In this document: one piece after another, positions 1-64,000 of the stretch
Layout of the letters: every line of letters begins with the position of its first letter
How positions within the stretch are numbered: the first letter of the stretch is position 1
Source of the DNA: an uncultured delta proteobacterium
Lineage (GTDB): Bacteria; Myxococcota_A; Polyangia; Fen-1088
NCBI GenBank assembly: GCA_963796685.1
Contig: CAWCMR010000013.1
Span: 256,001 to 320,000 of the forward strand
Reading direction: 5' to 3'
DNA: 64,000 nucleotides
Program-made: the position numbers and the translations under genes
Notes under the pieces: generated by a model
Databases searched by the model: none
Seen by the model: the letters and a program-made list of their open reading frames with translations, nothing else
Told to the model about the DNA's origin: nothing

Positions 1-6
1 TGGTTT

Positions 7-35
7 GGCCGACAGTCTACAGGCGACTGTCGGCC
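7..35. other. Perfect inverted repeat (11-bp stem, 7-nt loop)
   Basis: GGCCGACAGTC (7-17) / GACTGTCGGCC (25-35); no clear U-tract follows on the + strand. Confidence 0.7.
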
Positions 36-59
36 GGGGACAATGAGTTGCCGGTGAAA

Positions 60-392
60 CGCGTGCGGAGCCTACGCTTCGCCGGCTCTGGCGGCAGCGG
101 AGCATCGCGGGAGGGTTTGGGAACCCTCCCAGGGTTCCCAAGACAATAGCCGCGTGCGGAGCCTGCCGGCTCTGGCGGCAGCGGAGCATCGCGGGAGGGT
201 TTGGGAACCCTCCGAGGGTTCCCAAGACAATAGCCGCGTGCGGAGCCTGCCGGCTCTGCCGGCAGCGGAGCATCGCGGGAGGGTTTGGGAACCCTCCCAG
301 GGTTTCCAAGACAATAGCCGCGTGCGGAGCCTGCCGGCTCTGCCGGCAGCGGAGCATCGCGGGAGGGTTTGGGAACCCTCCCAGGGTTCCCA
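60..392 (+). repeat. Tandem array of ~4 copies of an 84-bp palindromic REP/BIME-like element
   Basis: Units start CGCGTGCGGAGC at 60 (91 bp, extra ACGCTTC), 151, 235 and 319. Each has a GCCGGC-TCT-G(C/G)CGGC hairpin and a TGGGAACCCT-N3-AGGGTT(C/T)CCA hairpin. Confidence 0.95.
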
Positions 393-401
393 TCATGTAG
401 A

Positions 402-1403
402 TTAGTAGCGCTGCCAGCCGGCCGGAGGCGCGGCGTAGCGACGCGGGGAAGACGGGAAGGGATCGGCGGTGCGGCGCAGCTCGGCGTCGGCCGGCCAGGG
501 GTAGACGCCGTCGACGTTCACGCCCATGGCCACCAAGCCGTCGTGGTCGTTGTAGCGAACGCCTAGGACCGCCGCCGGCACGGACGGATTGGCACGCACG
601 AACTCGACTTCTTGGATATGCGACGCAACCGCTTCGCCGAACTCGGTGCCCAGGCCCGGCCGTTCGCGACGGGTGGGGGCGTATCCGGCCGAGCCCGAGG
701 CGGCGGCTTTGCCTTTCGCTGCGCCTGAGCCATGGCCGCCAATGCCGCTCTCGGCGAGGCCGTCGGTCGGCGCGGCCGCTGGTGCCGGCGCCTGGGCGCT
801 GCGCTTGCTCTCGCTCGGCTCTCCCCGGTAGCCGAGCTCGCCGTCGCGGTAACCGTCGAAACAGCAGGGAGGAACCACGGGCAAGGGGCGTGGACGGTAG
901 ACGCGTTCGGGGAAGACCGCCAAACCAATCACGCCGACCTCCCGTGCGTTGCCCGTGCGCGCGGCATAGGAGTCTGCCACCGACGAGAAGCGGAAGGCCG
1001 CGGCTTGTGATTGCGACAGCCTCCACCCGTCGATGTCCACCTGGCCCCAGGCCGGAACAAGGTAGCCGCGCTTGTGCTGGAAATCGCCAGCCTTGCCGTC
1101 AATGGCGTCGCGTCCGTCGACCGTCACCACCGCCTCGATGCGGTGGCTGGAGTGGTTCTGCACCCGAATCACGTAGCGCTCGCCGGTGTGGCCCAGGACA
1201 TAGCTCTCGCCGTCGTGCCAAAAGGTCGGGGCGGGCGCGCCGTCGACCAGAACCTGGATCTCGTACCCGGACATTCTTGCCCGCAGTGGACGGCTTTCGG
1301 CATTGCGTGCGGGCGTCGCGCAGGCAACCAACCCAGCGACGAGAATGGCGAAACGGGAAAGCCGCGGCAGCGCGATGGATGACCTGGTGATGTTCTTCTT
1401 CAT
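402..1403 (-). CDS. Conserved hypothetical lipoprotein
   Basis: 333 aa; AGGAGG RBS; signal ending LVAC; conserved-looking domain (GERYxIRVxN, VDGRD, RGYLV, IDGWR, AFRF, SYA, GVIG) seen in uncharacterised bacterial proteins. Confidence 0.8.
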   Translation of the reverse strand: MKKNITRSSIALPRLSRFAILVAGLVACATPARNAESRPLRARMSGYEIQVLVDGAPAPTFWHDGESYVLGHTGERYVIRVQNHSSHRIEAVVTVDGRDAIDGKAGDFQHKRGYLVPAWGQVDIDGWRLSQSQAAAFRFSSVADSYAARTGNAREVGVIGLAVFPERVYRPRPLPVVPPCCFDGYRDGELGYRGEPSESKRSAQAPAPAAAPTDGLAESGIGGHGSGAAKGKAAASGSAGYAPTRRERPGLGTEFGEAVASHIQEVEFVRANPSVPAAVLGVRYNDHDGLVAMGVNVDGVYPWPADAELRRTADPFPSSPRRYAAPPAGWQRY

Positions 1404-1490
1404 GGCAACCTCCTGGATGGGTTGAACGCAGGGAGAAGAGAAAGGATCTGACGCGGGGGCGAGAATCGCCTGTGCTATACAAGCCCGCCA

Positions 1491-2504
1491 GTGTCAGACC
1501 CAACGCAGAAATCAGAAACGACCAAGCCAGGCGCCCTTCAGGTGGCCGGGACCGTCGCCATTTTGGGCCAGCCCAACGTGGGCAAGTCCACGCTGCTCAA
1601 CGCCATCGTGGGCGAGAAGCTCGCCATCGTGACGCCGAAGCCACAGACGACGCGCAACCGCATCGTGGGCGTGTGGAATGGCACCGCGACGACCGCCCTC
1701 GACGATCCGCGTGGACCGGGCCGTGAGGCGGGCGGGCAGATCGTCTTCGTGGACACGCCGGGGGTGCACGTGGCGCGCTCCCAGCTCAACCGCTTCATGG
1801 TGCGCGAGGCGATGGGGACGATCGATGGCGTGGACGCGGTCCTGATGGTCGTGGAGGCGCGCGAGAACGCCTCCGCGCTGTCTCCCTCGGCCAAGCTGCC
1901 GGAGGCCGAATCGTGGATCCTCGAGCGGCTGGTCGCGACGGGAAAGCCGGCCGTGCTGTGCCTGAACAAGGTCGACAAGGTGAAGGACAAGGGGCAGATC
2001 CTGCCGCTCATCGAGTGGTGGGGCAGGGCGGGCAAGTTCTCGGCGGTGGTCCCCACCTGCGCGACCCGCAAGAAGGGCCTGGAAGGCGTGGTCAAGGAGC
2101 TGCTTCGCCTGCTTCCCGAAGGCGCGCCGCTCTACGGCCCGGACGTGCTCACCGATCGGACCGAGCGCTTTCTCGCCGGCGAGTTGGTGCGCGAGCAACT
2201 GTTTTTGCGCCTGAAGCAAGAGCTGCCCTATGCCACCGCCGTGATGGTCGAGAACTGGCAAGAACGGGAGAAGGGCGACGTGGTGATCGACGCCAGCATC
2301 GTCGTGGATCGCGAAAGCCAAAAGGCCATCGTGGTGGGCAAGGGTGGCTCGATGATTCGCGACGTGGGCATGGCCGCGCGCAAGGAGATTACGGAGCTCG
2401 TCGGCCGGCCTGTGCACCTGCGCCTGAACGTCCGGGTCGAGGAGGGCTGGACGACTTCGCCGCGGGGGTTGGCGGAGCTCGGCTACGGCGAGGAGAAGGG
2501 CTGA
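1491..2504 (+). CDS. era: GTPase Era
   Basis: GQPNVGKS, PQTTR, DTPG, NKVD and C-terminal KH domain (IVVGKGG); GTG start. Confidence 0.96.
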   Translation: MSDPTQKSETTKPGALQVAGTVAILGQPNVGKSTLLNAIVGEKLAIVTPKPQTTRNRIVGVWNGTATTALDDPRGPGREAGGQIVFVDTPGVHVARSQLNRFMVREAMGTIDGVDAVLMVVEARENASALSPSAKLPEAESWILERLVATGKPAVLCLNKVDKVKDKGQILPLIEWWGRAGKFSAVVPTCATRKKGLEGVVKELLRLLPEGAPLYGPDVLTDRTERFLAGELVREQLFLRLKQELPYATAVMVENWQEREKGDVVIDASIVVDRESQKAIVVGKGGSMIRDVGMAARKEITELVGRPVHLRLNVRVEEGWTTSPRGLAELGYGEEKG

Positions 2505-3913
2505 TGCAACGGCGTGGCTCGCGCGAGGAGATGCTCGCAGAAGGACTGCCCGTGCTCTCCCTCGTGGGCCGGCCCAACGTGGGCAAGTCGTCTCTGTTCA
2601 ATCGTCTGGTCGGCGGTCGGCCGGCCCTGGTCGAGGATATGCCCGGCGTGACACGAGATCGCCGCTATGGCTTGTGTACGTGGGGCGCGGCGCGCTTTCG
2701 CGTGGTCGATACCGGCGGTTTGGATCCCAATGCGGTGGGTATTTTGGCTGCCATGCGGTCGCAGACTCTGCGCGCGGTGGATGAAGCCACCGTGCTGGCG
2801 ATGGTGCTCGACGCGGCAGAGGGCGTGACCGCGGTCGACGAGGCGGTCGCGCAGCTTCTGCGCCGCACGGGCAAGCCGGTTCTGGTCGTGGTCAACAAGG
2901 TGGATTCCTCGCTGCGCGACTCGGCGCTGGCCGACGGATACGCGCTCGGTTTCGAGCACGTTCTCGGCGTCTCGGCCAGCCACGGGCGCGGCATCCGCGA
3001 GTTGCTCGACGCGGCCGTGGCCGCGATGGGCGGCGAATCCGCGGCGGCGGCTTCGCCCGATACCGGCGCGGTGCCGGCGTCGACCGCCGAGGCGCCCATT
3101 CGGCTCGCCTTCGTGGGCAAGCCCAATGCGGGCAAGTCCTCGCTGGTCAATCGCCTTCTGGGCGAGGAGCGCGTTCTCGTGCACGACCAGCCCGGCACGA
3201 CCCGCGACCCCATCGACACTCCCTTTCAGGTCGGTGGGCAGGAATTCGTTCTCGTCGACACCGCGGGCCTGCGCCGCCGTCGCGCCATCGACACCCAGAC
3301 CGAGGCGGTGGCGGCCAAGATGGCGCGCGATCAACTGGCGCGCGCCGATGTGGTGGCCCTGGTCATCGACGCCGGCCTGGGAGCGACCGCTGAAGATGCC
3401 AAGCTGGCCAGCTTCATCGAGGAATCCGGCCGTGCGGCCATCGTGATTCTCAACAAGATGGATCTCGTTCGCCGCGCCGAAACCGACAAGCGCATCGAGG
3501 CCGCGCGCGAAGTCCTGGATTTCGTGGCCTATGCGCCATTCTTGACCATGTCGGCCTTCACCGGTCGCGGGGTCGGCGCAATTCCGGAAGTGGCGGCGCG
3601 CGTCTTCGCGGAATGGTCGAGAAGGGTTCCGACCTCCGCGCTGAACAAGAATTTCGAAGGGATCGTGGCTCGCCGTCTGCCGCCGTCGGGCCCTGCGGGC
3701 AAACACCTCAAGCTATACTTCATCACCCAGGCCGACATCCGGCCGCCCACCTTCTTCGTCAGCACCAACCTGCCCAAGGCGGTCGGTCATCCCTATCGCC
3801 GCTATCTCGTGAATCAGCTTCGCCAGATCTACGGATTCGAAGGTGCCCCGCTGCGACTGGCCCTGCGCGCAAACCGCAGCAAGCGCAAGTCGCAGCCCAA
3901 ACCCAAGGAATAG
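2504..3913 (+). CDS. der: Ribosome biogenesis GTPase Der (EngA)
   Basis: Two G-domains (GRPNVGKS..GVTRD..DTGG..NKVD; GKPNAGKS..GTTRD..DTAG..NKMD) plus KH-like tail; ATG overlaps era stop (TGATG); alternative start 2531. Confidence 0.96.
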   Translation: MQRRGSREEMLAEGLPVLSLVGRPNVGKSSLFNRLVGGRPALVEDMPGVTRDRRYGLCTWGAARFRVVDTGGLDPNAVGILAAMRSQTLRAVDEATVLAMVLDAAEGVTAVDEAVAQLLRRTGKPVLVVVNKVDSSLRDSALADGYALGFEHVLGVSASHGRGIRELLDAAVAAMGGESAAAASPDTGAVPASTAEAPIRLAFVGKPNAGKSSLVNRLLGEERVLVHDQPGTTRDPIDTPFQVGGQEFVLVDTAGLRRRRAIDTQTEAVAAKMARDQLARADVVALVIDAGLGATAEDAKLASFIEESGRAAIVILNKMDLVRRAETDKRIEAAREVLDFVAYAPFLTMSAFTGRGVGAIPEVAARVFAEWSRRVPTSALNKNFEGIVARRLPPSGPAGKHLKLYFITQADIRPPTFFVSTNLPKAVGHPYRRYLVNQLRQIYGFEGAPLRLALRANRSKRKSQPKPKE

Positions 3914-4043
3914 TCCGCTAGATTTTTTGCCGGGATTCGGGCCACAATACCCCAGCCCAAGCCCGCCCGCGACGGCGCGCCGCCGGCCAAGCCGGCGGGC
4001 TCCCCAAGCGGCTCGCCAACTGCAGAACCTAGAGGAGACCGAC

Positions 4044-4592
4044 ATGCGCAAGTTCCTAGTGGCCGTCACCCTCAGCACCCTGTTTTTTGTCCCCGCCGCG
4101 GCGCGCGCGGGATTTCTCGCCGAAGCCTCGCTTGGCCAGGGTTACCAGACATCGCCCACCCCACGCGCGTGGGAGCGGCTCAATCTGGAGATCGCACCAG
4201 GGTACGCACCTTCGCTGCCCGTGCTGTCCATGTTCCGCCTCCAACTCGGCATCGTGACCGACTTTGGCAACAAGGCCGGCACCAAGACCGACCTGGAGCT
4301 GCGGCCCATGATTTCCGTCGTCCCACCCATCTTTCCGCTCTACGGGCGTGTGATCTTCGTGGTGAACAACCTCTTAGAGCGCGGGGGAACCAAGCGCGAT
4401 ATCCAGTATGGCGCCGCCCTGGGAGCGCGCATCGGCTTGCCCTCGATTGGCATCATTCCCTCCATGGGTGTCTTCGCCGAGGTGGCCGCCTTGCCAGGCA
4501 AGCGCGACTTCGTCGACAGCACCACCTTGGCCACCAGCTCGAAGACCGCGTGGATCGTCGAAGGACGCGTCGGCGCGTATCTGGATTTTTAG
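4044..4592 (+). CDS. Putative small outer-membrane beta-barrel protein
   Basis: GGAG RBS, signal peptide MRKFLVAV...AARA, amphipathic strands, C-terminal YLDF beta-signal. Confidence 0.75.
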   Translation: MRKFLVAVTLSTLFFVPAAARAGFLAEASLGQGYQTSPTPRAWERLNLEIAPGYAPSLPVLSMFRLQLGIVTDFGNKAGTKTDLELRPMISVVPPIFPLYGRVIFVVNNLLERGGTKRDIQYGAALGARIGLPSIGIIPSMGVFAEVAALPGKRDFVDSTTLATSSKTAWIVEGRVGAYLDF

Positions 4593-4593
4593 A

Positions 4594-4707
4594 TAGCAGG
4601 ATGGGGTACGAAACCAGGGTGCCCCCGCCCGCGACGGAGTTCATGATCCCCGCGCACGTGCCGCCGAGAAAGATCGCAAGCGAATCGAATTCAAGGAGGG
4701 TGTGCAT
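4594..4707 (-). pseudogene. 5' remnant (~38 codons) of a TauE/SafE (TSUP) family exporter
   Basis: Translates MHTLLEFDSLAIFLGGTCAGIMNSVAGGGTLVSYPILL (AGxxNxxAGGGxL motif of TauE N-termini), then runs into the 3' end of the convergent gene. Confidence 0.7.
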
Positions 4708-4720
4708 TGATGCCCAATGT

Positions 4721-4755
4721 GGGTGGCGGGTGGCGGGTGGCGGGTGGCGGGTGGC
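4721..4755. repeat. Heptamer tandem repeat (GGGTGGC)x5
   Basis: Five perfect copies, intergenic. Confidence 0.95.
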
Positions 4756-4839
4756 CGGTAACCGGGCAGGACGGTAGCAAGAGGGCACCGGCAGCGCCAT
4801 CGCGACTATGCGGCGCGATGGTGCTACGATTACCAGGCC

Positions 4840-5919
4840 ATGAAGCGACTCACCCTCGGCGCAGCCATGTTGTTCGTTCCACTGGCCCTGGCAGCCCGGC
4901 CAGCTCAGGCCCAGATCACCATCACCCCTGGTCCCGACGCGGCGGCATTTGCGAGCAGCCTCGGGATGACCACGGACCAGCTGACCAGCCTCATCACCAG
5001 CAAAGTGGATGGTCTGTTTCAGGTGACCAACGTGAATTCGTTTCTTCGCGACTTCCAGAATGCCCAGAGTTTTTCGAGCAAAGGCCTGGGCGTCGACTAT
5101 GCCTCCGAGGCCACGCTGGCCGAGGTCGGAGCGACCCTCAGTCTGGCGAGCAACATCGACAAGGCGTACAAGCCCACGGGCTCGTACACCGATCCGCCCA
5201 TCCAAGGCGGCGGCGCGAACTTCTCGCTCATGGGCGGGCTTGGGCTCGGTCTCTTCGGCCTGGATCCCGTGATGATCTTCGCCAACTGGTTCAAGGGCAG
5301 CGCCACCCTGGGCCAGCTCGATGGCGACTACCAGAATTGGGGGCTCCACGGCCAGTTCCGCCTCCTCGGACCCACGCGCAGCATGTCGGCCACCAAGTTG
5401 CTCGTCCGATGGGGTGGCATCGCGATCACCAGCGGCGTCGACTACGCGCACGTCGGGCTGAGCACCAGCAGCAACATCTCGTCGAAGTTCGACGTCGCCC
5501 AGGGCGCACCCGTCACGGTCACCAGCGCCGGCAATCTCAAATTCACCCTGGATCAGACCACGTGGAGCGTTCCGCTCGAGATCACCACCAGTCTTCGCCT
5601 TCTGTCCCTCATCACCGTGTACGGTGGGCTCGGCTTCGACTGGCAACTGGGTGGCGGTTGCGATTTGCATATCCTCATGTCGCAGGCAAGTCTGAGCGGT
5701 CAGGTGCAGACCCCGTCGGGGACCGTGCCCTATAGCAACCTCGGCACCGTGGACGTCCGAGCCGATGGACACGTCAGTCCCAGCTCGGCCAGGGTGCGGG
5801 AGATCGCGGGGCTCCAACTCAGCATCCTGGATGTCATCCGCATCTTCGCCCAGGTCAATACCACCGCCAGCTCGCCTGTCCTGACCAGCCTGGCCATGGG
5901 CTTGCGTCTGGCGATCTGA
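4840..5919 (+). CDS. Secreted/outer-membrane beta-barrel protein (Lsa36/DUF6588-like, tentative)
   Basis: 359 aa, signal peptide AQA, many alternating beta-strands; motifs RWGGIAITSGVDY and SVPLEITTSLRLLxLxTVYGGLG recalled from Lsa36-like proteins. Confidence 0.65.
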   Translation: MKRLTLGAAMLFVPLALAARPAQAQITITPGPDAAAFASSLGMTTDQLTSLITSKVDGLFQVTNVNSFLRDFQNAQSFSSKGLGVDYASEATLAEVGATLSLASNIDKAYKPTGSYTDPPIQGGGANFSLMGGLGLGLFGLDPVMIFANWFKGSATLGQLDGDYQNWGLHGQFRLLGPTRSMSATKLLVRWGGIAITSGVDYAHVGLSTSSNISSKFDVAQGAPVTVTSAGNLKFTLDQTTWSVPLEITTSLRLLSLITVYGGLGFDWQLGGGCDLHILMSQASLSGQVQTPSGTVPYSNLGTVDVRADGHVSPSSARVREIAGLQLSILDVIRIFAQVNTTASSPVLTSLAMGLRLAI

Positions 5920-6067
5920 GCGTTCGCGCGTGCCTCGGAGAGCCGCGCGCGGTTCAGGCGGGCGGTCGGCTCCCCTGCGCCACGGTGCCTCTGATGAGGT
6001 AACGCATGGTTCGAGAGTGGGTAGCGCGGATCTACGTCGGGGCCACAAGATCAGCGTCGGTAGACCG

Positions 6068-6096
6068 TTGACAGGGGAGGTGTGAGCCCCTACGCT
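6068..6096 (+). promoter_or_regulatory. Sigma70-type promoter of the HU gene
   Basis: TTGACA-N17-TACGCT, ending 37 bp before the ATG. Confidence 0.7.
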
Positions 6097-6133
6097 TGGC
6101 GGCTGTTCTTCCATCGCTGACAAGGGCACAACG

Positions 6134-6472
6134 ATGACTAAGGCCGAGCTTATCGACAAGGTAGCAAGTCGCAAGGATCTCCCCCGCAACTTGCCCAAGA
6201 AGGTCTACGCCCGAATCATCGACGCCGTGTTTACCGAGGTCGGAGACTACTTCATTCGCGCACGGCCCAGCTTGTCGAATCCGCCCCGGCTCAGCTATCC
6301 CGGCTTCGGCACCTTCACCAAGCGCCGCCGCAATTCCCGTACGGTTCGCAACCCCAGCACGGGCGAGCCCATCGCCATCCCGGCCCAGTGCACGGTGGTG
6401 TTCACGCCTGGCCAGGAACTGAAGAACCTCATCAACCGGGTGCCGTCCAAGAACGCGTCGTCGGCGGCGTAG
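6134..6472 (+). CDS. HU/IHF family DNA-binding protein
   Basis: MTKAELIDKVA...GFGTF...RTVRNPSTGEPIAIPA. Confidence 0.93.
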   Translation: MTKAELIDKVASRKDLPRNLPKKVYARIIDAVFTEVGDYFIRARPSLSNPPRLSYPGFGTFTKRRRNSRTVRNPSTGEPIAIPAQCTVVFTPGQELKNLINRVPSKNASSAA

Positions 6473-6485
6473 CGTCGGTTTTGAA

Positions 6486-6507
6486 GGTTTTGAAAGCCGC
6501 CCCCTAC
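6486..6507 (-). repeat. Degenerate GTAG-type REP overlapping the sulfatase-gene stop codon
   Basis: Minus strand GTAGGGGGCGGCTTTCAAAACC resembles the intact REP at 17707. Confidence 0.5.
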
Positions 6508-8717
6508 AGGCGGTGTTCCTCGAACGCGAGGAGCTTGGCCTTGAGAGCGTCGAGCACGGCCTTTTGCCCAGGATCGTCCGCCAGGTTCTTCATCTGCTTG
6601 GGGTCGGAGGCGAGGTCGAAGAGCTCGAAACGGCGTTCCGAGACCTTGTGAACGAGCTTTCGCCCGCGATCCACCATGACGACCTGGTTGTCCGGCGTGG
6701 CGGTGGACGGCAACAGCTCGGCGAAAATGGGACGCGGGGGCAGGGTGCCGCCCTCTATAATGGGTAGCAAGCTGCGTCCGTGCAGGTACGCGGGCGGTGT
6801 CACGCCGATGAGGTCGAGCAAGGTTGGCCCCACATCGATAAGCCCGACTTCTTCGTCGGAGGTGACCGGAGGCTTGCCCGGGACCGCGATGATGAGGGGA
6901 ATGCGCAGCTCTTCCTCGGTGAGGTTCTGGCCGTGGAAGTAGACCTTGTGCTCGCCCCAGGCCTCGCCGTGATCGCCGAACACCACGATGGCCGTGTTGT
7001 CGGCCAACTTGGTCTCGTCCAGGACCCTCAGGATCTTGCCGATCCACAGATCGTCGAACGCGATCTCGTAGTCGTACTTCTCTTCCAGCCCCCGAATGCC
7101 CGACAACGTCGTGGGGAACTCGGCGTGGGGCATGTAGCTCGAATGGGGCTCGAACAGGTGTGTCCACAGCACGAACCGCTCACCGGACTTGGCCGCCTTG
7201 CGCAGGCGGTCGATCACGCGCGGAACGATGCGCGGGGCGGCGATGTCCTTGTTCGAATCGGCGATGGTCTTGGCGCCGTCGTCGGACCATTCGGCGAAGC
7301 CCTTCGAGATGCCTCGATCGGCGGTGAAGTAGAAGTGCGAAAAGATGCCGATGGGGCGCAAGCCTGCGCTGGCCATGGGCTCGAAGATGGTGTGATTCGA
7401 CGGCAGAAGCGGCGAGTAGTTGAGCGAGCGTTTTTGCCAGGCTATTTCGGACGGGTAGCGCGACGTCACGAACGAGGGGAAAGAGCGCGGCGTGTTGGGC
7501 GCCTGCGACCAGACCCGGCGAAAGTACGCGCCCCTGCGGGCGAGCGCATCGAGGTTGGGCGTCAGCGAATGGCCCGGCGGTCGACCATAGCCCGCCACGC
7601 CCAGGCGATCGGCACGCGTGGCATCGATGGCGATAATCAGGATGTTGCCCGTGAATTTCCCGGACTTGATGCGGGGCGGTTTCGTGGCGGCGGCCGAGTG
7701 GGAATCCTCTTGGTCCGGGCTGCTTTCGGCGACGAGCGGAGCGTCTCCGCCTTCGCAATTCTGGTCGATGCCGTCGCCGGGAATGTCTTCGGCGCCCGGG
7801 TAGACGTCGGCGCGATGGTCGTCGCAATCGCCACCGCCGAACAGGGCGGAATAGCCGTCGCCATCGTGGTCGGTTGCCCTGCGCGCGATCCGGAGCGCGA
7901 GCTTCAGCCCGAGCCCACCGTCGTCGATGGCCGCATAGGTGGGCGAGGTTTCGCGGATGCGGCTCCCGGCTACCAGCATTCCAATCACCACCAAGGCAAT
8001 GGCCGGCCGGATGATTCGGGTGGGTGATTTTTGCAGCAACCGCCTTCCTAGCGCTGAGGCGTGCCAGAAGAGCCCGTGCGCCACGCCCAGCACCAGCGCG
8101 ACGGCGGCGGCGCCGAACGGTCCCAGGTCGAGCACGCGCCAGTCGGCGCGGGAAAGCGCGGCGACGAACGCCAACAATCCCGCCACGGACAGCAGGAGAG
8201 CGAGGAGGCCGGTCCGGCCGAGCTTCCGTGGCCGCGGCAGGGTCCGCCGGGCAAGGCGAGCGGCCAGCCGCCAGGTGGACAGGAACACGAGGGCCGCAGG
8301 CACGACGAAGACCAAGGCCAACCCGGCGCTGGCGATGGTGGCGAGCGTGCGGCTGTTCATGCCCGAGACGAAGCTGCCATAGCCGAGGCCTGCACCCGCC
8401 GCCAAGACTCCGCCAGCGGCAACGCCACCCAGAACCAGCCCGCAGGCACGCGCGTCGAGATCCTCGTCTTCGCGCAGGGCACCCCAGCCGCCAGGGATTG
8501 CCCTCAGAAACGTGGCTGTCGCCCAACCAAGCAGCGCGGCACCCAGCAGCCCGGCGCTTCCGTAAAGACCGGTCGACAGCGCCAGCGCCTCGAACGGACG
8601 TGCATGGTGGCCGCGCACGAGCACCAGGATGGCGTCGAACACCCCTGCGCCAAGGAAACCGGCGAAGGTGGAAACGGCAACGGGGACGTGGAATCGGGGA
8701 GTGTGGATCTCGCTCAT
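6504..8717 (-). CDS. Multi-pass membrane sulfatase-like hydrolase/transferase (alkaline phosphatase superfamily) with a MopE-like metal-binding repeat
   Basis: Several N-terminal TM segments; DHDGDG..DCDD..PGAEDIPGDGIDQNC repeat; IDATRAD, APNTPRS (Thr at nucleophile position), EPH, GDHGE, FHG. Confidence 0.85.
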   Translation of the reverse strand: MSEIHTPRFHVPVAVSTFAGFLGAGVFDAILVLVRGHHARPFEALALSTGLYGSAGLLGAALLGWATATFLRAIPGGWGALREDEDLDARACGLVLGGVAAGGVLAAGAGLGYGSFVSGMNSRTLATIASAGLALVFVVPAALVFLSTWRLAARLARRTLPRPRKLGRTGLLALLLSVAGLLAFVAALSRADWRVLDLGPFGAAAVALVLGVAHGLFWHASALGRRLLQKSPTRIIRPAIALVVIGMLVAGSRIRETSPTYAAIDDGGLGLKLALRIARRATDHDGDGYSALFGGGDCDDHRADVYPGAEDIPGDGIDQNCEGGDAPLVAESSPDQEDSHSAAATKPPRIKSGKFTGNILIIAIDATRADRLGVAGYGRPPGHSLTPNLDALARRGAYFRRVWSQAPNTPRSFPSFVTSRYPSEIAWQKRSLNYSPLLPSNHTIFEPMASAGLRPIGIFSHFYFTADRGISKGFAEWSDDGAKTIADSNKDIAAPRIVPRVIDRLRKAAKSGERFVLWTHLFEPHSSYMPHAEFPTTLSGIRGLEEKYDYEIAFDDLWIGKILRVLDETKLADNTAIVVFGDHGEAWGEHKVYFHGQNLTEEELRIPLIIAVPGKPPVTSDEEVGLIDVGPTLLDLIGVTPPAYLHGRSLLPIIEGGTLPPRPIFAELLPSTATPDNQVVMVDRGRKLVHKVSERRFELFDLASDPKQMKNLADDPGQKAVLDALKAKLLAFEEHRL

Positions 8718-8922
8718 CGAATTGGGACAGGAGACTAGCTCGCGAGATGGGCTGGACGCCAAGAAAAGCGAGGCCCACTCTTGACCGCCGCGGGCTGACC
8801 GAGCAACCTCCGCTTCGTGCGGTCAACCAAAACTCGAGAAGCCCTGGTCTCTCCCCTCAGCAGCTCTTCCACTCGCCCTGCTATGCTTCGCTTTATCCTG
8901 CCAAAAGCCGCAGGGCAGGGCC

Positions 8923-11142
8923 TTGTCCCCGGGATCGAGCAGCGTGATCTCGACGGCGCAGGCCGCGTCCGCATCGCCAAGCAAGATCGACCTCTCGGGC
9001 CATCGGGTGGCCTACGATCTGGTTCTCAACCGTGTACACGCGATTCTGCACCTGGGCGGCAGGATGATCCTTCCCGCTGGCGGGGTCGACTTCTACAAGT
9101 TCGTCGACGGTGGCTGGAAGGGCTCGTGGATCCTGGGCCAGAAGGACGGCGACAGACGCGTAGCCTACGTTTCCGGAGTTTCGGCGTCGTTCGGTTTTCC
9201 GCTCGACGCGGACGGCGACGGCGCGGCAGGCAAGTCGCTTTCCGATATGCAAATGACCCTTCTCATGCGCTCGGTGGCGGCCAACCAGAAGCTCTCGGTC
9301 TTCGCCAACGAGAAGCCTGTCACCACCATCGATGTCGCCAAGGATCGCGCGACCTACGACGTCACCCTGCCCGCGTCGGCGCTGACCCTGGGGGAAAATC
9401 GGGTGCGCCTGACCTTCCGCAACGCCGCGGCCATCGCGGGCGGCAAACGTGCCGCGGCGGCCATCGAGAGCATCGAGATTGGTCCGGCGAAAGCCGCCGC
9501 AGCCGGAGGCGCGCCCGGCTCCGCTCGCGTCCTGGCCAATCCGATCACGATCGATCTCGGCGGCGTCAAGAAGGTCGGGCTGTCGATTCCCGAGGCATCG
9601 CGCCTTTCGTACTACTTGCAGGTCCCGGCCAAGGCCACGCTGGCGCTCGCCTACGGGTCCGCCCAACCCGGCGTGACGGCGCAGATCCGAGTCGCCCGTG
9701 ATGGCGCGGCGCCGACAGAGCTTTTCGAAGGCCCCGCGCTGGCGCGATTCAGCGAGGGCGCTTGGGATCTGTCCGCGTTTGCCGGGCAGGCCGTGCGGCT
9801 CGATCTCCTATCCCACGGCGGCGGGATCGCCTGGGGGGAGCCGCGCCTGCTCGTTCCTGGCGCAGTGCCCGCGCTGGCCGCCAAGCACACCTTCGACCAT
9901 GTCTACGTGTGGATGTGCGACACGCTCCGCGCCGACAAGGTCCACGTCTACAACCCCAAGACCAACGTGCTGACGCCGAACTACGACGCGTTTGCCACGG
10001 ACGCCACCCGTTTCGCGTGGGCGCAGGTGCAAGGCACGTGGTCGTTGCCGTCGCAGGCGTCCATGCTGACCGGGGTCTATCCGAACGTGCATCGGGCCAC
10101 CGAGCAGACGTCCAAAATCAACGCTCAGCTCCCCATCGCGCCCGAAATTTTCAAGAAGGCCGGCTTTCGCACCGGGCTCTTCTCGTCGAATGGCTACATC
10201 TCGTCCAAGTGGGGCTTCGGCCGCGGCTTCGACGAGAACCGCAACTTCGTGCGCGAGAACCTGCCCAACGGTGCGGACAACCTGTGGGCCACGGCCAAGA
10301 AATGGATCATGCCGGCCAAAGCGAAGCCGCAGTTCGTCTACCTGGCGGTCATCGAGCCGCACGTCATCTACAACCCCAAGAAGGAATTTCTGAAGATGTA
10401 TTGGGACAAGCCGTACGGCGGCCCCATCAAGCCCGTGCTCACGGGAATTCAACTTGGCAAAATCAAGAAGGGCACGCTCAAGGTCAACGACACCGACAAG
10501 GCCTACCTCGAAGCCTTGCACAATGCCGAAATCACCCAGAGCGATACGGCCTTCGGTGTCTTTCTCGCCGATCTCAAGGCCGCGGGCCTGTACGACACGT
10601 CCGTGGTCATCGTCATCTCCGATCACGGCGATGAGTTCTGGGATCACGGGGACGTGGGGCATGCGCAGGGACCCCATCAGGAATTGGTGCACGTGCCCTT
10701 CATGATCCACGCCCCCGGCGTCTTGCCCGCCGGCCGCGTGATCCAAACCGACGTGGAGGCCATGGACATGGCGCCGACCGTGCTGGACCTGGCCGGGATT
10801 CCCGTGCCGGATTCGATGCAGGGACAGTCGCTCTTGCCCGTGGCTCTCGACGAGGTCGCGTACTCGCCCGCCTCCGGCATGACCCAGAACGGTTCCATGG
10901 CCCGCGGGATCAAGTCCGGACGCTACCGACTGATCCACTCGGGCGTGGGCCGCATCGAGCTCTACGATGAGATTGCGGATCCGCGCGAACAAACCGAGAT
11001 CGTCGGCAAGCGCCCCATCGCGCTTCGGCAGATGCGCGATGTGCTGGCTTTGCAGGTCGGTTTCGAGAACGTGTGGAAGAAGCGCTTGTGGGGCTCGCCC
11101 GCCAGTCCTACCGAGGCGTTCTACGCGGCGAACGCGAAGTAG
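8923..11142 (+). CDS. Sulfatase-like hydrolase/transferase, probable lipoprotein (true start likely GTG 8817 across a frameshift at ~8850)
   Basis: CDTLRAD, WSLPSQASMLTG, EPH, SDHG, GH. In-frame upstream sequence encodes LPSAALPLALLCFALSC (lipobox) but has no in-frame ATG/GTG/TTG. Confidence 0.85.
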   Translation: MSPGSSSVISTAQAASASPSKIDLSGHRVAYDLVLNRVHAILHLGGRMILPAGGVDFYKFVDGGWKGSWILGQKDGDRRVAYVSGVSASFGFPLDADGDGAAGKSLSDMQMTLLMRSVAANQKLSVFANEKPVTTIDVAKDRATYDVTLPASALTLGENRVRLTFRNAAAIAGGKRAAAAIESIEIGPAKAAAAGGAPGSARVLANPITIDLGGVKKVGLSIPEASRLSYYLQVPAKATLALAYGSAQPGVTAQIRVARDGAAPTELFEGPALARFSEGAWDLSAFAGQAVRLDLLSHGGGIAWGEPRLLVPGAVPALAAKHTFDHVYVWMCDTLRADKVHVYNPKTNVLTPNYDAFATDATRFAWAQVQGTWSLPSQASMLTGVYPNVHRATEQTSKINAQLPIAPEIFKKAGFRTGLFSSNGYISSKWGFGRGFDENRNFVRENLPNGADNLWATAKKWIMPAKAKPQFVYLAVIEPHVIYNPKKEFLKMYWDKPYGGPIKPVLTGIQLGKIKKGTLKVNDTDKAYLEALHNAEITQSDTAFGVFLADLKAAGLYDTSVVIVISDHGDEFWDHGDVGHAQGPHQELVHVPFMIHAPGVLPAGRVIQTDVEAMDMAPTVLDLAGIPVPDSMQGQSLLPVALDEVAYSPASGMTQNGSMARGIKSGRYRLIHSGVGRIELYDEIADPREQTEIVGKRPIALRQMRDVLALQVGFENVWKKRLWGSPASPTEAFYAANAK

Positions 11143-11168
11143 GGCCGTCGAGGAGGCGGGGAATTTGG

Positions 11169-12239
11169 CTATTCGCAGAAGCCGTAGATGAGTTGGGTCG
11201 AGCCTTCGAAGGCATGACAGGTCGTGCCCGTGGGGCAAACCCGCGTGGCCAAGCTGCAAATCGGCCGACAGGCACCGCTTGTGCCCGCCGCAGAGCCGGT
11301 CGGCACCACGCAACTGAGCCCGGCCCGACAGCCGGCGCAGCCGGATTCGCCGTTGCAGCCGGAATTCTGGGTACAGGACGTGCCCAAGTCGCCTTGGCCG
11401 GCGCAAGCGCAGTCGGTGGTCTCACCGGTGTAGACGAAGCACGACAGCCCCGTCGCGCAGCCGGCGGTGCCGGTTCCCGTCGGGTCGCACGGCCTGGAGC
11501 ACGCCGCGAAGCGTGGGGTGTTGCCGCACTGGATGGGGACGTTGCAGTAGGCGGCTTGCTCGTCGCACATCGCATCGCTGGCGCAGAAGCGCAGGCAGGT
11601 CATGACCGAACAGCCGGCGGCGCTGAAGGTAAAACACTGCGAGCCTGGCGCGCAGTCGTTGTTGCTGGCGCAGACGTCGCCCGGCTTGCCTGGTCCGGCC
11701 GCGTAGCACATCCCGATGGCTGGTTGATCCGCGGCGCACAGAAGGCCACAGGTCTGATCCGCCCCGCAGGCCGATGCGGGCGCGTAGGGATCGCAGGAAA
11801 GTTGGCTGGTGCCTCCATCGACGCTGGTGCCGCCGTCGAGAACGTGCTCGGGTCTGAGCGCGCCCAGGACGACCCGCACCGAAACTTCGACCACCTTGTT
11901 CTTGGCGATCGCGATCGCGGACTTGCCATAGCCCAAGGCAGCGCCATGCCCGTCGAGAGGCTCGACCTCGAAGGTCGCTTGTCCGACATGGGAGGCGCTG
12001 AATTCGACCGAGAATGTGATGGGATGGCTGGTATCGAGGTGGAGAGCCTCTGAAGGTTGGTTCGGGTAAAGGAGCGTGTCTTGCGCGGAGCCGCTTTCCA
12101 CGTGCACGCGGAACTGGGCCACACCGTCGACGCTGCCCGAATATGTCAGCACGGAGACGACGGCGTAGGCGTCGTCGGTGCAGGAAGCCACCCAAGGCAA
12201 GAGCGCAAGCACGAGCTGAATGCGGGAGCGGCTTGTCAC
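11169..12239 (-). CDS. Cys-rich surface lipoprotein
   Basis: GTG start overlapping the upstream stop (GTGA), AGGAG RBS, lipobox VASC, beta-rich N-domain, DGG linker, many Cys-rich repeats. Confidence 0.8.
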   Translation of the reverse strand: MTSRSRIQLVLALLPWVASCTDDAYAVVSVLTYSGSVDGVAQFRVHVESGSAQDTLLYPNQPSEALHLDTSHPITFSVEFSASHVGQATFEVEPLDGHGAALGYGKSAIAIAKNKVVEVSVRVVLGALRPEHVLDGGTSVDGGTSQLSCDPYAPASACGADQTCGLLCAADQPAIGMCYAAGPGKPGDVCASNNDCAPGSQCFTFSAAGCSVMTCLRFCASDAMCDEQAAYCNVPIQCGNTPRFAACSRPCDPTGTGTAGCATGLSCFVYTGETTDCACAGQGDLGTSCTQNSGCNGESGCAGCRAGLSCVVPTGSAAGTSGACRPICSLATRVCPTGTTCHAFEGSTQLIYGFCE

Positions 12240-12622
12240 GGTTTGAACTCCTGGTTGCCGAGATCGGTCGCCGGCGGCGCGTGGCCGCGGCTCGAAACGA
12301 CGATGATGGCCACGGTCGCCGCGGCCGCCGCGCCCACAGCGGTCCAGAACCACCAACGCCGGAACATGGATGGGTGCTCGGGCTCGGGCACGCTCAAGTC
12401 GAGCGCGGGATTTGCAGGCGGTAGCTGAGTGGGAGCCGGCAGAAGGGTGGGGAGGGGCGCCGAAGGCTCCGACGCGGGAGCCGGCATCGGCCCGCTCGGT
12501 TGAGCAGGCGGTGGAAGATCGCCACCGCGAGCCGAAGCTGCCGAGACGAGCATAGACAGGGACACCAGCGCGGCGACCACGGTCGGGATTCGTTGTCTTG
12601 CCTGTCGTTGTCGCGATGCCAT
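12236..12622 (-). CDS. Small exported protein with Pro-rich linker and RRWWFWT-type membrane anchor
   Basis: AAGGA RBS, signal peptide, Pro-rich region, PSMFRRWWFWTAVG + hydrophobic helix typical of myxobacterial TPR/PEGA protein C-termini. Confidence 0.7.
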   Translation of the reverse strand: MASRQRQARQRIPTVVAALVSLSMLVSAASARGGDLPPPAQPSGPMPAPASEPSAPLPTLLPAPTQLPPANPALDLSVPEPEHPSMFRRWWFWTAVGAAAAATVAIIVVSSRGHAPPATDLGNQEFKP

Positions 12623-12694
12623 CGTGGAGTCCTTCACGGCAGTCTGACCTACCTCGGCATGGAGGGTCGGGTCAACCCGTGCGACCGAAGGTCA

Positions 12695-13144
12695 CTACAA
12701 CTGCTTTGACGCGATGTACCCGGTGAGCTGCTCGATGATGCCTTCCTTCTCGGCGATGAGCGAGCGCAGGACGTCACCGATGGAAACCAGGCCCACGAAC
12801 TTGCCTTGGTCGAGGACCGGCAGATGTCGAATCTGCTTCGCGGTCATGAGGACCATGCATTCGTCGACGGAGTTCGAGGGCTGAACGAAGAACACGCGTT
12901 CAGCGGGGGTCATGACTTCAGCCACCGCGGTCTCCTTGGCGGCCTTGCCACTGAGCGTGATCCTGAACGCACAATCCCATTCGGTGAACAGGCCGGACAG
13001 CTTGCCCGGCTCATCGACGACCGCCAGCGCGCTGACCTGGGTCTCACTCATCAACTGCAGAGCGTCGAAGACGGTTGACTTGGAACGTACGGAGATCGGA
13101 GTCTTTTGCCGCTTTGCTGCCAAGAGCTCCGTCACGGTGATCAT
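12695..13144 (-). CDS. CBS domain pair protein
   Basis: TVFDALQLM..GLFTEWD..EVMT..IRHLPVLD..GLVSIGD. Confidence 0.92.
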   Translation of the reverse strand: MITVTELLAAKRQKTPISVRSKSTVFDALQLMSETQVSALAVVDEPGKLSGLFTEWDCAFRITLSGKAAKETAVAEVMTPAERVFFVQPSNSVDECMVLMTAKQIRHLPVLDQGKFVGLVSIGDVLRSLIAEKEGIIEQLTGYIASKQL

Positions 13145-13356
13145 CGTCGACTCCCCATCCTGGTGAATTGGGTCATGGCTAGGTTAGAACACGAGGATAA
13201 GATCAGCGAAGGAAATCTTGACGGCCAAGCGTAACCATCACACCATCTTTCGCCACGGATTGTCGCCTTTTTCCAATCGCGCCGTCGTCAATCCGATTTG
13301 ATGGAACACCGCCCGCGCTGACCCTAATCGTTTGCCGGGTCTCAAAGAGGTATTGG

Positions 13357-14502
13357 ATGCGAAGAAGCTCTCCGTGTATCTACCTGTCATTCTTCATCTT
13401 GCTCGGATGCGCGCCGACCCGGTCGAGCGACGATTCCGGAAGTCAGCCATCCGCGGGTGGCCAGAGCAGCGCAAATGGCGGTCAGGGAGGGAGCGGAGGA
13501 GCGGGGAGCACGGGAGGATCAGGGGGAAGCAGCGCTGCCGGCGGATCGAGCGGTTCCGGAGGAACCAGCGCCGTGGGCGGTTCGAGCGGCGGCAGCGGTG
13601 GCGCGGCCAGCTCCGCAGATGCGGCGCAAGACGCGACCTTGGCACGCGGCGGTTCGGACGCGGCCAGCGGTGGAGCGAGCGGTGGTGGAGGCACGTCGAG
13701 CGGCGGCGGTGGCATGCTGCAAACCGGCGGCGCGGCAGGATCGGGCGGAAAGACTGGCATGGGCGGCGCCAGCGGCATGGGCGGCAAGACCGGCAGCGGG
13801 GGAACCAGCGGTACTGGTGGAGCCATCGGCACGGGTGGTAGCACGGCCCCAACGCCTTGTTCGTTTCCCTCGGACTGGGCGCCCAGCAGCCCCACCTACA
13901 CCACGTATGACCTTCCCAACCCGGCCACTGCTTGTGGTTACACGGGCAGCACCAACAACATCACCAACATCGCAGTCGGGTCGAACTACGCGGCCATACC
14001 AGGCCAGAGCCCAAGCAACTTCGACACCAGCAGCCGGTGCGGAGCCTGCGTGCAGATCGGCAGCGCCATCATCACCATCGTCGACGAATGCCCCTACGAT
14101 GCAGCCAGCAACAATCAACCGTGCGCGAACAATCCCAAGGGTCACCTGGATCTGAGCTCGGCCGCCGCTGGCGCGGCTGGCGTCAAGGGCGACCCCTCAC
14201 TCAAGAACCAGGCTGCATGGAAGTTCGTCCCCTGTCCGGTCAAAGGCAATGTCGTGGTTCGCCTCAAGCCCGGCAACAACAACGAGATGTACATCGAGAA
14301 CGTGATCCTGCCCATTCAGGCCGTGACGTGTGGCGGCCAGACTGGCTCGCGCACGAGCTACGGCGCCTGGCACTTTGGTGGAAATATCCCCGGCGCGAGC
14401 TGCGATTTGACCGACATTGCGGGGCGCAAGATCACGGTGACCGCGGGCAGCACGCAGGGGCAGAACGTCGATACGGGGACGCAGTTTCTCAAGTGCCAGT
14501 AG
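13357..14502 (+). CDS. Lipoprotein with Gly/Ser-rich tether and expansin (EXLX1-like DPBB + CBM63-like) domain
   Basis: GAGG RBS, lipobox LLGC, long G/S linker, ACGY..CGACVQI..IVDECP..HLDLS..WKFVPCPV. Confidence 0.85.
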   Translation: MRRSSPCIYLSFFILLGCAPTRSSDDSGSQPSAGGQSSANGGQGGSGGAGSTGGSGGSSAAGGSSGSGGTSAVGGSSGGSGGAASSADAAQDATLARGGSDAASGGASGGGGTSSGGGGMLQTGGAAGSGGKTGMGGASGMGGKTGSGGTSGTGGAIGTGGSTAPTPCSFPSDWAPSSPTYTTYDLPNPATACGYTGSTNNITNIAVGSNYAAIPGQSPSNFDTSSRCGACVQIGSAIITIVDECPYDAASNNQPCANNPKGHLDLSSAAAGAAGVKGDPSLKNQAAWKFVPCPVKGNVVVRLKPGNNNEMYIENVILPIQAVTCGGQTGSRTSYGAWHFGGNIPGASCDLTDIAGRKITVTAGSTQGQNVDTGTQFLKCQ

Positions 14503-14599
14503 CGCCGGCGCGCTTAGCCTTGATTCTCCCGGAATTGGCAGGCGTAGGCAGGCGGGCTTGCATGCTTGTCAGTCGACGGACGACGTGCAAGCGGGTACT

Positions 14600-16555
14600 A
14601 TGGTCGCGTTGATCGCCGCGAACGCCGACATCGCCGAGGAAGTCGAACTGGGGCGGACTCTCCTCGTACAGGGGCACCTGGACACCGCGCAGCGGGTCCT
14701 TCTCAAGATCTGCCAGGCGCAGCCCGAGTGCGCGGAGGCATTTCGGGTTTTGGCGCTGGTGCTGAGCAAACGAGGCGATGAGCGCCGTGCGCGCCCGCTT
14801 CTCGACTATGCAGAAGAGCTCGACGCCCAACGGACGCGGGAGATTCCGACAGCCCTCGACGATGTTCCGTCCGATGCCGAGACCAAGCAGAACCGGTTGG
14901 CCATGCAGACCACGGCTCAAGTCAAGCCGCCCGCAAAGCCAGCTGGCGCGCATGCTCCCGTCGTATCCGAACCGGTGGGACACCTCTTGGCGCCGAAGGC
15001 ACCGCTTTCCCTACCGGCGAGCTTACCCGTGCAAGCGGTTTCTGCTCCGGCGTCGGCGAATCCAGTGCCGAGGTCGCGCGCAGGGTGGGCGATCTTTGCG
15101 CTGCTGTTGTGCGCGGCCCTGGCTGCAGGCGCGGCGGCGGCCTACAAGCAATACGGCCGGACCACGCCTGCGCGTCCGAGCCCTCGCGAAGAGCTGGACC
15201 GTTCTCTCGCCTCGGGAACGGTCGAACACCTCCTGCGGGCTCGCGATGTGGCACGGATGGCACTCGAGAGCGGCGTGGCCGATGCCGACTCCCTGGCGCG
15301 CCTGGGTCTTCTCAATGCTTTCCTGATGGACGACTACGGGATCGAGGCCAAGAAAGACGCCGAAGACGCCCTTCGCCGCGCCGAGATGTCCCCCGAGACG
15401 AACAAGGATAGAGCCGCTCTCATCGCCAGCGCTCGTTCACTGCTTGCGCTTGCGGCGGGTGATCGTGCGGCCGCGGGGAAGCTTGCCGATACGGCGGTCG
15501 CGCTTACGGCACCGGACCCTGGCGCCTTTGCACTGCTGGCTTCGGCTCGCGTTCGCACGTTGGCCGGAGATGTCGAGGGCACCGCGCGGGATCTGGACCG
15601 GGCCATGGGGCTCGCCCCCGAGTTGGCCCCGGTGGTCGTGGATTGGGCGACCTCTCGGCTCGATGGTGGCGATCCCGTGGCCGCCCGTCGAGCGATGGTG
15701 ACCTTGCTCGAGCGGAACCAGGACAATTCGAAGGCACTGCTCTTGCTCGCGGAGGCCCAGTGCGCCTTGGGCGAACCCGACTGGGTGAAGAGCTTGGAAA
15801 AGGCCTGCCGAAGCGACGCGAAGATTTCGCGCAGCATTCGCTCGGCCTGCGCGGTCGAATCAGCCTTGCAGGCACGCATCGAAGGCGATCGTGCCGGGGC
15901 CCTCCGCAAAGCCAAGGCGATAGCGCAGACCTCCGAGGATGCCCAGGTGCTCGGCACGGCTTCCCTCCTGCTTTCGCTGCTCGGCGAGACCGACCTGGCC
16001 GAAGAGGTCCTCGATCGGGCGCGCAAAGTCGCCGCCCCCGCCAATGTGCCCCTGCAATGGGCGGACTTGTCCATTCGACTGAGCCGGGGCGAAGCACCGC
16101 AGCTCTCGCGTGTCCTGGAACGTCCGGCAGGGCCCGAGCGCGATGTGGTGGCGCTGAGGGCCGCCTATGCGCGGGCCGGAGCTGCCGGATTGGCCACCGC
16201 GCTCAAGGCGCTTCCTCCGGGAATCCAGGACATCGACGGGGATGTGCGCGCCTATGCCGTCCTGGCTCGAGAGGGCGAACCTTCCAAACCAGAGCTGACG
16301 GCGATGGAGAAACGCGTGGAAAAGGGCAGCCCTGTGTTTTCCTACGTGCTGGGCCTCTTGGCCGCGCGTGACAAAGACTTCAAATTGGCGGTGCGGAGGC
16401 TGGACAAGGCATTGTCCTGGCACGGTGCCGCTTGTCAGGCCGCGCTGGCGTACTTGGATGCGGTCAAGCATGCGGGGCGTGGGGTGCAACCCAACAAGGC
16501 CGGACTGCGCAATGTGCATGCGCACAACGCCAAATGCCCCTTGCCCGAGATGTAG
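14600..16555 (+). CDS. Membrane-anchored TPR-like helical repeat protein
   Basis: N-terminal TPR, Pro/Ala linker, single TM (WAIFALLLCAALAAG), Ala/Leu-rich helical repeats. Confidence 0.75.
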   Translation: MVALIAANADIAEEVELGRTLLVQGHLDTAQRVLLKICQAQPECAEAFRVLALVLSKRGDERRARPLLDYAEELDAQRTREIPTALDDVPSDAETKQNRLAMQTTAQVKPPAKPAGAHAPVVSEPVGHLLAPKAPLSLPASLPVQAVSAPASANPVPRSRAGWAIFALLLCAALAAGAAAAYKQYGRTTPARPSPREELDRSLASGTVEHLLRARDVARMALESGVADADSLARLGLLNAFLMDDYGIEAKKDAEDALRRAEMSPETNKDRAALIASARSLLALAAGDRAAAGKLADTAVALTAPDPGAFALLASARVRTLAGDVEGTARDLDRAMGLAPELAPVVVDWATSRLDGGDPVAARRAMVTLLERNQDNSKALLLLAEAQCALGEPDWVKSLEKACRSDAKISRSIRSACAVESALQARIEGDRAGALRKAKAIAQTSEDAQVLGTASLLLSLLGETDLAEEVLDRARKVAAPANVPLQWADLSIRLSRGEAPQLSRVLERPAGPERDVVALRAAYARAGAAGLATALKALPPGIQDIDGDVRAYAVLAREGEPSKPELTAMEKRVEKGSPVFSYVLGLLAARDKDFKLAVRRLDKALSWHGAACQAALAYLDAVKHAGRGVQPNKAGLRNVHAHNAKCPLPEM

Positions 16556-16680
16556 ACGACGCATGATTCGCTGCCGTCATGCCGCAGTGAAGTGTCGGGA
16601 TGACGGGTGGTCGTGGATGTAGACGGTTTACCGTGGCTGTAAGGCGTCTTCGCCGTCGTGGCCAACGGCAGTTACAACCG

Positions 16681-16704
16681 GCCACGGCCACGGCCACGGC
16701 CACG
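16681..16704. repeat. Hexamer microsatellite (GCCACG)x4
   Basis: Four perfect copies just upstream of the 80-bp array. Confidence 0.9.
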
Positions 16705-16718
16705 ACCTTCTGCGGCTA

Positions 16719-17068
16719 TCGCGGGATTAGGGTTTGAGGGTTCCCATTGCTCGCGTAGGCGTAGCCGGGCTTTGCCCGGCGACGCCATAGCGCGGGAGGG
16801 TTTGGGAACCCTTTGAGGGGTTCCCATTGCTCGCGTAGGCGTAGCCGGGCTTTGCCCGGCGACGCCATAGCGCGGGAGGGTTTGGGAACCCTTTGAGGGG
16901 TTCCCATTGCTCGCGTAGGCGTAGCCGGGCTTTGCCCGGCGACGCCATAGCGCGGGAGGGTTTGGGAACCCTTTGAGGGTTCCCATTGCTCGCGTAGGCG
17001 TAGCCGGGCTTTGCCCGGCGACGCCATAGCGCGGGAGGGTTTGGGAACCCTTTGAGGGTTCCCATTGC
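16719..17068 (+). repeat. Tandem array of 4 complete copies (80,80,79,79 bp) plus a truncated lead copy of a palindromic REP/BIME-like element
   Basis: TTCCCATTGC recurs at 16741, 16821, 16901, 16980 and 17059; GCCGGGC-TTT-GCCCGGC and TGGGAACCCT...GGGTTCCCA hairpins; core CGCGGGAGGGTTTGGGAACCCT identical to array 60-392. Confidence 0.95.
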
Positions 17069-17114
17069 AATAGGGTTGACCTGTGAGCCTGGGCAGGCTA
17101 AATCCGCCCATCCA

Positions 17115-17687
17115 ATGGCTTCGTACGACACATCCGACATCCGCAAGGGGCTCAAGGTCATGCTGGACGGCAATCCGTTCACGGTGGTCGAGTTCCAATT
17201 CATCAAGCCTGGCAAGGGCGCGGCCTTCACGCGCACCAAGCTCAAGAACCTGCTCACGGGCGGCGTGATCGAACGCAACCTGCGGTCGGGTGAGAAGCTC
17301 GAGCCGGCCAATGTCGAGACCAAGTCGATGCAGTATCTGTACAAGGAAGGCGACTCGTTCGTGTTCATGGACACAAGCACCTACGACCAGGTTCACATCC
17401 CCGACGAGACCATTGGCGACGACGCGCGCTTCATGCCCGAACAGATCGTCGTCGAGGTGTTGTTCTTCAACGAGCGCGCCGTCGGCGTGACGTTGCCCAA
17501 CTTCATCGAGCAGAAGGTGCTGGCGACCGAGCCCGGGTTCCGCGGCGACACGGCCACGGGGGTCACCAAGCCCGCGAAGATCAGCACGGGTGCTTCGATC
17601 AATGTGCCGTTGTTCATCAACGAGGGCGACACCATCAAGATCGACACGCGCTCGGGCGAGTACCTCAAGCGCGTCGGACGTGCCTAG
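17115..17687 (+). CDS. efp: Elongation factor P
   Basis: KPGKGAAF loop, MQYLY, GFRGDTA, VPLFINEGD..IDTRSGEY. Confidence 0.97.
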   Translation: MASYDTSDIRKGLKVMLDGNPFTVVEFQFIKPGKGAAFTRTKLKNLLTGGVIERNLRSGEKLEPANVETKSMQYLYKEGDSFVFMDTSTYDQVHIPDETIGDDARFMPEQIVVEVLFFNERAVGVTLPNFIEQKVLATEPGFRGDTATGVTKPAKISTGASINVPLFINEGDTIKIDTRSGEYLKRVGRA

Positions 17688-17706
17688 AGAGCGCCGAAGG
17701 GTTCGT

Positions 17707-17731
17707 GTAGGGGCGGGTTTCAAACCCGCCC
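17707..17731 (+). repeat. GTAG-type REP palindrome
   Basis: GTAG + GGGCGGGTTT-C-AAACCCGCCC between efp and epmA. Confidence 0.8.
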
Positions 17732-17755
17732 GTCCAGGCATGGGGGAGGTGGAAC

Positions 17756-18769
17756 GTGGATGAACGCGATCGACTTGCGACGCGGAGGCCGGCGCTCGTC
17801 GCGCGGGCCGCGATCATGCGGGCGGTGCGGGGCTACTTCGAGGCGCAGGGTTTCCTGGAGGTGGAGACGCCGGCGCGTGTGCTGTCGCCGGGGCAGGAGC
17901 TGCACCTGGAGGCGATTCCGGCGGGTGGCGGACGGCATCTCATCACGTCGCCCGAATACCACATGAAACGGTTGGTGGCGGGCGGGCTTGGGCGCATCGT
18001 GCAGTTCTGCCGCTGCTTTCGTGCCGAGGAAGTCGGGCCTTTTCACCAGCCGGAGTTCACCATGATCGAGTGGTACCGTGCTGGTGGCACCATGGTCGAG
18101 CTGATGCGCGACTGCGAAGCCATCGTCGAAGTCGCCGCTCACGCGGTGGGCACGTGGCCGAGGGCCTCCGTGCCGGACAACCGCCGAAGCCCGTACGGCG
18201 CCGAGGTCCTGGCGCTGGATGGAATGTTCGAGCGGACCACGGTTCGAGAGTTGTTTCGGCGCCATGCTGGCGTGGACCTTCGCGGCGACGAAAGCGAGGC
18301 CGACATGCGCGCTGTCGCCACGCGCGCTGGCTGCAAGGTCGGGCCGGCCGCTGCCTGGGACGACGCGTTCTATCAAATATTCCTGGACCGAATCGAAGCG
18401 CGTCTGGGATGTCTGCGGCCGACCTTCGTCCTCGACTGGCCCGTGCCGCTCGGTGCGCTGGCGCGGCGCAAACCCGACGATCCTCTCACGGTCGAGCGTT
18501 TCGAGCTCTACGCTGGCGGGGTGGAGTTGGCCAACGCGTTCGGCGAATTGACGGATGCGGTCGAGCAGCGTTCCCGGTTCGTCGAGGAAGCCGAGCTGCG
18601 GCGCCAGCGGGGCAGGGGCGTCTACCCCATCGACGAGAAACTGCTGACGGCGCTTGGTCACATGCCTTCCACCTGCGGAATCGCCCTTGGCTTCGATCGC
18701 TTGGTGATGTTGATACTTGGCGCGTCAAGGATTCGCGACGTCCTGGCCTTCGCCGATGACGAGGCGTAG
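17756..18769 (+). CDS. epmA: EF-P lysine aminoacylase EpmA (GenX/PoxA)
   Basis: GFLEVETP, LITSPEYHMKRL, FRAEE..HQPEFTMIEWY, ERFELY, ELANAFGEL, GIALGFDRL; no anticodon domain; next to efp. Confidence 0.95.
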   Translation: MDERDRLATRRPALVARAAIMRAVRGYFEAQGFLEVETPARVLSPGQELHLEAIPAGGGRHLITSPEYHMKRLVAGGLGRIVQFCRCFRAEEVGPFHQPEFTMIEWYRAGGTMVELMRDCEAIVEVAAHAVGTWPRASVPDNRRSPYGAEVLALDGMFERTTVRELFRRHAGVDLRGDESEADMRAVATRAGCKVGPAAAWDDAFYQIFLDRIEARLGCLRPTFVLDWPVPLGALARRKPDDPLTVERFELYAGGVELANAFGELTDAVEQRSRFVEEAELRRQRGRGVYPIDEKLLTALGHMPSTCGIALGFDRLVMLILGASRIRDVLAFADDEA

Positions 18770-18781
18770 CAGCATCCTTGC

Positions 18782-18810
18782 TTGACCCGAGATCCCCCCT
18801 CTGGTAAGCG
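18782..18810 (+). promoter_or_regulatory. Possible sigma70 promoter of yajC-secD-secF
   Basis: TTGACC-N17-TAAGCG with TG extension. Confidence 0.35.
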
Positions 18811-18819
18811 TTTGCCCTC

Positions 18820-19182
18820 GTGACTCAATTTCTATGTTCAATGGCTCAGGCAGCATCCACGTCCCAGGGACAGCCGTCCGGGACGGGCGGGCTCTCACAG
18901 ATGCTCGTTCCCATGCTGCTCATCTTCGGCGTTATGTACCTCCTGGTCATCCGGCCCCAGTCCAAGCGGGCCAAGGAGACGCAGAAGATGCTTGCCGAGC
19001 TGAAAAAAGGCGACGAGGTTGTCACCACCGGCGGCATGATCGGCCGTATCTCCGGAATCAAGGATACCGAGATCACGCTCCAGGTGCAGGAGGGCGTGCG
19101 CATCAGGATTCAGCGCAGTGCTGTGACCGGGCGGCTCAAGACCTCAACGGAGCCACCCAAGACTGAGGCCAAGGCCTCGTAG
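18820..19182 (+). CDS. yajC: Preprotein translocase subunit YajC
   Basis: TM + IRPQSKR, LKKGDEVVTTGGMIG; upstream of secD; start 18820 or 18841. Confidence 0.95.
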   Translation: MTQFLCSMAQAASTSQGQPSGTGGLSQMLVPMLLIFGVMYLLVIRPQSKRAKETQKMLAELKKGDEVVTTGGMIGRISGIKDTEITLQVQEGVRIRIQRSAVTGRLKTSTEPPKTEAKAS

Positions 19183-19200
19183 CCTTACAAGGAACACTCG

Positions 19201-20982
19201 ATGGAACGATCGTGGTGGTGGAAGGCCGCGCTATATTTCGCGGCAATCGTGCTGGCAGTGCTTTATCTGGTGCCCACCGTGGTGCCCGAGGACAAGCAGC
19301 CCGCCTTCATTCAAAAGTACTTCAAGAAGAAGATCCAGCTGGGCTTGGACCTCAAGGGCGGTTTGCACCTCGTCTACGAGGTGAACATCGAGAAGGCGGT
19401 CGCGAGCAAGGTCGACCGCCTGGCCAACGAGGTGGACGACGCGCTCAAGAAGAAGGGCGCCGATTTCACCATCGTGCGCAGCGGGCGCGACGACATCACC
19501 GTCACCTTCAAGGTGCCGGGTGAAATGTCCAAGCTCGACGACGAGCTTCTCAAACCTTACCGCCGCGACTTGGATGTCGTGAGCCGCGACCCGGCCACGG
19601 GCACGGTGAAGCTGAAGTACGATTCGGACCGCGTGGCCGAAGTCGAGGAGATGGCGCTACGCCAGGCCATCGAGACCATCCGGGGTCGCGTGGATGCCTT
19701 CGGCGTGGCCGAGCCCACCATCATCAAGAAGGGCACCGACATCGTGGTCGAGTTGCCCGGTGCCAAGGCCCAGGACTTCGAGCGAATCAAGGGCATCATC
19801 GGTCGCACCGCCCAGCTCGAGTTCAAGATCGTGGACGACGGCTCCGAGTACATGAAGAAGGTCGCGGCGTCCGTGCCCAAGGACAGTCCGATCAAAGTCG
19901 TTCCCGAGTCCTGGACGGAGAAACACTCGGGTGCACAGCACGAGGATCTCTACCTGCGCGTGAAGGAAAAGGACAAAGACGTCCTGACGAAGTTCATCGC
20001 CGGCCTCTCGGGTGATCTGGCGATCCCGAACGATCGCGAAATCGCGCTCGAGCTGATGAGCCCGCGCGAGGTCAGCGAAGGGACGCCGGACAGATACTAC
20101 CGCACCTATCTGCTCAAGAAGCGCGCTGGCGTCACGGGCGAGTACCTGGCCAACGCCGACGAGAGCTGGGACGAGATGGGGCGACCCGAGGTCGCCTTCA
20201 CCATGAATCGTCAGGGCGCCAACTTGATGGAGAAGCTGACGGGCGAGAACGTGGGGCGCAAGATGGCCGTCGTTCTCGACGACAAGATCACGAGCGCGCC
20301 GGTCATCGAGTCGAAGATCGGCGAACGCGGCCGAATCACGATGGGGGGCTACGGCGATCCGGCCAAGCTCCAGCAAGAGGTCAAGGATCTGGTCGGGGTG
20401 CTGCGTTCGGGTGCGTTGCCGGCGCCGCTCAAGAAGGTCTTCGAGACCCAGGTCGGCGCGACCATGGGCCAGGACGCCATCGACAAGGCCGAGTTCTCCA
20501 TGGGCATCGGCGCACTGGCCGTCGTCCTCTTCATGCTCATCTATTACCGGGTGGCCGGCCTCATCGCCAACCTCGCGATGACGCTCAACATGCTCTTCAT
20601 GATGGCGATCTTGGCCGCCTTCGAGGCCTCGTTGACCCTACCCGGTATCGCGGGCTTGGTGCTCACGATTGGTATGGCGGTGGATTCCAACATCATCATC
20701 TACGAGCGCATACGAGAGGAGCTGCGTATGGGCAAATCGCCGCGCACAGCGGTGGACGCGGGCTTCCAGCGCGCCTTCTGGACCGTGTTCGACGCCCACG
20801 TCACCAACTTCGTGGCCGGCATCGTGCTCTACTCGTATGGTTCCGGGCCCATCCGCGGGTTCGCCGTGACCTTGCTCGTCGGCATCGTCACCAACCTGCT
20901 CACCTCGGTGTGGATCTCGCACTGGATGTTCCAGCTTCTGGTGAACCGCCGCGGGACGGTCAAGGCCACGCTTTCAATCTAG
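19201..20982 (+). CDS. secD: Protein translocase subunit SecD
   Basis: LGLDLKGG, RVDAFGVAEP, LRSGALPAP, LTLPGIAG, GMAVDSNIIIYERIREE. Confidence 0.97.
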   Translation: MERSWWWKAALYFAAIVLAVLYLVPTVVPEDKQPAFIQKYFKKKIQLGLDLKGGLHLVYEVNIEKAVASKVDRLANEVDDALKKKGADFTIVRSGRDDITVTFKVPGEMSKLDDELLKPYRRDLDVVSRDPATGTVKLKYDSDRVAEVEEMALRQAIETIRGRVDAFGVAEPTIIKKGTDIVVELPGAKAQDFERIKGIIGRTAQLEFKIVDDGSEYMKKVAASVPKDSPIKVVPESWTEKHSGAQHEDLYLRVKEKDKDVLTKFIAGLSGDLAIPNDREIALELMSPREVSEGTPDRYYRTYLLKKRAGVTGEYLANADESWDEMGRPEVAFTMNRQGANLMEKLTGENVGRKMAVVLDDKITSAPVIESKIGERGRITMGGYGDPAKLQQEVKDLVGVLRSGALPAPLKKVFETQVGATMGQDAIDKAEFSMGIGALAVVLFMLIYYRVAGLIANLAMTLNMLFMMAILAAFEASLTLPGIAGLVLTIGMAVDSNIIIYERIREELRMGKSPRTAVDAGFQRAFWTVFDAHVTNFVAGIVLYSYGSGPIRGFAVTLLVGIVTNLLTSVWISHWMFQLLVNRRGTVKATLSI

Positions 20983-21000
20983 CAGGCAGGAGAGATACCG

Positions 21001-22254
21001 ATGGCGGAGCAACAGAAATTCTTTGAAGTCATCAAGTCGGGCACCGACATCGACTTCATCGGCAACCAGAAATACTGGATTGGGACGTCGATCTTCCTTG
21101 TCCTCCTGACCTTCGTCATGTTGCCGGTCAACGCGTACCTCATCAAGGACCGCGGCCACATGCTGAACTGGGGTGTGGATTTCAAGGGCGGCACCGAGCT
21201 GGTGGTCGAGTTCAGCAAGCCCGTGGACGCATCGCAGGTGCGTGATGCCTTGAACGCGGCGGGGTTGGAAAACGCCGACGTGGTGAAGTACGGCGGCACC
21301 GCGACGACGGCCTTCATGATTCGACTTGGTGCCGTCTCGATCATGTCGGCGGAGCAGGCCAAGAAAATCGAGGTTGCCCTCGCCCATGTCGGCGATGCCA
21401 GCCTCCACAAGCTCGAATCCTCGGAGGGTGGAGACAAGATCTACCTGCGCTTCGACAAGAACGTCGAGCCCAACGCCATCACCGCAGCGCTAGGCGCAAC
21501 GGGAACCGAATCGACCCAGATTCAGGCCTTCGGTCCACCCGAGGACCACACTTATGAGGTTACCCTCATCGGCATGGACCGGGTGGTACGCAAGGCCCTG
21601 GACGCCAAGCTGGGCGCGGGGACGGTGAAGGCCATCCCGCAGGTCTCGTCCGTCGGCGCCAAGGCCGGCAAGCAGCTTCAGGTCGACGGCGTGCGCGCCT
21701 TGCTCGGCGCCATCCTCCTCATCGTCATCTACGTGGCCTTTCGTTTCGACTTCCGCTACGGCCCAGGTACCATCGTGGCCTTGTTGCACGACGCGGTCAT
21801 CACCGTGGGCGCTTTTGCCGTCACCTACAAGGAATTCTCGCTTACCACGCTGGCCGCGATCTTGACCATCATCGGCTTCTCGATGAACGACACCATCGTG
21901 GTTTTCGACCGTATTCGCGAGAACGCGGCCAAGTACCGCGACAGGAAGTTCGACAAGGTCGTGAACCATGCCATCAACGAGACCCTGTCGCGCACCATCC
22001 TGACCAGCGCCACGGTCTTTTTCGTAACCCTGGCCATGAACGTCTTCGGCACCGGCGTCATTCGCGACTTCGCCTTCGCCATGAACGTCGGCGTGATCGT
22101 CGGCACCTACTCGTCGATCTTCATCGCCAGCCCGATCCTCATCTGGCTCAACGAGAAGTACGTGGCCATGCAGAAACGACAGTCCTCACGCCCCGAGCGC
22201 AACGTGCGCAAGCCGGTCCGACGCGACGAAGAAGAACCCGTCGAGACGACCTAG
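21001..22254 (+). CDS. secF: Protein translocase subunit SecF
   Basis: GVDFKGG, ALLHD, GFSMNDTIVVFDRIRE, TLSRT, GTYSSIFIA. Confidence 0.97.
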   Translation: MAEQQKFFEVIKSGTDIDFIGNQKYWIGTSIFLVLLTFVMLPVNAYLIKDRGHMLNWGVDFKGGTELVVEFSKPVDASQVRDALNAAGLENADVVKYGGTATTAFMIRLGAVSIMSAEQAKKIEVALAHVGDASLHKLESSEGGDKIYLRFDKNVEPNAITAALGATGTESTQIQAFGPPEDHTYEVTLIGMDRVVRKALDAKLGAGTVKAIPQVSSVGAKAGKQLQVDGVRALLGAILLIVIYVAFRFDFRYGPGTIVALLHDAVITVGAFAVTYKEFSLTTLAAILTIIGFSMNDTIVVFDRIRENAAKYRDRKFDKVVNHAINETLSRTILTSATVFFVTLAMNVFGTGVIRDFAFAMNVGVIVGTYSSIFIASPILIWLNEKYVAMQKRQSSRPERNVRKPVRRDEEEPVETT

Positions 22255-22266
22255 ACCGGGCCGGCC

Positions 22267-23968
22267 ATGGCCGTTGCTTGGCGTCTCAGACCGGCCGACG
22301 AGGACAGCGCGAGAGGACTCGTGGTCGGCCTTGGGATGCGCGGGCTGACCGCCCGTATCCTCGCCGCGCGCGGATTCTCGACCAGCGAACGTGCCTCGCG
22401 CTTTCTGTCACCGCGGCTTGCGGAGCTGCGGCCCCCGCTTGGCATGGCGGATCTGGATCGCGCCCTGGATCGTATCGCGCGCGCTGTACGTGACAACGAA
22501 AAGGTCGCCGTGTTCGGCGACTACGATGTGGATGGCATCACCAGCGCGGCCATTCTCAACCAGTTGCTGTGCTCCCTCGGCCTGCAGGTGGCGACCCGAA
22601 TGGCCAGGCGTGCCTCGGGTTATGGCTTCTCCCTGGGCGATGCCACGTCTTTCGTCGAGCGAGGTTGCACCCTGGTCCTGACCGGTGACTGTGGAACGAG
22701 CGACCACGATTCGCTGGCCTTCTGTCGCAGCCGCGGCGTCGACGTCATCGTCATCGACCACCATCACGTGCCGACCGGCGAGAGCGCTGCCTATGCGTTG
22801 CTCAATTCCCATCGACAGGACGACACCTTCGCCTTCAAGGGCCTCGCCTCTTGCGGCGTGGCATTCTACCTCGCGGCGGCGGTGCGGTCGCGACTGCGCG
22901 CCGAGGGGGACAGTCGGGGCGACAGCCTCGACCCGCGCGCTTGGCTGGACTTGGTCGCCCTGGGCACGATTGCCGATTTGGTTCCGCTCGTGGACGAGAA
23001 TCGAATTCTGGTGTCGGCCGGCTTGCGCGAGCTTCTCGGCGCTGCGACGGCCGGGCATCGCCGCGCTCGCCGGCATCGCGGGTATTTCGTCCGCCGAGCT
23101 CGACACCGCCGACATCAGTTTCCGGCTGGCACCGCGGCTCAACGCCGCCGGCCGTCTCGGCGATTCGCAGCTCGCGCTCGACCTGCTTTTGGCCAGCGAC
23201 AAGGCCGAGGCAACGCGACTGGCGACCAACCTCGACGACCTGAACCGCGAGCGCCAACGCATCCAGGAGCGAATCTGGGGGGAAGCGGTCGCGCAGGCCG
23301 AGCAGCGCGGCGGCGATGCAGCGTTGGTCCTGGGGGCGGAAGGATGGCACCAGGGCGTGGTAGGCGTCGTGGCGGCGAAGCTGGTCGAGAAGTATCGCAG
23401 GCCCGTCGTCATCATCGGATTCGACAAGGGGCAAGGCAGGGGGTCCGCGCGTACCCTGGGCGGCTTCGACCTGTACCAGGCGCTGTCCCAATGTCGGGAG
23501 CATCTTTCGGCTTTCGGCGGTCATTCCATGGCCGCCGGTGTCGGCTTGCCATGGGAGAACCTGGCCGATTTTCGTGCCGCATTCGTGACCGCCGCGTGCG
23601 CCCATTTTGCGTCGACGCCGACGGAAGACACCGTGGAGGTCGATGCCATCGCGACCTTGTCCGAGCTGGACACGATTCAAATCGAGGAGTTGGACCGGCT
23701 CGCGCCTTTCGGAAACGCGAACGGCGAGCCGCTCATCGTGGTCCCGGGCGTCGTCGCCCGAAGCACGCGGGTGGTTGGAACGTCACACCTTCAGCTCACC
23801 TTGACCCATGGCGCCTCGGTCAGCGAGGCCATCGCCTTCGGCATGGCCGACAAGGATCCGGGGCAGGGCGCCCGACTGGATGTCATCGGAACGGCGGAGC
23901 TTGACGAGTTTCGCGGCCAGCGCAAGATTCGATTGCGTCTGCGGCACTTGATGAGGAGCGTGTCTTGA
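22267..23968 (+). pseudogene. recJ: ssDNA exonuclease RecJ, split by one extra base at ~23033-23035 (pseudogene or sequencing error)
   Basis: GDYDVDG, DCG, IDHH, GTIAD in frame 22267; APRLNAAGR, GSAR, GGH in frame 22685; junction GAG CTT C TCG GCG CTG. Confidence 0.9.
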
Positions 23969-24255
23969 ACATGGTTCCCGATGATGATGACGACGATGGC
24001 GCCAACCGCAATGTCGAGAACGAAATCCCTCGTCGGGGGCTTCTTTCCACCCTTCCCAAACACACCTTCTCTCGGATCCTGCTGCTGCTTGCGGCATTGG
24101 CCGGTATCATCTACTTGAGGCAGCGAACCGGATCGATCGCGAGCTGCATGGCGAATGCGTTCAACCTTCCCCCGCCGGCGAAGCAAACCACGACTTCGGC
24201 GCCGATGAGAGCGCGTGTGGTCTTGCCGGCCGAGTCGGCGAGAGATCAGCGCTGA
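23965..24255 (+). CDS. Small single-TM hypothetical protein
   Basis: Overlaps recJ stop and terC start; acidic N-terminus; one hydrophobic helix; alternative ATG 23971. Confidence 0.65.
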   Translation: MNMVPDDDDDDGANRNVENEIPRRGLLSTLPKHTFSRILLLLAALAGIIYLRQRTGSIASCMANAFNLPPPAKQTTTSAPMRARVVLPAESARDQR

Positions 24256-25162
24256 TGAGCTCAGGCGGAACGCCTCTGGCTTGGGGAATCTTTGCGCTCG
24301 TCGTTGTGCTCGCACTGGCTTTGGACCTGGGGCTGTTCCACCGCCAGGCTCGCGAGCTTGGCATGCGCGAGGCCTGCGTTTGGGTCGGGATTTGGGGCCT
24401 GCTGGCGGGTGCCTTCGCTGCCTACGTCTTCCTGCGGTTCGGAACGGCGAAAGGGCTCGAATTCACCCAGGGCTATCTGCTCGAGCTGGCCCTCTCGACG
24501 GACAACCTCTTCGTCTTCATCCTGATCTTCTCCTACTTTCGCGTGCCTCGGGCCTACCAGCACAGGATTCTCTTCTGGGGCATCTTGGGCGCCGTGTTGA
24601 CCCGGGGCGCATTCATCTCGGTGGGCGCCGCCGCGATCCATCGCTTTCGCTGGATTCTGTATCTCCTGGGGGCCTTCCTCTTGGTCGCGGCGTTCAAGCT
24701 CGTCTTTCAAAAGGAATCCGAGGTGGATCCGTCGCGCAACCCGGTGTTGCGTCTGTTTCGGCGTCTCGTCCCCGTGGCCGACGATGAAACCGGCCCACGC
24801 TTCACCGTGCGACGGCAAGGCAGGCTGCTGGCCACGCCGTTGCTGGCGGTGCTGATCGTGATCGAGGCCGTGGACGTCACCTTTGCCGTGGATTCCATCC
24901 CTGCCATTTTCGGGGTGACCACCGACGTGTTCATCGTGCTGACCTCGAACGTGTTCGCCATCCTCGGCTTGCGCTCGCTGTTCTTCCTGGTTTCGGGCCT
25001 GGCCCGGAAGCTCGCCTACCTGAACTATGGCATCGCCGCCGTGTTGGCCTTCATCGGCGCGAAGATCATTCTCGAGCCCTTCGTGACCGTCCCGGTCTTG
25101 CTTTCGCTGGCCATCGTGGTGGGCGTGCTGCTGCTGGCCACCGCGGCCTCTTTGCTTGGCCA

Positions 25163-25181
<19 letters not shown>
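24255..25181 (+). CDS. TerC/Alx family metal homeostasis membrane protein
   Basis: GYLLELALSTDNLFVF, QHRILFWGILGA, DVTFAVDSIPAIF, SNVFAILGLRSLFF. Confidence 0.93.
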
Positions 25182-26404
<1,223 letters not shown>

Positions 26405-26407
26405 GGG

Positions 26408-27667
26408 TTAGCGCGGATTGGGGGACGAGTCTGAGCTTGGAATTCCTGGCGCGGGCACACGGTTCGCCGTCTCCCCCGCCGCGTGGGTGGGAACGGAGGG
26501 CAAGTCGGGTGGGCTCGATTGTTGGAAGGCCAAGAAGATGGCACCGCCGAGGGCGGCGAGAAGGGTCACCAGCACGAAGGTGAGAAGGGGACGCGAGCTG
26601 GACTCCTCGGCCGGCCGGACCTCGGTGTTGGTCGAGGGGGTCGACGCGGTGGGGCTGACAAGGGTCGTCGGCAGAGCGCCGGGGCTGGTGGCTTCGATGG
26701 CGTCGAGGTGGACCGGAACCTCCTCGGTAATCTTTTCTATCGGGTGGTGCGGGATGCGTTTGGGCGGCTCGGGGTCGTCCGGATCCTCACCCGGATCGAA
26801 CATGGCAAACCCGAGCTCGGCGTTCGCATCCGGCTCGGGCAAGGCATCGCCTTCGACGCGGGCGATGACCACGCTGATGTTGTCGGGCCCTTCACGTTCC
26901 AGGGCTTTGCCGATGAGGACCTCACAGGCCTTCTTGGGATCGGGCTCGCCGAGGAGGATGTCTCGCATCTCTTCATCGGCGACCGGACCGTGCAACCCGT
27001 CCGAAGAGAGTAGAACCACGTCGCCGCGACAAAGCAGGACATGAGACAAGACCACATCGACCTTCTCCTGCACGCCCAGGGCTTGCAGGATGATGTTTGC
27101 ATGCTCGAAGCTCTTGGCTTCCTCCACCGTCATCGCGCCAGCCTCGATCAGCTGCCAGGCCAGGGATTGGTCCTTGGTGACCTGAACAAGCTTCCCCGCG
27201 CGCAACACATAGCAGCGCGAGTCGCCGATCTGACCGATGAGAAGGGTTCGGTCCACCAGTCCCGCGGCGGTGCACGTGGTGCCCATGCCGCGCTCGTTTT
27301 GGTTGATGCGCGATTGGATGTGGATCTTTTCGTTCGCGTTCTCGATGGCCCGGCGCAGGCTGCGGGCATAGCGCTCGCGCGTCGTCGGGGCGCGAGCTTC
27401 CATCTCGCTCGTGATGGAATCGACGGCCATGGTCGAGGCCACTTCGCCAGCGGCGGCACCACCCATTCCGTCGCAAACCAGGAAGATCGCTCCCTTGCGG
27501 CCGAGCGTGAACTCGAGGACCTCGTCCGGGGCGGAGGTCCGCAGCCCCGTCTCGACGTTGGCCAGAAGAAAGTTGTCCTCGTTGTGTTCGCGGATGAGCC
27601 CCACATCGGTCTTGCCGAAAGCGGTAATCTTGATATCCGAGGAGCTTTCCATCCCGCTAGCCGTCAT
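26408..27667 (-). CDS. PP2C-family Ser/Thr phosphatase (Stp1/IreP-like) with C-terminal TM
   Basis: DVGLIREHNED, DGMGGAAAGEVAS, GDSR, SDGL, DNISV. Confidence 0.95.
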   Translation of the reverse strand: MTASGMESSSDIKITAFGKTDVGLIREHNEDNFLLANVETGLRTSAPDEVLEFTLGRKGAIFLVCDGMGGAAAGEVASTMAVDSITSEMEARAPTTRERYARSLRRAIENANEKIHIQSRINQNERGMGTTCTAAGLVDRTLLIGQIGDSRCYVLRAGKLVQVTKDQSLAWQLIEAGAMTVEEAKSFEHANIILQALGVQEKVDVVLSHVLLCRGDVVLLSSDGLHGPVADEEMRDILLGEPDPKKACEVLIGKALEREGPDNISVVIARVEGDALPEPDANAELGFAMFDPGEDPDDPEPPKRIPHHPIEKITEEVPVHLDAIEATSPGALPTTLVSPTASTPSTNTEVRPAEESSSRPLLTFVLVTLLAALGGAIFLAFQQSSPPDLPSVPTHAAGETANRVPAPGIPSSDSSPNPR

Positions 27668-27713
27668 TCAGCCTGGTGCACCGTCGCAGCGCTATAGTAA
27701 CACCAGCTTCGCT

Positions 27714-28619
27714 CTAACCTGGCTCGAAGCGCAAGAGCTCATCGCCTAGGCGGATCATTTGGCCTGGGTCGATCACGTGCTGTCCGGTCAGACGGACGTA
27801 GGTGCCATTCGAGCTTCCTTGATCCGAAATCATGGCGCGGTTGCCGCGGAACTGCAGCAGGGCGTGCCGACGGGACATGAATTCGTCGTCGGAAAACACG
27901 ATGTCGCCTTGCTCGCGTCCGATGATGAGGTCGCTCCTCGTCAGGTGGTAGACGTCGCGGCTGGTCCCTGCGGCCGTGATCTGCCGCAGCCTGCCCCACG
28001 GCGACTTGAGAGGCGTGCCGAACAGGATCATGCCGTGCTCGACGGCAGGACGAAGGGTCTTCTCGGCATCGGGGACAGCCTCGAACCGCAGGACTTGCTT
28101 GCCCACCAGGATGTAGTGGCCATCCTCCAGCTCGGTGGGGGCCGTGATGCGGACGTAGACGCCGTTACGGTTCTCGAGCGGGGTGATGACGTATTGGCCG
28201 GCCCGGAAGGTGATGCGCGCGTGCCTTTCGGCCAGGTGCTTGTCGTCGAAGCGCAGATCGCCCTCGCTTCGACCGATGTCGATCTGCTCGCCCAGGATGG
28301 CATAGGATTCGCCGTCGGTACCGTCGCGCCGCACGGCCACCAGGCGCGCACCGCCGGCTCCGCCCGCCGTGGACAGGGAAGGGCGGGCGGCCACGGCGGC
28401 GGCAAGGGCGATCGACGCGTCGGCGCTCATGGGGGTGGTGTGGCCGAGCCTCCTGCCGCAGGCGAAGCAGAAATTGGTGTCGAGAGGGTTGCGGTTGCCA
28501 CAGCCCGAGCAGATGAGCGCCGAACCCGCACCCGACGCATCGGCGATGGGTGCGCCGCAACGCTGGCAGAAGGCTGAACCGTCCGCGACCACGCTACCGC
28601 ACTGAAAGCAGGTCAACAT
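27714..28619 (-). CDS. Double zinc-ribbon + two FHA domain protein
   Basis: Four CxxC pairs; FHA1 IGR..AERH..NGVYV; FHA2 IGR..SRRH..SNGTYV. Confidence 0.92.
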   Translation of the reverse strand: MLTCFQCGSVVADGSAFCQRCGAPIADASGAGSALICSGCGNRNPLDTNFCFACGRRLGHTTPMSADASIALAAAVAARPSLSTAGGAGGARLVAVRRDGTDGESYAILGEQIDIGRSEGDLRFDDKHLAERHARITFRAGQYVITPLENRNGVYVRITAPTELEDGHYILVGKQVLRFEAVPDAEKTLRPAVEHGMILFGTPLKSPWGRLRQITAAGTSRDVYHLTRSDLIIGREQGDIVFSDDEFMSRRHALLQFRGNRAMISDQGSSNGTYVRLTGQHVIDPGQMIRLGDELLRFEPG

Positions 28620-28880
28620 CTTGAATCAGGGTTGGAGGCTATCGCAAGTTTGCCTGGCCGGGGACGAGAAGGGGAAAGATTGGGCATAGACCCAAGAAGC
28701 ATTGCAAGGCGGTCCATCCTCTACTAAAAGTCTGGCGGCAGCATCACCGTCTTTCCGGGATCGGTTGCCCGGTCATTCACAGTGTCTCTATACTTACCAG
28801 CGATTTCGGAGAGCGTCAATTTCGCGCGGCGGTCAGCGCCGAGGCGGGTTGCCGATGGACGCCGTACCCATGAATGGGTG

Positions 28881-29994
28881 ATGGACGCTGCGTTCGCGCT
28901 GGTTGTGCTGGCGCTCGCGTCTTGTGGTCCCTTGGTGGAGAATGCACCGTTCACGGTTCGCCCGGACACGTTGCAGCCTGGCGATTCTGCTCGGACCCTT
29001 CGATGGCACCGTTGTCGACGCCGAGACCCTCCGTCCGATTGCGTCGGCGACGGTGACCGGCTCGTGGGCATTCGAGCGAGGCATCGGCATGGTCGGCCCG
29101 GCGGGTACGCGCGAGCGCAGTCTGGAGACCAGCGCGGACGGGCGCTACGAGATTCCGCGTCCCGATGATCTTCCCACGGGTGAAACGATGCGTTTGCGGC
29201 GGTTCACGCTTATCGTCTACCGACGCGGCTATGTCGCGTATCGCAGTGACTTCAAGTTCGGCAGCAACGAAGCTCGCCACGACTTCAGCCAGCACGCGAA
29301 CAAGGTCCGGCTCGAAAGATGGCAACCCACCATGGAGCATCGCCGTCACCTCGCCTTCCTTGGCGGTGGGCAGGCCATTGCCAAGGCGGCGGGGTGGGAA
29401 GCCCAGCCCGCGAGTCTCGAATACGAGGGACTGGCCGCCCCCCACATCGCGGAACCCCAAGAGGCGAAGACAGTCGCCGCGGGCGAACAGATGCTCGACG
29501 CCTCGCCCCTGTTGTCGGTGGAGGAGGTTCGTGGCGTCACCGGGTTCGCGGGCGAGCTCGAAGTCGGAAGAATGACCGACCGCGTTCGCAGCGATGTCTA
29601 TGACAGTCGGCACTTCAAGGCCAAGGGCAAGTCCGAGGCATTCGACGTCGGCCTGCGCGTGTGGGCCCTTGGACCCGCGGCAGCCGAAGCGCAGTTCACG
29701 AGGCTGGCAACGGAATTGCCTGCCGCGCACACCACTGAGGAGATCGGCGATCGGTCGCTTCGCGCGCGCGGCGGCGACGTTCTGGGCTTGGCCTTTCTCC
29801 TGCGGGAGAAGGGGCTGGTCGTCCAAATAAGCTGCGGCACGTCCCAGTGCACCGAGCCTGGCATGGTGCTCCGCCTGGCCAAATTGGTGGAAAGCCACGT
29901 GGGCGAATTGCGCCAAGCCAATCCGGCCCAGAAGAAGACGGACACCTCTCCTCAATCCAGGGAGACTCCGGCAGAGACAAAGGGCGAGCCATGA
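28881..29994 (+). CDS. Lipoprotein with carboxypeptidase-regulatory-like (transthyretin-like) domain; frameshifted at ~28985
   Basis: Frame 28782 gives FALVVLALASCGPLVENAPF..PGD; frame 28903 continues LLGPFDGTVVDAET..TSADGRYEI; junction GGC GAT T CTG CTC. Start uncertain. Confidence 0.7.
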
Positions 29995-31428
29995 AGTTGC
30001 GATGCCTGCTCGCGCTGGTCGTGCTCGTCGCGGTCGGGGTTTTACCGTCGCAAGGAGCGCTGGCCTGGGATCCGGCGACCACGCACGCGGGATTGACCGA
30101 GCGGGCCCTGGAGGCGTCTAAGCTTCACGCCACGCTTGCGCATGAGCTTGGCCGGCCACTGGGCAGCCTGGAACCTTTGCGCCTGGACGCGAACACCCTC
30201 GACGCGGATGTGGCGCGGGAGTTGAAGAATCGGCTGCACGCTCTCGATTCCGCCGGCGGCTATCGCCCGAGCGCGGAAGGGGTCGCCACCGCTTCGGCGT
30301 GGGTCCGGGCCGGCGCTGTGCTCGCGAAAACCCCACCCGAACGCGGACGCCATCATTTCCTCGAGCCGCAGACGCGCACCGGACTGGACGATGGTCCCGG
30401 CCTCTCCGGCACGCTGTACGCGCTTCGGCTGACCCTCGATGACGGCGCGACCGTGCGCGAGTGCGCGACCGGCGAGGCCTTCGATCTCGAAGGCAGGTCT
30501 TCGCTCGAATGGCTGCGCTCGCCGCGCAACGACCTCGGTCTGAACGCGTTCTTCGACAATTGGGTTCTCGCCGTGAGCGCGCCGCGAGCCGGCCAGCGCG
30601 AAACCGCCCTTGCCCGCGCCCTGCTGGCTATGGGCGGGGTGTTGTCCCTCCTCGAGGATGCGGGCCAGCCCGCGTTCGTGCGCAACGACTTCCGCGGCGA
30701 GTTCCTGACGCATGATTCGGGGTCTGCTCTCGAACGCTTCGTGGCGGACCGCTACGGCTCGGTGGCGCTTCCACGCGCACAGGCGCCGGTTGCGCGGCCC
30801 GATTTGGACAGCTATTTCGTCGCCGCGGACGGCAACGGGCTGGCACAGGCAACCCAGCGTCGCTTCTTCTCCCCCGGGACCTTGCCGCAAGATTTTCGCT
30901 GCGACCCCGTGCAAACGCCGTCGGAGCTTGCCGTCGAGGCCAATCGATCCCTTCGCTTCTCCGAGCCCAAGGTGATGCCCCTTGATGTCCGTTACGCCGG
31001 GCGCACGCGCTACGTGGTTCGAGATGGCGCGCGCGTGCTGGCCTATCAGCGCAACGGGGATCGCCTGCACTTCTTCCTGGACCAGGCGGTGGAGGAGGAT
31101 CTCGCGGCTCAGTGGCTGCCCAAGGTGGAAGGCTACGCGGCCGGCATGATCGACTACCTGCTGCGGGCCAAGGTTCAGATCGTGCTGGAGGGAGACAAGG
31201 CCGAGGCGACCCTGATCGGGGTGGTCGCACCATTCGAAACAGGGGCCTTGTGGCACCTCTACTCGGAGGACGAGTCGGGCGTCCGAACGGAGCTTCCCAA
31301 CCCAGGTCGGCGGCAACGCAAAAGCGTCATTCGTGGTGCCCAAGGGCGCGCGCAAGGTCGCGGCCTACGTACGCGGGCACGATGGCGCGGGGACTTTCGT
31401 CGCCGTCGCCGAGGCGCGCATTCCGTAG
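29991..31428 (+). CDS. Secreted zinc-PLC/P1-nuclease-like protein with degenerate metal ligands; frameshifted at ~31298
   Basis: ATGA overlap; signal ALA-WDPATTHAGLT; RHHF; MGGVLSLLEDAGQPAFVRND; a shifted frame gives QVGGNAKASFVVPKGARKVAAYVRG..ARIP* ending at 31428. Confidence 0.7.
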
Positions 31429-31799
31429 CCCCGACGACACTCTGCCTGCCAGGGACCTCGCGTCGGGAGCGGGACATTCCACGCAAGACCGTCACCTGGC
31501 ATACGGATGTTTTCAGGGGCGGCGAGCTCTCTGGAAAGCGATTGCACGCGATCGCGTTCGTTGTCGCTCGTACACAAGAATACCCATGCGAAAAATGCTC
31601 GAGATCGAGCCTCGTCACGCTTGAATTCATGTGCCAGACTTCCCTCTTTCTTTCGCTTCGGCAGTTAGGATTCTGATCGGCAGGTGTTGCGGCGGCGGCT
31701 TGCGTTCACTGGAATGAAACAGAGCTGTTTCGGAAACGCATCGGTGGTAGCAACTTCCGTTCATTATCTTTCAGCGTGGATGAATAGAGGGAGGGGAAC

Positions 31800-31991
31800 A
31801 TGACGGATCCATCTCTGACGACCGACGAGCAGAAGGCGAAGATGCCCAAGAACATCTGGCTCTTCCCTGATGAAGATGATGACGACGACGCCGACGACGA
31901 GGACGACGACGAGATACCCGAGGCCTGGCAGCGCGTGCGCTGGCTCTCGCGACCGGATTTTGGCTCACCCCAGTGGTGGTCCCGGACCTGA
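31800..31991 (+). CDS. Small acidic, Trp-rich protein (63 aa)
   Basis: Strong GGGAGGGG RBS; poly-Asp/Glu tract; no competing gene in the interval. Confidence 0.55.
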   Translation: MTDPSLTTDEQKAKMPKNIWLFPDEDDDDDADDEDDDEIPEAWQRVRWLSRPDFGSPQWWSRT

Positions 31992-32123
31992 TCCTTTCGA
32001 CGAAGTGCTGCTAATCCCGCAACAAAAAGCGTGACGGCGCGGGCGGTCGTAGACGGCACGACCGCCGGCAGCCATCGCGGGGTTATCGAGGGCTCCGTCG
32101 TTTTGGCGGACGGCGCTCGCGCG

Positions 32124-34100
32124 CTACTGCCGGTTCAGGATCTCGGTGGGGACGGAGCTTCCTGCTGCTGAAAGCTTGGTCGCAAGCGCGGAGCGAGCAC
32201 CGGTCACCGTGAAGGATCCCGCGTTGTCATCGCCCGGGATCCAGGTCAGGAGCGCGTGCGCCGAGAGCTGTCCATCGAGGCTGGCCTTGGGTTCGGCGAT
32301 CTCGACGACCTTCAACGAGCCGTCCGACAAGGCCGAGGCCTGGACGACGATGTCGATACCCGCGGCGACGATGTCCGCGCCAATGGTGGCGGCCGAGCCC
32401 TGCGTGCTGCTCAGCAATTGCATGCGGTGAAGGGCATCGTTGGTCGATCGTGCGACGATGGCCAGGATAACCCCTTCCAGTCCCAAGTTGCACTCGCCCA
32501 GGACCTCTCCAGCTAGAGCGCTGTGGTTCGCGTCCACGATCAGGTACTCGGGCTGCATTGCGACGGCGGCCGTCACCAAGTCCGTGGCCTGAGCCTCGGG
32601 CTGAAGCCTAATCCACGAGGTTGCGCTCGCCGGTGGCACGATCGAGTCGGATAGCAAGGCGACCCTGGCCACCCGGTCCACGGACCAGAGGATGGCGCGC
32701 AGGAGGCTGTCGCACGCCGCGCGGTCGCCGGACACCAGGATGTTCTGCCGGGTCGCGACGCATGCGTCGAGCACCTGGCGCATTTCGGGGGAAATGACGT
32801 GCTCCTCGACCAGGTCATCAATGGTCTTTCCGCTGGCGACGGGGCGCCTGATGGCCACACACAAACGGTCGGCAACGGGCGGAAAGATGGCGGCGATACG
32901 CATGCCGTCTGGCAGCGCAGTGTTGACGGCCGACGCATCGGCGGCCGGCTTGGGCGAGCCCTTGTTGGCCAGCTTGCGAATCACGGTCGCCAGCGTGGCC
33001 AGGTCCGAGGCAGGCACGGAAGCCGCCTCGCGCCGGCCGTTGCGCTGGATTTCGGCCTGGTTCGTTCCCGTGAAGAAGGCCGCTGTGACGCCTTCGCTTT
33101 CGAGCAGGTGGGTCAGCCACTCGGGAACGTCTCGGTCGAGGAGCCGCGAACCATGTTTGCCCGCTGGCTGAGCTGCCGCCTTGCCCTTGGGGCGTGCCGT
33201 GGCCTTGGCCACCTCCGGCGCCTTGTGCGTCGAATGGGGACTCTCGGTTCCGGCGGACGAGAAGACATCCTCGGGCTCGGGGGGCAAATCAGGCTGGTCG
33301 TCGCCACTTTCGGCGGGAGCCGCCGATGGGGCCGGCGGCGGACTGTTCTCCATATCCAGCGTCGCGCCACCGTGGGCCCGTGCAGGCTCCGGCGTTTCGC
33401 TCCTCGGACTGAAGGGGGAATCGTCGTCGGCATGGGAAGTCGGCGGTTGCACGGCGGGTTTGAGGGGTGGAACCGTGAAATGAGGATGGGGCGTGCCGAG
33501 CGCATCGTCATCGTCGTCCAAATTGATGTCCGAAGGCCCAGAAGGGGGCGGAAACGGATCGGAGACGGCCGGGATGACTCGGCTCTCGCGCTTGGGCAGC
33601 GCTGGCGGCGGTGGTGGTGGCGGAAGCGGAGCGTGGGCCGAATGGGGCGGCGCCGGAGGCTTGGGGGCCGACCCCGGTGCGTCGTCGAAGATGCTGCTAC
33701 CTCGGGCCGAGGGCGGCGGGGGAGGGGGACGGCGGGGGATCGCCGAGCCCAGCGAGCCGGCCTCGGGGGGACCTGGCGGCGACGCCGGCCGCATGGTCTC
33801 CATCGAGGACGTAAGCGAAGTGAGCCTGATGATGAAATCGCCGACGAAGATCTTGTCGCTCTGGACGACCGGCGTGGGCTCGGCGATCTTCCGCCCGTTG
33901 ACGTACGTGCCGTTCGTGCTGCGTAGATCCTCCACGAGGATCTCTCCGTCGCGAACCAACAACCGACAGTGGTGTTTGGACACATTGCCCTTTGGCAAGA
34001 CGATGTCATTGCCCCGAACTCGACCGACGGTCACTTCCTCTTTGTCGAAGCTGAGTTCGTTGGTGCTTCCACCTTTCTCGGTCAGCGACAGGTTCACCAT
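32124..34100 (-). CDS. FHA domain + Pro-rich linker + degenerate TadA/CpaF (VirB11-like) ATPase domain
   Basis: FHA: VGRVRGNDIVL..VSKHH..STNGTYVNG; C-domain LPDGMRIAAIFPP, AIRR, NILVSG, IDIVVQ with eroded Walker motifs. Confidence 0.85.
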   Translation of the reverse strand: MVNLSLTEKGGSTNELSFDKEEVTVGRVRGNDIVLPKGNVSKHHCRLLVRDGEILVEDLRSTNGTYVNGRKIAEPTPVVQSDKIFVGDFIIRLTSLTSSMETMRPASPPGPPEAGSLGSAIPRRPPPPPPSARGSSIFDDAPGSAPKPPAPPHSAHAPLPPPPPPPALPKRESRVIPAVSDPFPPPSGPSDINLDDDDDALGTPHPHFTVPPLKPAVQPPTSHADDDSPFSPRSETPEPARAHGGATLDMENSPPPAPSAAPAESGDDQPDLPPEPEDVFSSAGTESPHSTHKAPEVAKATARPKGKAAAQPAGKHGSRLLDRDVPEWLTHLLESEGVTAAFFTGTNQAEIQRNGRREAASVPASDLATLATVIRKLANKGSPKPAADASAVNTALPDGMRIAAIFPPVADRLCVAIRRPVASGKTIDDLVEEHVISPEMRQVLDACVATRQNILVSGDRAACDSLLRAILWSVDRVARVALLSDSIVPPASATSWIRLQPEAQATDLVTAAVAMQPEYLIVDANHSALAGEVLGECNLGLEGVILAIVARSTNDALHRMQLLSSTQGSAATIGADIVAAGIDIVVQASALSDGSLKVVEIAEPKASLDGQLSAHALLTWIPGDDNAGSFTVTGARSALATKLSAAGSSVPTEILNRQ

Positions 34101-34278
34101 GACCGAACGCTAAGCAAAAACCGGCCCCTTGTCCACTTGCTCGTCGAGGAATTGTCGAGGTGCATGGCCTGGGGAGCGTGTCGGCCCGATTGCCCACTTT
34201 CCCTGGTACCCTGTTCGTGGTGCAATATCCTATGTCCGAGAGTGGACCGCTCGGACCAGAATGACGAGAAGGAGACCG

Positions 34279-34899
34279 ATGCCATATTTGCGAACCACCA
34301 TCCTCGGAGCCACCGCGTTTGCCACGACGTTCATGGCGCTCTCGATGTCCGCGCTCGCCGCCAATTCAAAGCCAAAGTATTACTTTAAGATTTCCAACAT
34401 ACAGTCGCATGACGCAAAGGTTATTCCGATGGCCAAGGAGCTCCTGGAAAAGGAGGTCGCATCGCGACCTGAGCTCACCATGGACCTCGGCGGCGCGCAG
34501 AGCGAGGACGCCCAGATTGCCGAGATCCGCAGACAAGGCATGCAGGGCTTTCAGGTGTCGCTGCGAATCGACAGCCTGAAGAAGGACATCAAGCCGCCAG
34601 CGCCCGGGAAGCGCGACCAGCAGATGACCGTCGAGGTGAAGGTGGGGATCTTCGGCCACACCCTCCCGGGCAACAAGCTGCTCTTCACGGGCGACGGCAA
34701 CGCCTCCTTGACGGGGGATTTCTCCGAACGACTCAAGGACAAGGAAGAAGAGCGTTTCACGCGAGCCGCGTTGGCGGGCGCCATCAAGCAAGCTGTCAGC
34801 ACTGCGGTCGTCAAGCTGACCACGACCACCTTGGAGGACAGGAGCGCCGGCAGGCGCAAGTCGGGCAAGGCCGGCAAGACGGGCAAGTCCAAACGGTAG
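34279..34899 (+). CDS. Secreted hypothetical protein with basic tail
   Basis: AAGGAG RBS, signal peptide ending ALA. Confidence 0.75.
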   Translation: MPYLRTTILGATAFATTFMALSMSALAANSKPKYYFKISNIQSHDAKVIPMAKELLEKEVASRPELTMDLGGAQSEDAQIAEIRRQGMQGFQVSLRIDSLKKDIKPPAPGKRDQQMTVEVKVGIFGHTLPGNKLLFTGDGNASLTGDFSERLKDKEEERFTRAALAGAIKQAVSTAVVKLTTTTLEDRSAGRRKSGKAGKTGKSKR

Positions 34900-34911
34900 G
34901 AGAAGAGAGCA

Positions 34912-35652
34912 ATGCATAGAACGGTCGCCCGGGTTTCTTGGCTGTCGCTCATCGTGCTCATCGGCGGGCTGGGACTCGGGTGCAAAAAGAGCATCCCACC
35001 CGTACCTGTGCCAGCGGCCCAGGACAACCTGCCCAAGCTGGAAGTCAGCAAGGATCGCCCGCTCCTCTACACCTACGTCGAGCCCAAAGGGACCTTCGCC
35101 ACCACCGACAAGCCGGAGGACGTTCCCCCGAACGCGCGACGACTGGTGCGCGTGGTCGATCCCGCGAAGGCGACCGACAGGCGAGATGCGACTCGCGTGT
35201 ACGTCGTCGACCTTGGTGAGATGCTTGGCGCGGGCAAGGCGACGGCGCACGTAATGTCGCGCGAGGCCTTCGAAACAGGTGCGTTGGCGCAATTGCCGCC
35301 GGGCGAATCGAGCTTGCTATCGGAGCCCCACGGGCCGCCGTTGCCCGATGTGCCCATCGCGGGCGTAGATGGCGGCGTGGGCGGAGGGCCGCTTGGCCCC
35401 CCTGTCGTCATTCTGTACGGTACGCCGTGGTGCGGGGCCTGCAAGGCGGCCAAGCAGTACCTGGCGGCCAAGCACATTCCGTACGCTTACAAGGACATCG
35501 AGAATGATCCGGCGGCCGCGCGCGAGCTGCAGGTCAAAGCCGCCAGGATGGGGATTCCGACCGACCGGGTGCCCATCCTCGACGTGCGTGGGCGCCTCCT
35601 TCTGGGATTCGACCGCGCCCGCCTCGACGCCATGCTCGGCGACGCAACTTAG
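34912..35652 (+). CDS. Lipoprotein with C-terminal glutaredoxin/NrdH-like domain
   Basis: Lipobox LGLGC; YGTPWCGAC, RVP, LLGFD. Confidence 0.88.
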   Translation: MHRTVARVSWLSLIVLIGGLGLGCKKSIPPVPVPAAQDNLPKLEVSKDRPLLYTYVEPKGTFATTDKPEDVPPNARRLVRVVDPAKATDRRDATRVYVVDLGEMLGAGKATAHVMSREAFETGALAQLPPGESSLLSEPHGPPLPDVPIAGVDGGVGGGPLGPPVVILYGTPWCGACKAAKQYLAAKHIPYAYKDIENDPAAARELQVKAARMGIPTDRVPILDVRGRLLLGFDRARLDAMLGDAT

Positions 35653-36305
35653 GAATGGGAACCCTGAGCGGTTGAAACCGGCAGGGGCCCTCGGCACCTG
35701 CCAGCCGGCCCTGGCGTATCTTTGTCAGCCGTTCTGGCGCAGAGCAGCCCTGCCTCGAGCGAGAATCCTAGGCAGCGCGCGAAGAACGGGGCGCACAGCG
35801 GATCGCCACAGGCGCAGCTCATGCAGTGGCCCGTGCTCGAAATGGGCACGCACGCGCACTGCGTGGTGCCGAGCGCCGGGCTCGTCACCGTCAGAATTTG
35901 CAGATCCGAGGCACAGATCAGACCCTTGCAATCGGTCAGGGGCGAGCCTCCAGTTCCCGAGTCGACGACGCCACCACCGTCCATCCCACCCGCGCCGCCC
36001 GTGCCGCCTGTGCTGCTGGCGCCGCCGCTCCCGCGGCCGCCGGTTCCGCCTGTCTCGCCCACACCACCGATCCCGGTGGAGCCGCCTGCCCCCGAACCGC
36101 CGCCGCCGCGTCCTGCGTCACCTGCGCCCCCATCAGCGCCAGAACCGGCTGCGTCTTGTCCGCCTGTGCCAGTCGTGCCGCCGGTGGCGCCGGGGAAGCT
36201 CGAAACCATTCCGCCGTCTTTGGTTTGCGAGATGGAGCTCTTGGACGTGCAGGCCACCGTGGCCAGGAGCGCCGCAAGCAGCCCAAACCGGTTCATGCTT
36301 CTCAT
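35649..36305 (-). CDS. Gly-rich-linker, Cys-rich lipoprotein
   Basis: Lipobox VAC, long Gly/Ala/Thr linker, Cys-rich C-domain; start 36305 or 36296; true stop may be ~35725. Confidence 0.7.
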   Translation of the reverse strand: MRSMNRFGLLAALLATVACTSKSSISQTKDGGMVSSFPGATGGTTGTGGQDAAGSGADGGAGDAGRGGGGSGAGGSTGIGGVGETGGTGGRGSGGASSTGGTGGAGGMDGGGVVDSGTGGSPLTDCKGLICASDLQILTVTSPALGTTQCACVPISSTGHCMSCACGDPLCAPFFARCLGFSLEAGLLCARTADKDTPGPAGRCRGPLPVSTAQGSHS

Positions 36306-36471
36306 GCTTCCGTAAGTGTGAAGGTTTCGACGATCGGCTCACCTCCAGCGATGAATTCCCGGTCGACTGCCCTTCGACGAGAGCGTCCCAGCCACCTATT
36401 TGCGTTTCGGATCAGGGCCGCGCTTCTTACTACTTGCGGGAGGCGCCACGACGTGGCTAGCTTCGCCTGCC

Positions 36472-37627
36472 ATGGAAATCGGTCCCCTCCGCGAACGTGC
36501 GAACAAGCTGTCTGGCCGCCTCGAGATCCTTCGGGGGCATCTTTGACATCGCCGGCAAGAAATCTCGCATAGGCGAGCTCGAGGTCGAGGCCAGCCAACC
36601 CGATTTCTGGCTCGCGAATGAAAAGGCCCAGGCCACGCTGCGCGAGCAGGCGAAGCTGAAGGCAGCCGTGGACGCTTTTGAAACGCAGCTCAAGGCGGTC
36701 GAGGACGCGCGCGTGCTCATCGATTTGGCGGACGAGGCCAAGGATGAGCCTACCGCGGTCGAGGTCAGCTCCATGCTGACGGGGGTCGAGGATGCCGTCA
36801 GCAAGATGGAGTTCGCGCGCATGCTGTCCGGTCCCTACGATCAGCAGGGCGCGCTGCTTTCCATCAACGCCGGTGCGGGTGGCACCGAATCGCAGGACTG
36901 GGCCGAGATGCTCCAGCGTATGTACATGCGCTGGTGCGTGCGCCGAGGCTACAAGTGCGAGATCCTCGACCTGCAGCCCGGCGACGAGGCCGGCATCAAG
37001 AGCGTCACCCTTGGCATCACCGGGGAATGGGCCTACGGCTACCTGCGCGCGGAGAACGGGGTGCACCGTTTGGTGCGCATTTCGCCCTTCGATTCGCAGG
37101 CGCGCCGCCACACGTCGTTCGCCAGCGTGTTCATCTATCCGGACATCGACGAGACCATCAAGCTCGACATCGACGAGAAGGACCTGCGCATCGACGTCAT
37201 GCGCTCGGGAGGCGCTGGCGGGCAGCACGTGAACAAGACCGAGTCTGCCGTGCGCATCACCCACATCCCCACCGGCATCGCCGTGCACTGCCAGCAAGAG
37301 CGCTCGCAGCACAAGAACCGCGCGGTCGCCATGCGAATCCTGCGTTCCAAGCTGCTTGAAGTGGAAGAGAAGAAGCAGGAAGAGAAGATGGGCGGCCTTC
37401 ACGCGCAGAAGAAATCCATCGAATGGGGAAATCAGATACGCTCCTATGTGCTTGCTCCCTATCGCCTGGTGTCGGACCATCGGACCGGGCTGAAGGTCGG
37501 CAAGGTCGACGATGTCTTGGACGGCGATCTGGATCAGTTCATGGTCGCCATGCTGCTTGTCCTGGCCGGCGATCCGTCAGCTACCCCACAATCCAGTCCC
37601 GACGATCTCGATGAAAAGGATCTGTGA
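36472..37627 (+). CDS. prfB: Peptide chain release factor 2 (programmed +1 frameshift)
   Basis: ATG 36472 gives 24 codons ending CTT TGA C; +1 frame has GAGGTES, SPF, GGQ. Confidence 0.97.
36532..36547 (+). promoter_or_regulatory. RF2 autoregulatory frameshift site
   Basis: CGGGGG-CAT-CTT-TGA-C: internal SD-like run plus slippery CTTTGAC. Confidence 0.93.
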
Positions 37628-37632
37628 TTCCC

Positions 37633-37706
37633 TGTGGATAAGTTCGAGAAGGTTCTGTGTTTTCAACAGGTTGCCTGATGGCACTCTGTGGATGAATCGT
37701 GGAGAA
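37633..37706. promoter_or_regulatory. Cluster of DnaA boxes in the prfB-lysS spacer
   Basis: TGTGGATAA (37633-41, perfect), TTTTCAACA (37660-68), TGTGGATGA (37687-95), CGTGGAGAA (37698-706). Confidence 0.6.
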
Positions 37707-37716
37707 AGACTAGCCC

Positions 37717-39261
37717 ATGTCCGATGAACGAGAGCTGATCGCCGATCGCGAGCGCAAAGTCAACGAGCTCCGACAAGCCGGCCAGAACCCCTACGCCAAC
37801 GGGTTTTCGCCCACCCACACCGCGCGCGACGTGCACGCCTGGTTCGCCGCGGGCAACGTGCCGGGCGCGAATCCCCTGACGGACGAGCCCAGAGCCGAGA
37901 GGTACTCCGTCGCCGGGCGCATCGTGGCCTTGCGCAGCTTTGGCAAGGCCGCCTTCGCCAAGGTGCGAGACCGCTCGGGCGAGATCCAGGTGTGGGTCAA
38001 GCAGGACGTGGTGGGGGAGAAGGCTTTCGGGCTGTGGCGGTCCATGGAGCGCGGCGACTTCATCGGCGCCACCGGCCCCGCGGTGATCACCAAGACCGGC
38101 GAGCACACCCTCTTGGCTGAACGACTTGCGATCCTGACCAAGGCTATTCGGCCTCTGCCCGAAAAATTCCACGGCCTGCAGGACATGGAGATCCGCTACC
38201 GCCAGCGCTACGTCGACCTGGTGGCCAACCCGGAGGTGCGCGAAGTCTTCCTGAAGCGCACCGCCATCATCAAGCTCTTGCGCCGGTTTCTCGACGCTCG
38301 GGATTTCGTCGAGGTCGAGACGCCCTCGATGCACACCATTCTCGGCGGCGCGGCGGCGCGGCCGTTCCGCACCCACCACAACGCGCTCGACATGGATCTG
38401 ACCATGCGCATCGCGCCCGAGCTCCACCTCAAGCGCTTGGTGGTGGGCGGCTTCGATCGTGTCTACGAAATAGGCCGCAACTTTCGCAACGAGGGGCTAT
38501 CGCGCCAGCACAACCCCGAGTTCACCATGCTGGAGTTCTACCAGGCCTACGCGACTTACGAAGACCTGATGGCGCTCACCCAGGAGCTGTTCGCCGAGCT
38601 GGCGCGCGAGATCTGCGGCAGCCCGGTCATCACCTACGGCGGGGTGCAGGTCGACCTCGGCGCCTTCGAGCGCATCCCCATGAAGGATGCCATCGTCATG
38701 GCGGTGGGGAAGGGGCTCCTGCCCGCGGGACTCGAACGCCCCATGCTCGACGACGAGGCAGCGCTTTTGAAGTGGATTGCCGAGTCGGGCACGCTCGAAC
38801 GCAAGGACGAGCTCGCGGCGGTTCTGCGCAAGTGCGAATCGCACGGCCACCGCGTGGGGGCGCTCTTCGACTACGGCGGCGAGCTGGCCCTGCCTCCCGA
38901 AAAGCCGGTCTTCGTGGTCGAGTATCCGGCCGAGACCTCGCCGCTGTCCCGACGCAACGACGCCGATCCCGGCCAGGTCGATCGCTTCGAGCTCTTCATC
39001 GTCGGCCGCGAGCACGCCAACGCCTTCTCCGAGCTCAACGACCCGGCGGACCAGCGCGCGCGCTTCCAGCGGCAGGTCGAAGCCAAGGCCAAGGGTGCCG
39101 AGGAAACCATGGACTACGACGAGGACTACTGCCGTGCCCTGGAGTACGGCCTTCCTCCCACGGCCGGTGAGGGCATCGGCGTCGACCGACTGGTCATGCT
39201 CCTCACCGATCAAGCCTCCATCCGGGACGTCATTCTATTTCCGCTCATGAGGCCTGAATGA
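37717..39261 (+). CDS. lysS: Lysine--tRNA ligase (class II)
   Basis: OB-fold (RSFGKAAF), RYRQRYVDL, GGAAARPF, RIAPEL, FRNEG, HNPEFT, YGLPPTAGEGIGVDRL. Confidence 0.98.
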   Translation: MSDERELIADRERKVNELRQAGQNPYANGFSPTHTARDVHAWFAAGNVPGANPLTDEPRAERYSVAGRIVALRSFGKAAFAKVRDRSGEIQVWVKQDVVGEKAFGLWRSMERGDFIGATGPAVITKTGEHTLLAERLAILTKAIRPLPEKFHGLQDMEIRYRQRYVDLVANPEVREVFLKRTAIIKLLRRFLDARDFVEVETPSMHTILGGAAARPFRTHHNALDMDLTMRIAPELHLKRLVVGGFDRVYEIGRNFRNEGLSRQHNPEFTMLEFYQAYATYEDLMALTQELFAELAREICGSPVITYGGVQVDLGAFERIPMKDAIVMAVGKGLLPAGLERPMLDDEAALLKWIAESGTLERKDELAAVLRKCESHGHRVGALFDYGGELALPPEKPVFVVEYPAETSPLSRRNDADPGQVDRFELFIVGREHANAFSELNDPADQRARFQRQVEAKAKGAEETMDYDEDYCRALEYGLPPTAGEGIGVDRLVMLLTDQASIRDVILFPLMRPE

Positions 39262-39286
39262 GCATCCCCTGCCACAGGCGCATTCG

Positions 39287-40771
39287 ATGAACGGGCTCGG
39301 CTTCGAATGGTTCGTCGCCTGGCGCCACTTGCGCGATCCCGAGCGACGTTCGCGCCGAGCCATCGCGCTCAAAGTCGGCCTCGGCATCGTCGTGCTGGCA
39401 GTCGCGGATCTCATCTATCTCAAGGTCCACGGCACGCCCATGCACGATCCCAACGGGTTCTTCACTGCCCACCCCGATCCGCTCTATGAATGGCTGCACA
39501 TTGGCGGAGTGATTGGCTTGATCGTGGGGGGGATCGTCACCTTCCTGGGCATGTTGCTCGCCAGCTTCACCGTGTTCACCGCCATCTCGGTCTTCGGTGT
39601 ATTCCTCGGGACGTCGGCGCCCATCCTGGCCCTGTCGGTCATGTCGGGTTTCGAGGCCGACCTGAAAGGCAAGATCCGCGGCGCCAAGGCCGACGTGGTG
39701 GTGACCGTTCCCGACGATCGGCAGTTTCTAGACTGGCAAGTCGTACGCCGGAAGATCCTCTCCGTCCCCGGCGTGCGGGCCGCCACGCCCTTTCTCGAGG
39801 CCGAGGTCATGGTTCGCTCCGGGTCATCGCCAGCGGGCGTCGTCTTGCGCGGCATCGACCCGGCGTCGGCTGCCTCGGTCCTGGATCTGGCGCACACCAC
39901 GCGCGATTGCAACATCGACGATCTGGCCCATCCCGAGCGGGTGGAACGCGATCCGCTGACGCCCGACAATGAGAAGGACGCGCCGGCCATCATCCTCGGG
40001 GAAGAGCTGTACATGCGTACCCTGCGTGTGTTTCCCGGCAGCCTGGTCGACGTCGTGTGCCCCCTGTGCAAGATGGGGCCGTCGGGACCCATGCCCGGCC
40101 TCAAGAGCTTTCGCGTGGCAGGGCATTTCTACAGCGGCATGTACGAGTTCGACTCCAAGCTGGCCTACGTCGCGCTCAAGGAGGCACAGGCCTTCCTGCG
40201 CATGCCTGGCGAGGTGACCGGCATCGACGTGCGCGCGACCGACCCCGACGACGCGCCTCGGGTCGCCACGGCAATCCAGTCCGCGCTCGGGAGCGGCTTC
40301 GAGGCCGAGTCCTGGGAGGACTTGAACAAGGGGTTGTTCATGGCCCTGCGCCTGGAGAAGATTGCCATGTTCGTGGTGCTCACCTTCATCGCCCTGGTGG
40401 CGTCCTTCTCCATCATCTCGACCCTCATCATGATGGCGACCGAGAAGGCGCGCGAAGTGGCCATTCTCAAGGCCATGGGGGCCGAGGACGGCGCTGTCCA
40501 GCGGGTCTTCGTGGCCGAAGGGATTTACATCGGGTTCATCGGACTGTTCGTCGGCGTCGCCACCGGAATCGCGGGGTGTCTGCTCATCAAACGCTACGGC
40601 CTACCTCTGCCCACGGACGTGTATTACATCACGCAGTTGCCCGTCGTGATGCGTACCGGCGAGATCCTCACCGTGGCCGCCTCGGCCCTGGTGCTGTGCT
40701 TTCTCGCCACCGTCTATCCCGCCTGGCTGGGCGCACGCATGCGGCCGGTCGACGGGTTGCGATACGAGTAG
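39287..40771 (+). CDS. Lipoprotein-releasing ABC transporter permease (LolC/E family)
   Basis: [45 protein letters not shown]; upstream of lolD and bamA. Confidence 0.92.
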
Positions 40772-40773
40772 AC

Positions 40774-41556
40774 ATGCCATTCCCTGCGTTGACAGCGGAG
40801 GAGCCCATCGGTACGGTGCCAATCGCAATGACTTCATCCGAATCGCCAGCGCCAACCGAACCAACCGCCAAGAGCGGCGGAGCGCGGGTGGTGGTGCGCG
40901 ATCTGTGGAAAGTCTTCAGCCATGGTGGCCGCCGCATCGAGGTTCTGCGGGGAATCGACCTCGACTTGCAGCCTGGCGCCCTGGTGTCCATCGTCGGGGC
41001 CTCGGGCGTGGGCAAGTCGACGCTGCTCCATCTGCTCGGCACCTTGGACGAGCCGAGCAAGGGCAGCATCGCCTTCGACGGCGTCGATGTCACCTCGCTG
41101 GCGCCGGGAAAGCTGGCCAACTTTCGCAATCAGTCCATCGGCTTCGTGTTCCAGTTTCATCATCTCTTGCCCGAGTTCACCGCGCTCGAGAACGTCATGA
41201 TGCCCGGTCTCATCGCCCGTCTCCCACGGGCGGAGTCCGCCCAGCGGGCCGAGGCCATGCTGGCGCGGGTGGGGCTGGCCGAGCGTCTGTCGCATCGGCC
41301 GGGCGAGCTCTCGGGCGGTGAGCAGCAACGGGTTGCTCTGGCGCGCGCGCTTCTGCTTTCGCCCCGCCTCTTGCTCGGTGACGAGCCGACCGGAAACCTC
41401 GACACCAAGACAGGGCAAGCGATGCACGACCTGTTCTTCGAGCTCAACCGCGAGCTGGGCATGACGCTGCTTTTGGTGACCCACAACAACGAGCTGGCCG
41501 GCCGAGCCTATCGCAAGCTGCGCATGATCGACGGCCAGGTGGTGGAGGAAAAGTGA
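40774..41556 (+). CDS. lolD: Lipoprotein-releasing ABC transporter ATP-binding protein LolD
   Basis: [43 protein letters not shown]; start 40774 or 40828. Confidence 0.93.
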
Positions 41557-44012
41557 AGCGAAGGCTACCGGTTGTTTGCGCCCTTTGCCTCTTCGCTTTG
41601 TCGGCCGCGCCGCGTGCCGAGGACGACGAGCCCGCCGCGCCCACGCGCCTGCGCGCACCCGATCTCTCCACGACGGAAAAGGCCCCGGCGCGTATCGTCC
41701 TACCCAAGCTGAACGTCATTCGTATCCATTTCCGCGGCAATCGCAAGGTCGAGGACGATGCCCTGCGGGTCAATCTCAAGCTCAAGCCCGGCATGGTGCT
41801 CAGCAAGGAGATTCTCCAGGAGGACGTGCGCACCATTTGGCGCCTGGGCTACTTCGAAGATGTGCAGGTCGAAACCGCCGAGGCCGAGGGTGGTCTGGTG
41901 GTGACCTTCGTGCTCAAGGAAAAGCCGGCCATTCGCAAGATCTACATTTCGGGTCACGACGAGGTCGGTCTGACCAAGATCAACGAGGTGCTCGACCTCA
42001 AGAAGGAGCAGGTCCTCGACCTGGCCAAGGTCAAGAAGAACGTCGAGAAGATCCGCGAGTTGTACTTGCAGCGCGGGTTCTACATGGCCGAGGTGGACTA
42101 CGAGCTGCACCGTGACAGCCCGGGCGAGGTTGACGTGTACTTCCGCGTGCACGAGAACAGCAAGGTCGAGATCCGGCGGGTCAACTTCACCGGCAACAAG
42201 GCCGTCACCGACGCCGAGCTGCGCGGCGTGATGTTGACCCAGCCGGGCGACATCTTCTCGGCGCTGACCTCGTCGGGGACCTATCGCGAGGATGTCTTCC
42301 AGCGCGACATCATGCTCATCCAGAGCTACTACTTCGATCGTGGCTACATCAACGTGAAGGTCGGCGATCCGCGCATGGAGCTGTCGGCGGATCGCCATTC
42401 CATGTACATCACCGTGGCCATCGAGGAGGGACAACAGTTCCGCATCGGCAAGCTCGACGTCAAAGGCGAGCTGCTCGACAGCCGCGAGGCCTATCTGCGG
42501 CGCTTGCAAGCCAAGCCCGGCGACATCTTCAATCGCACCGAGGTCGCGCAGGATGTGCAGAACATCGCCGATCTGTACAAGGACAAGGGCTACGCCTACG
42601 TCAACTCGACGCCCGAAACCCGCGTCGACGACAAGCAGCGCCTCGTCGACCTCACCTTCGACATCCAGAAGGGGCCGCTGGTTACCTTCGAGCGCATCAA
42701 CATTCGCGGTAATACCAAGACGCGCGACAAGGTCATCCGGCGCGAGATGCGCATCTACGAGGGCGAGCAATACAGCCAGCACGGGCTCGACTATTCCAAG
42801 CGCCGGGTCAACGCCTTGGGATTCTTCGACAAGGTCGAGGTCACCACTAAGCGTGGCTCCAGCGACGACACCATGGACGTGAATGTCGAAGTGGGCGAGC
42901 GCCAGACCGGCGCCTTCCAAATCGGCGCCGGCTTTTCGTCCGTCGAGTCGTTCATCTTCCAGGCGCAGATCTCCCAGAACAACCTCCTGGGTCGCGGCAC
43001 GTCGGCCACGATACAAGCGCAGGTGTCGGGGTTGCGGCAGCTCTACATGTTCCAGTACGAAGATCCCTATTTCTTCGACACCAACTGGACCTTCGGCTTC
43101 AACCTGTTCAACCAGCAGACCTATTACCTCAACTTCGACCGCAAGTCGACCGGCGGCAGCCTAACCTGGGGCTACATGCTGACCGACACCATTCGCACCT
43201 ACCTGACCTACACCTTGCAGGACGTTGGAGTCGCCACGGGAGGCCGCAGCAACCTTTTCACCGGAGGCCAACGCAGCCCCCTGCCGTCCGGCTCGCTGGC
43301 CAACCTTCTTCACTCGGGCATCATTTCTTCGACGCGCGTTTCCCTGGCGCACGACACGCGCGACGATCGCATGTTTCCGCACAGCGGCTGGTACAACACG
43401 GCGTCCGCGGAATTCGCCGAGCCGGCCTTTCTTTCCCAAAGCCAGTTCACCCGCTACGAGGGGGCGCTTCGCTATTACTACCCCCTGCCGGCGGGGATGA
43501 CCTTGCGCCTCAAGGCCGAGGCAGGGCTCATCACCAGTCGCGATCCCCAGGGCGTGCCCATCTTCGAGCGCTACTTCGTGGGAGGTATCTACGATATCCG
43601 CGGGTTTGCCCTGTACTCCCTTGGCCCCAAGATTCTCGTGCCCAACGCGCAAGATCCGGATTCTCCCCTCCAGATGTTCTCCATTGGCGGAAACCTGCGC
43701 ACCCTCGCCAAGGCGGAGGTCGAGATACCGATTTTCGAGAAGATGGGGATCCGTGGCGTGGTTTTTACCGACCTCGGCAATGCCTACAACCTGGAAGCGC
43801 AATACTGCCGGCTCAAGCCCGCATGGGCGGACGTGTCGGTGGATCCGTGCGTGAAGCTGTTCCCGCTCACCAGCCTCCGCAGCAGCTGGGGCTTCGGCTT
43901 CCGCTGGTTCTCACCCATCGGTCCTCTGCGTTTCGAGTGGGGTTTGCCGTTCCACACCCTGCCGGGTGAGGACAGTATTGTCTTCGAGTTCACCATCGGC
44001 AACGAGCTGTAA
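41553..44012 (+). CDS. bamA: Outer membrane protein assembly factor BamA
   Basis: POTRA repeats ([13 protein letters not shown]), barrel with IRGF loop, [19 protein letters not shown]. Confidence 0.97.
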
Positions 44013-44061
44013 CCTGAAGGTGCCGGTGGGGCACGGAGGCGACGACGGCCGACGATTGACT

Positions 44062-44133
44062 GCGGAACCCTGAAGGGTTCCGCTCCTCCCGCGATGTGGG
44101 CTTCGGCGAGCAAAGCCCGCCTGCGCCCACGCG
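44062..44133 (-). repeat. Solo inverted copy of the two-hairpin element family
   Basis: Minus strand CGCGTGGGCGCAGGCGGGC-TTT-GCTCGCCGAAGCCCACATCGCGGGAGGA-GCGGAACCCT-TC-AGGGTTCCGC, colinear with the array units. Confidence 0.85.
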
Positions 44134-44143
44134 TATTGGGCCG

Positions 44144-44637
44144 CTGGCGGCGTCGGGCCTGCGCTTCCGGTCCTCAAGTACATGAGTACATTCCGGGCCG
44201 GTTCTCGGCCCTCCTTGCCAGCGGCCCGGCTTGTCGGCCGGATGCTAAGGGACGCCTGAGATTTCCGGCGCGGGGCTACGGTCCGGCGGCTCTCACTCTC
44301 AGGTCCATGGGTACATTCCGGTCCGGCGACGCGCGCGGCGTAGTCGCGGGGAGGGGGGCAGGGTGGGCAGGAGCTAGTCGGCCCTCGTTGCCAGCGGCTC
44401 GGCTTGTCGGCCGCATGCTAAGGGACATTCGGTGCCAGGTGGCGGATTTTCGGTGAGTTTGTCTTCGGCCGGGCAAGTGTTGGGACCTGGCGGCGTCGGG
44501 GCTGCGCATCCAGGCCACACCACGCGGTCTGCTGACCGCGTGGTGGCCCGGCGGTCCTCAAGTACATGGGTACATTCCGGTCCGGCGACGCGCGCGGCGC
44601 AGCCGCGGGTGGAGGAGGCAGGGTGGGCAGGCGCTAG
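44144..44637 (+). repeat. Mosaic of three degenerate copies of a GTAC-N3-GTAC-core repeat element
   Basis: CGGTCCTCAAGTACATGRGTACATTCCGG at 44168 and 44552, partial at 44306; 49-bp block 44205-44253 ~ 44378-44426; block 44327-44377 ~ 44586-44637; 12-bp-stem hairpin 44518-44545. Confidence 0.85.
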
Positions 44638-44880
44638 GGGATGTCCCTGTTAGGGGTAAGCGACCGCGAGCCCCCTCGTGGAGAGATTGCTTCAACCTGT
44701 TTGGATGTCTCGATGGTGCGAGATGTCTAGCAGGCGAAGCCGGCGGGTCGCCGAGTCGAGCGACCTCAAAGGACAGCCCTACCCCCTAGTCTAGGGGCAC
44801 GAGTGCCCGCTTGGCGAACGATGCACCCAACCCGCGAACGACGTTGCCTTTCGGCGCTTGTGCGTGATAGGGCGAAGGGC

Positions 44881-45735
44881 ATGGCAGCCAAGATCATTGA
44901 TGGCAAGGCGCTGGCGGCGCGGCTTCGCGGCGTCATGGCGGACGAGGTGAAACAGCTGGTGGCGCGTTCGGTGCGTCCAGGCCTGGCCGTGGTGCTGGTC
45001 GGCGAAGATCCGGCATCGCAAATCTACGTGCGCAACAAGACCAAGGCGCTGGCCGAGGCCGGGTTCGCCTGCTTCGACCACCATCTGCCGACGGACACCG
45101 CCGAGGACAAGCTCTTGGGACTGGTCCGCGATCTCAACGCGGATCGCGCGGTGGATGGCATCCTGGTCCAGCTACCCTTGCCCAAGCACATCGACAGCAA
45201 GCGCGTGCTGCTGGCCATCGACCCGGCCAAGGACGTGGACGGCTTTCACCCCGAGAATCTCGGCCGCTTGCTCATCGGTGAGCCACGCTTCATCGCGTGC
45301 ACCCCGTACGGCATCATGAAGCTCATCGAGGAGGCGGGGACGCAGGTGCGCGGCGCCAGCGCGGTGGTCGTCGGCCGCTCGAACATCGTGGGCAAACCCG
45401 TGGCCGTGTTGCTGACCAGCGCGGACGCCACCGTGACCATCTGCCACTCGAAGACCAGGGATCTGCCCGCCGTGATCGGTGGCGCGGACATTCTGGTGGC
45501 TGCCATCGGCCGCCCCGAGATGATCCGCGGTTCGTGGATCAAACCCGGCGCCACGGTCATCGACGTGGGAACGAATCGTTTGCCGAACGGCAAGTTGGTG
45601 GGCGACGTGGAATTTTCCGGCGCGGTCGAGCGAGCGGCGGCAATCACGCCCGTTCCAGGAGGCGTGGGCCCCATGACCATCACCATGCTCCTCGCCAACA
45701 CGCTCGAATCCGCGCGCCGCCGTGCCGGGGAATAG
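44881..45735 (+). CDS. folD: Bifunctional methylene-THF dehydrogenase/cyclohydrolase
   Basis: [44 protein letters not shown]. Confidence 0.98.
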
Positions 45736-45748
45736 AAAGTACGGGGGA

Positions 45749-46763
45749 TCACAGTCGCCGCAAGGCCGAGGCCGCTGCTTCGGCCACCTGCGGGTTTGCA
45801 TCGTCCCGCAGGCGCTCGAGAAGCTCGCGCGATTCCCGGACTTGATGTCTGTTCATGGACAGGCATGCGTTCCTGCGCAAGCCGTGGTAGCCGATGCGCC
45901 GCATGGGCGTGCCCACCGCGAGCGCATCGTAGTCGGCCTCGGACAAGGCGGCGATCTGTGCGGCGGTCAGGTGGCCAAGTGGGCGAGGGGCCTGGCGTGG
46001 GTCTGCGGGCGGGAATTCTCCGCGGTTGAAAGGGCAAGCCTCTTGGCAGATATCGCAACCGAAAACGCGACCGTGTAGCCGATCGCGCACCTCCGTGGGC
46101 GGCATCGTGTGGTTTTCGACGGTGTGATAGGCAAGACAGCGGCGCGAATCCACGACGCCTGGAGAGGGAAAGGCCTTGGTTGGGCACGCATGCAAACACT
46201 TTTCGCAGGTTCCGCACAGGCGTGGATGGGGCTGGTCGTACACGTCCACGGCACGGGCTAGAATCATGAGACTCAGGGTGAACCACGAGCCGTATTCGCG
46301 GTTGATGACCAGCCCGTTCTTGCCGATGAATCCCACTCCCGCGCGCTCGGCCCATACCTTTTCCATGGCCGCTCCCGAGTCCACGCAGGCGTAGGTGCGT
46401 AGGCCGGGCGCGAGCACCAGCAGGCGATGGCGGAGGGCACGCATGCGATCCCGGTGGGCGTAGTGGTAGTCGCGTCCCCGGGCGTAGCGCGCGATGGTGT
46501 TAGGCTGGACGTCTTTCGATTCACCAGGTCCGTAGGGGATGCCGAGCACCAGCACGGTCTTCGCATGGGGCACGATGGCCCGCGGATCGAGCCGCTCTTC
46601 GCTTCGCTTGTACATGGACGCCTGATCGGCCGCGTAGCCGCGCGCGAGCCATTCTCGCAGCGGTCGTGGGTCCAGAGGCTCGGCTGGCGTCATGCCCACC
46701 AGGGGAAACTGGCACGCGTGCGCGGCCTCCCGAACCGCCTGGGCCGAGAGGATCGTGGTGGCG

Positions 46764-46780
<17 letters not shown>
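45749..46780 (-). CDS. queG: tRNA epoxyqueuosine(34) reductase QueG
   Basis: ARYARGRDYH, AGVGFIGKN, CGTCEKCLHACPT, FGCDICQEACPFN; start uncertain (TTG 46780). Confidence 0.93.
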
Positions 46781-48663
<1,883 letters not shown>

Positions 48664-48742
48664 GGAGAGAGAGCGCAGAGGGGAGGGAGGGCACGGAGAA
48701 AGCTCCTTGCCACGCACGACCCTCCTTCCTGTCGCGACTTTC

Positions 48743-48777
48743 AAAGAGGGCCTTGGAGAAATCCGGGGCCCTTTTTC
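48743..48777 (+). terminator. Rho-independent terminator after gap
   Basis: AAAGAGGGCCTTGGA-GAAA-TCCGGGGCCCTTTTT. Confidence 0.85.
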
Positions 48778-48873
48778 GTTGCCATCGCCGCCAAGGGTGC
48801 GTCGCGTCTGTCGCGGGCGCCCGCTGCACCTGGCCCTTGATCCTCGACGGGGCTTAGCGCAATCTCATGCATC

Positions 48874-50340
48874 ATGATGCGATTACTGAGGGTTGCAGCA
48901 ACCCTGCTCGTGGGGGTAACCGGCTTTGCCGCAACAGCGACGAGGACGGCCTCCGCGCAAGAGCAGGCCGCAACCGATCCCGCGCTTCAAGAGGCCAAGG
49001 CAGCTTTCGAGGAAGCCCAGACGCTCTACACCAAGGAGCAATTCGAGGATGCCGCCAGCAAGTTCATGGTGGCTTTCGACAAGAAACCCTTCAGCTCGTT
49101 CCTTTTCAACGCCGCGGTGGCGTACGAGAAGGCCCTGCAATACCAGAAGGCTGTCGATGCCTTTCAAAGGTACCTAGAGCTCGATCCGCAGGCGCGCGAC
49201 GCCGCCGACGTCAAGGCGCGGATTGAAAGCCTGAAGTCCATGCTGGCGACCCGCGCGGCGGGCGGCGAGGCTGTGCCTGAAAAGGCTGCGGCGGAGGTCC
49301 TGCCGGCGATCGCGACCAAGGGTCTGGTCATCATCGAGTCCAAGCCCCAGGGGGCAAGCATCTATTTGGGCGACAAATCCAAGGGCGTGTTCGCCACGAC
49401 GCCGTGGCAGGGCTCGCTCGAGCCCAAACCGACCAAGGTGCTGATCGAAGCCAAGGGCTTCAAACCCGAGGAGCGCGAGATCAACCCGCGCACGGACAAG
49501 ATCGTGGAGCTCTATATCTCCCTGTCCGAACAGCATTTCTTGGGCTGGATCGAGGTGATTTCCAACGTACCGGGCGCCGAGGTGTTCATCGATCGCCAGG
49601 ATATCGGCGCCATCGGCAGGACTCCCTACACGGGCCATCTCAAGCCGGGCAAGCACAAGCTGTGGGTGGAGAAGACCGGGTACGAGGTTGCGACGAAGGA
49701 CATCGATGTGGAGCCCGGCACGGCGACCACGCACACGGTGAATCTGGCTCTCGTGAGCTACGGCACCTTGAGGGCCGGCAGCAAGGGGACCGAGGGTGGC
49801 AAGCTCTTCGTCGACGGCGCGCAGGTCTGTGTGTTGCCCTGCGAGCAACAGCTCAAGCCCGGTGAGCACGTGCTCAAGGTGGAAAAGGAAGGGATGGAGA
49901 ATTACGACGGAAGGCTCACCGTCAACCGCGCCGACGCGACCTACATGGATCTCAACTACTCGCCCAAGCCGTCGCGAGCGAAAGCCTGGACGGAGGCAGT
50001 CTTTTCCGCCGCCCTGTTCGGGGGTGGCATCTTCCTCGGCGTGAAGGGGAATCAGGTGAAGGACGAGATCAACAAGGACATCCAAGATACCTCGAAGCTC
50101 GTCAACACCAGCGATACGCGCAAGAACACCGGAAAATACTACTACATCGGCGCCGACGTCTGCCTGGGACTGGGTCTGGTCACCGCCGTGCTCGCCACCT
50201 GGAACTTCCTGGAATCGGGCCCTCCGAGCACCGCTACCATCAAGACCACGAACGTCGCCAGCCCGACGGGTGGCAAGTTCGGGTTCGCACCCATGGAGGT
50301 CCCCAATGGGGCGGGCCTGGCCGCGACGGGGAGCTTCTGA
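48874..50340 (+). CDS. Exported TPR + PEGA domain protein
   Basis: Signal peptide, TPR (FLFNAAVAYEK), three PEGA-like repeats (SKPQGA, SNVPGAEVFID), C-terminal hydrophobic segments ending ATGSF. Confidence 0.88.
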   Translation: MMRLLRVAATLLVGVTGFAATATRTASAQEQAATDPALQEAKAAFEEAQTLYTKEQFEDAASKFMVAFDKKPFSSFLFNAAVAYEKALQYQKAVDAFQRYLELDPQARDAADVKARIESLKSMLATRAAGGEAVPEKAAAEVLPAIATKGLVIIESKPQGASIYLGDKSKGVFATTPWQGSLEPKPTKVLIEAKGFKPEEREINPRTDKIVELYISLSEQHFLGWIEVISNVPGAEVFIDRQDIGAIGRTPYTGHLKPGKHKLWVEKTGYEVATKDIDVEPGTATTHTVNLALVSYGTLRAGSKGTEGGKLFVDGAQVCVLPCEQQLKPGEHVLKVEKEGMENYDGRLTVNRADATYMDLNYSPKPSRAKAWTEAVFSAALFGGGIFLGVKGNQVKDEINKDIQDTSKLVNTSDTRKNTGKYYYIGADVCLGLGLVTAVLATWNFLESGPPSTATIKTTNVASPTGGKFGFAPMEVPNGAGLAATGSF

Positions 50341-50341
50341 C

Positions 50342-51703
50342 ATGCGCTTCACCACGGTGATTCTCCTCGCCACCTTCGCGGGTGCCGATCTCACGGGATG
50401 CAATCCCAGCGACTTCAACACCGTCCTCGACAAGGCGCCGGTCTTGGACCTCGGCACGCCTGGCTCCAGTACCGGGTCGCTTTTCGTCCTGCCTATGCCG
50501 GCGCCGGCGCCGGCCACCATGGTCGCGGCGCGCATGTTGATCTCGCGCAGGGACGGCAACTACCTGGCTTTGGCGGATTACGACATGAAAGGCAAGGCCA
50601 CGCTGGTCGAGGCCAAAGACGTCGAGGCTGCTCTTGGCTACCCGGTCAACAGCTCGGCCTTGGGTGCCGATGGACAGCATGTCATCTTGGGTACGCCAAA
50701 GTATGCCGGGGGAGCGTCCCCGACCGGCCGGGTGAGCATTCTGACCATCGGCAGCAAGCCTGATGGCACGCCAGCCTTCGGGCTCGCAAACGGCAACCCG
50801 GGCGATAGTCGGTTGGGGATTTCGGTCGCGACGGGCAACATCACGGGGCCGCTCTCGGAGGACTTCGTCGCCGTGAGCGACAACTCCGTCCAGCTGCTCG
50901 GTACCGACCCGGCGGCGCCAATCGCCACCTCGCCCCCCTCTTGTCTGGCCCTTCAACTGGGCAGCGCGACGGATTTCTATGCCTTCCGGCCCGTGGCGGT
51001 GGCGGATATGCTGTCTCCCACCCCCGGGGCGGCAGGTACCTACGACGAGATCGTGCTCGGCGGGCAGGGCCGGGTCCTGTTTATCCAGTTCGATGGAACG
51101 GCCGTTCTCCCGTGCCCGACCAAGGTGCTGGTGCCTTCGTTGGGGGCGGACAGCAATTTCGGCACCTCGTTGGCCGTCGGTGATTTCGACGGCGACGGGC
51201 ACATGGACCTTGCAGTCGGGGATCCGCCGAGCAACGTCTACGTCTACTTCGGTCCACTCGATGCTCGCGTGGATCCGCTCGCCGCCCCGACCGGCTACGA
51301 TGTGGACATCTTCACGTCGACGACCACGTCATTCGGGAAGAATATCGCCACCTACCACCTTCCGGGTCAAGCGAAGGCGCAACTGTTGGTGGCGGATCCG
51401 ACCGCAGCTTCACCGGGAGGTGTCGGGCAGGTGATGCTCTTCGACGTCCTGCGAGGTGCGGCCCCATATTCCATTCCCAGCACGGCTGCGCTTGCGATGC
51501 TGTTCGATTCCAACAAGGACTCGGATCCCGGCCTGCTCGGTCTCAACCTGGGCGGCTTGGAGTTCAACACGAGCCTTTGCAGCCCCACCGGCACGACCCA
51601 GCTCGTGCCCTGGGCGTCGCTTGGTCCCGACATCCTGACCTTCTTCGCGTACAAGTACAGCGGCGTAGCCCCTCCGGCGGACCCACGCTGCTTCGCGAAG
51701 TAG
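50342..51703 (+). CDS. FG-GAP/integrin-alpha repeat lipoprotein
   Basis: Lipobox LTGC; RLGISVATG, FGTSLAVGDFDGDGHMDLAVGDP, FGKNIA..LLVADP. Confidence 0.85.
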   Translation: MRFTTVILLATFAGADLTGCNPSDFNTVLDKAPVLDLGTPGSSTGSLFVLPMPAPAPATMVAARMLISRRDGNYLALADYDMKGKATLVEAKDVEAALGYPVNSSALGADGQHVILGTPKYAGGASPTGRVSILTIGSKPDGTPAFGLANGNPGDSRLGISVATGNITGPLSEDFVAVSDNSVQLLGTDPAAPIATSPPSCLALQLGSATDFYAFRPVAVADMLSPTPGAAGTYDEIVLGGQGRVLFIQFDGTAVLPCPTKVLVPSLGADSNFGTSLAVGDFDGDGHMDLAVGDPPSNVYVYFGPLDARVDPLAAPTGYDVDIFTSTTTSFGKNIATYHLPGQAKAQLLVADPTAASPGGVGQVMLFDVLRGAAPYSIPSTAALAMLFDSNKDSDPGLLGLNLGGLEFNTSLCSPTGTTQLVPWASLGPDILTFFAYKYSGVAPPADPRCFAK

Positions 51704-51716
51704 TCGCAAGCTGCGG

Positions 51717-52739
51717 CTAATCGCCGTGAACAGCTCGCACCAGTGCCTCGACGCTCGCGATGGGCGTTTCGGGGTAGATGCCGTGTCCCAGGTTGAAGAT
51801 GTGTCCCTTGCCACCGCCCTCGCCAAGAATCTTGGCGACCTGGCGGCGCAATCGCTCCTCGGGACCGAGCAGAAGCGCGGGGTCCAGATTTCCCTGCACG
51901 GCGAACGGCCCGGAGGCTCCCGCCTGCAGCCGTGCGCGCGCCTGGCCCAGGGGTAGACGCCAGTCGATGCTGTAGACATCGGCGCCGACCTGGGCGATGC
52001 GATCCAGAAGCGTCGTGGCCCCGTTGGGGAAGTAGATGACCGGAACCCCGGTGGCCTTGATGGCCGCGACCAGCGCCTGGGTGGGGCCGCACACGAACTC
52101 GTCCCACTCCTCGGGCGAAACCACCCCGATCCAGGAATCGAAGATCTGAATCGCCTGCGCGCCGGCCGCGACCTGGGCCAGCAGATACGAACGGGTGGCC
52201 GACTCGATGGTCGCCAGCAGGCGATGGGCCGTCTCGGGCTCGCGCTGAAAGAGCTTCTTGGTCTCGATGAAGTGCTTGCCGGTCTTGCCCTCGATGGCGT
52301 AGGTGGCCGTGGTGAACGGCGCTCCGGCAAAGCCGATGAGGGGGGTGTCGCCAAGCTTGTCCTTGAGCAAGCGGATGGTTTCGAACACGAAAGCGGTGCT
52401 CTCCCACGGATCGAATACCCGCACACGAGCCAGATCCGCGGCACCGCGAATCGGAGCGGGGAGGGTGGGACCGAGCTCGGTGAAGACGACTTCGAGCCCC
52501 ATGGCTTCGAGGGGAACGAGCAGGTCCGAAAAGAGGATGGCAGCGTCGAACCCGAAGCGACGGATCGGTTGCAAGGTGACTTCCGTGGCCAGGTCCGGCG
52601 TCTTGCACAGTTCCAGGAAGGTCACATGGCTGCGAATGTCGCGGTACTCGGGCAGGTATCGACCGGCCTGGCGCATGAGCCAAAGCGGTGGTCGAGCAGT
52701 CGATTGGCCACGGCACGCTGCAAGGAAGAGCGATTCCAT
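51717..52739 (-). CDS. hemE: Uroporphyrinogen decarboxylase
   Basis: WLMRQAGRYLPEY, DAAILFSD, IGFAGAPFT, QIFDSW, QGNLDP, FNLGHG. Confidence 0.98.
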   Translation of the reverse strand: MESLFLAACRGQSTARPPLWLMRQAGRYLPEYRDIRSHVTFLELCKTPDLATEVTLQPIRRFGFDAAILFSDLLVPLEAMGLEVVFTELGPTLPAPIRGAADLARVRVFDPWESTAFVFETIRLLKDKLGDTPLIGFAGAPFTTATYAIEGKTGKHFIETKKLFQREPETAHRLLATIESATRSYLLAQVAAGAQAIQIFDSWIGVVSPEEWDEFVCGPTQALVAAIKATGVPVIYFPNGATTLLDRIAQVGADVYSIDWRLPLGQARARLQAGASGPFAVQGNLDPALLLGPEERLRRQVAKILGEGGGKGHIFNLGHGIYPETPIASVEALVRAVHGD

Positions 52740-52841
52740 GCAGCTTTCTACCTCAGCCCGAACGCATGTCGACTTCCTTCCCCGGGGAAGGAAGAATAAG
52801 TTGAAGTGAAACTTGAGACAAGTGTGCCTTGGCCCCGAGTA

Positions 52842-53168
52842 TTACGGGGCCGCCGGCTTGCCGCACACCGAGCAACGGTTGTCCTCGCCAATCACGCCAA
52901 TACAGGCCTCGTCACCGCAGAGGCGTCGGTTCGGGTCGAATCCGGAGGCCGCATTCTCCTCGGCAGGGACTTCGTTGGCTTCGATAAGGGGTTCCTCGGA
53001 CGTGTCGCCAGCGGGTGCGGTCGAGGATGTCGACGCGCTGGCGACGGCATCGCTCGTTCCGCAAATCGTGCACTTGCCGTCGTCACCGATGATGCCCACG
53101 CAACTGCCATCGGGACAGAGCCGGCGTCGCGGGTTGAAGGTCGAATTGTCGTCGTTTTCCGATGCCAT
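52842..53168 (-). CDS. Small protein with two duplicated four-Cys (putative Zn-binding) motifs
   Basis: FNPRRRLCPDGSCVGIIGDDGKCTICG and FDPNRRLCGDEACIGVIGEDNRCSVCG joined by an acidic linker. Confidence 0.85.
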   Translation of the reverse strand: MASENDDNSTFNPRRRLCPDGSCVGIIGDDGKCTICGTSDAVASASTSSTAPAGDTSEEPLIEANEVPAEENAASGFDPNRRLCGDEACIGVIGEDNRCSVCGKPAAP

Positions 53169-53251
53169 GCTTTAGGGACCTCTTGAGGCCAAGGTTGGGT
53201 CGCTGTTCGTGTCCGTGCCCTCGAATCGTCATGATCGCATCGCGGGCCGAG

Positions 53252-53581
53252 TTAGCCAAGGGGTCCAACGCGAGTTCGGATGTCGGTGACCGTCCCGGGT
53301 GGAAGCAAGACGGCCATGCGCTGCAGAATCTCGCCGCGCAGGAGGGTGAGATGGTGAGCGATGGCGAAGCTCGAAACGCGCACGAACAGAGTCCCGTCGC
53401 GCAGGGCGTCGGGACGGGTGTGCTTGCGAAGGAAATCGCCACCGATATCTGCATACACGGCGAAGACCCGGTGTTCGCGTCCGCGCCAACTTCCTCCGAT
53501 GTCGCCGACCACTGCGGAAACCAACGCCGAGGCCGGCTCGGGCTCGCTCTTGCGGCGGCGAGGTCGCGGATGGGAGGGCAC
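53252..53581 (-). CDS. DUF721 / DciA family protein
   Basis: HTRPDALRDGTLFVRVSS..HHL...ILQRM..DIRTRVG pattern. Confidence 0.8.
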   Translation of the reverse strand: MPSHPRPRRRKSEPEPASALVSAVVGDIGGSWRGREHRVFAVYADIGGDFLRKHTRPDALRDGTLFVRVSSFAIAHHLTLLRGEILQRMAVLLPPGTVTDIRTRVGPLG

Positions 53582-53692
53582 GGCCGCAACGTATACCCCA
53601 GTGCCAACACGGAGGACACAGAGAACTCGGAGACTGTTCCCACGGGGACGCTAGGGTTGGCAAGCGCGGCGGTTGGGCGGTATCGTGGCTCC

Positions 53693-54094
53693 ATGCCAGT
53701 CGAAATCGTCGCAACGGACGCCGCGCCCAAGGCCATTGGTCCCTATTCGCAGGCAGTGATCGCACCCGCTGGCCGGCTGCTCTTCTGTTCGGGCCAGCTT
53801 CCCATCGACCCTCGGACCGGGGAGTTGGCCGGCGCCGGAGACATCCACCTACAAACCCACCGCGTGATGAAGAATCTCGAAGCCGTCTTGCAAGCGGCGG
53901 GCGCCTCGTTCGCCGACATGGTCAAGAGCACCATCTACCTGGTGGACCTGGCCAACTTCGCTGCGGTGAATGAGATCTATGCAGCCTACTTTACTGGCGC
54001 GCCGCCGCCGGCGCGCGCGACGGTCCAGGTGGCCGCGCTTCCACGGGGCGCGCAGGTTGAAATCGACGCTATCGTGGTGCTCCAGCCAGCATGA
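53693..54094 (+). CDS. ridA: RidA family (YjgF/UK114) deaminase
   Basis: APKAIGPYSQA, SGQLP, NEIY, PARATVQVAALP, VEIDA. Confidence 0.95.
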   Translation: MPVEIVATDAAPKAIGPYSQAVIAPAGRLLFCSGQLPIDPRTGELAGAGDIHLQTHRVMKNLEAVLQAAGASFADMVKSTIYLVDLANFAAVNEIYAAYFTGAPPPARATVQVAALPRGAQVEIDAIVVLQPA

Positions 54095-54214
54095 TTCACC
54101 ACGATCGGATTGCCAACGAGCATGCTCGAACAGACCGCCGGAGACGGCGGGCTGGGTCGATGGTCGTTCGAGCCTTGGCCAGACGGGAGGTGGCCCTATG
54201 TCGCGAGTCGCCGG

Positions 54215-54406
54215 TCAGACGACCTTGGCGACCTTGCCGGAGCGCAGGCATCGCGTACAAACACGGATGTGCTTGCGCGATCCTCCGGCCTGGATATGCA
54301 CCCGTTGCAGGTTGGGCCGCTGGATGCTCTTGGTCTTGATGTTCGAGTGGCTAACTCGGTTGGCCACTTGTCGCTGTTTGCCGCAAATTTCACACTGCGC
54401 TGGCAT
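54215..54406 (-). CDS. rpmB: 50S ribosomal protein L28 (Zn-ribbon C+ form)
   Basis: CEICGK..NRVSHS..PNLQ..VCTRCLRSG; GGAG RBS. Confidence 0.96.
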   Translation of the reverse strand: MPAQCEICGKQRQVANRVSHSNIKTKSIQRPNLQRVHIQAGGSRKHIRVCTRCLRSGKVAKVV

Positions 54407-54442
54407 GGGTTCTCCGAAGGGGGCTAGCATTAGCACCTGTTG

Positions 54443-56002
54443 ATGCTGTCCGCAAGCGCGCATTCAAGGCTATCGGTGGCGATCCTGGGATTGGTCGCCT
54501 GCCTCGCGTCGGGATGTCGGCACAAGGCGTCGCCGGCGCGGACGTCAGCGCCGTCCGCTGACGGCAACCGAGGTCTCCCGCGAGCGCGGGAATCGGCGCC
54601 GGTCAACCTCGCGGGCGTGGTGCGGGACAGGCGGGGGACACCTTTGCCCGATGTCCTGGTGATTGCCTGGCCCAAGGGAAGACGAGGCCAGTTGGTTGCG
54701 CAAGCGCGCACCGGTGACGATGGCCACTTTGTGCTTCCTGGTTTGCGGCCGGACCGCTGGAAGCTGCTCGTGGAAGCGGCTGGGCTCGGTACGCTCGAGA
54801 CGGAGCGCCAGGTGCCCGAGGACGGAACCCCTGTGCTCATGCTGGAAGGTGAGAGCCGGACGCTCACGGGCGTGGTCACCGATGGGGCCAACCGACGGCA
54901 ACTCGGCGCTCGAGTGACCTTGGGCGGTCCAGGCCTCCGCTGGACGCGAGTGGCCGACACCGATGCCAACGGAATCTTCAGCGTGAAGGGGCTGGGCAAT
55001 GGACGATTCACTCTTCGCGCCACGCAGGGAACGCGGGCTTCGCCGCCTGAGGTCGTGGTCCTGGAGGAGGCGCTCGCGCGGCCGCCGCACGTTCGATTGT
55101 CGCTTCAGCCCGGCGCATTCGTGGAAGGCAGGGTCTTGGACGACACAGGAAGGGCGCTTGTCGGCGCGACGGTCGATGTGATGGCCATGCCGTCCGACGA
55201 CTTGCCGGTGTCGGGCCAATCCGGTCGCGACGGACGCTACCGGCTTGGCCCCGTTGCCCCCGGCAAGTATCAGGTGCTGGCCAGGTTGGACGACTATGTG
55301 CTCTTGGATGCCCCCGAGCCGCAACTGGGCGCGCGGGAGAGGGCAGCGCTCGACCTGCACCTGGCGCGCACGGCCAGGGTTGCGGGTCGGGTGGTCGACG
55401 AGGGCGGTCGTCCCATGGTCGGCGTCCAGGTGTCTGCAATTTCCTTGATCGGCGGCCACGACAATCTGGTGGTGATTCCAGGCGCGCTTCCGCTGGCCGC
55501 CGAGGCGGCCGAGTTGCCGGTGGGCCGCTTGCTTCGTCCAGGGGGGCTTCGTTCCAGTCCGACGGACAAGGCCGGGCGATTCGATATCGCCGGGCTTTCG
55601 CCGGGCCGCGCGCGCATCGAGATCCTCGCCGCGAACGAGCTTCCCTTTCGCTATGAGCCCTTGCTGCTTGCCCCGGGCGACGTGCGCGACGTGGGCAATC
55701 TGACCCTGCTTGCCGGTGCCACCTTGGCGGGCAAGGTGCTCGACGACGTGGGCCAACCTGCCACCGGAGCCGTGGTCGAGGTCCGTCTCGCAGGAAGGCC
55801 GGCGCGACCTCCGATCCGGACGACCGCGGATAGCCGCGGCGAGTTCTTCATGCGGGTTCCCCCGGGCCACTACGCCCTCACCGCCCAGACCGAGAGCTTG
55901 GTCTCGGCGGCCCCGCTTTCGATCCAGGCCCGGACGGATGCGTCGACCGATTCCTGCTTGGTGAGGCTCGCGCCGCGACCGCCCAAGGCGCTAAGGCGAT
56001 GA
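54443..56002 (+). CDS. Lipoprotein with tandem carboxypeptidase-regulatory-like domains
   Basis: Lipobox ASGC; about five repeats GxVxDxxGxP..TDxxGxF..L.PG.Y. Confidence 0.85.
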   Translation: MLSASAHSRLSVAILGLVACLASGCRHKASPARTSAPSADGNRGLPRARESAPVNLAGVVRDRRGTPLPDVLVIAWPKGRRGQLVAQARTGDDGHFVLPGLRPDRWKLLVEAAGLGTLETERQVPEDGTPVLMLEGESRTLTGVVTDGANRRQLGARVTLGGPGLRWTRVADTDANGIFSVKGLGNGRFTLRATQGTRASPPEVVVLEEALARPPHVRLSLQPGAFVEGRVLDDTGRALVGATVDVMAMPSDDLPVSGQSGRDGRYRLGPVAPGKYQVLARLDDYVLLDAPEPQLGARERAALDLHLARTARVAGRVVDEGGRPMVGVQVSAISLIGGHDNLVVIPGALPLAAEAAELPVGRLLRPGGLRSSPTDKAGRFDIAGLSPGRARIEILAANELPFRYEPLLLAPGDVRDVGNLTLLAGATLAGKVLDDVGQPATGAVVEVRLAGRPARPPIRTTADSRGEFFMRVPPGHYALTAQTESLVSAAPLSIQARTDASTDSCLVRLAPRPPKALRR

Positions 56003-56965
56003 AACCCTGACGTCGTCGAAGACGGCGAGCGCGCCGCCGTAGACGCCCAGCGCGACGGTGCCTAGATCTCCATTGAGAGAATTGCTGGTATCGGTCGCTG
56101 CGGTCAGCAACTTGCCGTCCAAGTAGCCCTCGACCACGACATTGTCGGCGGCACCGGTCACCCTGATCTTCAGATCGTGCCACTCATTCTCGTTGACGGA
56201 AACGTTGGCCAAGGTTCCGAAGGCGGCAGCATTCCTGCGCAGCCCCAACTTGCCGTCGCCGCTCAAGGCCACGGCGTAGAAATGCGACAGATCCTGATAG
56301 CGGGCGTAGAGCACGACGCGATTCGTGCTGGTGTATTGGCCAAAGGAAGTCACCATCACCCTCGCTTCCGCGGTCATGTCCTGCCAAGCACCCGGTGAGA
56401 AACTGGCGATGCTGGAAATCGGGGTCGTTGGACCAAAGACCGCGTTCGTGTCGGCGTCGCCATTTTTCGAAGCGACCTCCCAGGACCCTCCGGTTACGGT
56501 CCACTGGGAGTCACCCTCGTCGAACCCGTCGCAGAGCTCGTAGTCGGCCCCCACGCACGGATCGGTCCCCTCGTCGCCACCGCCATCGACAGCCGGAACA
56601 AGGGGCACATCGACACTCGCCTGGTCCTTGCTCGCTTGGTCTTTGCTGTCCATTCCGTCGAGGCCGGCTACAGCGTCCATCGCCTCGGTGATCGTCGCGC
56701 CCTCACCGCCAGCGGGCGCATCCTTGGTCGCGCTCCGACCATCGCCGCCCGAAGCGTTGGTAGTGGGGGCATCCAGGACGATCGCGTCGATGCCAGGGCT
56801 CGCATCCATGCCACCTGAACCACCCGTGCCATTCACCACCGCGGGCGTGCGCCGAACGACGTCTGCCTCGCCGAGCTGACAGCCGAAAGCCGCGGCCAGA
56901 GCTCCAAGACCGGCCATGGCCAGCAAGTTGCGTGCGAACGAACTGGGGGGAAGGACCGTACTCAT
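55991..56965 (-). CDS. Lipoprotein with DAG-rich linker and ConA-like/DUF1080-type beta-sandwich
   Basis: Lipobox FGC; W..GSW, D.TAEARV, WHDLKIRV.G, YLDGK, GTVAL, FDDVRV. Confidence 0.78.
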   Translation of the reverse strand: MSTVLPPSSFARNLLAMAGLGALAAAFGCQLGEADVVRRTPAVVNGTGGSGGMDASPGIDAIVLDAPTTNASGGDGRSATKDAPAGGEGATITEAMDAVAGLDGMDSKDQASKDQASVDVPLVPAVDGGGDEGTDPCVGADYELCDGFDEGDSQWTVTGGSWEVASKNGDADTNAVFGPTTPISSIASFSPGAWQDMTAEARVMVTSFGQYTSTNRVVLYARYQDLSHFYAVALSGDGKLGLRRNAAAFGTLANVSVNENEWHDLKIRVTGAADNVVVEGYLDGKLLTAATDTSNSLNGDLGTVALGVYGGALAVFDDVRVSSP

Positions 56966-57013
56966 GGCAAAGACGCGTCGCTGTCCGCCCAACTATAGCT
57001 CCGGGTGGGAGCC

Positions 57014-57955
57014 TTATCCAACCTTCAGGCGTCCGCGCCGTCCGCGTAGGCAGGCCAGCGCGAGCGCCAGAAGACACCCCAATCCGCTCAGGATGGCCGT
57101 TGTCCGGGGGTGATCGTGCCTGGTGGTCGAGAGAACGCTGCAACCCCCATCCGACGGCACAGCCGGGCAGACGTCATACAAGTGGGGATAGATCTCGCAA
57201 ATGCCTTGTTCGTCGTCGGTGGTGAGCGTACGCCTGAGTGTGTCGGTCAGCATGACGGAAGGATACATGGTCGCTTCGGCCACGGCGTCCGGGGGCGTGG
57301 GACTGTAGCAATCGACCTCGGGCGCACCGGTGTTGTCATTGAGCCGATCTTGCAGATCGCTGTTGGCGTAGCAATTGTGGTCGAGGCCAAGGACATGGCC
57401 AAGCTCGTGGGTCAAGGCATTCTGAAAGTCGGCGGTCGTCGAGGTGGCAAGCGCCGGTTGCCCCACGAGGTCTCCCCAGGAGTAGTCCACCGCATTGAGC
57501 TCGATGTCGGCGTCCAGGATTTCTCCGGTCTTCGAGTTCTTGAACAGCGAGGTGACCGCGAGCGCACTCGACGAGAAGCACTGAGGTTCGGGGATCCCTG
57601 CATCGTCGACCGGCGTGGGCTGGCGGCACCAGGTTTCTTTCCGGAAGACGATGACGTTCTTGTGGTCGTTGCCGACATCGGCGGAGGGCTCGGTTTCGGC
57701 CATCATGGCGAGTCGGATGTCCGTACATGCCAGGGCGGGATAGCTCCACGCGGCCGCCGCCTGCGTGCTTGCCGCGAAGAAGTCGTCCTCCGTCAGCACG
57801 GGCGGCGGCGAGCCCAGGTAGATGCGCATGGTTTGGCATGGGTAGCGCCAGGCCACCGGAACGCCCGAGCTCGTCACTTCCCGGACGTAGGCCCGCGCGG
57901 TCCCGGTCGCCAGGGTCGCGAAGCCGAAAAACAGGGCAAGTGCGCGCACCAGCAT
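57014..57955 (-). CDS. Matrixin-like (metzincin) metallopeptidase with MYXO-CTERM-type tail
   Basis: Signal peptide; DADIELN; HELGHVLGLDH; Met-turn ATMYP; GGCS + TM + Arg cluster. Confidence 0.9.
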   Translation of the reverse strand: MLVRALALFFGFATLATGTARAYVREVTSSGVPVAWRYPCQTMRIYLGSPPPVLTEDDFFAASTQAAAAWSYPALACTDIRLAMMAETEPSADVGNDHKNVIVFRKETWCRQPTPVDDAGIPEPQCFSSSALAVTSLFKNSKTGEILDADIELNAVDYSWGDLVGQPALATSTTADFQNALTHELGHVLGLDHNCYANSDLQDRLNDNTGAPEVDCYSPTPPDAVAEATMYPSVMLTDTLRRTLTTDDEQGICEIYPHLYDVCPAVPSDGGCSVLSTTRHDHPRTTAILSGLGCLLALALACLRGRRGRLKVG

Positions 57956-57959
57956 CGTC

Positions 57960-58514
57960 TCAGTTCCTGACCAATGCACGGACCCGTTCGCGCAGCCCAT
58001 CCAGAGCTTCCGAGTGGTCGAGCCCGGAAACGTGCGGGCGTCCGTGCGCATCCACGTCGAGAACGCCAGCGCGATCGGGTGCATCGACCAGCCATCGTCG
58101 GTCCTGGGCATCCCAGCGCAAACCACGCTTGCCTTGGCTCATGCCCACGACGCGGGCTCCGTGCAGAAACAGCAAGGAGCGCTCGCCGGCGGTGAAGCGC
58201 GCCATTCCGTAGACCGTCATCTCGATTTCCCCCACGGACCCGCCAAGCTGGCGAATCGTGAGGATGCCATCATTCGGCGGCGCGCCTTTCCAGCTCTCTT
58301 GGACGCGGATATCGATGGTCGTATAGATATTGAGGTGCGCAGCGTCCCAGGCGCTCCGGGTGGAGAGCACCTCGCCGACCACGATCTGCTCGGCGGCGGC
58401 TGTCAGCTCCGCCAACCCCATCGTGCGCATCAACGTGGCCCTCGCCACGGGCAAGCCGGCCACCAAGCAGGTCGCCGCGGCCAGGGATGGAATCAGGCGG
58501 CAAGCACGTACCAT
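57960..58514 (-). CDS. Secreted protein encoded just upstream of the matrixin gene
   Basis: Signal ARA; LAEL..AEQIVVGEV, V.E..KG, GG.VG, F..GERSLLFL, GMSQGK. Confidence 0.8.
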   Translation of the reverse strand: MVRACRLIPSLAAATCLVAGLPVARATLMRTMGLAELTAAAEQIVVGEVLSTRSAWDAAHLNIYTTIDIRVQESWKGAPPNDGILTIRQLGGSVGEIEMTVYGMARFTAGERSLLFLHGARVVGMSQGKRGLRWDAQDRRWLVDAPDRAGVLDVDAHGRPHVSGLDHSEALDGLRERVRALVRN

Positions 58515-58533
58515 TCCACCGCCAAGACTACCA

Positions 58534-60585
58534 CTAGCGGGCGCCGCGCGTGCCGACATCCTGGCTCAGGTCGCGCAGGACGAGCTTACTCGCGCGTGCC
58601 GCGGCCAACTCCTCCGCCGACAATCGACCGCGACGTTTCATCATCCCGAGAAGATCGTACAGGCGCTGCTGCCAGCCCTCATCGACCTGCCCATCGCGAA
58701 AGCGCCTGGCCAGCACGTGCGGGTTCGGGGTCAGGGCTGCCAGATGGGCGGATTCCAGCGGCGTCAGCTCGGCTACATCCTTGCCAAAGTAGACGCGCGC
58801 GGCCTCCTTTACGCCACGGATTCCGGGGCCGAGCTCGATGATGTTGAGATAGAGCTCGAGCACGCGATCCTTGCTGAGCAGTTTTTGCAGCCTCCAGGTC
58901 AGCACGGCTTCTTCCAGCTTTCTGGCCAGGGTCCGCCGGTGGGTGAGGAAGAGATTCTTCGCCAGTTGCTGGGTGATGGTGCTGGCGCCTCGGTCGAAAG
59001 ATCGGTTTTCCAGATCTTGAGCCAGTGCGTGCCTGATCATGTCCATGTCGAAACCATGGTGGTGGAAGAACTTGCCGTCCTCGGATGTCAGGAAGGCGGA
59101 CGGCAAGTGCTTGGGCATCTGCGCCAGGGGAACGAAGTCGGGGTGGATCGAGCCGAGGGGCAAGGCGATTGGGGCCTGATCCTTTGCCTTGGGGCGCAGC
59201 AGACTGGGGAGAAGGGAGGCGAGCGCCGTGGCCTCGTGCTTGACTTGACACAGAGGCGTCACATCGACATCCAGGCCGAGGCTCTCCCATGCGCGGGCAT
59301 CGAATTCCACGGCTACCCTGAAGCCCAGCTTGCCGTCCACCTCGAGACCGGACAGCGCTTGCTTTACCGGGGCTGGCTGCGCCGACAGAAGCGAGGCACA
59401 GGACAGCGGTGCGTGCAGGGGTGTGGAAAGAACCAGGGATCCACGCGGCGCATGCGAGGCTTCGATCCAACCCGAAAGGGACAAGGGAGCGGAGAACACC
59501 CGCAATTCACCGCTTTGGATGTCGACGCGGCCGGTGGCCAGATCGGCGTGTCCGCGTAAATGAAGCGCCCCGGCCTGGTTGCGCCAGGGCAGGACATCGA
59601 CCGCGGGGTGCATGATGTCGACCCCGGCAACCTTTCCGTCAAGGTCGAAGTCGGACATCCCGTGGTCCACCGTGATGGATGCGTGCAAGGAGGCTTTGGC
59701 GTTGTCCAGGCCAACGGCGTGCCTTGCGCTCGCTACACCGAGCGCGCGCAGCGGCACGTCGTGCACGTCCATGGCGAGATCCAGCGTGCCTGGCTGCCAA
59801 TGTCCGGCGAGCAGCACCTGCTTGGCGGGGAGAGCCCGGCGCTGGACTTGGAGGTCGGCCTTGCCCGCGCCTAGGGCTGCCGTAACGGCCAGGTTTTCGA
59901 GCAGCGTTCCTCCCCCTGGGATCTCGATGGACACGTCGCCACCGCTGGCAAGGTGTAACCCCTGTCGGTCGTATTCGCTGGAAAGCACCGGCACCCGCAA
60001 CGAGCCCCAGCCCTCGGCATCGACAACCAAACGCTCGATCGTCGATGTAACGGTCCCATCGCAGCCTCGTTCGAATTTTGCTTGTGGAACCCGAAATTCG
60101 ATGCGGGGAAGGTTGGCCAAGGCCACGCTGCCGCGCAGATGCACGTTGCCGGCGACGATCTTGGGGATGGCGCCAGCGCCAGTGCTACGGGCAGCGGTGG
60201 GTCCTCGTCGGATGGGCTGACCCGGGACACGCAGGTTGTCGCCGGTGGCGGTTCCCAGGTACTCGATGTCCAGACCGTCGATGACGATCTCCGCTGGACT
60301 GAAGAGCCCACCGGGGCCGTGCAAGCGCACCACGACCTGTTCGGCGCGGGCCAAGGTCTGCGAGTCGAACGGTGGTGTCCCGGCGATGCGAACGTCGCGC
60401 AGAACGATTTCGAGCCGATGGTTGAGCCCGACCCCACCGATGCTCGCGCCATGTCCGGTAAGCTGCTCCAGTCGTCGGCGGACGATGGCGGGTGCCTTCC
60501 ACTGCCACAGCAGCGCGGCGGACGCGCACGCGAACACCAGGGCAAGAGAGCCGAGAACGAGAATGAGTCGACGCCGAACCGACAA
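58534..60585 (-). CDS. Monofunctional peptidoglycan transglycosylase (GT51) with long beta-rich N-terminal region
   Basis: SEDGKFFHHHGFD, GASTITQQLAKNLF, RKLEE, LELYLN; N-terminal TM; no transpeptidase domain. Confidence 0.9.
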   Translation of the reverse strand: MSVRRRLILVLGSLALVFACASAALLWQWKAPAIVRRRLEQLTGHGASIGGVGLNHRLEIVLRDVRIAGTPPFDSQTLARAEQVVVRLHGPGGLFSPAEIVIDGLDIEYLGTATGDNLRVPGQPIRRGPTAARSTGAGAIPKIVAGNVHLRGSVALANLPRIEFRVPQAKFERGCDGTVTSTIERLVVDAEGWGSLRVPVLSSEYDRQGLHLASGGDVSIEIPGGGTLLENLAVTAALGAGKADLQVQRRALPAKQVLLAGHWQPGTLDLAMDVHDVPLRALGVASARHAVGLDNAKASLHASITVDHGMSDFDLDGKVAGVDIMHPAVDVLPWRNQAGALHLRGHADLATGRVDIQSGELRVFSAPLSLSGWIEASHAPRGSLVLSTPLHAPLSCASLLSAQPAPVKQALSGLEVDGKLGFRVAVEFDARAWESLGLDVDVTPLCQVKHEATALASLLPSLLRPKAKDQAPIALPLGSIHPDFVPLAQMPKHLPSAFLTSEDGKFFHHHGFDMDMIRHALAQDLENRSFDRGASTITQQLAKNLFLTHRRTLARKLEEAVLTWRLQKLLSKDRVLELYLNIIELGPGIRGVKEAARVYFGKDVAELTPLESAHLAALTPNPHVLARRFRDGQVDEGWQQRLYDLLGMMKRRGRLSAEELAAARASKLVLRDLSQDVGTRGAR

Positions 60586-60772
60586 GGCAACTCATCGTAG
60601 CACTACCACACCGAATTCGGACCGAGCCATCGCATCGCGAGAAGCCCCTTTCGCAACGACGCGGTTTCACCCGGCGAAGCGTGTTTAGCCGCCGCTCAAA
60701 GATAACTTTGGCAGGCCCGCGGCCGATTTATCCCGGCCGCACTCTTTGCACAAGTTATCTTTTCGCGGCTCC

Positions 60773-61795
60773 TTAGTGCGCTTCGGGCACGGCGGTGGCG
60801 CGCCGATCGGGGCCTTCGAACGGGGACTGGTACACGCGGCGGTTGCTGTGGCGTCCGTGCGCGCGCAGGCGGGCGCCGCGCAGGATTTCTTCGATGAAGT
60901 CGCCATACTCGAGGCCGGATTGGCTGGCGATGATGGGCAGCGGGCTGGTGGGCAGGAGAAGGGGGGAGGTGTCGATATCCACGATGGTCTCGTTGAGCCG
61001 CTCGCTGACCAGCATTTCCACACACGCCGGTCCCTCGCAGCCCAGGGCATCGTAGGCTTGCGTCGCCAGACGCAGCACCGAGTCGTGCCGCTCTCGCGAG
61101 AGCCGGATGGGCGCACACGACTCCTGTCCGCGCATCCCGACCGAGCGTAGGCCCGCCCAGGAGGCAATCCGCGGTACCTCGACGATACCCAGCGCAACGC
61201 CGTCGAGGATCCCCACCGAAACCGGGCGCCCCTGAATGAACCTTTCCACCAGCGCGCAGTCCTCCAAGCGAAAGACGTCGTCGAGGGCGCTTTCCAGCTC
61301 CATCTCGTCGCGCGCCAGGGTGCCTCCCCAAAGCAGCGAGGCGCTCACCGGGCGCACCACGGCGGGAAATCCGAACGAGCCGTGCCTGTCGGTCAGATCG
61401 CCCTCGTGCTCACTATGCAGAACGTAACCAGGGGCCACCGGCAGATTGAACAGGCGCAGGATGTCCTTGGTCTTGGCGCGATTCATGGCCAAGCCGCAGG
61501 CGAGCACCGCCGAGCCCGTGTAGGGGATGCCATGCAGTTCCAGCAGCCCTTGCAGGCAGCCGTCGGCGCTGTAGCGTCCGCGCACCGCCAGGAAGGCGAC
61601 GTCGATCTTGGTTTGTCTCAGCGCCACGTCGATGTCGCGGTCGACGAACATGCAGCGGGTTTCGTGCCCCATCTGCCGCAAGGCCGTGGCCACGGCCTCC
61701 CCGGCGCGAATAGAAGCGTCCCGTTCAACCGACAGCCCGCCCAGGAGGACACCGATCTTCTTGCTGGAGCTGCATTCACCACCGGTACCTTTCAT
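60773..61795 (-). CDS. D-Ala-D-Ala ligase-like ATP-grasp protein with degenerate active site
   Basis: IGVLLGGLSVER, QGLLELHGIPYTGS, LVERFIQG conserved; catalytic motifs altered. Confidence 0.85.
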   Translation of the reverse strand: MKGTGGECSSSKKIGVLLGGLSVERDASIRAGEAVATALRQMGHETRCMFVDRDIDVALRQTKIDVAFLAVRGRYSADGCLQGLLELHGIPYTGSAVLACGLAMNRAKTKDILRLFNLPVAPGYVLHSEHEGDLTDRHGSFGFPAVVRPVSASLLWGGTLARDEMELESALDDVFRLEDCALVERFIQGRPVSVGILDGVALGIVEVPRIASWAGLRSVGMRGQESCAPIRLSRERHDSVLRLATQAYDALGCEGPACVEMLVSERLNETIVDIDTSPLLLPTSPLPIIASQSGLEYGDFIEEILRGARLRAHGRHSNRRVYQSPFEGPDRRATAVPEAH

Positions 61796-61883
61796 CCGGG
61801 TCGACGTCAAAAAAACGCTCCAAACCGGCTTCAGCGCCGCTCTTCTCCCATGAACGGGCGGTTTGTGGTAAAGAAACGGCTCC

Positions 61884-63467
61884 ATGACATTCCTTGAAGC
61901 GGCGCTGGAGATTCTCAAGCGCGAGCGGAAGCCCCTGCACTACAAGGAGCTGACCGAAAAAGCCATGGAGCGCAAGCTCCTGACCTTCGTGGGGCGCACC
62001 CCGGAGGTCACCATGCAAACCCAGCTCACCAGCGCGGTGAAGAAGGCTCCAGGCGCCCCGTTCGTTCGGGTCAAGCCCGGCGTATTCGGACTTCTGCGCT
62101 ACCCCGAGGCTGCTCCCGAACCCGAGCCCGTGGTGGTCGAGGAGGTGACGGCGGCGCCTGGCGAAGAGAAACCCGCGGAGACGGCCGAAGCTCGCGGACG
62201 GCGGCGACGACGAGGAGGTCGGGGCCGTCGCAGGGATCGCCAAGGTGGAGACGAGCCGCGTGCGGAGGGTGCGCCCGAAGGGACCAAGGCCGGGGCCGCC
62301 GAACACCGAGATGTCGACAGTGCGGGTGCCGCGACCGGCGACGAGCAAGACGGTGCCGAAGAACCGAATATCGGCACGCTTTCCGCCGAGGCGCGCGCCG
62401 CAGCTCTGGCCGAGACGGGTGTGCTCGAGGGCGATATCGAGGAGGAGGAGTCGGACCTCGATGCCGGCGACGCTGACGAGGACGAACCCGAGGGCCAACC
62501 GCGGCAAGCGGTGCCATCGGAGGACAATGCGGTGCGCGACGAGGCCGGCGCTGCTTCCGGTTCGACACCTTCCGACGACGTGGATTCGACCCCTGCGCCG
62601 ATATCGGAGTCTGAGCCGACTCCAGGCTCGGTCAGCGCTTCCTCCGGGGCGCAAACACCAAGTGGCGCGTCGGAAAGTGGCGGTCAGGGCGGACGCAAAG
62701 TCATGTCGCCCGTGGATGCGGCCATCGAGATCCTCAAAGGGCAAAGTCCTGGACGTGGCGTGCACGTGCGGCAGATCGCGGACAGTGCGGTTCGGCGGCG
62801 GCTCATCCACGGCGAGCCTAACGAAGCGTGGCGGGTCATGCGGGCGGCCCTTGCCTCCGAGGCCAAGGAACGCCTGCGTGCAGGGCTCAGGCCGCGCATC
62901 AAGTCCGCCGGCAGCGGGCTCTTCGCCCTGTCCAGACGCAGCCCCGATGCCGACTTGGAGAAGGCGGAATACGTCTTCGGCGAAGCCAGACGTGCTTTGC
63001 GCGAACGGACGCTGGCCGCTCTCGAGCAGCGCCTGGGCGAGCTTACGCCGGCTTCCTTCGAAGCCATCGCACGCGTCTTGTTGCAGCGCGAAGGCTTTGG
63101 CCCCGCGACTTTCGTCAAGCGTGTCGAGGGAACCATCTACGTCGAGGCCCTGCGCGGACGAGGATTCAGGCCGTCCCGTTGCCTTGTCGCCTTGCGCCCC
63201 GGCGTGACGGCCGCTGGTCGGCGCGCGCTGGGCGAATTGCGCGCGGGGATTCGCGCGCGCAATCAAGACGAGGGGCTGCTTCTGCTCGCGGGACGACTGG
63301 CCGACGATGCCATCAGCGAATGGAAGCAACCTGGGCAGCCGATCGAAGTGGTGGACGGTCCGGCCATGGCTGAAACCTGCGTTCGTCACGGTATCGGTGT
63401 GATAGGCGCTACGGTCGCCGTCGACCTCATCGACGCCGACTTCTTCGCCGAGCTGTCGGAGGGGTAG
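61884..63467 (+). CDS. Two HARE-HTH domains + acidic linker + degenerate Mrr-like nuclease domain
   Basis: MTFLEAALEIL..PLHYKEL..TPEVTM..PGVFGL; second SPVDAAIEIL..GLFAL; LTPASFEAIARVLL..GF..IEVVDG..HGIGV. Confidence 0.85.
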   Translation: MTFLEAALEILKRERKPLHYKELTEKAMERKLLTFVGRTPEVTMQTQLTSAVKKAPGAPFVRVKPGVFGLLRYPEAAPEPEPVVVEEVTAAPGEEKPAETAEARGRRRRRGGRGRRRDRQGGDEPRAEGAPEGTKAGAAEHRDVDSAGAATGDEQDGAEEPNIGTLSAEARAAALAETGVLEGDIEEEESDLDAGDADEDEPEGQPRQAVPSEDNAVRDEAGAASGSTPSDDVDSTPAPISESEPTPGSVSASSGAQTPSGASESGGQGGRKVMSPVDAAIEILKGQSPGRGVHVRQIADSAVRRRLIHGEPNEAWRVMRAALASEAKERLRAGLRPRIKSAGSGLFALSRRSPDADLEKAEYVFGEARRALRERTLAALEQRLGELTPASFEAIARVLLQREGFGPATFVKRVEGTIYVEALRGRGFRPSRCLVALRPGVTAAGRRALGELRAGIRARNQDEGLLLLAGRLADDAISEWKQPGQPIEVVDGPAMAETCVRHGIGVIGATVAVDLIDADFFAELSEG

Positions 63468-63494
63468 TCTTCGCGTTCCGCGCGAATCCAGCGC

Positions 63495-64000
63495 TTGCAC
63501 ACGAGCCAGGGCCGGCGGAATGGGCATGGCTCGGACGCGTACCCTATGCCGAGGCGCTGCGTCTGCAAGAACAGGTTCGGGATCAGGTCGCCGCGGGGCG
63601 GGCAGCTGACACCCTGCTTCTGCAGGAGCACGAGCCCGTCATCACCCTGGGCCGAAGCGCGGATCCGGCGCACGTGCTCGCCTCTCCCGAGGAGTTGCGC
63701 GATAGATGCATTTCCGTGATCCGCACTTCGCGCGGTGGCGACGTCACCTTCCACGGGCCCGGTCAGATGGTCGGATACCCGATTTATCGCTTGCGGCGAG
63801 GCGTTCGCGCCCACGTGATGGCCATGGCAGAGGCGGTCGTCGCGGTCCTCGGCTACATGGGCATCGCGGCCGAGTGGCGCGCATCGCAGCCCGGGATCTG
63901 GGTAGGCCCCGACAAGATATGCGCCGTGGGCGTCCATGTTCGCCGCCGCGTGGCCATGCACGGATTTGCCCTCAACGTGAACAACGATCTCGCTTCCTTC
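63495..64000 (+). CDS. lipB: Lipoyl(octanoyl) transferase LipB (runs off window; start uncertain)
   Basis: Frame from 63518: WLGRVPYAEALRLQ..EHEPVITLGR..RGGDVTFHGPGQMVGYP..GIWV..KICAVG..HGFALNV. Confidence 0.93.

Follow-up and report, generated by a model that had tools for sequence, protein, structure and literature searches.

Repeat Units in the Window

The window, a stretch of 64,000 nt, contains repeat units at three sites, array A, array B, and a solo copy at 44062-44133 on the minus strand, where the first-pass annotation had placed them. A unit is approximately 80 nt long and contains two hairpins. The first hairpin (H1) consists of a CGCG/CGCG clamp, a mid stem, a symmetric 3 x 3 internal loop in which G-N-A faces G-N-A, an inner stem, and a 3-nt loop. 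Downstream of H1 are a purine-rich GGGAGGG linker, a 10-bp palindromic terminal hairpin with a 3-nt loop (H2), and a short tail. Some units occur alone and others in head-to-tail arrays, with at most 11 near-identical copies per array; they are mixed with other repeat modules.

Array A consists of four units on the plus strand (period 84, 3.7 copies, and 97% matches by Tandem Repeats Finder). Unit 1 (60-140; C13:256054-256150, 60.1 bits) has the clamped H1, the GGGAGGG linker, and H2; its H1 contains 7 inserted nucleotides and, in the inner stem, a G-G mismatch. Unit 2 (151-224, 74 bits) is preceded by the 10-nt spacer agacaatagc, and has a G-G mismatch in the inner stem of H1 and the H2 loop CCG. 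Unit 3 (235-308, 80.6 bits) has a perfect H1 and a single mismatched position in the H2 3' arm. Unit 4 (319-392, 82.5 bits) has its H2 end 9 nt from the stop codon of a minus-strand gene called at 402-1403, with the stop 11 nt before GGAACCC in the anti orientation. Array B, also on the plus strand, consists of a leading partial terminal hairpin and four units (period 80, 4.2 copies, and 99% matches by Tandem Repeats Finder). The partial copy (16720-16747) is composed of a degenerate linker and the 3' arm of H2. Units 1 (16752-16826) and 2 (16832-16906) each have one extra G in the 3' arm of H2, and are followed by units 3 (16912-16985, 86.3 bits) and 4 (16991-17064, 96.4 bits) and by the tail ttgcaata (17065-17072), which belongs to the inserted DNA as judged by comparison with congeners in which this site is empty. 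The solo unit (74.3 bits) is a variant with the 5-bp mid stem TGGGC/GCCCA, the loops GCA/GAA, one G-T pair in the inner stem, and an H2 in which the stem GCGGAACCCT/AGGGTTCCGC carries a 4-nt loop. It is located 50 nt downstream of the stop codon of a gene called at 41553-44012, and is nested in a larger repeat that is also present at C25:316732-316870.

The stems listed previously are all present as written. They are the inner stems CTGCCGGC/GCCGGCAG, GCCGGGC/GCCCGGC, and GGCGGGC/GCTCGCC, the mid stems TGC/GCA, GGC/GCC, and TGGGC/GCCCA, and the terminal stems TGGGAACCCT/AGGGTTCCCA and GCGGAACCCT/AGGGTTCCGC. The loops GGA/GGA and GCA/GAA likewise face each other as described, but in array B the facing pair is GTA/GAC. 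The terminal-hairpin pattern is matched six times in the window, as compared to an expected 0.00, and 0 of 100 shuffles reaches six matches. Chance origin of the pattern is therefore excluded.

Distribution of the Repeat

This 7.3-Mb Polyangia genome contains no fewer than 149 units, distributed over about 100 loci, as well as 117 H2 hairpins. The nhmmer search gives 232 matches, or 204 without two-strand duplicates, at 102 loci, and the covariance model R1 is matched by 149 of the 150 scored candidates. The prediction that further copies exist is thus borne out in this genome and its relatives, far beyond the number seen in the window. R1 matches are detected in all 12 congeners, in 30 of the 36 genomes of the taxonomic family, and in both genomes of family f12, but in none of 22 genomes from 14 other families of the class. 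When 185,579 species, each represented by a single genome, are searched with an exact 25-base pattern, 27 stretches are matched, all of them titled Polyangia, Myxococcales, or delta-/proteobacterium metagenome-assembled genomes. Viral contigs give 0 matches. Rfam contains no family that matches the repeat, and the literature search gave no described family that corresponds to it. Further copies are thus numerous, covariation is retained in larger alignments (see below), and no described family is matched. The repeat looks like an undescribed member of the selfish REP/BIME/BOX type, and not like a new kind of system.

Presence and Absence at Orthologous Loci

Array B is located upstream of efp, where TTGACC of the efp promoter region begins at 17073. 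In this genome (G000), approximately 510 nt of inserted DNA, including four units, is present at this locus. In G010, G001, G007, G006, and G009, the locus is empty, and the stop codon is only 0-4 nt from TTGACC. G005 and G003 have one unit at this site with a different junction, and G006 and G012 have a copy downstream of efp instead. In G002, a different gene is located upstream of the efp array, so that the repeat marks a rearrangement breakpoint. A second site, C13:435629, is filled in G000, G002, and G010, while the convergent stop codons are only 6-10 nt apart in G001 and G005. The presence of empty sites in congeners at two orthologous loci indicates that gain or loss of the elements takes place at the DNA level. 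The first-pass annotation had proposed either a mobile unit of the REP, BIME, or MITE kind or a structured RNA. These empty sites, together with the nesting with other repeat modules, directly support the former half of this proposal. No target-site duplication could be defined at these loci, and none of the insertions is recent enough to reveal the exact transposing unit. Gain and loss could in principle proceed by illegitimate recombination and deletion, rather than by transposition.

The orthologous copies are better conserved than the neighboring coding DNA (88/90 versus 519/761 in G010, and 80/90 versus 599/750 in G002). This conservation is more in keeping with a host function under selection, or with gene conversion between copies, than with neutral junk.

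Genomic Context

According to a crude gene caller based on GC3 (78% coverage), 73 loci are located outside gene calls, of which 27 are in convergent, 41 in tandem, and 5 in divergent spacers. The other 28 of the 101 loci overlap gene calls, probably because the called starts are over-long or because the arrays have open frames of their own. The ends of 12 genes are 2-5 nt before H2, and a locus of the repeat is present within 60 nt of 7 of the 50 tRNA genes. The spacers that the units occupy, downstream of stop codons and tRNA genes, were formerly very short. The surroundings of the units are mosaic. Upstream of a solo copy, every part of the adjacent 400 nt is repeated at least 23 times. In addition, H2 can be interrupted between its loop and its 3' arm by a second element, 120-130 nt in length, for which 5 complete cases were detected along with 13 left and 27 right junctions.

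On the complementary strand, each unit starts with an ATG directly behind the preceding stop codon, so that the units might be MIRU-like small open reading frames acting as short translationally coupled genes. At 12 genes, ATGGGAACCC comes 0-2 nt after the stop codon (one overlaps it by one base), and several arrays with a period of 81 or 84 give open frames. However, the period is 79, 80, or 82 in most arrays. In addition, changes in the H2 loop alter codons, the H1 subtypes would specify unrelated peptides while their pairing is kept, and conservation of the arm sequences extends to all three codon positions. This possibility is disfavored, and its probability is negligible.

Conservation of the Fold

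The folding z-scores range from -3.6 to -6.9 as RNA and from -4.3 to -8.1 as DNA for six folds (three window sites, two strands). In the alignment of 67 copies from this genome, one per locus, pairing is kept in 94.2% of the cells, as compared to 84.2% for shuffled controls and 36-45% for slid controls. None of 500 shuffles matches the observed value, although the shuffle control overstates the significance because the copies within each alignment are related. Both-sided changes are detected at 14 of the 24 pairs (130 cells). In the 47 copies from other genomes, the corresponding values are 97.1%, 87.3%, and 32-44%, with both-sided changes at 12 of the 24 pairs. Alignment A2 is additionally fitted to the structure of the model. 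Strong compensatory change is therefore present in both hairpins, in agreement with the covariation proposed from the window.

The sequence of H1 is free to vary, but its fold is kept. In 48 of the 67 copies, the CGCG clamps are separated by 35 nt, despite the differing registers of the stems, and 32 of 50 rows retain the G-N-A/G-N-A internal loop. This loop is unpaired in most copies, and correction within the palindrome alone would erase it, which implies some specific recognition at the DNA or RNA level. The arms of H2 are nearly invariant, and the central three nucleotides vary freely, with 12 different loops in the 67 copies. In divergent copies, double changes, paired deletions included, are detected at 6 of the 10 pairs of H2.

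Two 9-10-bp inverted half-sites around three variable bases are the form that H2 would take as an operator or a nucleoid-protein site, so that the arrays would be binding sites for a DNA-binding protein in chromosome organization or regulation. The near-invariant arms with their 12 loops, the high conservation of the orthologous copies, and the lack of strand asymmetry are compatible with this role. However, it is highly improbable, because the compensating changes in the arms of H2 retain the fold rather than any fixed recognition sequence, the sequence of H1 is free to change while its fold stays, and only 5 of the 73 loci are between divergent genes, where promoters are located.

We consider it probable that the three sites represent copies of a single modular repeat of Polyangia chromosomes, which is lineage-specific, high-copy, non-coding, selfish or semi-domesticated, and of the same kind as the REP/BIME elements of enterobacteria and the BOX elements of pneumococci. 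Such an element would enter new sites as DNA, and a putative structure-specific enzyme acting in trans probably recognizes the folded hairpins, either as a single strand or as a cruciform. The arrays would then lengthen or shorten by slippage or by unequal recombination between H2 copies, and the units within an array may be homogenized by these events. The complementarity of the stems may be maintained either by the need of the enzyme for the fold or by templated correction within the palindrome. Effects on the host would be secondary, with 3'-end hairpins possibly blocking read-through or exonucleases, or with the repeats possibly acting as rearrangement sites.

Search for an HUH Enzyme

No mobilizing enzyme was found for the repeat. 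It had been suggested that an HUH Y1/RAYT enzyme encoded elsewhere serves the units, but the PF01797 search of this genome gives no match at E<=0.001, and no copies are present beside the distant RAYT-like genes of this genome and its relatives, so this link is not supported. The repeat would be a true REP/REPIN system if a single-copy RAYT (HUH Y1 transposase) recognized H1 or H2 as a single-stranded hairpin. A 309-aa HUH protein, which is matched in 11 of the 12 congeners, gives 26.4 bits with PF01797 (cut-off 23) and 45.6 bits with NF047646, the REP-associated tyrosine transposase, over positions 16-144 of 146. This genome retains two fragments of this protein, with approximately 400 nt between one of them and a unit. 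It also encodes a distant paralogue that is intact (C5:209773-210720) and has an NF047646 score of 32 bits. GT[A/G]G follows the 5' clamp in 31 of the 67 copies.

However, both NF047646 scores are far below the cut-off of 80 bits. The R1 model has no match within approximately 1.5 kb of the HUH genes at the loci of ten relatives, the H2 pattern is absent from every HUH locus examined, and the DNA on either side of the intact C5 gene is not repeated. Five repeat-rich genomes (G012, G013, G015, G027, and G031, with 70-72 scored matches each) have no match to the 309-aa protein, while G025 has the HUH gene without the repeats. In addition, the units are arranged head to tail and not as inverted REPIN pairs, and the GTNG motif is not firm, with T as its third base in 12 of the 67 copies and other combinations in 24. 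A RAYT-dependent system is thus unlikely.

Strand Preference and RNA

The facing loops, with their putative sheared G.A pairs, had been taken to suggest a strand polarity. Mismatches of the G.T and A.C types are about equally frequent (15 and 12), and both strands fold, equally well as DNA. These results do not support a single functional strand, and neither strand is singled out as RNA.

Selection on RNA structure would also explain the covariation, if the units were cis-acting RNA modules, such as terminators without a U-tract between packed genes, 3' stabilizers, or processing sites behind tRNAs, or if they were small RNA genes. The enrichment at gene 3' ends with few loci in divergent spacers, the position next to stop codons and tRNA genes, the conservation of orthologous copies above that of flanking coding DNA, and the conserved non-Watson-Crick internal loop are all consistent with such a role. 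The forward strand as RNA folds better than its complement by 2.6-5.6 kcal/mol. Unit-like pieces are also present in contigs of four metatranscriptome runs, with 174 pieces in one run, but contigs of RNA libraries show neither strand, ends, nor RNA synthesis, and their depth sums many genomic copies. Against an RNA role, the orientation to the upstream gene is mixed (23 loci anti versus 18 sense in tandem spacers, and 3 anti versus 4 sense at tRNA genes), and the G.U-type mismatches are not in excess over A.C. A scan of array B gives no promoter-like or terminator-like site, no T-run follows H2, and the repeat has no Rfam match. Arrays of up to 11 identical units with nested insertions represent the behavior of repeats and not of RNA genes. 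A functional RNA is therefore possible but rather doubtful.

Comparison with Known Repeats

The REP/BIME elements of enterobacteria, especially BIME-2 arrays, are high-copy extragenic hairpin repeats that form motif mosaics with variable tandem numbers. They occupy the 3' flanks of genes and convergent intergenic spacers, and their hairpin loops are insertion sites for a second element. The Polyangia repeat is likewise high-copy, extragenic, hairpin-forming, mosaic, and variable in tandem number, with a second element inserted in a hairpin. It shares no sequence similarity with REP/BIME, and is a directly repeated 80-nt module of two hairpins, whereas REP/BIME is composed of alternating inverted 35-nt palindromic units. 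It also has neither an associated RAYT nor a firm GTAG head. The MIRUs of mycobacteria are intergenic tandem repeats with a unit of 40-100 bp, and the unit ends overlap stop and start codons; dyad symmetry is not known in them, and they carry small reading frames. The Polyangia units resemble them in being tandem and intergenic with ends at stop and start codons, and could serve as variable-number markers, but conserve a fold and not a frame.

Insertion of IS1397 into palindromic units is cited in the reference list of PMC3116915. As described in the accessible parts of PMC3337134 and PMC3116915, the REPIN-RAYT systems of Pseudomonas and other bacteria consist of two inverted REPs and a single-copy RAYT flanked by REPINs. 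To that extent, the Polyangia repeat is similar in being non-autonomous, persistent, and apparently vertical in one lineage, in keeping the hairpin, and in being present in every species of a genus, but differs in its head-to-tail units and in having no copies beside any HUH gene. SPRITE of Streptococcus pneumoniae resembles a Rho-independent terminator with a uridine-rich tract in the accessible part of PMC3049150, whereas the Polyangia units have no T-run and give no terminator-like site on the scan.

The BOX element of S. pneumoniae has the arrangement boxA-(boxB)n-boxC, and its terminal inverted repeats resemble those of an insertion sequence, according to the same part of PMC3049150. No such related insertion sequence was found for the Polyangia repeat, which is unrelated to BOX in sequence, is present in a GC-rich host, and has two hairpins with a conserved internal loop as its repeated module. 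Within what this source describes (PMC3049150), both are composite, modular, strongly folded, and intergenic, with a tandem internal module between end modules, no transposase of their own, and an array length that differs between genomes. The Polyangia counterpart of the BOX layout is a left module, n units, and a tail.

Units of the hairpin repeat family in the window

A two-hairpin repeat was assigned to three sites of the window by the first-pass annotation. These sites and the description of the unit are confirmed when the sequence is read, and every stem variant that had been listed is found in the units. The unit is about 80 nt long. It begins with a hairpin (H1) in the order CGCG, mid stem, 3-nt strand, inner stem, 3-nt loop, inner stem, 3-nt strand, mid stem and CGCG, which is followed by a GGGAGGG-type linker and a perfect 10-bp terminal hairpin (H2; TGGGAACCCT, 3 nt, AGGGTTCCCA). 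Alternatively, the unit can be viewed as inverted ends AGGGTTCCCA...TGGGAACCCT around a 3-nt spacer. The H2 pattern occurs six times in the window (0.00 expected), and the folding of the window units, as RNA and as DNA, gives z-scores between −3.6 and −8.1.

Array A consists of four forward-strand units (60-140, 151-224, 235-308 and 319-392; sequence reading and Tandem Repeats Finder), which are arranged head to tail with the 10-nt spacer agacaatagc and are reported by Tandem Repeats Finder with a period of 84, 3.7 copies and 97% matches. Array B, read from the sequence on the same strand, consists of a leading partial terminal hairpin (16720-16747), four units (16752-16826, 16832-16906, 16912-16985 and 16991-17064) and the tail ttgcaata (17065-17072); its period is 80, with 99% matches (Tandem Repeats Finder). 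The solo copy is located on the reverse strand (44062-44133; sequence reading). The solo unit and its flanks are 90% identical to C25:316732-316870 of the same genome (G000). Other repeats form a patchwork (44134-44802) in the 790-nt gap behind the gene that ends at 44012, with internal copies at 44168-44201/44552-44585, 44205-44253/44378-44426 and 44298-44377/44557-44637, and a 116-nt piece of this patchwork is 95% identical to C5:199769-199884.

Copy number and distribution

The expectation of the first-pass annotation that more copies would be found is borne out both in G000 (7.31 Mb, 26 contigs, about 65% G+C, 88.6% complete), of which the window is C13:256001-320000, and in its relatives. 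H2 occurs 117 times in G000. A profile built from 52 distinct units gives 232 matches, or 204 at 102 loci when two-strand duplicates, in which the near-palindrome is matched on both strands, are removed. When a covariance model is built with each locus represented by one unit, it matches 149 of 150 scored candidates, indicating that G000 contains at least 149 units. The longest array contains 11 units (C6:15675-16552). Units are nearly identical inside one array, and different arrays diverge from each other.

Within the genus, all 12 other genomes are matched by the covariance model, and within the family 30 of 36. Both genomes of one further family are matched as well, and the 22 genomes searched in 14 other families of the class give no match. 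The counts of the model per relative genome are lower bounds, with at most 72 candidates scored in each. An exact 25-base pattern, searched against one genome per species (185,579 species), matches 27 stretches, all of which are from metagenome-assembled genomes titled Polyangia, Myxococcales or delta-/proteobacterium. Viral contigs give no match to the family pattern, and none of the sequencing runs contains a fraction above 0.18 of the sampled words. The family accounts for a measurable share of the intergenic DNA across a whole lineage of uncultured Polyangia from soil, peat and wetlands. It probably adds to the fragmentation of metagenome assemblies, because many copies in the relatives are located at contig ends.

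Conservation of the fold

To represent each locus by one unit, 73 units of G000 were chosen after four long composite units had been left out; five were not retrieved and one weak reversed match was dropped, such that 67 units were aligned. RNAalifold predicts both hairpins from this alignment. In a structure of 24 pairs, 94.2% of the 1604 cells pair, as compared to 84.2% in shuffled alignments, none of 500 of which reaches the observed value, and 36-45% when the partners are slid by 1-3 columns. Both sides are changed in 14 of the 24 pairs (130 cells). H2 is invariant in most copies. It changes in a compensating manner in the divergent copies, with double changes in 6 of 10 pairs and with paired deletions (for example, GGACCC/GGGTCC). 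A second, independent set, which comprises 47 copies of other genomes, is 97.1% paired (shuffled, 87.3%; slid, 32-44%), in an alignment that was fitted to the model and is therefore biased towards the model structure. The shuffle control overstates the significance, because the aligned copies are related; neither the slid controls nor the count of pair types is affected by this relatedness. The covariation of the stems proposed by the first-pass annotation thus holds in both sets.

H1 exists in several register subtypes, and the clamp-to-clamp distance is 35 nt in 48 of the 67 copies. The facing G-N-A/G-N-A strands of the internal loop are kept in 32 of the 50 rows of the main register, and full Watson-Crick pairing of these strands is seen in only six of the 50. 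The orthologous unit is identical to that of G000 at 88 of 90 positions in the congener G010 and at 80 of 90 in the congener G002, as compared to 519 of 761 and 599 of 750 positions, respectively, in the adjoining coding DNA. These identities point to either constraint or gene conversion among copies as a probable cause of the conservation of the unit above that of its neighbours.

Selection acting on the RNA of one strand would be expected to tolerate G.U pairs but not A.C pairs. Among the 21 pairs whose register is stable, 15 G.T and 12 A.C mismatches are counted. The units fold on both strands; the forward strand is better by 2.6-5.6 kcal/mol as RNA, and the two strands are nearly equal as DNA. 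Because the counts of G.T and A.C are similar and both strands fold, complementarity is conserved strand-symmetrically. Polarity is limited to two features of the unit, the purine-rich strands of the loop and the linker. H2 is not followed by a T-run, and a consensus scan of the array B region (16500-17200) gives neither promoter-like nor terminator-like sites. No Rfam family reaches its gathering threshold anywhere in the window, in agreement with the failure of the first-pass annotation to recognise a named family; when array B is searched in E-value mode, all matches are below their own thresholds, the best scoring 25.9 bits against a threshold of 124. Unit-like pieces are found in contigs of four metatranscriptome runs (174 pieces in one run), which give neither strand nor ends, are no proof of transcription and have a depth summed over many genomic copies. 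A reading of the units as small ORFs was rejected on the basis of the unit period and the substitution pattern.

Genomic position

Gene context was obtained with a crude GC3-based caller (5445 calls, 78% coverage). Of 101 loci with two flanking genes, 73 are located outside called genes: 27 between convergent genes, 41 between tandem genes (23 antisense and 18 sense) and 5 between divergent genes. The remaining 28 overlap the crude gene calls, which is probably an artefact of the choice of the first start codon and of those arrays whose period is 81 or 84 being open frames. The H2 end is directed towards the 3' end of a gene in 50 of the 73 loci, and is within 15 nt of it in 19 of these. When the 27 called genes with H2 within 140 nt downstream are considered, the stop codon is located 2-5 nt before GGAACCC in 12, and the unit is antisense in 20, sense in 4 and of undetermined orientation in 3. 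The orientation of 60 loci agrees with the local sign of the GC skew and that of 42 disagrees, which is not convincing as a replication orientation.

A family locus is present within 60 nt of 7 of the 50 tRNA genes. Two tRNA-Ser genes enclose the 11-unit array of C6 (C6:15587-16746), which starts 3 nt behind one of them. Units are also present between and after two tRNA-Ser genes at C10:105684-106235, and a tRNA-Trp gene is flanked by a unit on each side at C8:19908-20131.

Gain and loss at orthologous sites

The first-pass annotation had suggested a search for empty sites in relatives, and such sites are found at two orthologous positions. At the locus upstream of efp, where array B is located, five congeners (G010, G001, G007, G006 and G009) are empty, with only 0-4 nt between the stop codon of the upstream gene and TTGACC in the promoter region of efp. 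At this position, an insertion of about 510 nt is present in G000, ending ...cccattgcaata immediately before GGGTTGACC. The congener closest to G000 is G002, whose efp is 95% identical; its locus (G002:C14:369727-373334), compared with 16556-17110 of the window, has the same right junction and different internal modules. The upstream gene of G002 is a different, Cys-rich one, so that a synteny breakpoint falls at the repeat. In G005 and G003, a single unit is present together with a left half-module, and the junction is another one; G006 and G012 have a copy downstream of efp instead. At C13:435629, the spacer of a convergent gene pair is filled in G000, G002 and G010, and only 6-10 nt separate the stop codons in G001 and G005.

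These filled and empty sites indicate that the elements are inserted or deleted DNA. They also show that the occupied spacers originally had a length of only a few bases, which accounts for the closeness of the elements to stop codons. Gaps of this size would seldom be hit by insertion at random, which hints at insertion targeted to tiny spacers. No target-site duplication, such as a MITE derived from a DDE insertion sequence would have, is definable at the two filled/empty comparisons. The number of units at the efp locus varies between congeners, so that the arrays might be useful for typing.

Next to the array tail, at 17073-17106, is the likely promoter region of efp (TTGACC, 17 nt, TAAATC). 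It is conserved in all 12 congener sequences, with variable DNA upstream, and is not flagged by the consensus scan. A perfect (CGGCCA)x4.3 microsatellite is located just upstream of array B (16679-16704), within the DNA that is missing from the empty efp sites of the congeners. This microsatellite has a very high summed depth from RNA-library contigs, probably because it is a common low-complexity word.

Search for a mobilising enzyme

A HUH Y1 or RAYT enzyme, the transposase that serves REP elements, had been proposed for the family, with the prediction that its gene would be flanked by copies. G000, at 88.6% completeness, has no match to PF01797 at E<=0.001, and the predicted flanking copies are not found at the HUH genes of ten relatives or at the intact HUH gene of G000. 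Matches to PF01797 are patchy in the relatives, with IS200-type copies in G010 and weak matches in frames of 300-390 aa elsewhere. A 309-aa congener protein with a HUH motif, which scores 26.4 bits for PF01797 and 45.6 bits for NF047646 (cut-off 80), is matched in 11 of the 12 congeners. G000 retains two fragments of its gene (C11:159579-159671 and C8:528488-528793), the first 31 codons being preserved in a frame of 56 aa, and an intact distant paralogue at C5:209773-210720 (24% identity; NF047646 32 bits against the cut-off of 80).

The covariance model does not match (E<=0.01) within about 1.5 kb of the HUH genes at the loci of ten relatives or of the C5 gene; its only match near a HUH sequence is about 400 nt from a gene fragment (locus L114). 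The H2 pattern is absent from all HUH loci examined, and the flanks of the C5 gene are not repeated. The protein is not matched in five repeat-rich genomes (G012, G013, G015, G027 and G031), and G025 contains the gene and lacks the repeats. Involvement of a RAYT in the family is not supported, because flanking units are absent, the C5 flanks are unrepeated, and the presence of the protein and that of the repeat are discordant among genomes. An enzyme may act in trans from an unflanked gene.

The arrangement of the units was compared with that of REP elements as well. Only 2 of the 102 loci hold units in both orientations, as inverted REPIN-type pairs would, and arrays are head to tail. In REP elements, the 5' foot of the hairpin is headed by a conserved GT[A/G]G. 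Columns 10-13 of the alignment of 67 units contain GTGG in 16, GTAG in 15, GTTG in 12, GTGC in 8, GTGA in 7 and other sequences in 9. Across about 100 loci and many species, the family retains its complementarity and a non-Watson-Crick internal loop, with no RAYT of the type that accounts for REPs in other systems. Should this fold be recognised by an enzyme, the family would provide a new handle on the recognition of single-stranded or cruciform DNA.

A gene at C6:16553-17989 that is seemingly flanked by inverted copies was rejected as a candidate; it is a small Cys-rich ORF of secreted type, and the array there lies between the two tRNA-Ser genes. G010 has seven matches to IS200-type Y1 transposases on seven contigs (E about 3e-41; for example, C9:76556-76915), six of which score identically in 169-aa frames and one slightly lower in a 150-aa frame. 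From these sequences, an IS200/IS605-family element looks to be active in this one congener only, and no family unit is present near its gene in the one locus examined. Contig C16 of G004 contains a cluster of many fragments of the 309-aa HUH gene.

Classification and modular structure

The family is a lineage-specific modular hairpin repeat, whose behaviour is closest to that of REP/BIME and whose architecture is closest to that of BOX. Its units are short, high-copy and extragenic and form a stable hairpin, as do REP/BIME elements in the wide sense, and a left module, 1-11 units and a tail follow one another as in BOX. According to PMC3049150, BOX has boxB units in a tandem array of variable length, enclosed by boxA and boxC; the likeness to this description is one of architecture only, without sequence homology. 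REPINs are described in PMC3337134 as inverted REP pairs served by a RAYT, whereas the units of this family are head to tail and flank none of the intact HUH genes examined. In literature searched by topic and by hairpin sequence, supplementary files not included, no description of the family was found. Two 19-nt hairpin strings give no literature match, the 9-nt H2 arm gives only unrelated sequences among the matches listed, and no paper among the matches listed for REP elements of myxobacteria or, by title, for RAYT and Myxococcota is relevant. Integron attC sites have the core sites RYYYAAC and GTTRRRY, an adjacent cassette gene and an integron integrase; the H2 arms TGGGAAC and GTTCCCA do not fit this core consensus by eye.

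Small interspersed hairpin repeats behind genes are a general phenomenon known for decades. What is noteworthy here is the conserved non-Watson-Crick loop, the constant 35-nt clamp span, the presence of units in very short spacers after stop codons and tRNA genes, a conservation of the units that exceeds that of the genes beside them and the absence of a RAYT partner among the genes found. It is conceivable, but in our estimation improbable, that structure-specific machinery outside the known transposase classes would read the H1 clamp, the G-N-A/G-N-A loop, the triloop and H2 and insert the element behind stop codons and tRNA 3' ends, and that the host would keep the copies, which are more conserved than neighbouring genes, as bidirectional hairpin stops without a U-tract between tightly packed genes, in a domesticated partnership of repeat and enzyme in one myxobacterial lineage.

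The family is further embedded in a mosaic of other repeats. The 400 nt upstream of a solo unit consists wholly of sequences that are repeated at least 23 times in G000 (BLAST). Many solo units are preceded by a "left half-hairpin", which is an H2 interrupted, where its loop meets the 3' arm, by a second non-coding element (120-130 nt, from AGTACCGCC to GGTTTCAGGTC). In G000, this element is present in H2 as a complete case five times, as a left junction 13 times and as a right junction 27 times (for example, C20:~13000, C25:929333-929480, C25:1647734-1648083 and C25:~326600), so H2 looks like a preferred insertion target of the second element, judging from these junctions. REP loops are reportedly such a target for IS1397. 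In composite units, another module is present between the 3' clamp and the linker. This nesting of modules is as in BIMEs and BOX elements. Higher-order arrays have periods of about 196 to 372 bp, and each of their long units contains one family unit, or a part of it, and other modules; examples in G000 are C21:64107-66411 (period about 372 bp), C13:10990-11884 (about 196 bp), C15:369136-371783 (250-263 bp) and C25:2112058-2113377 (350-363 bp).
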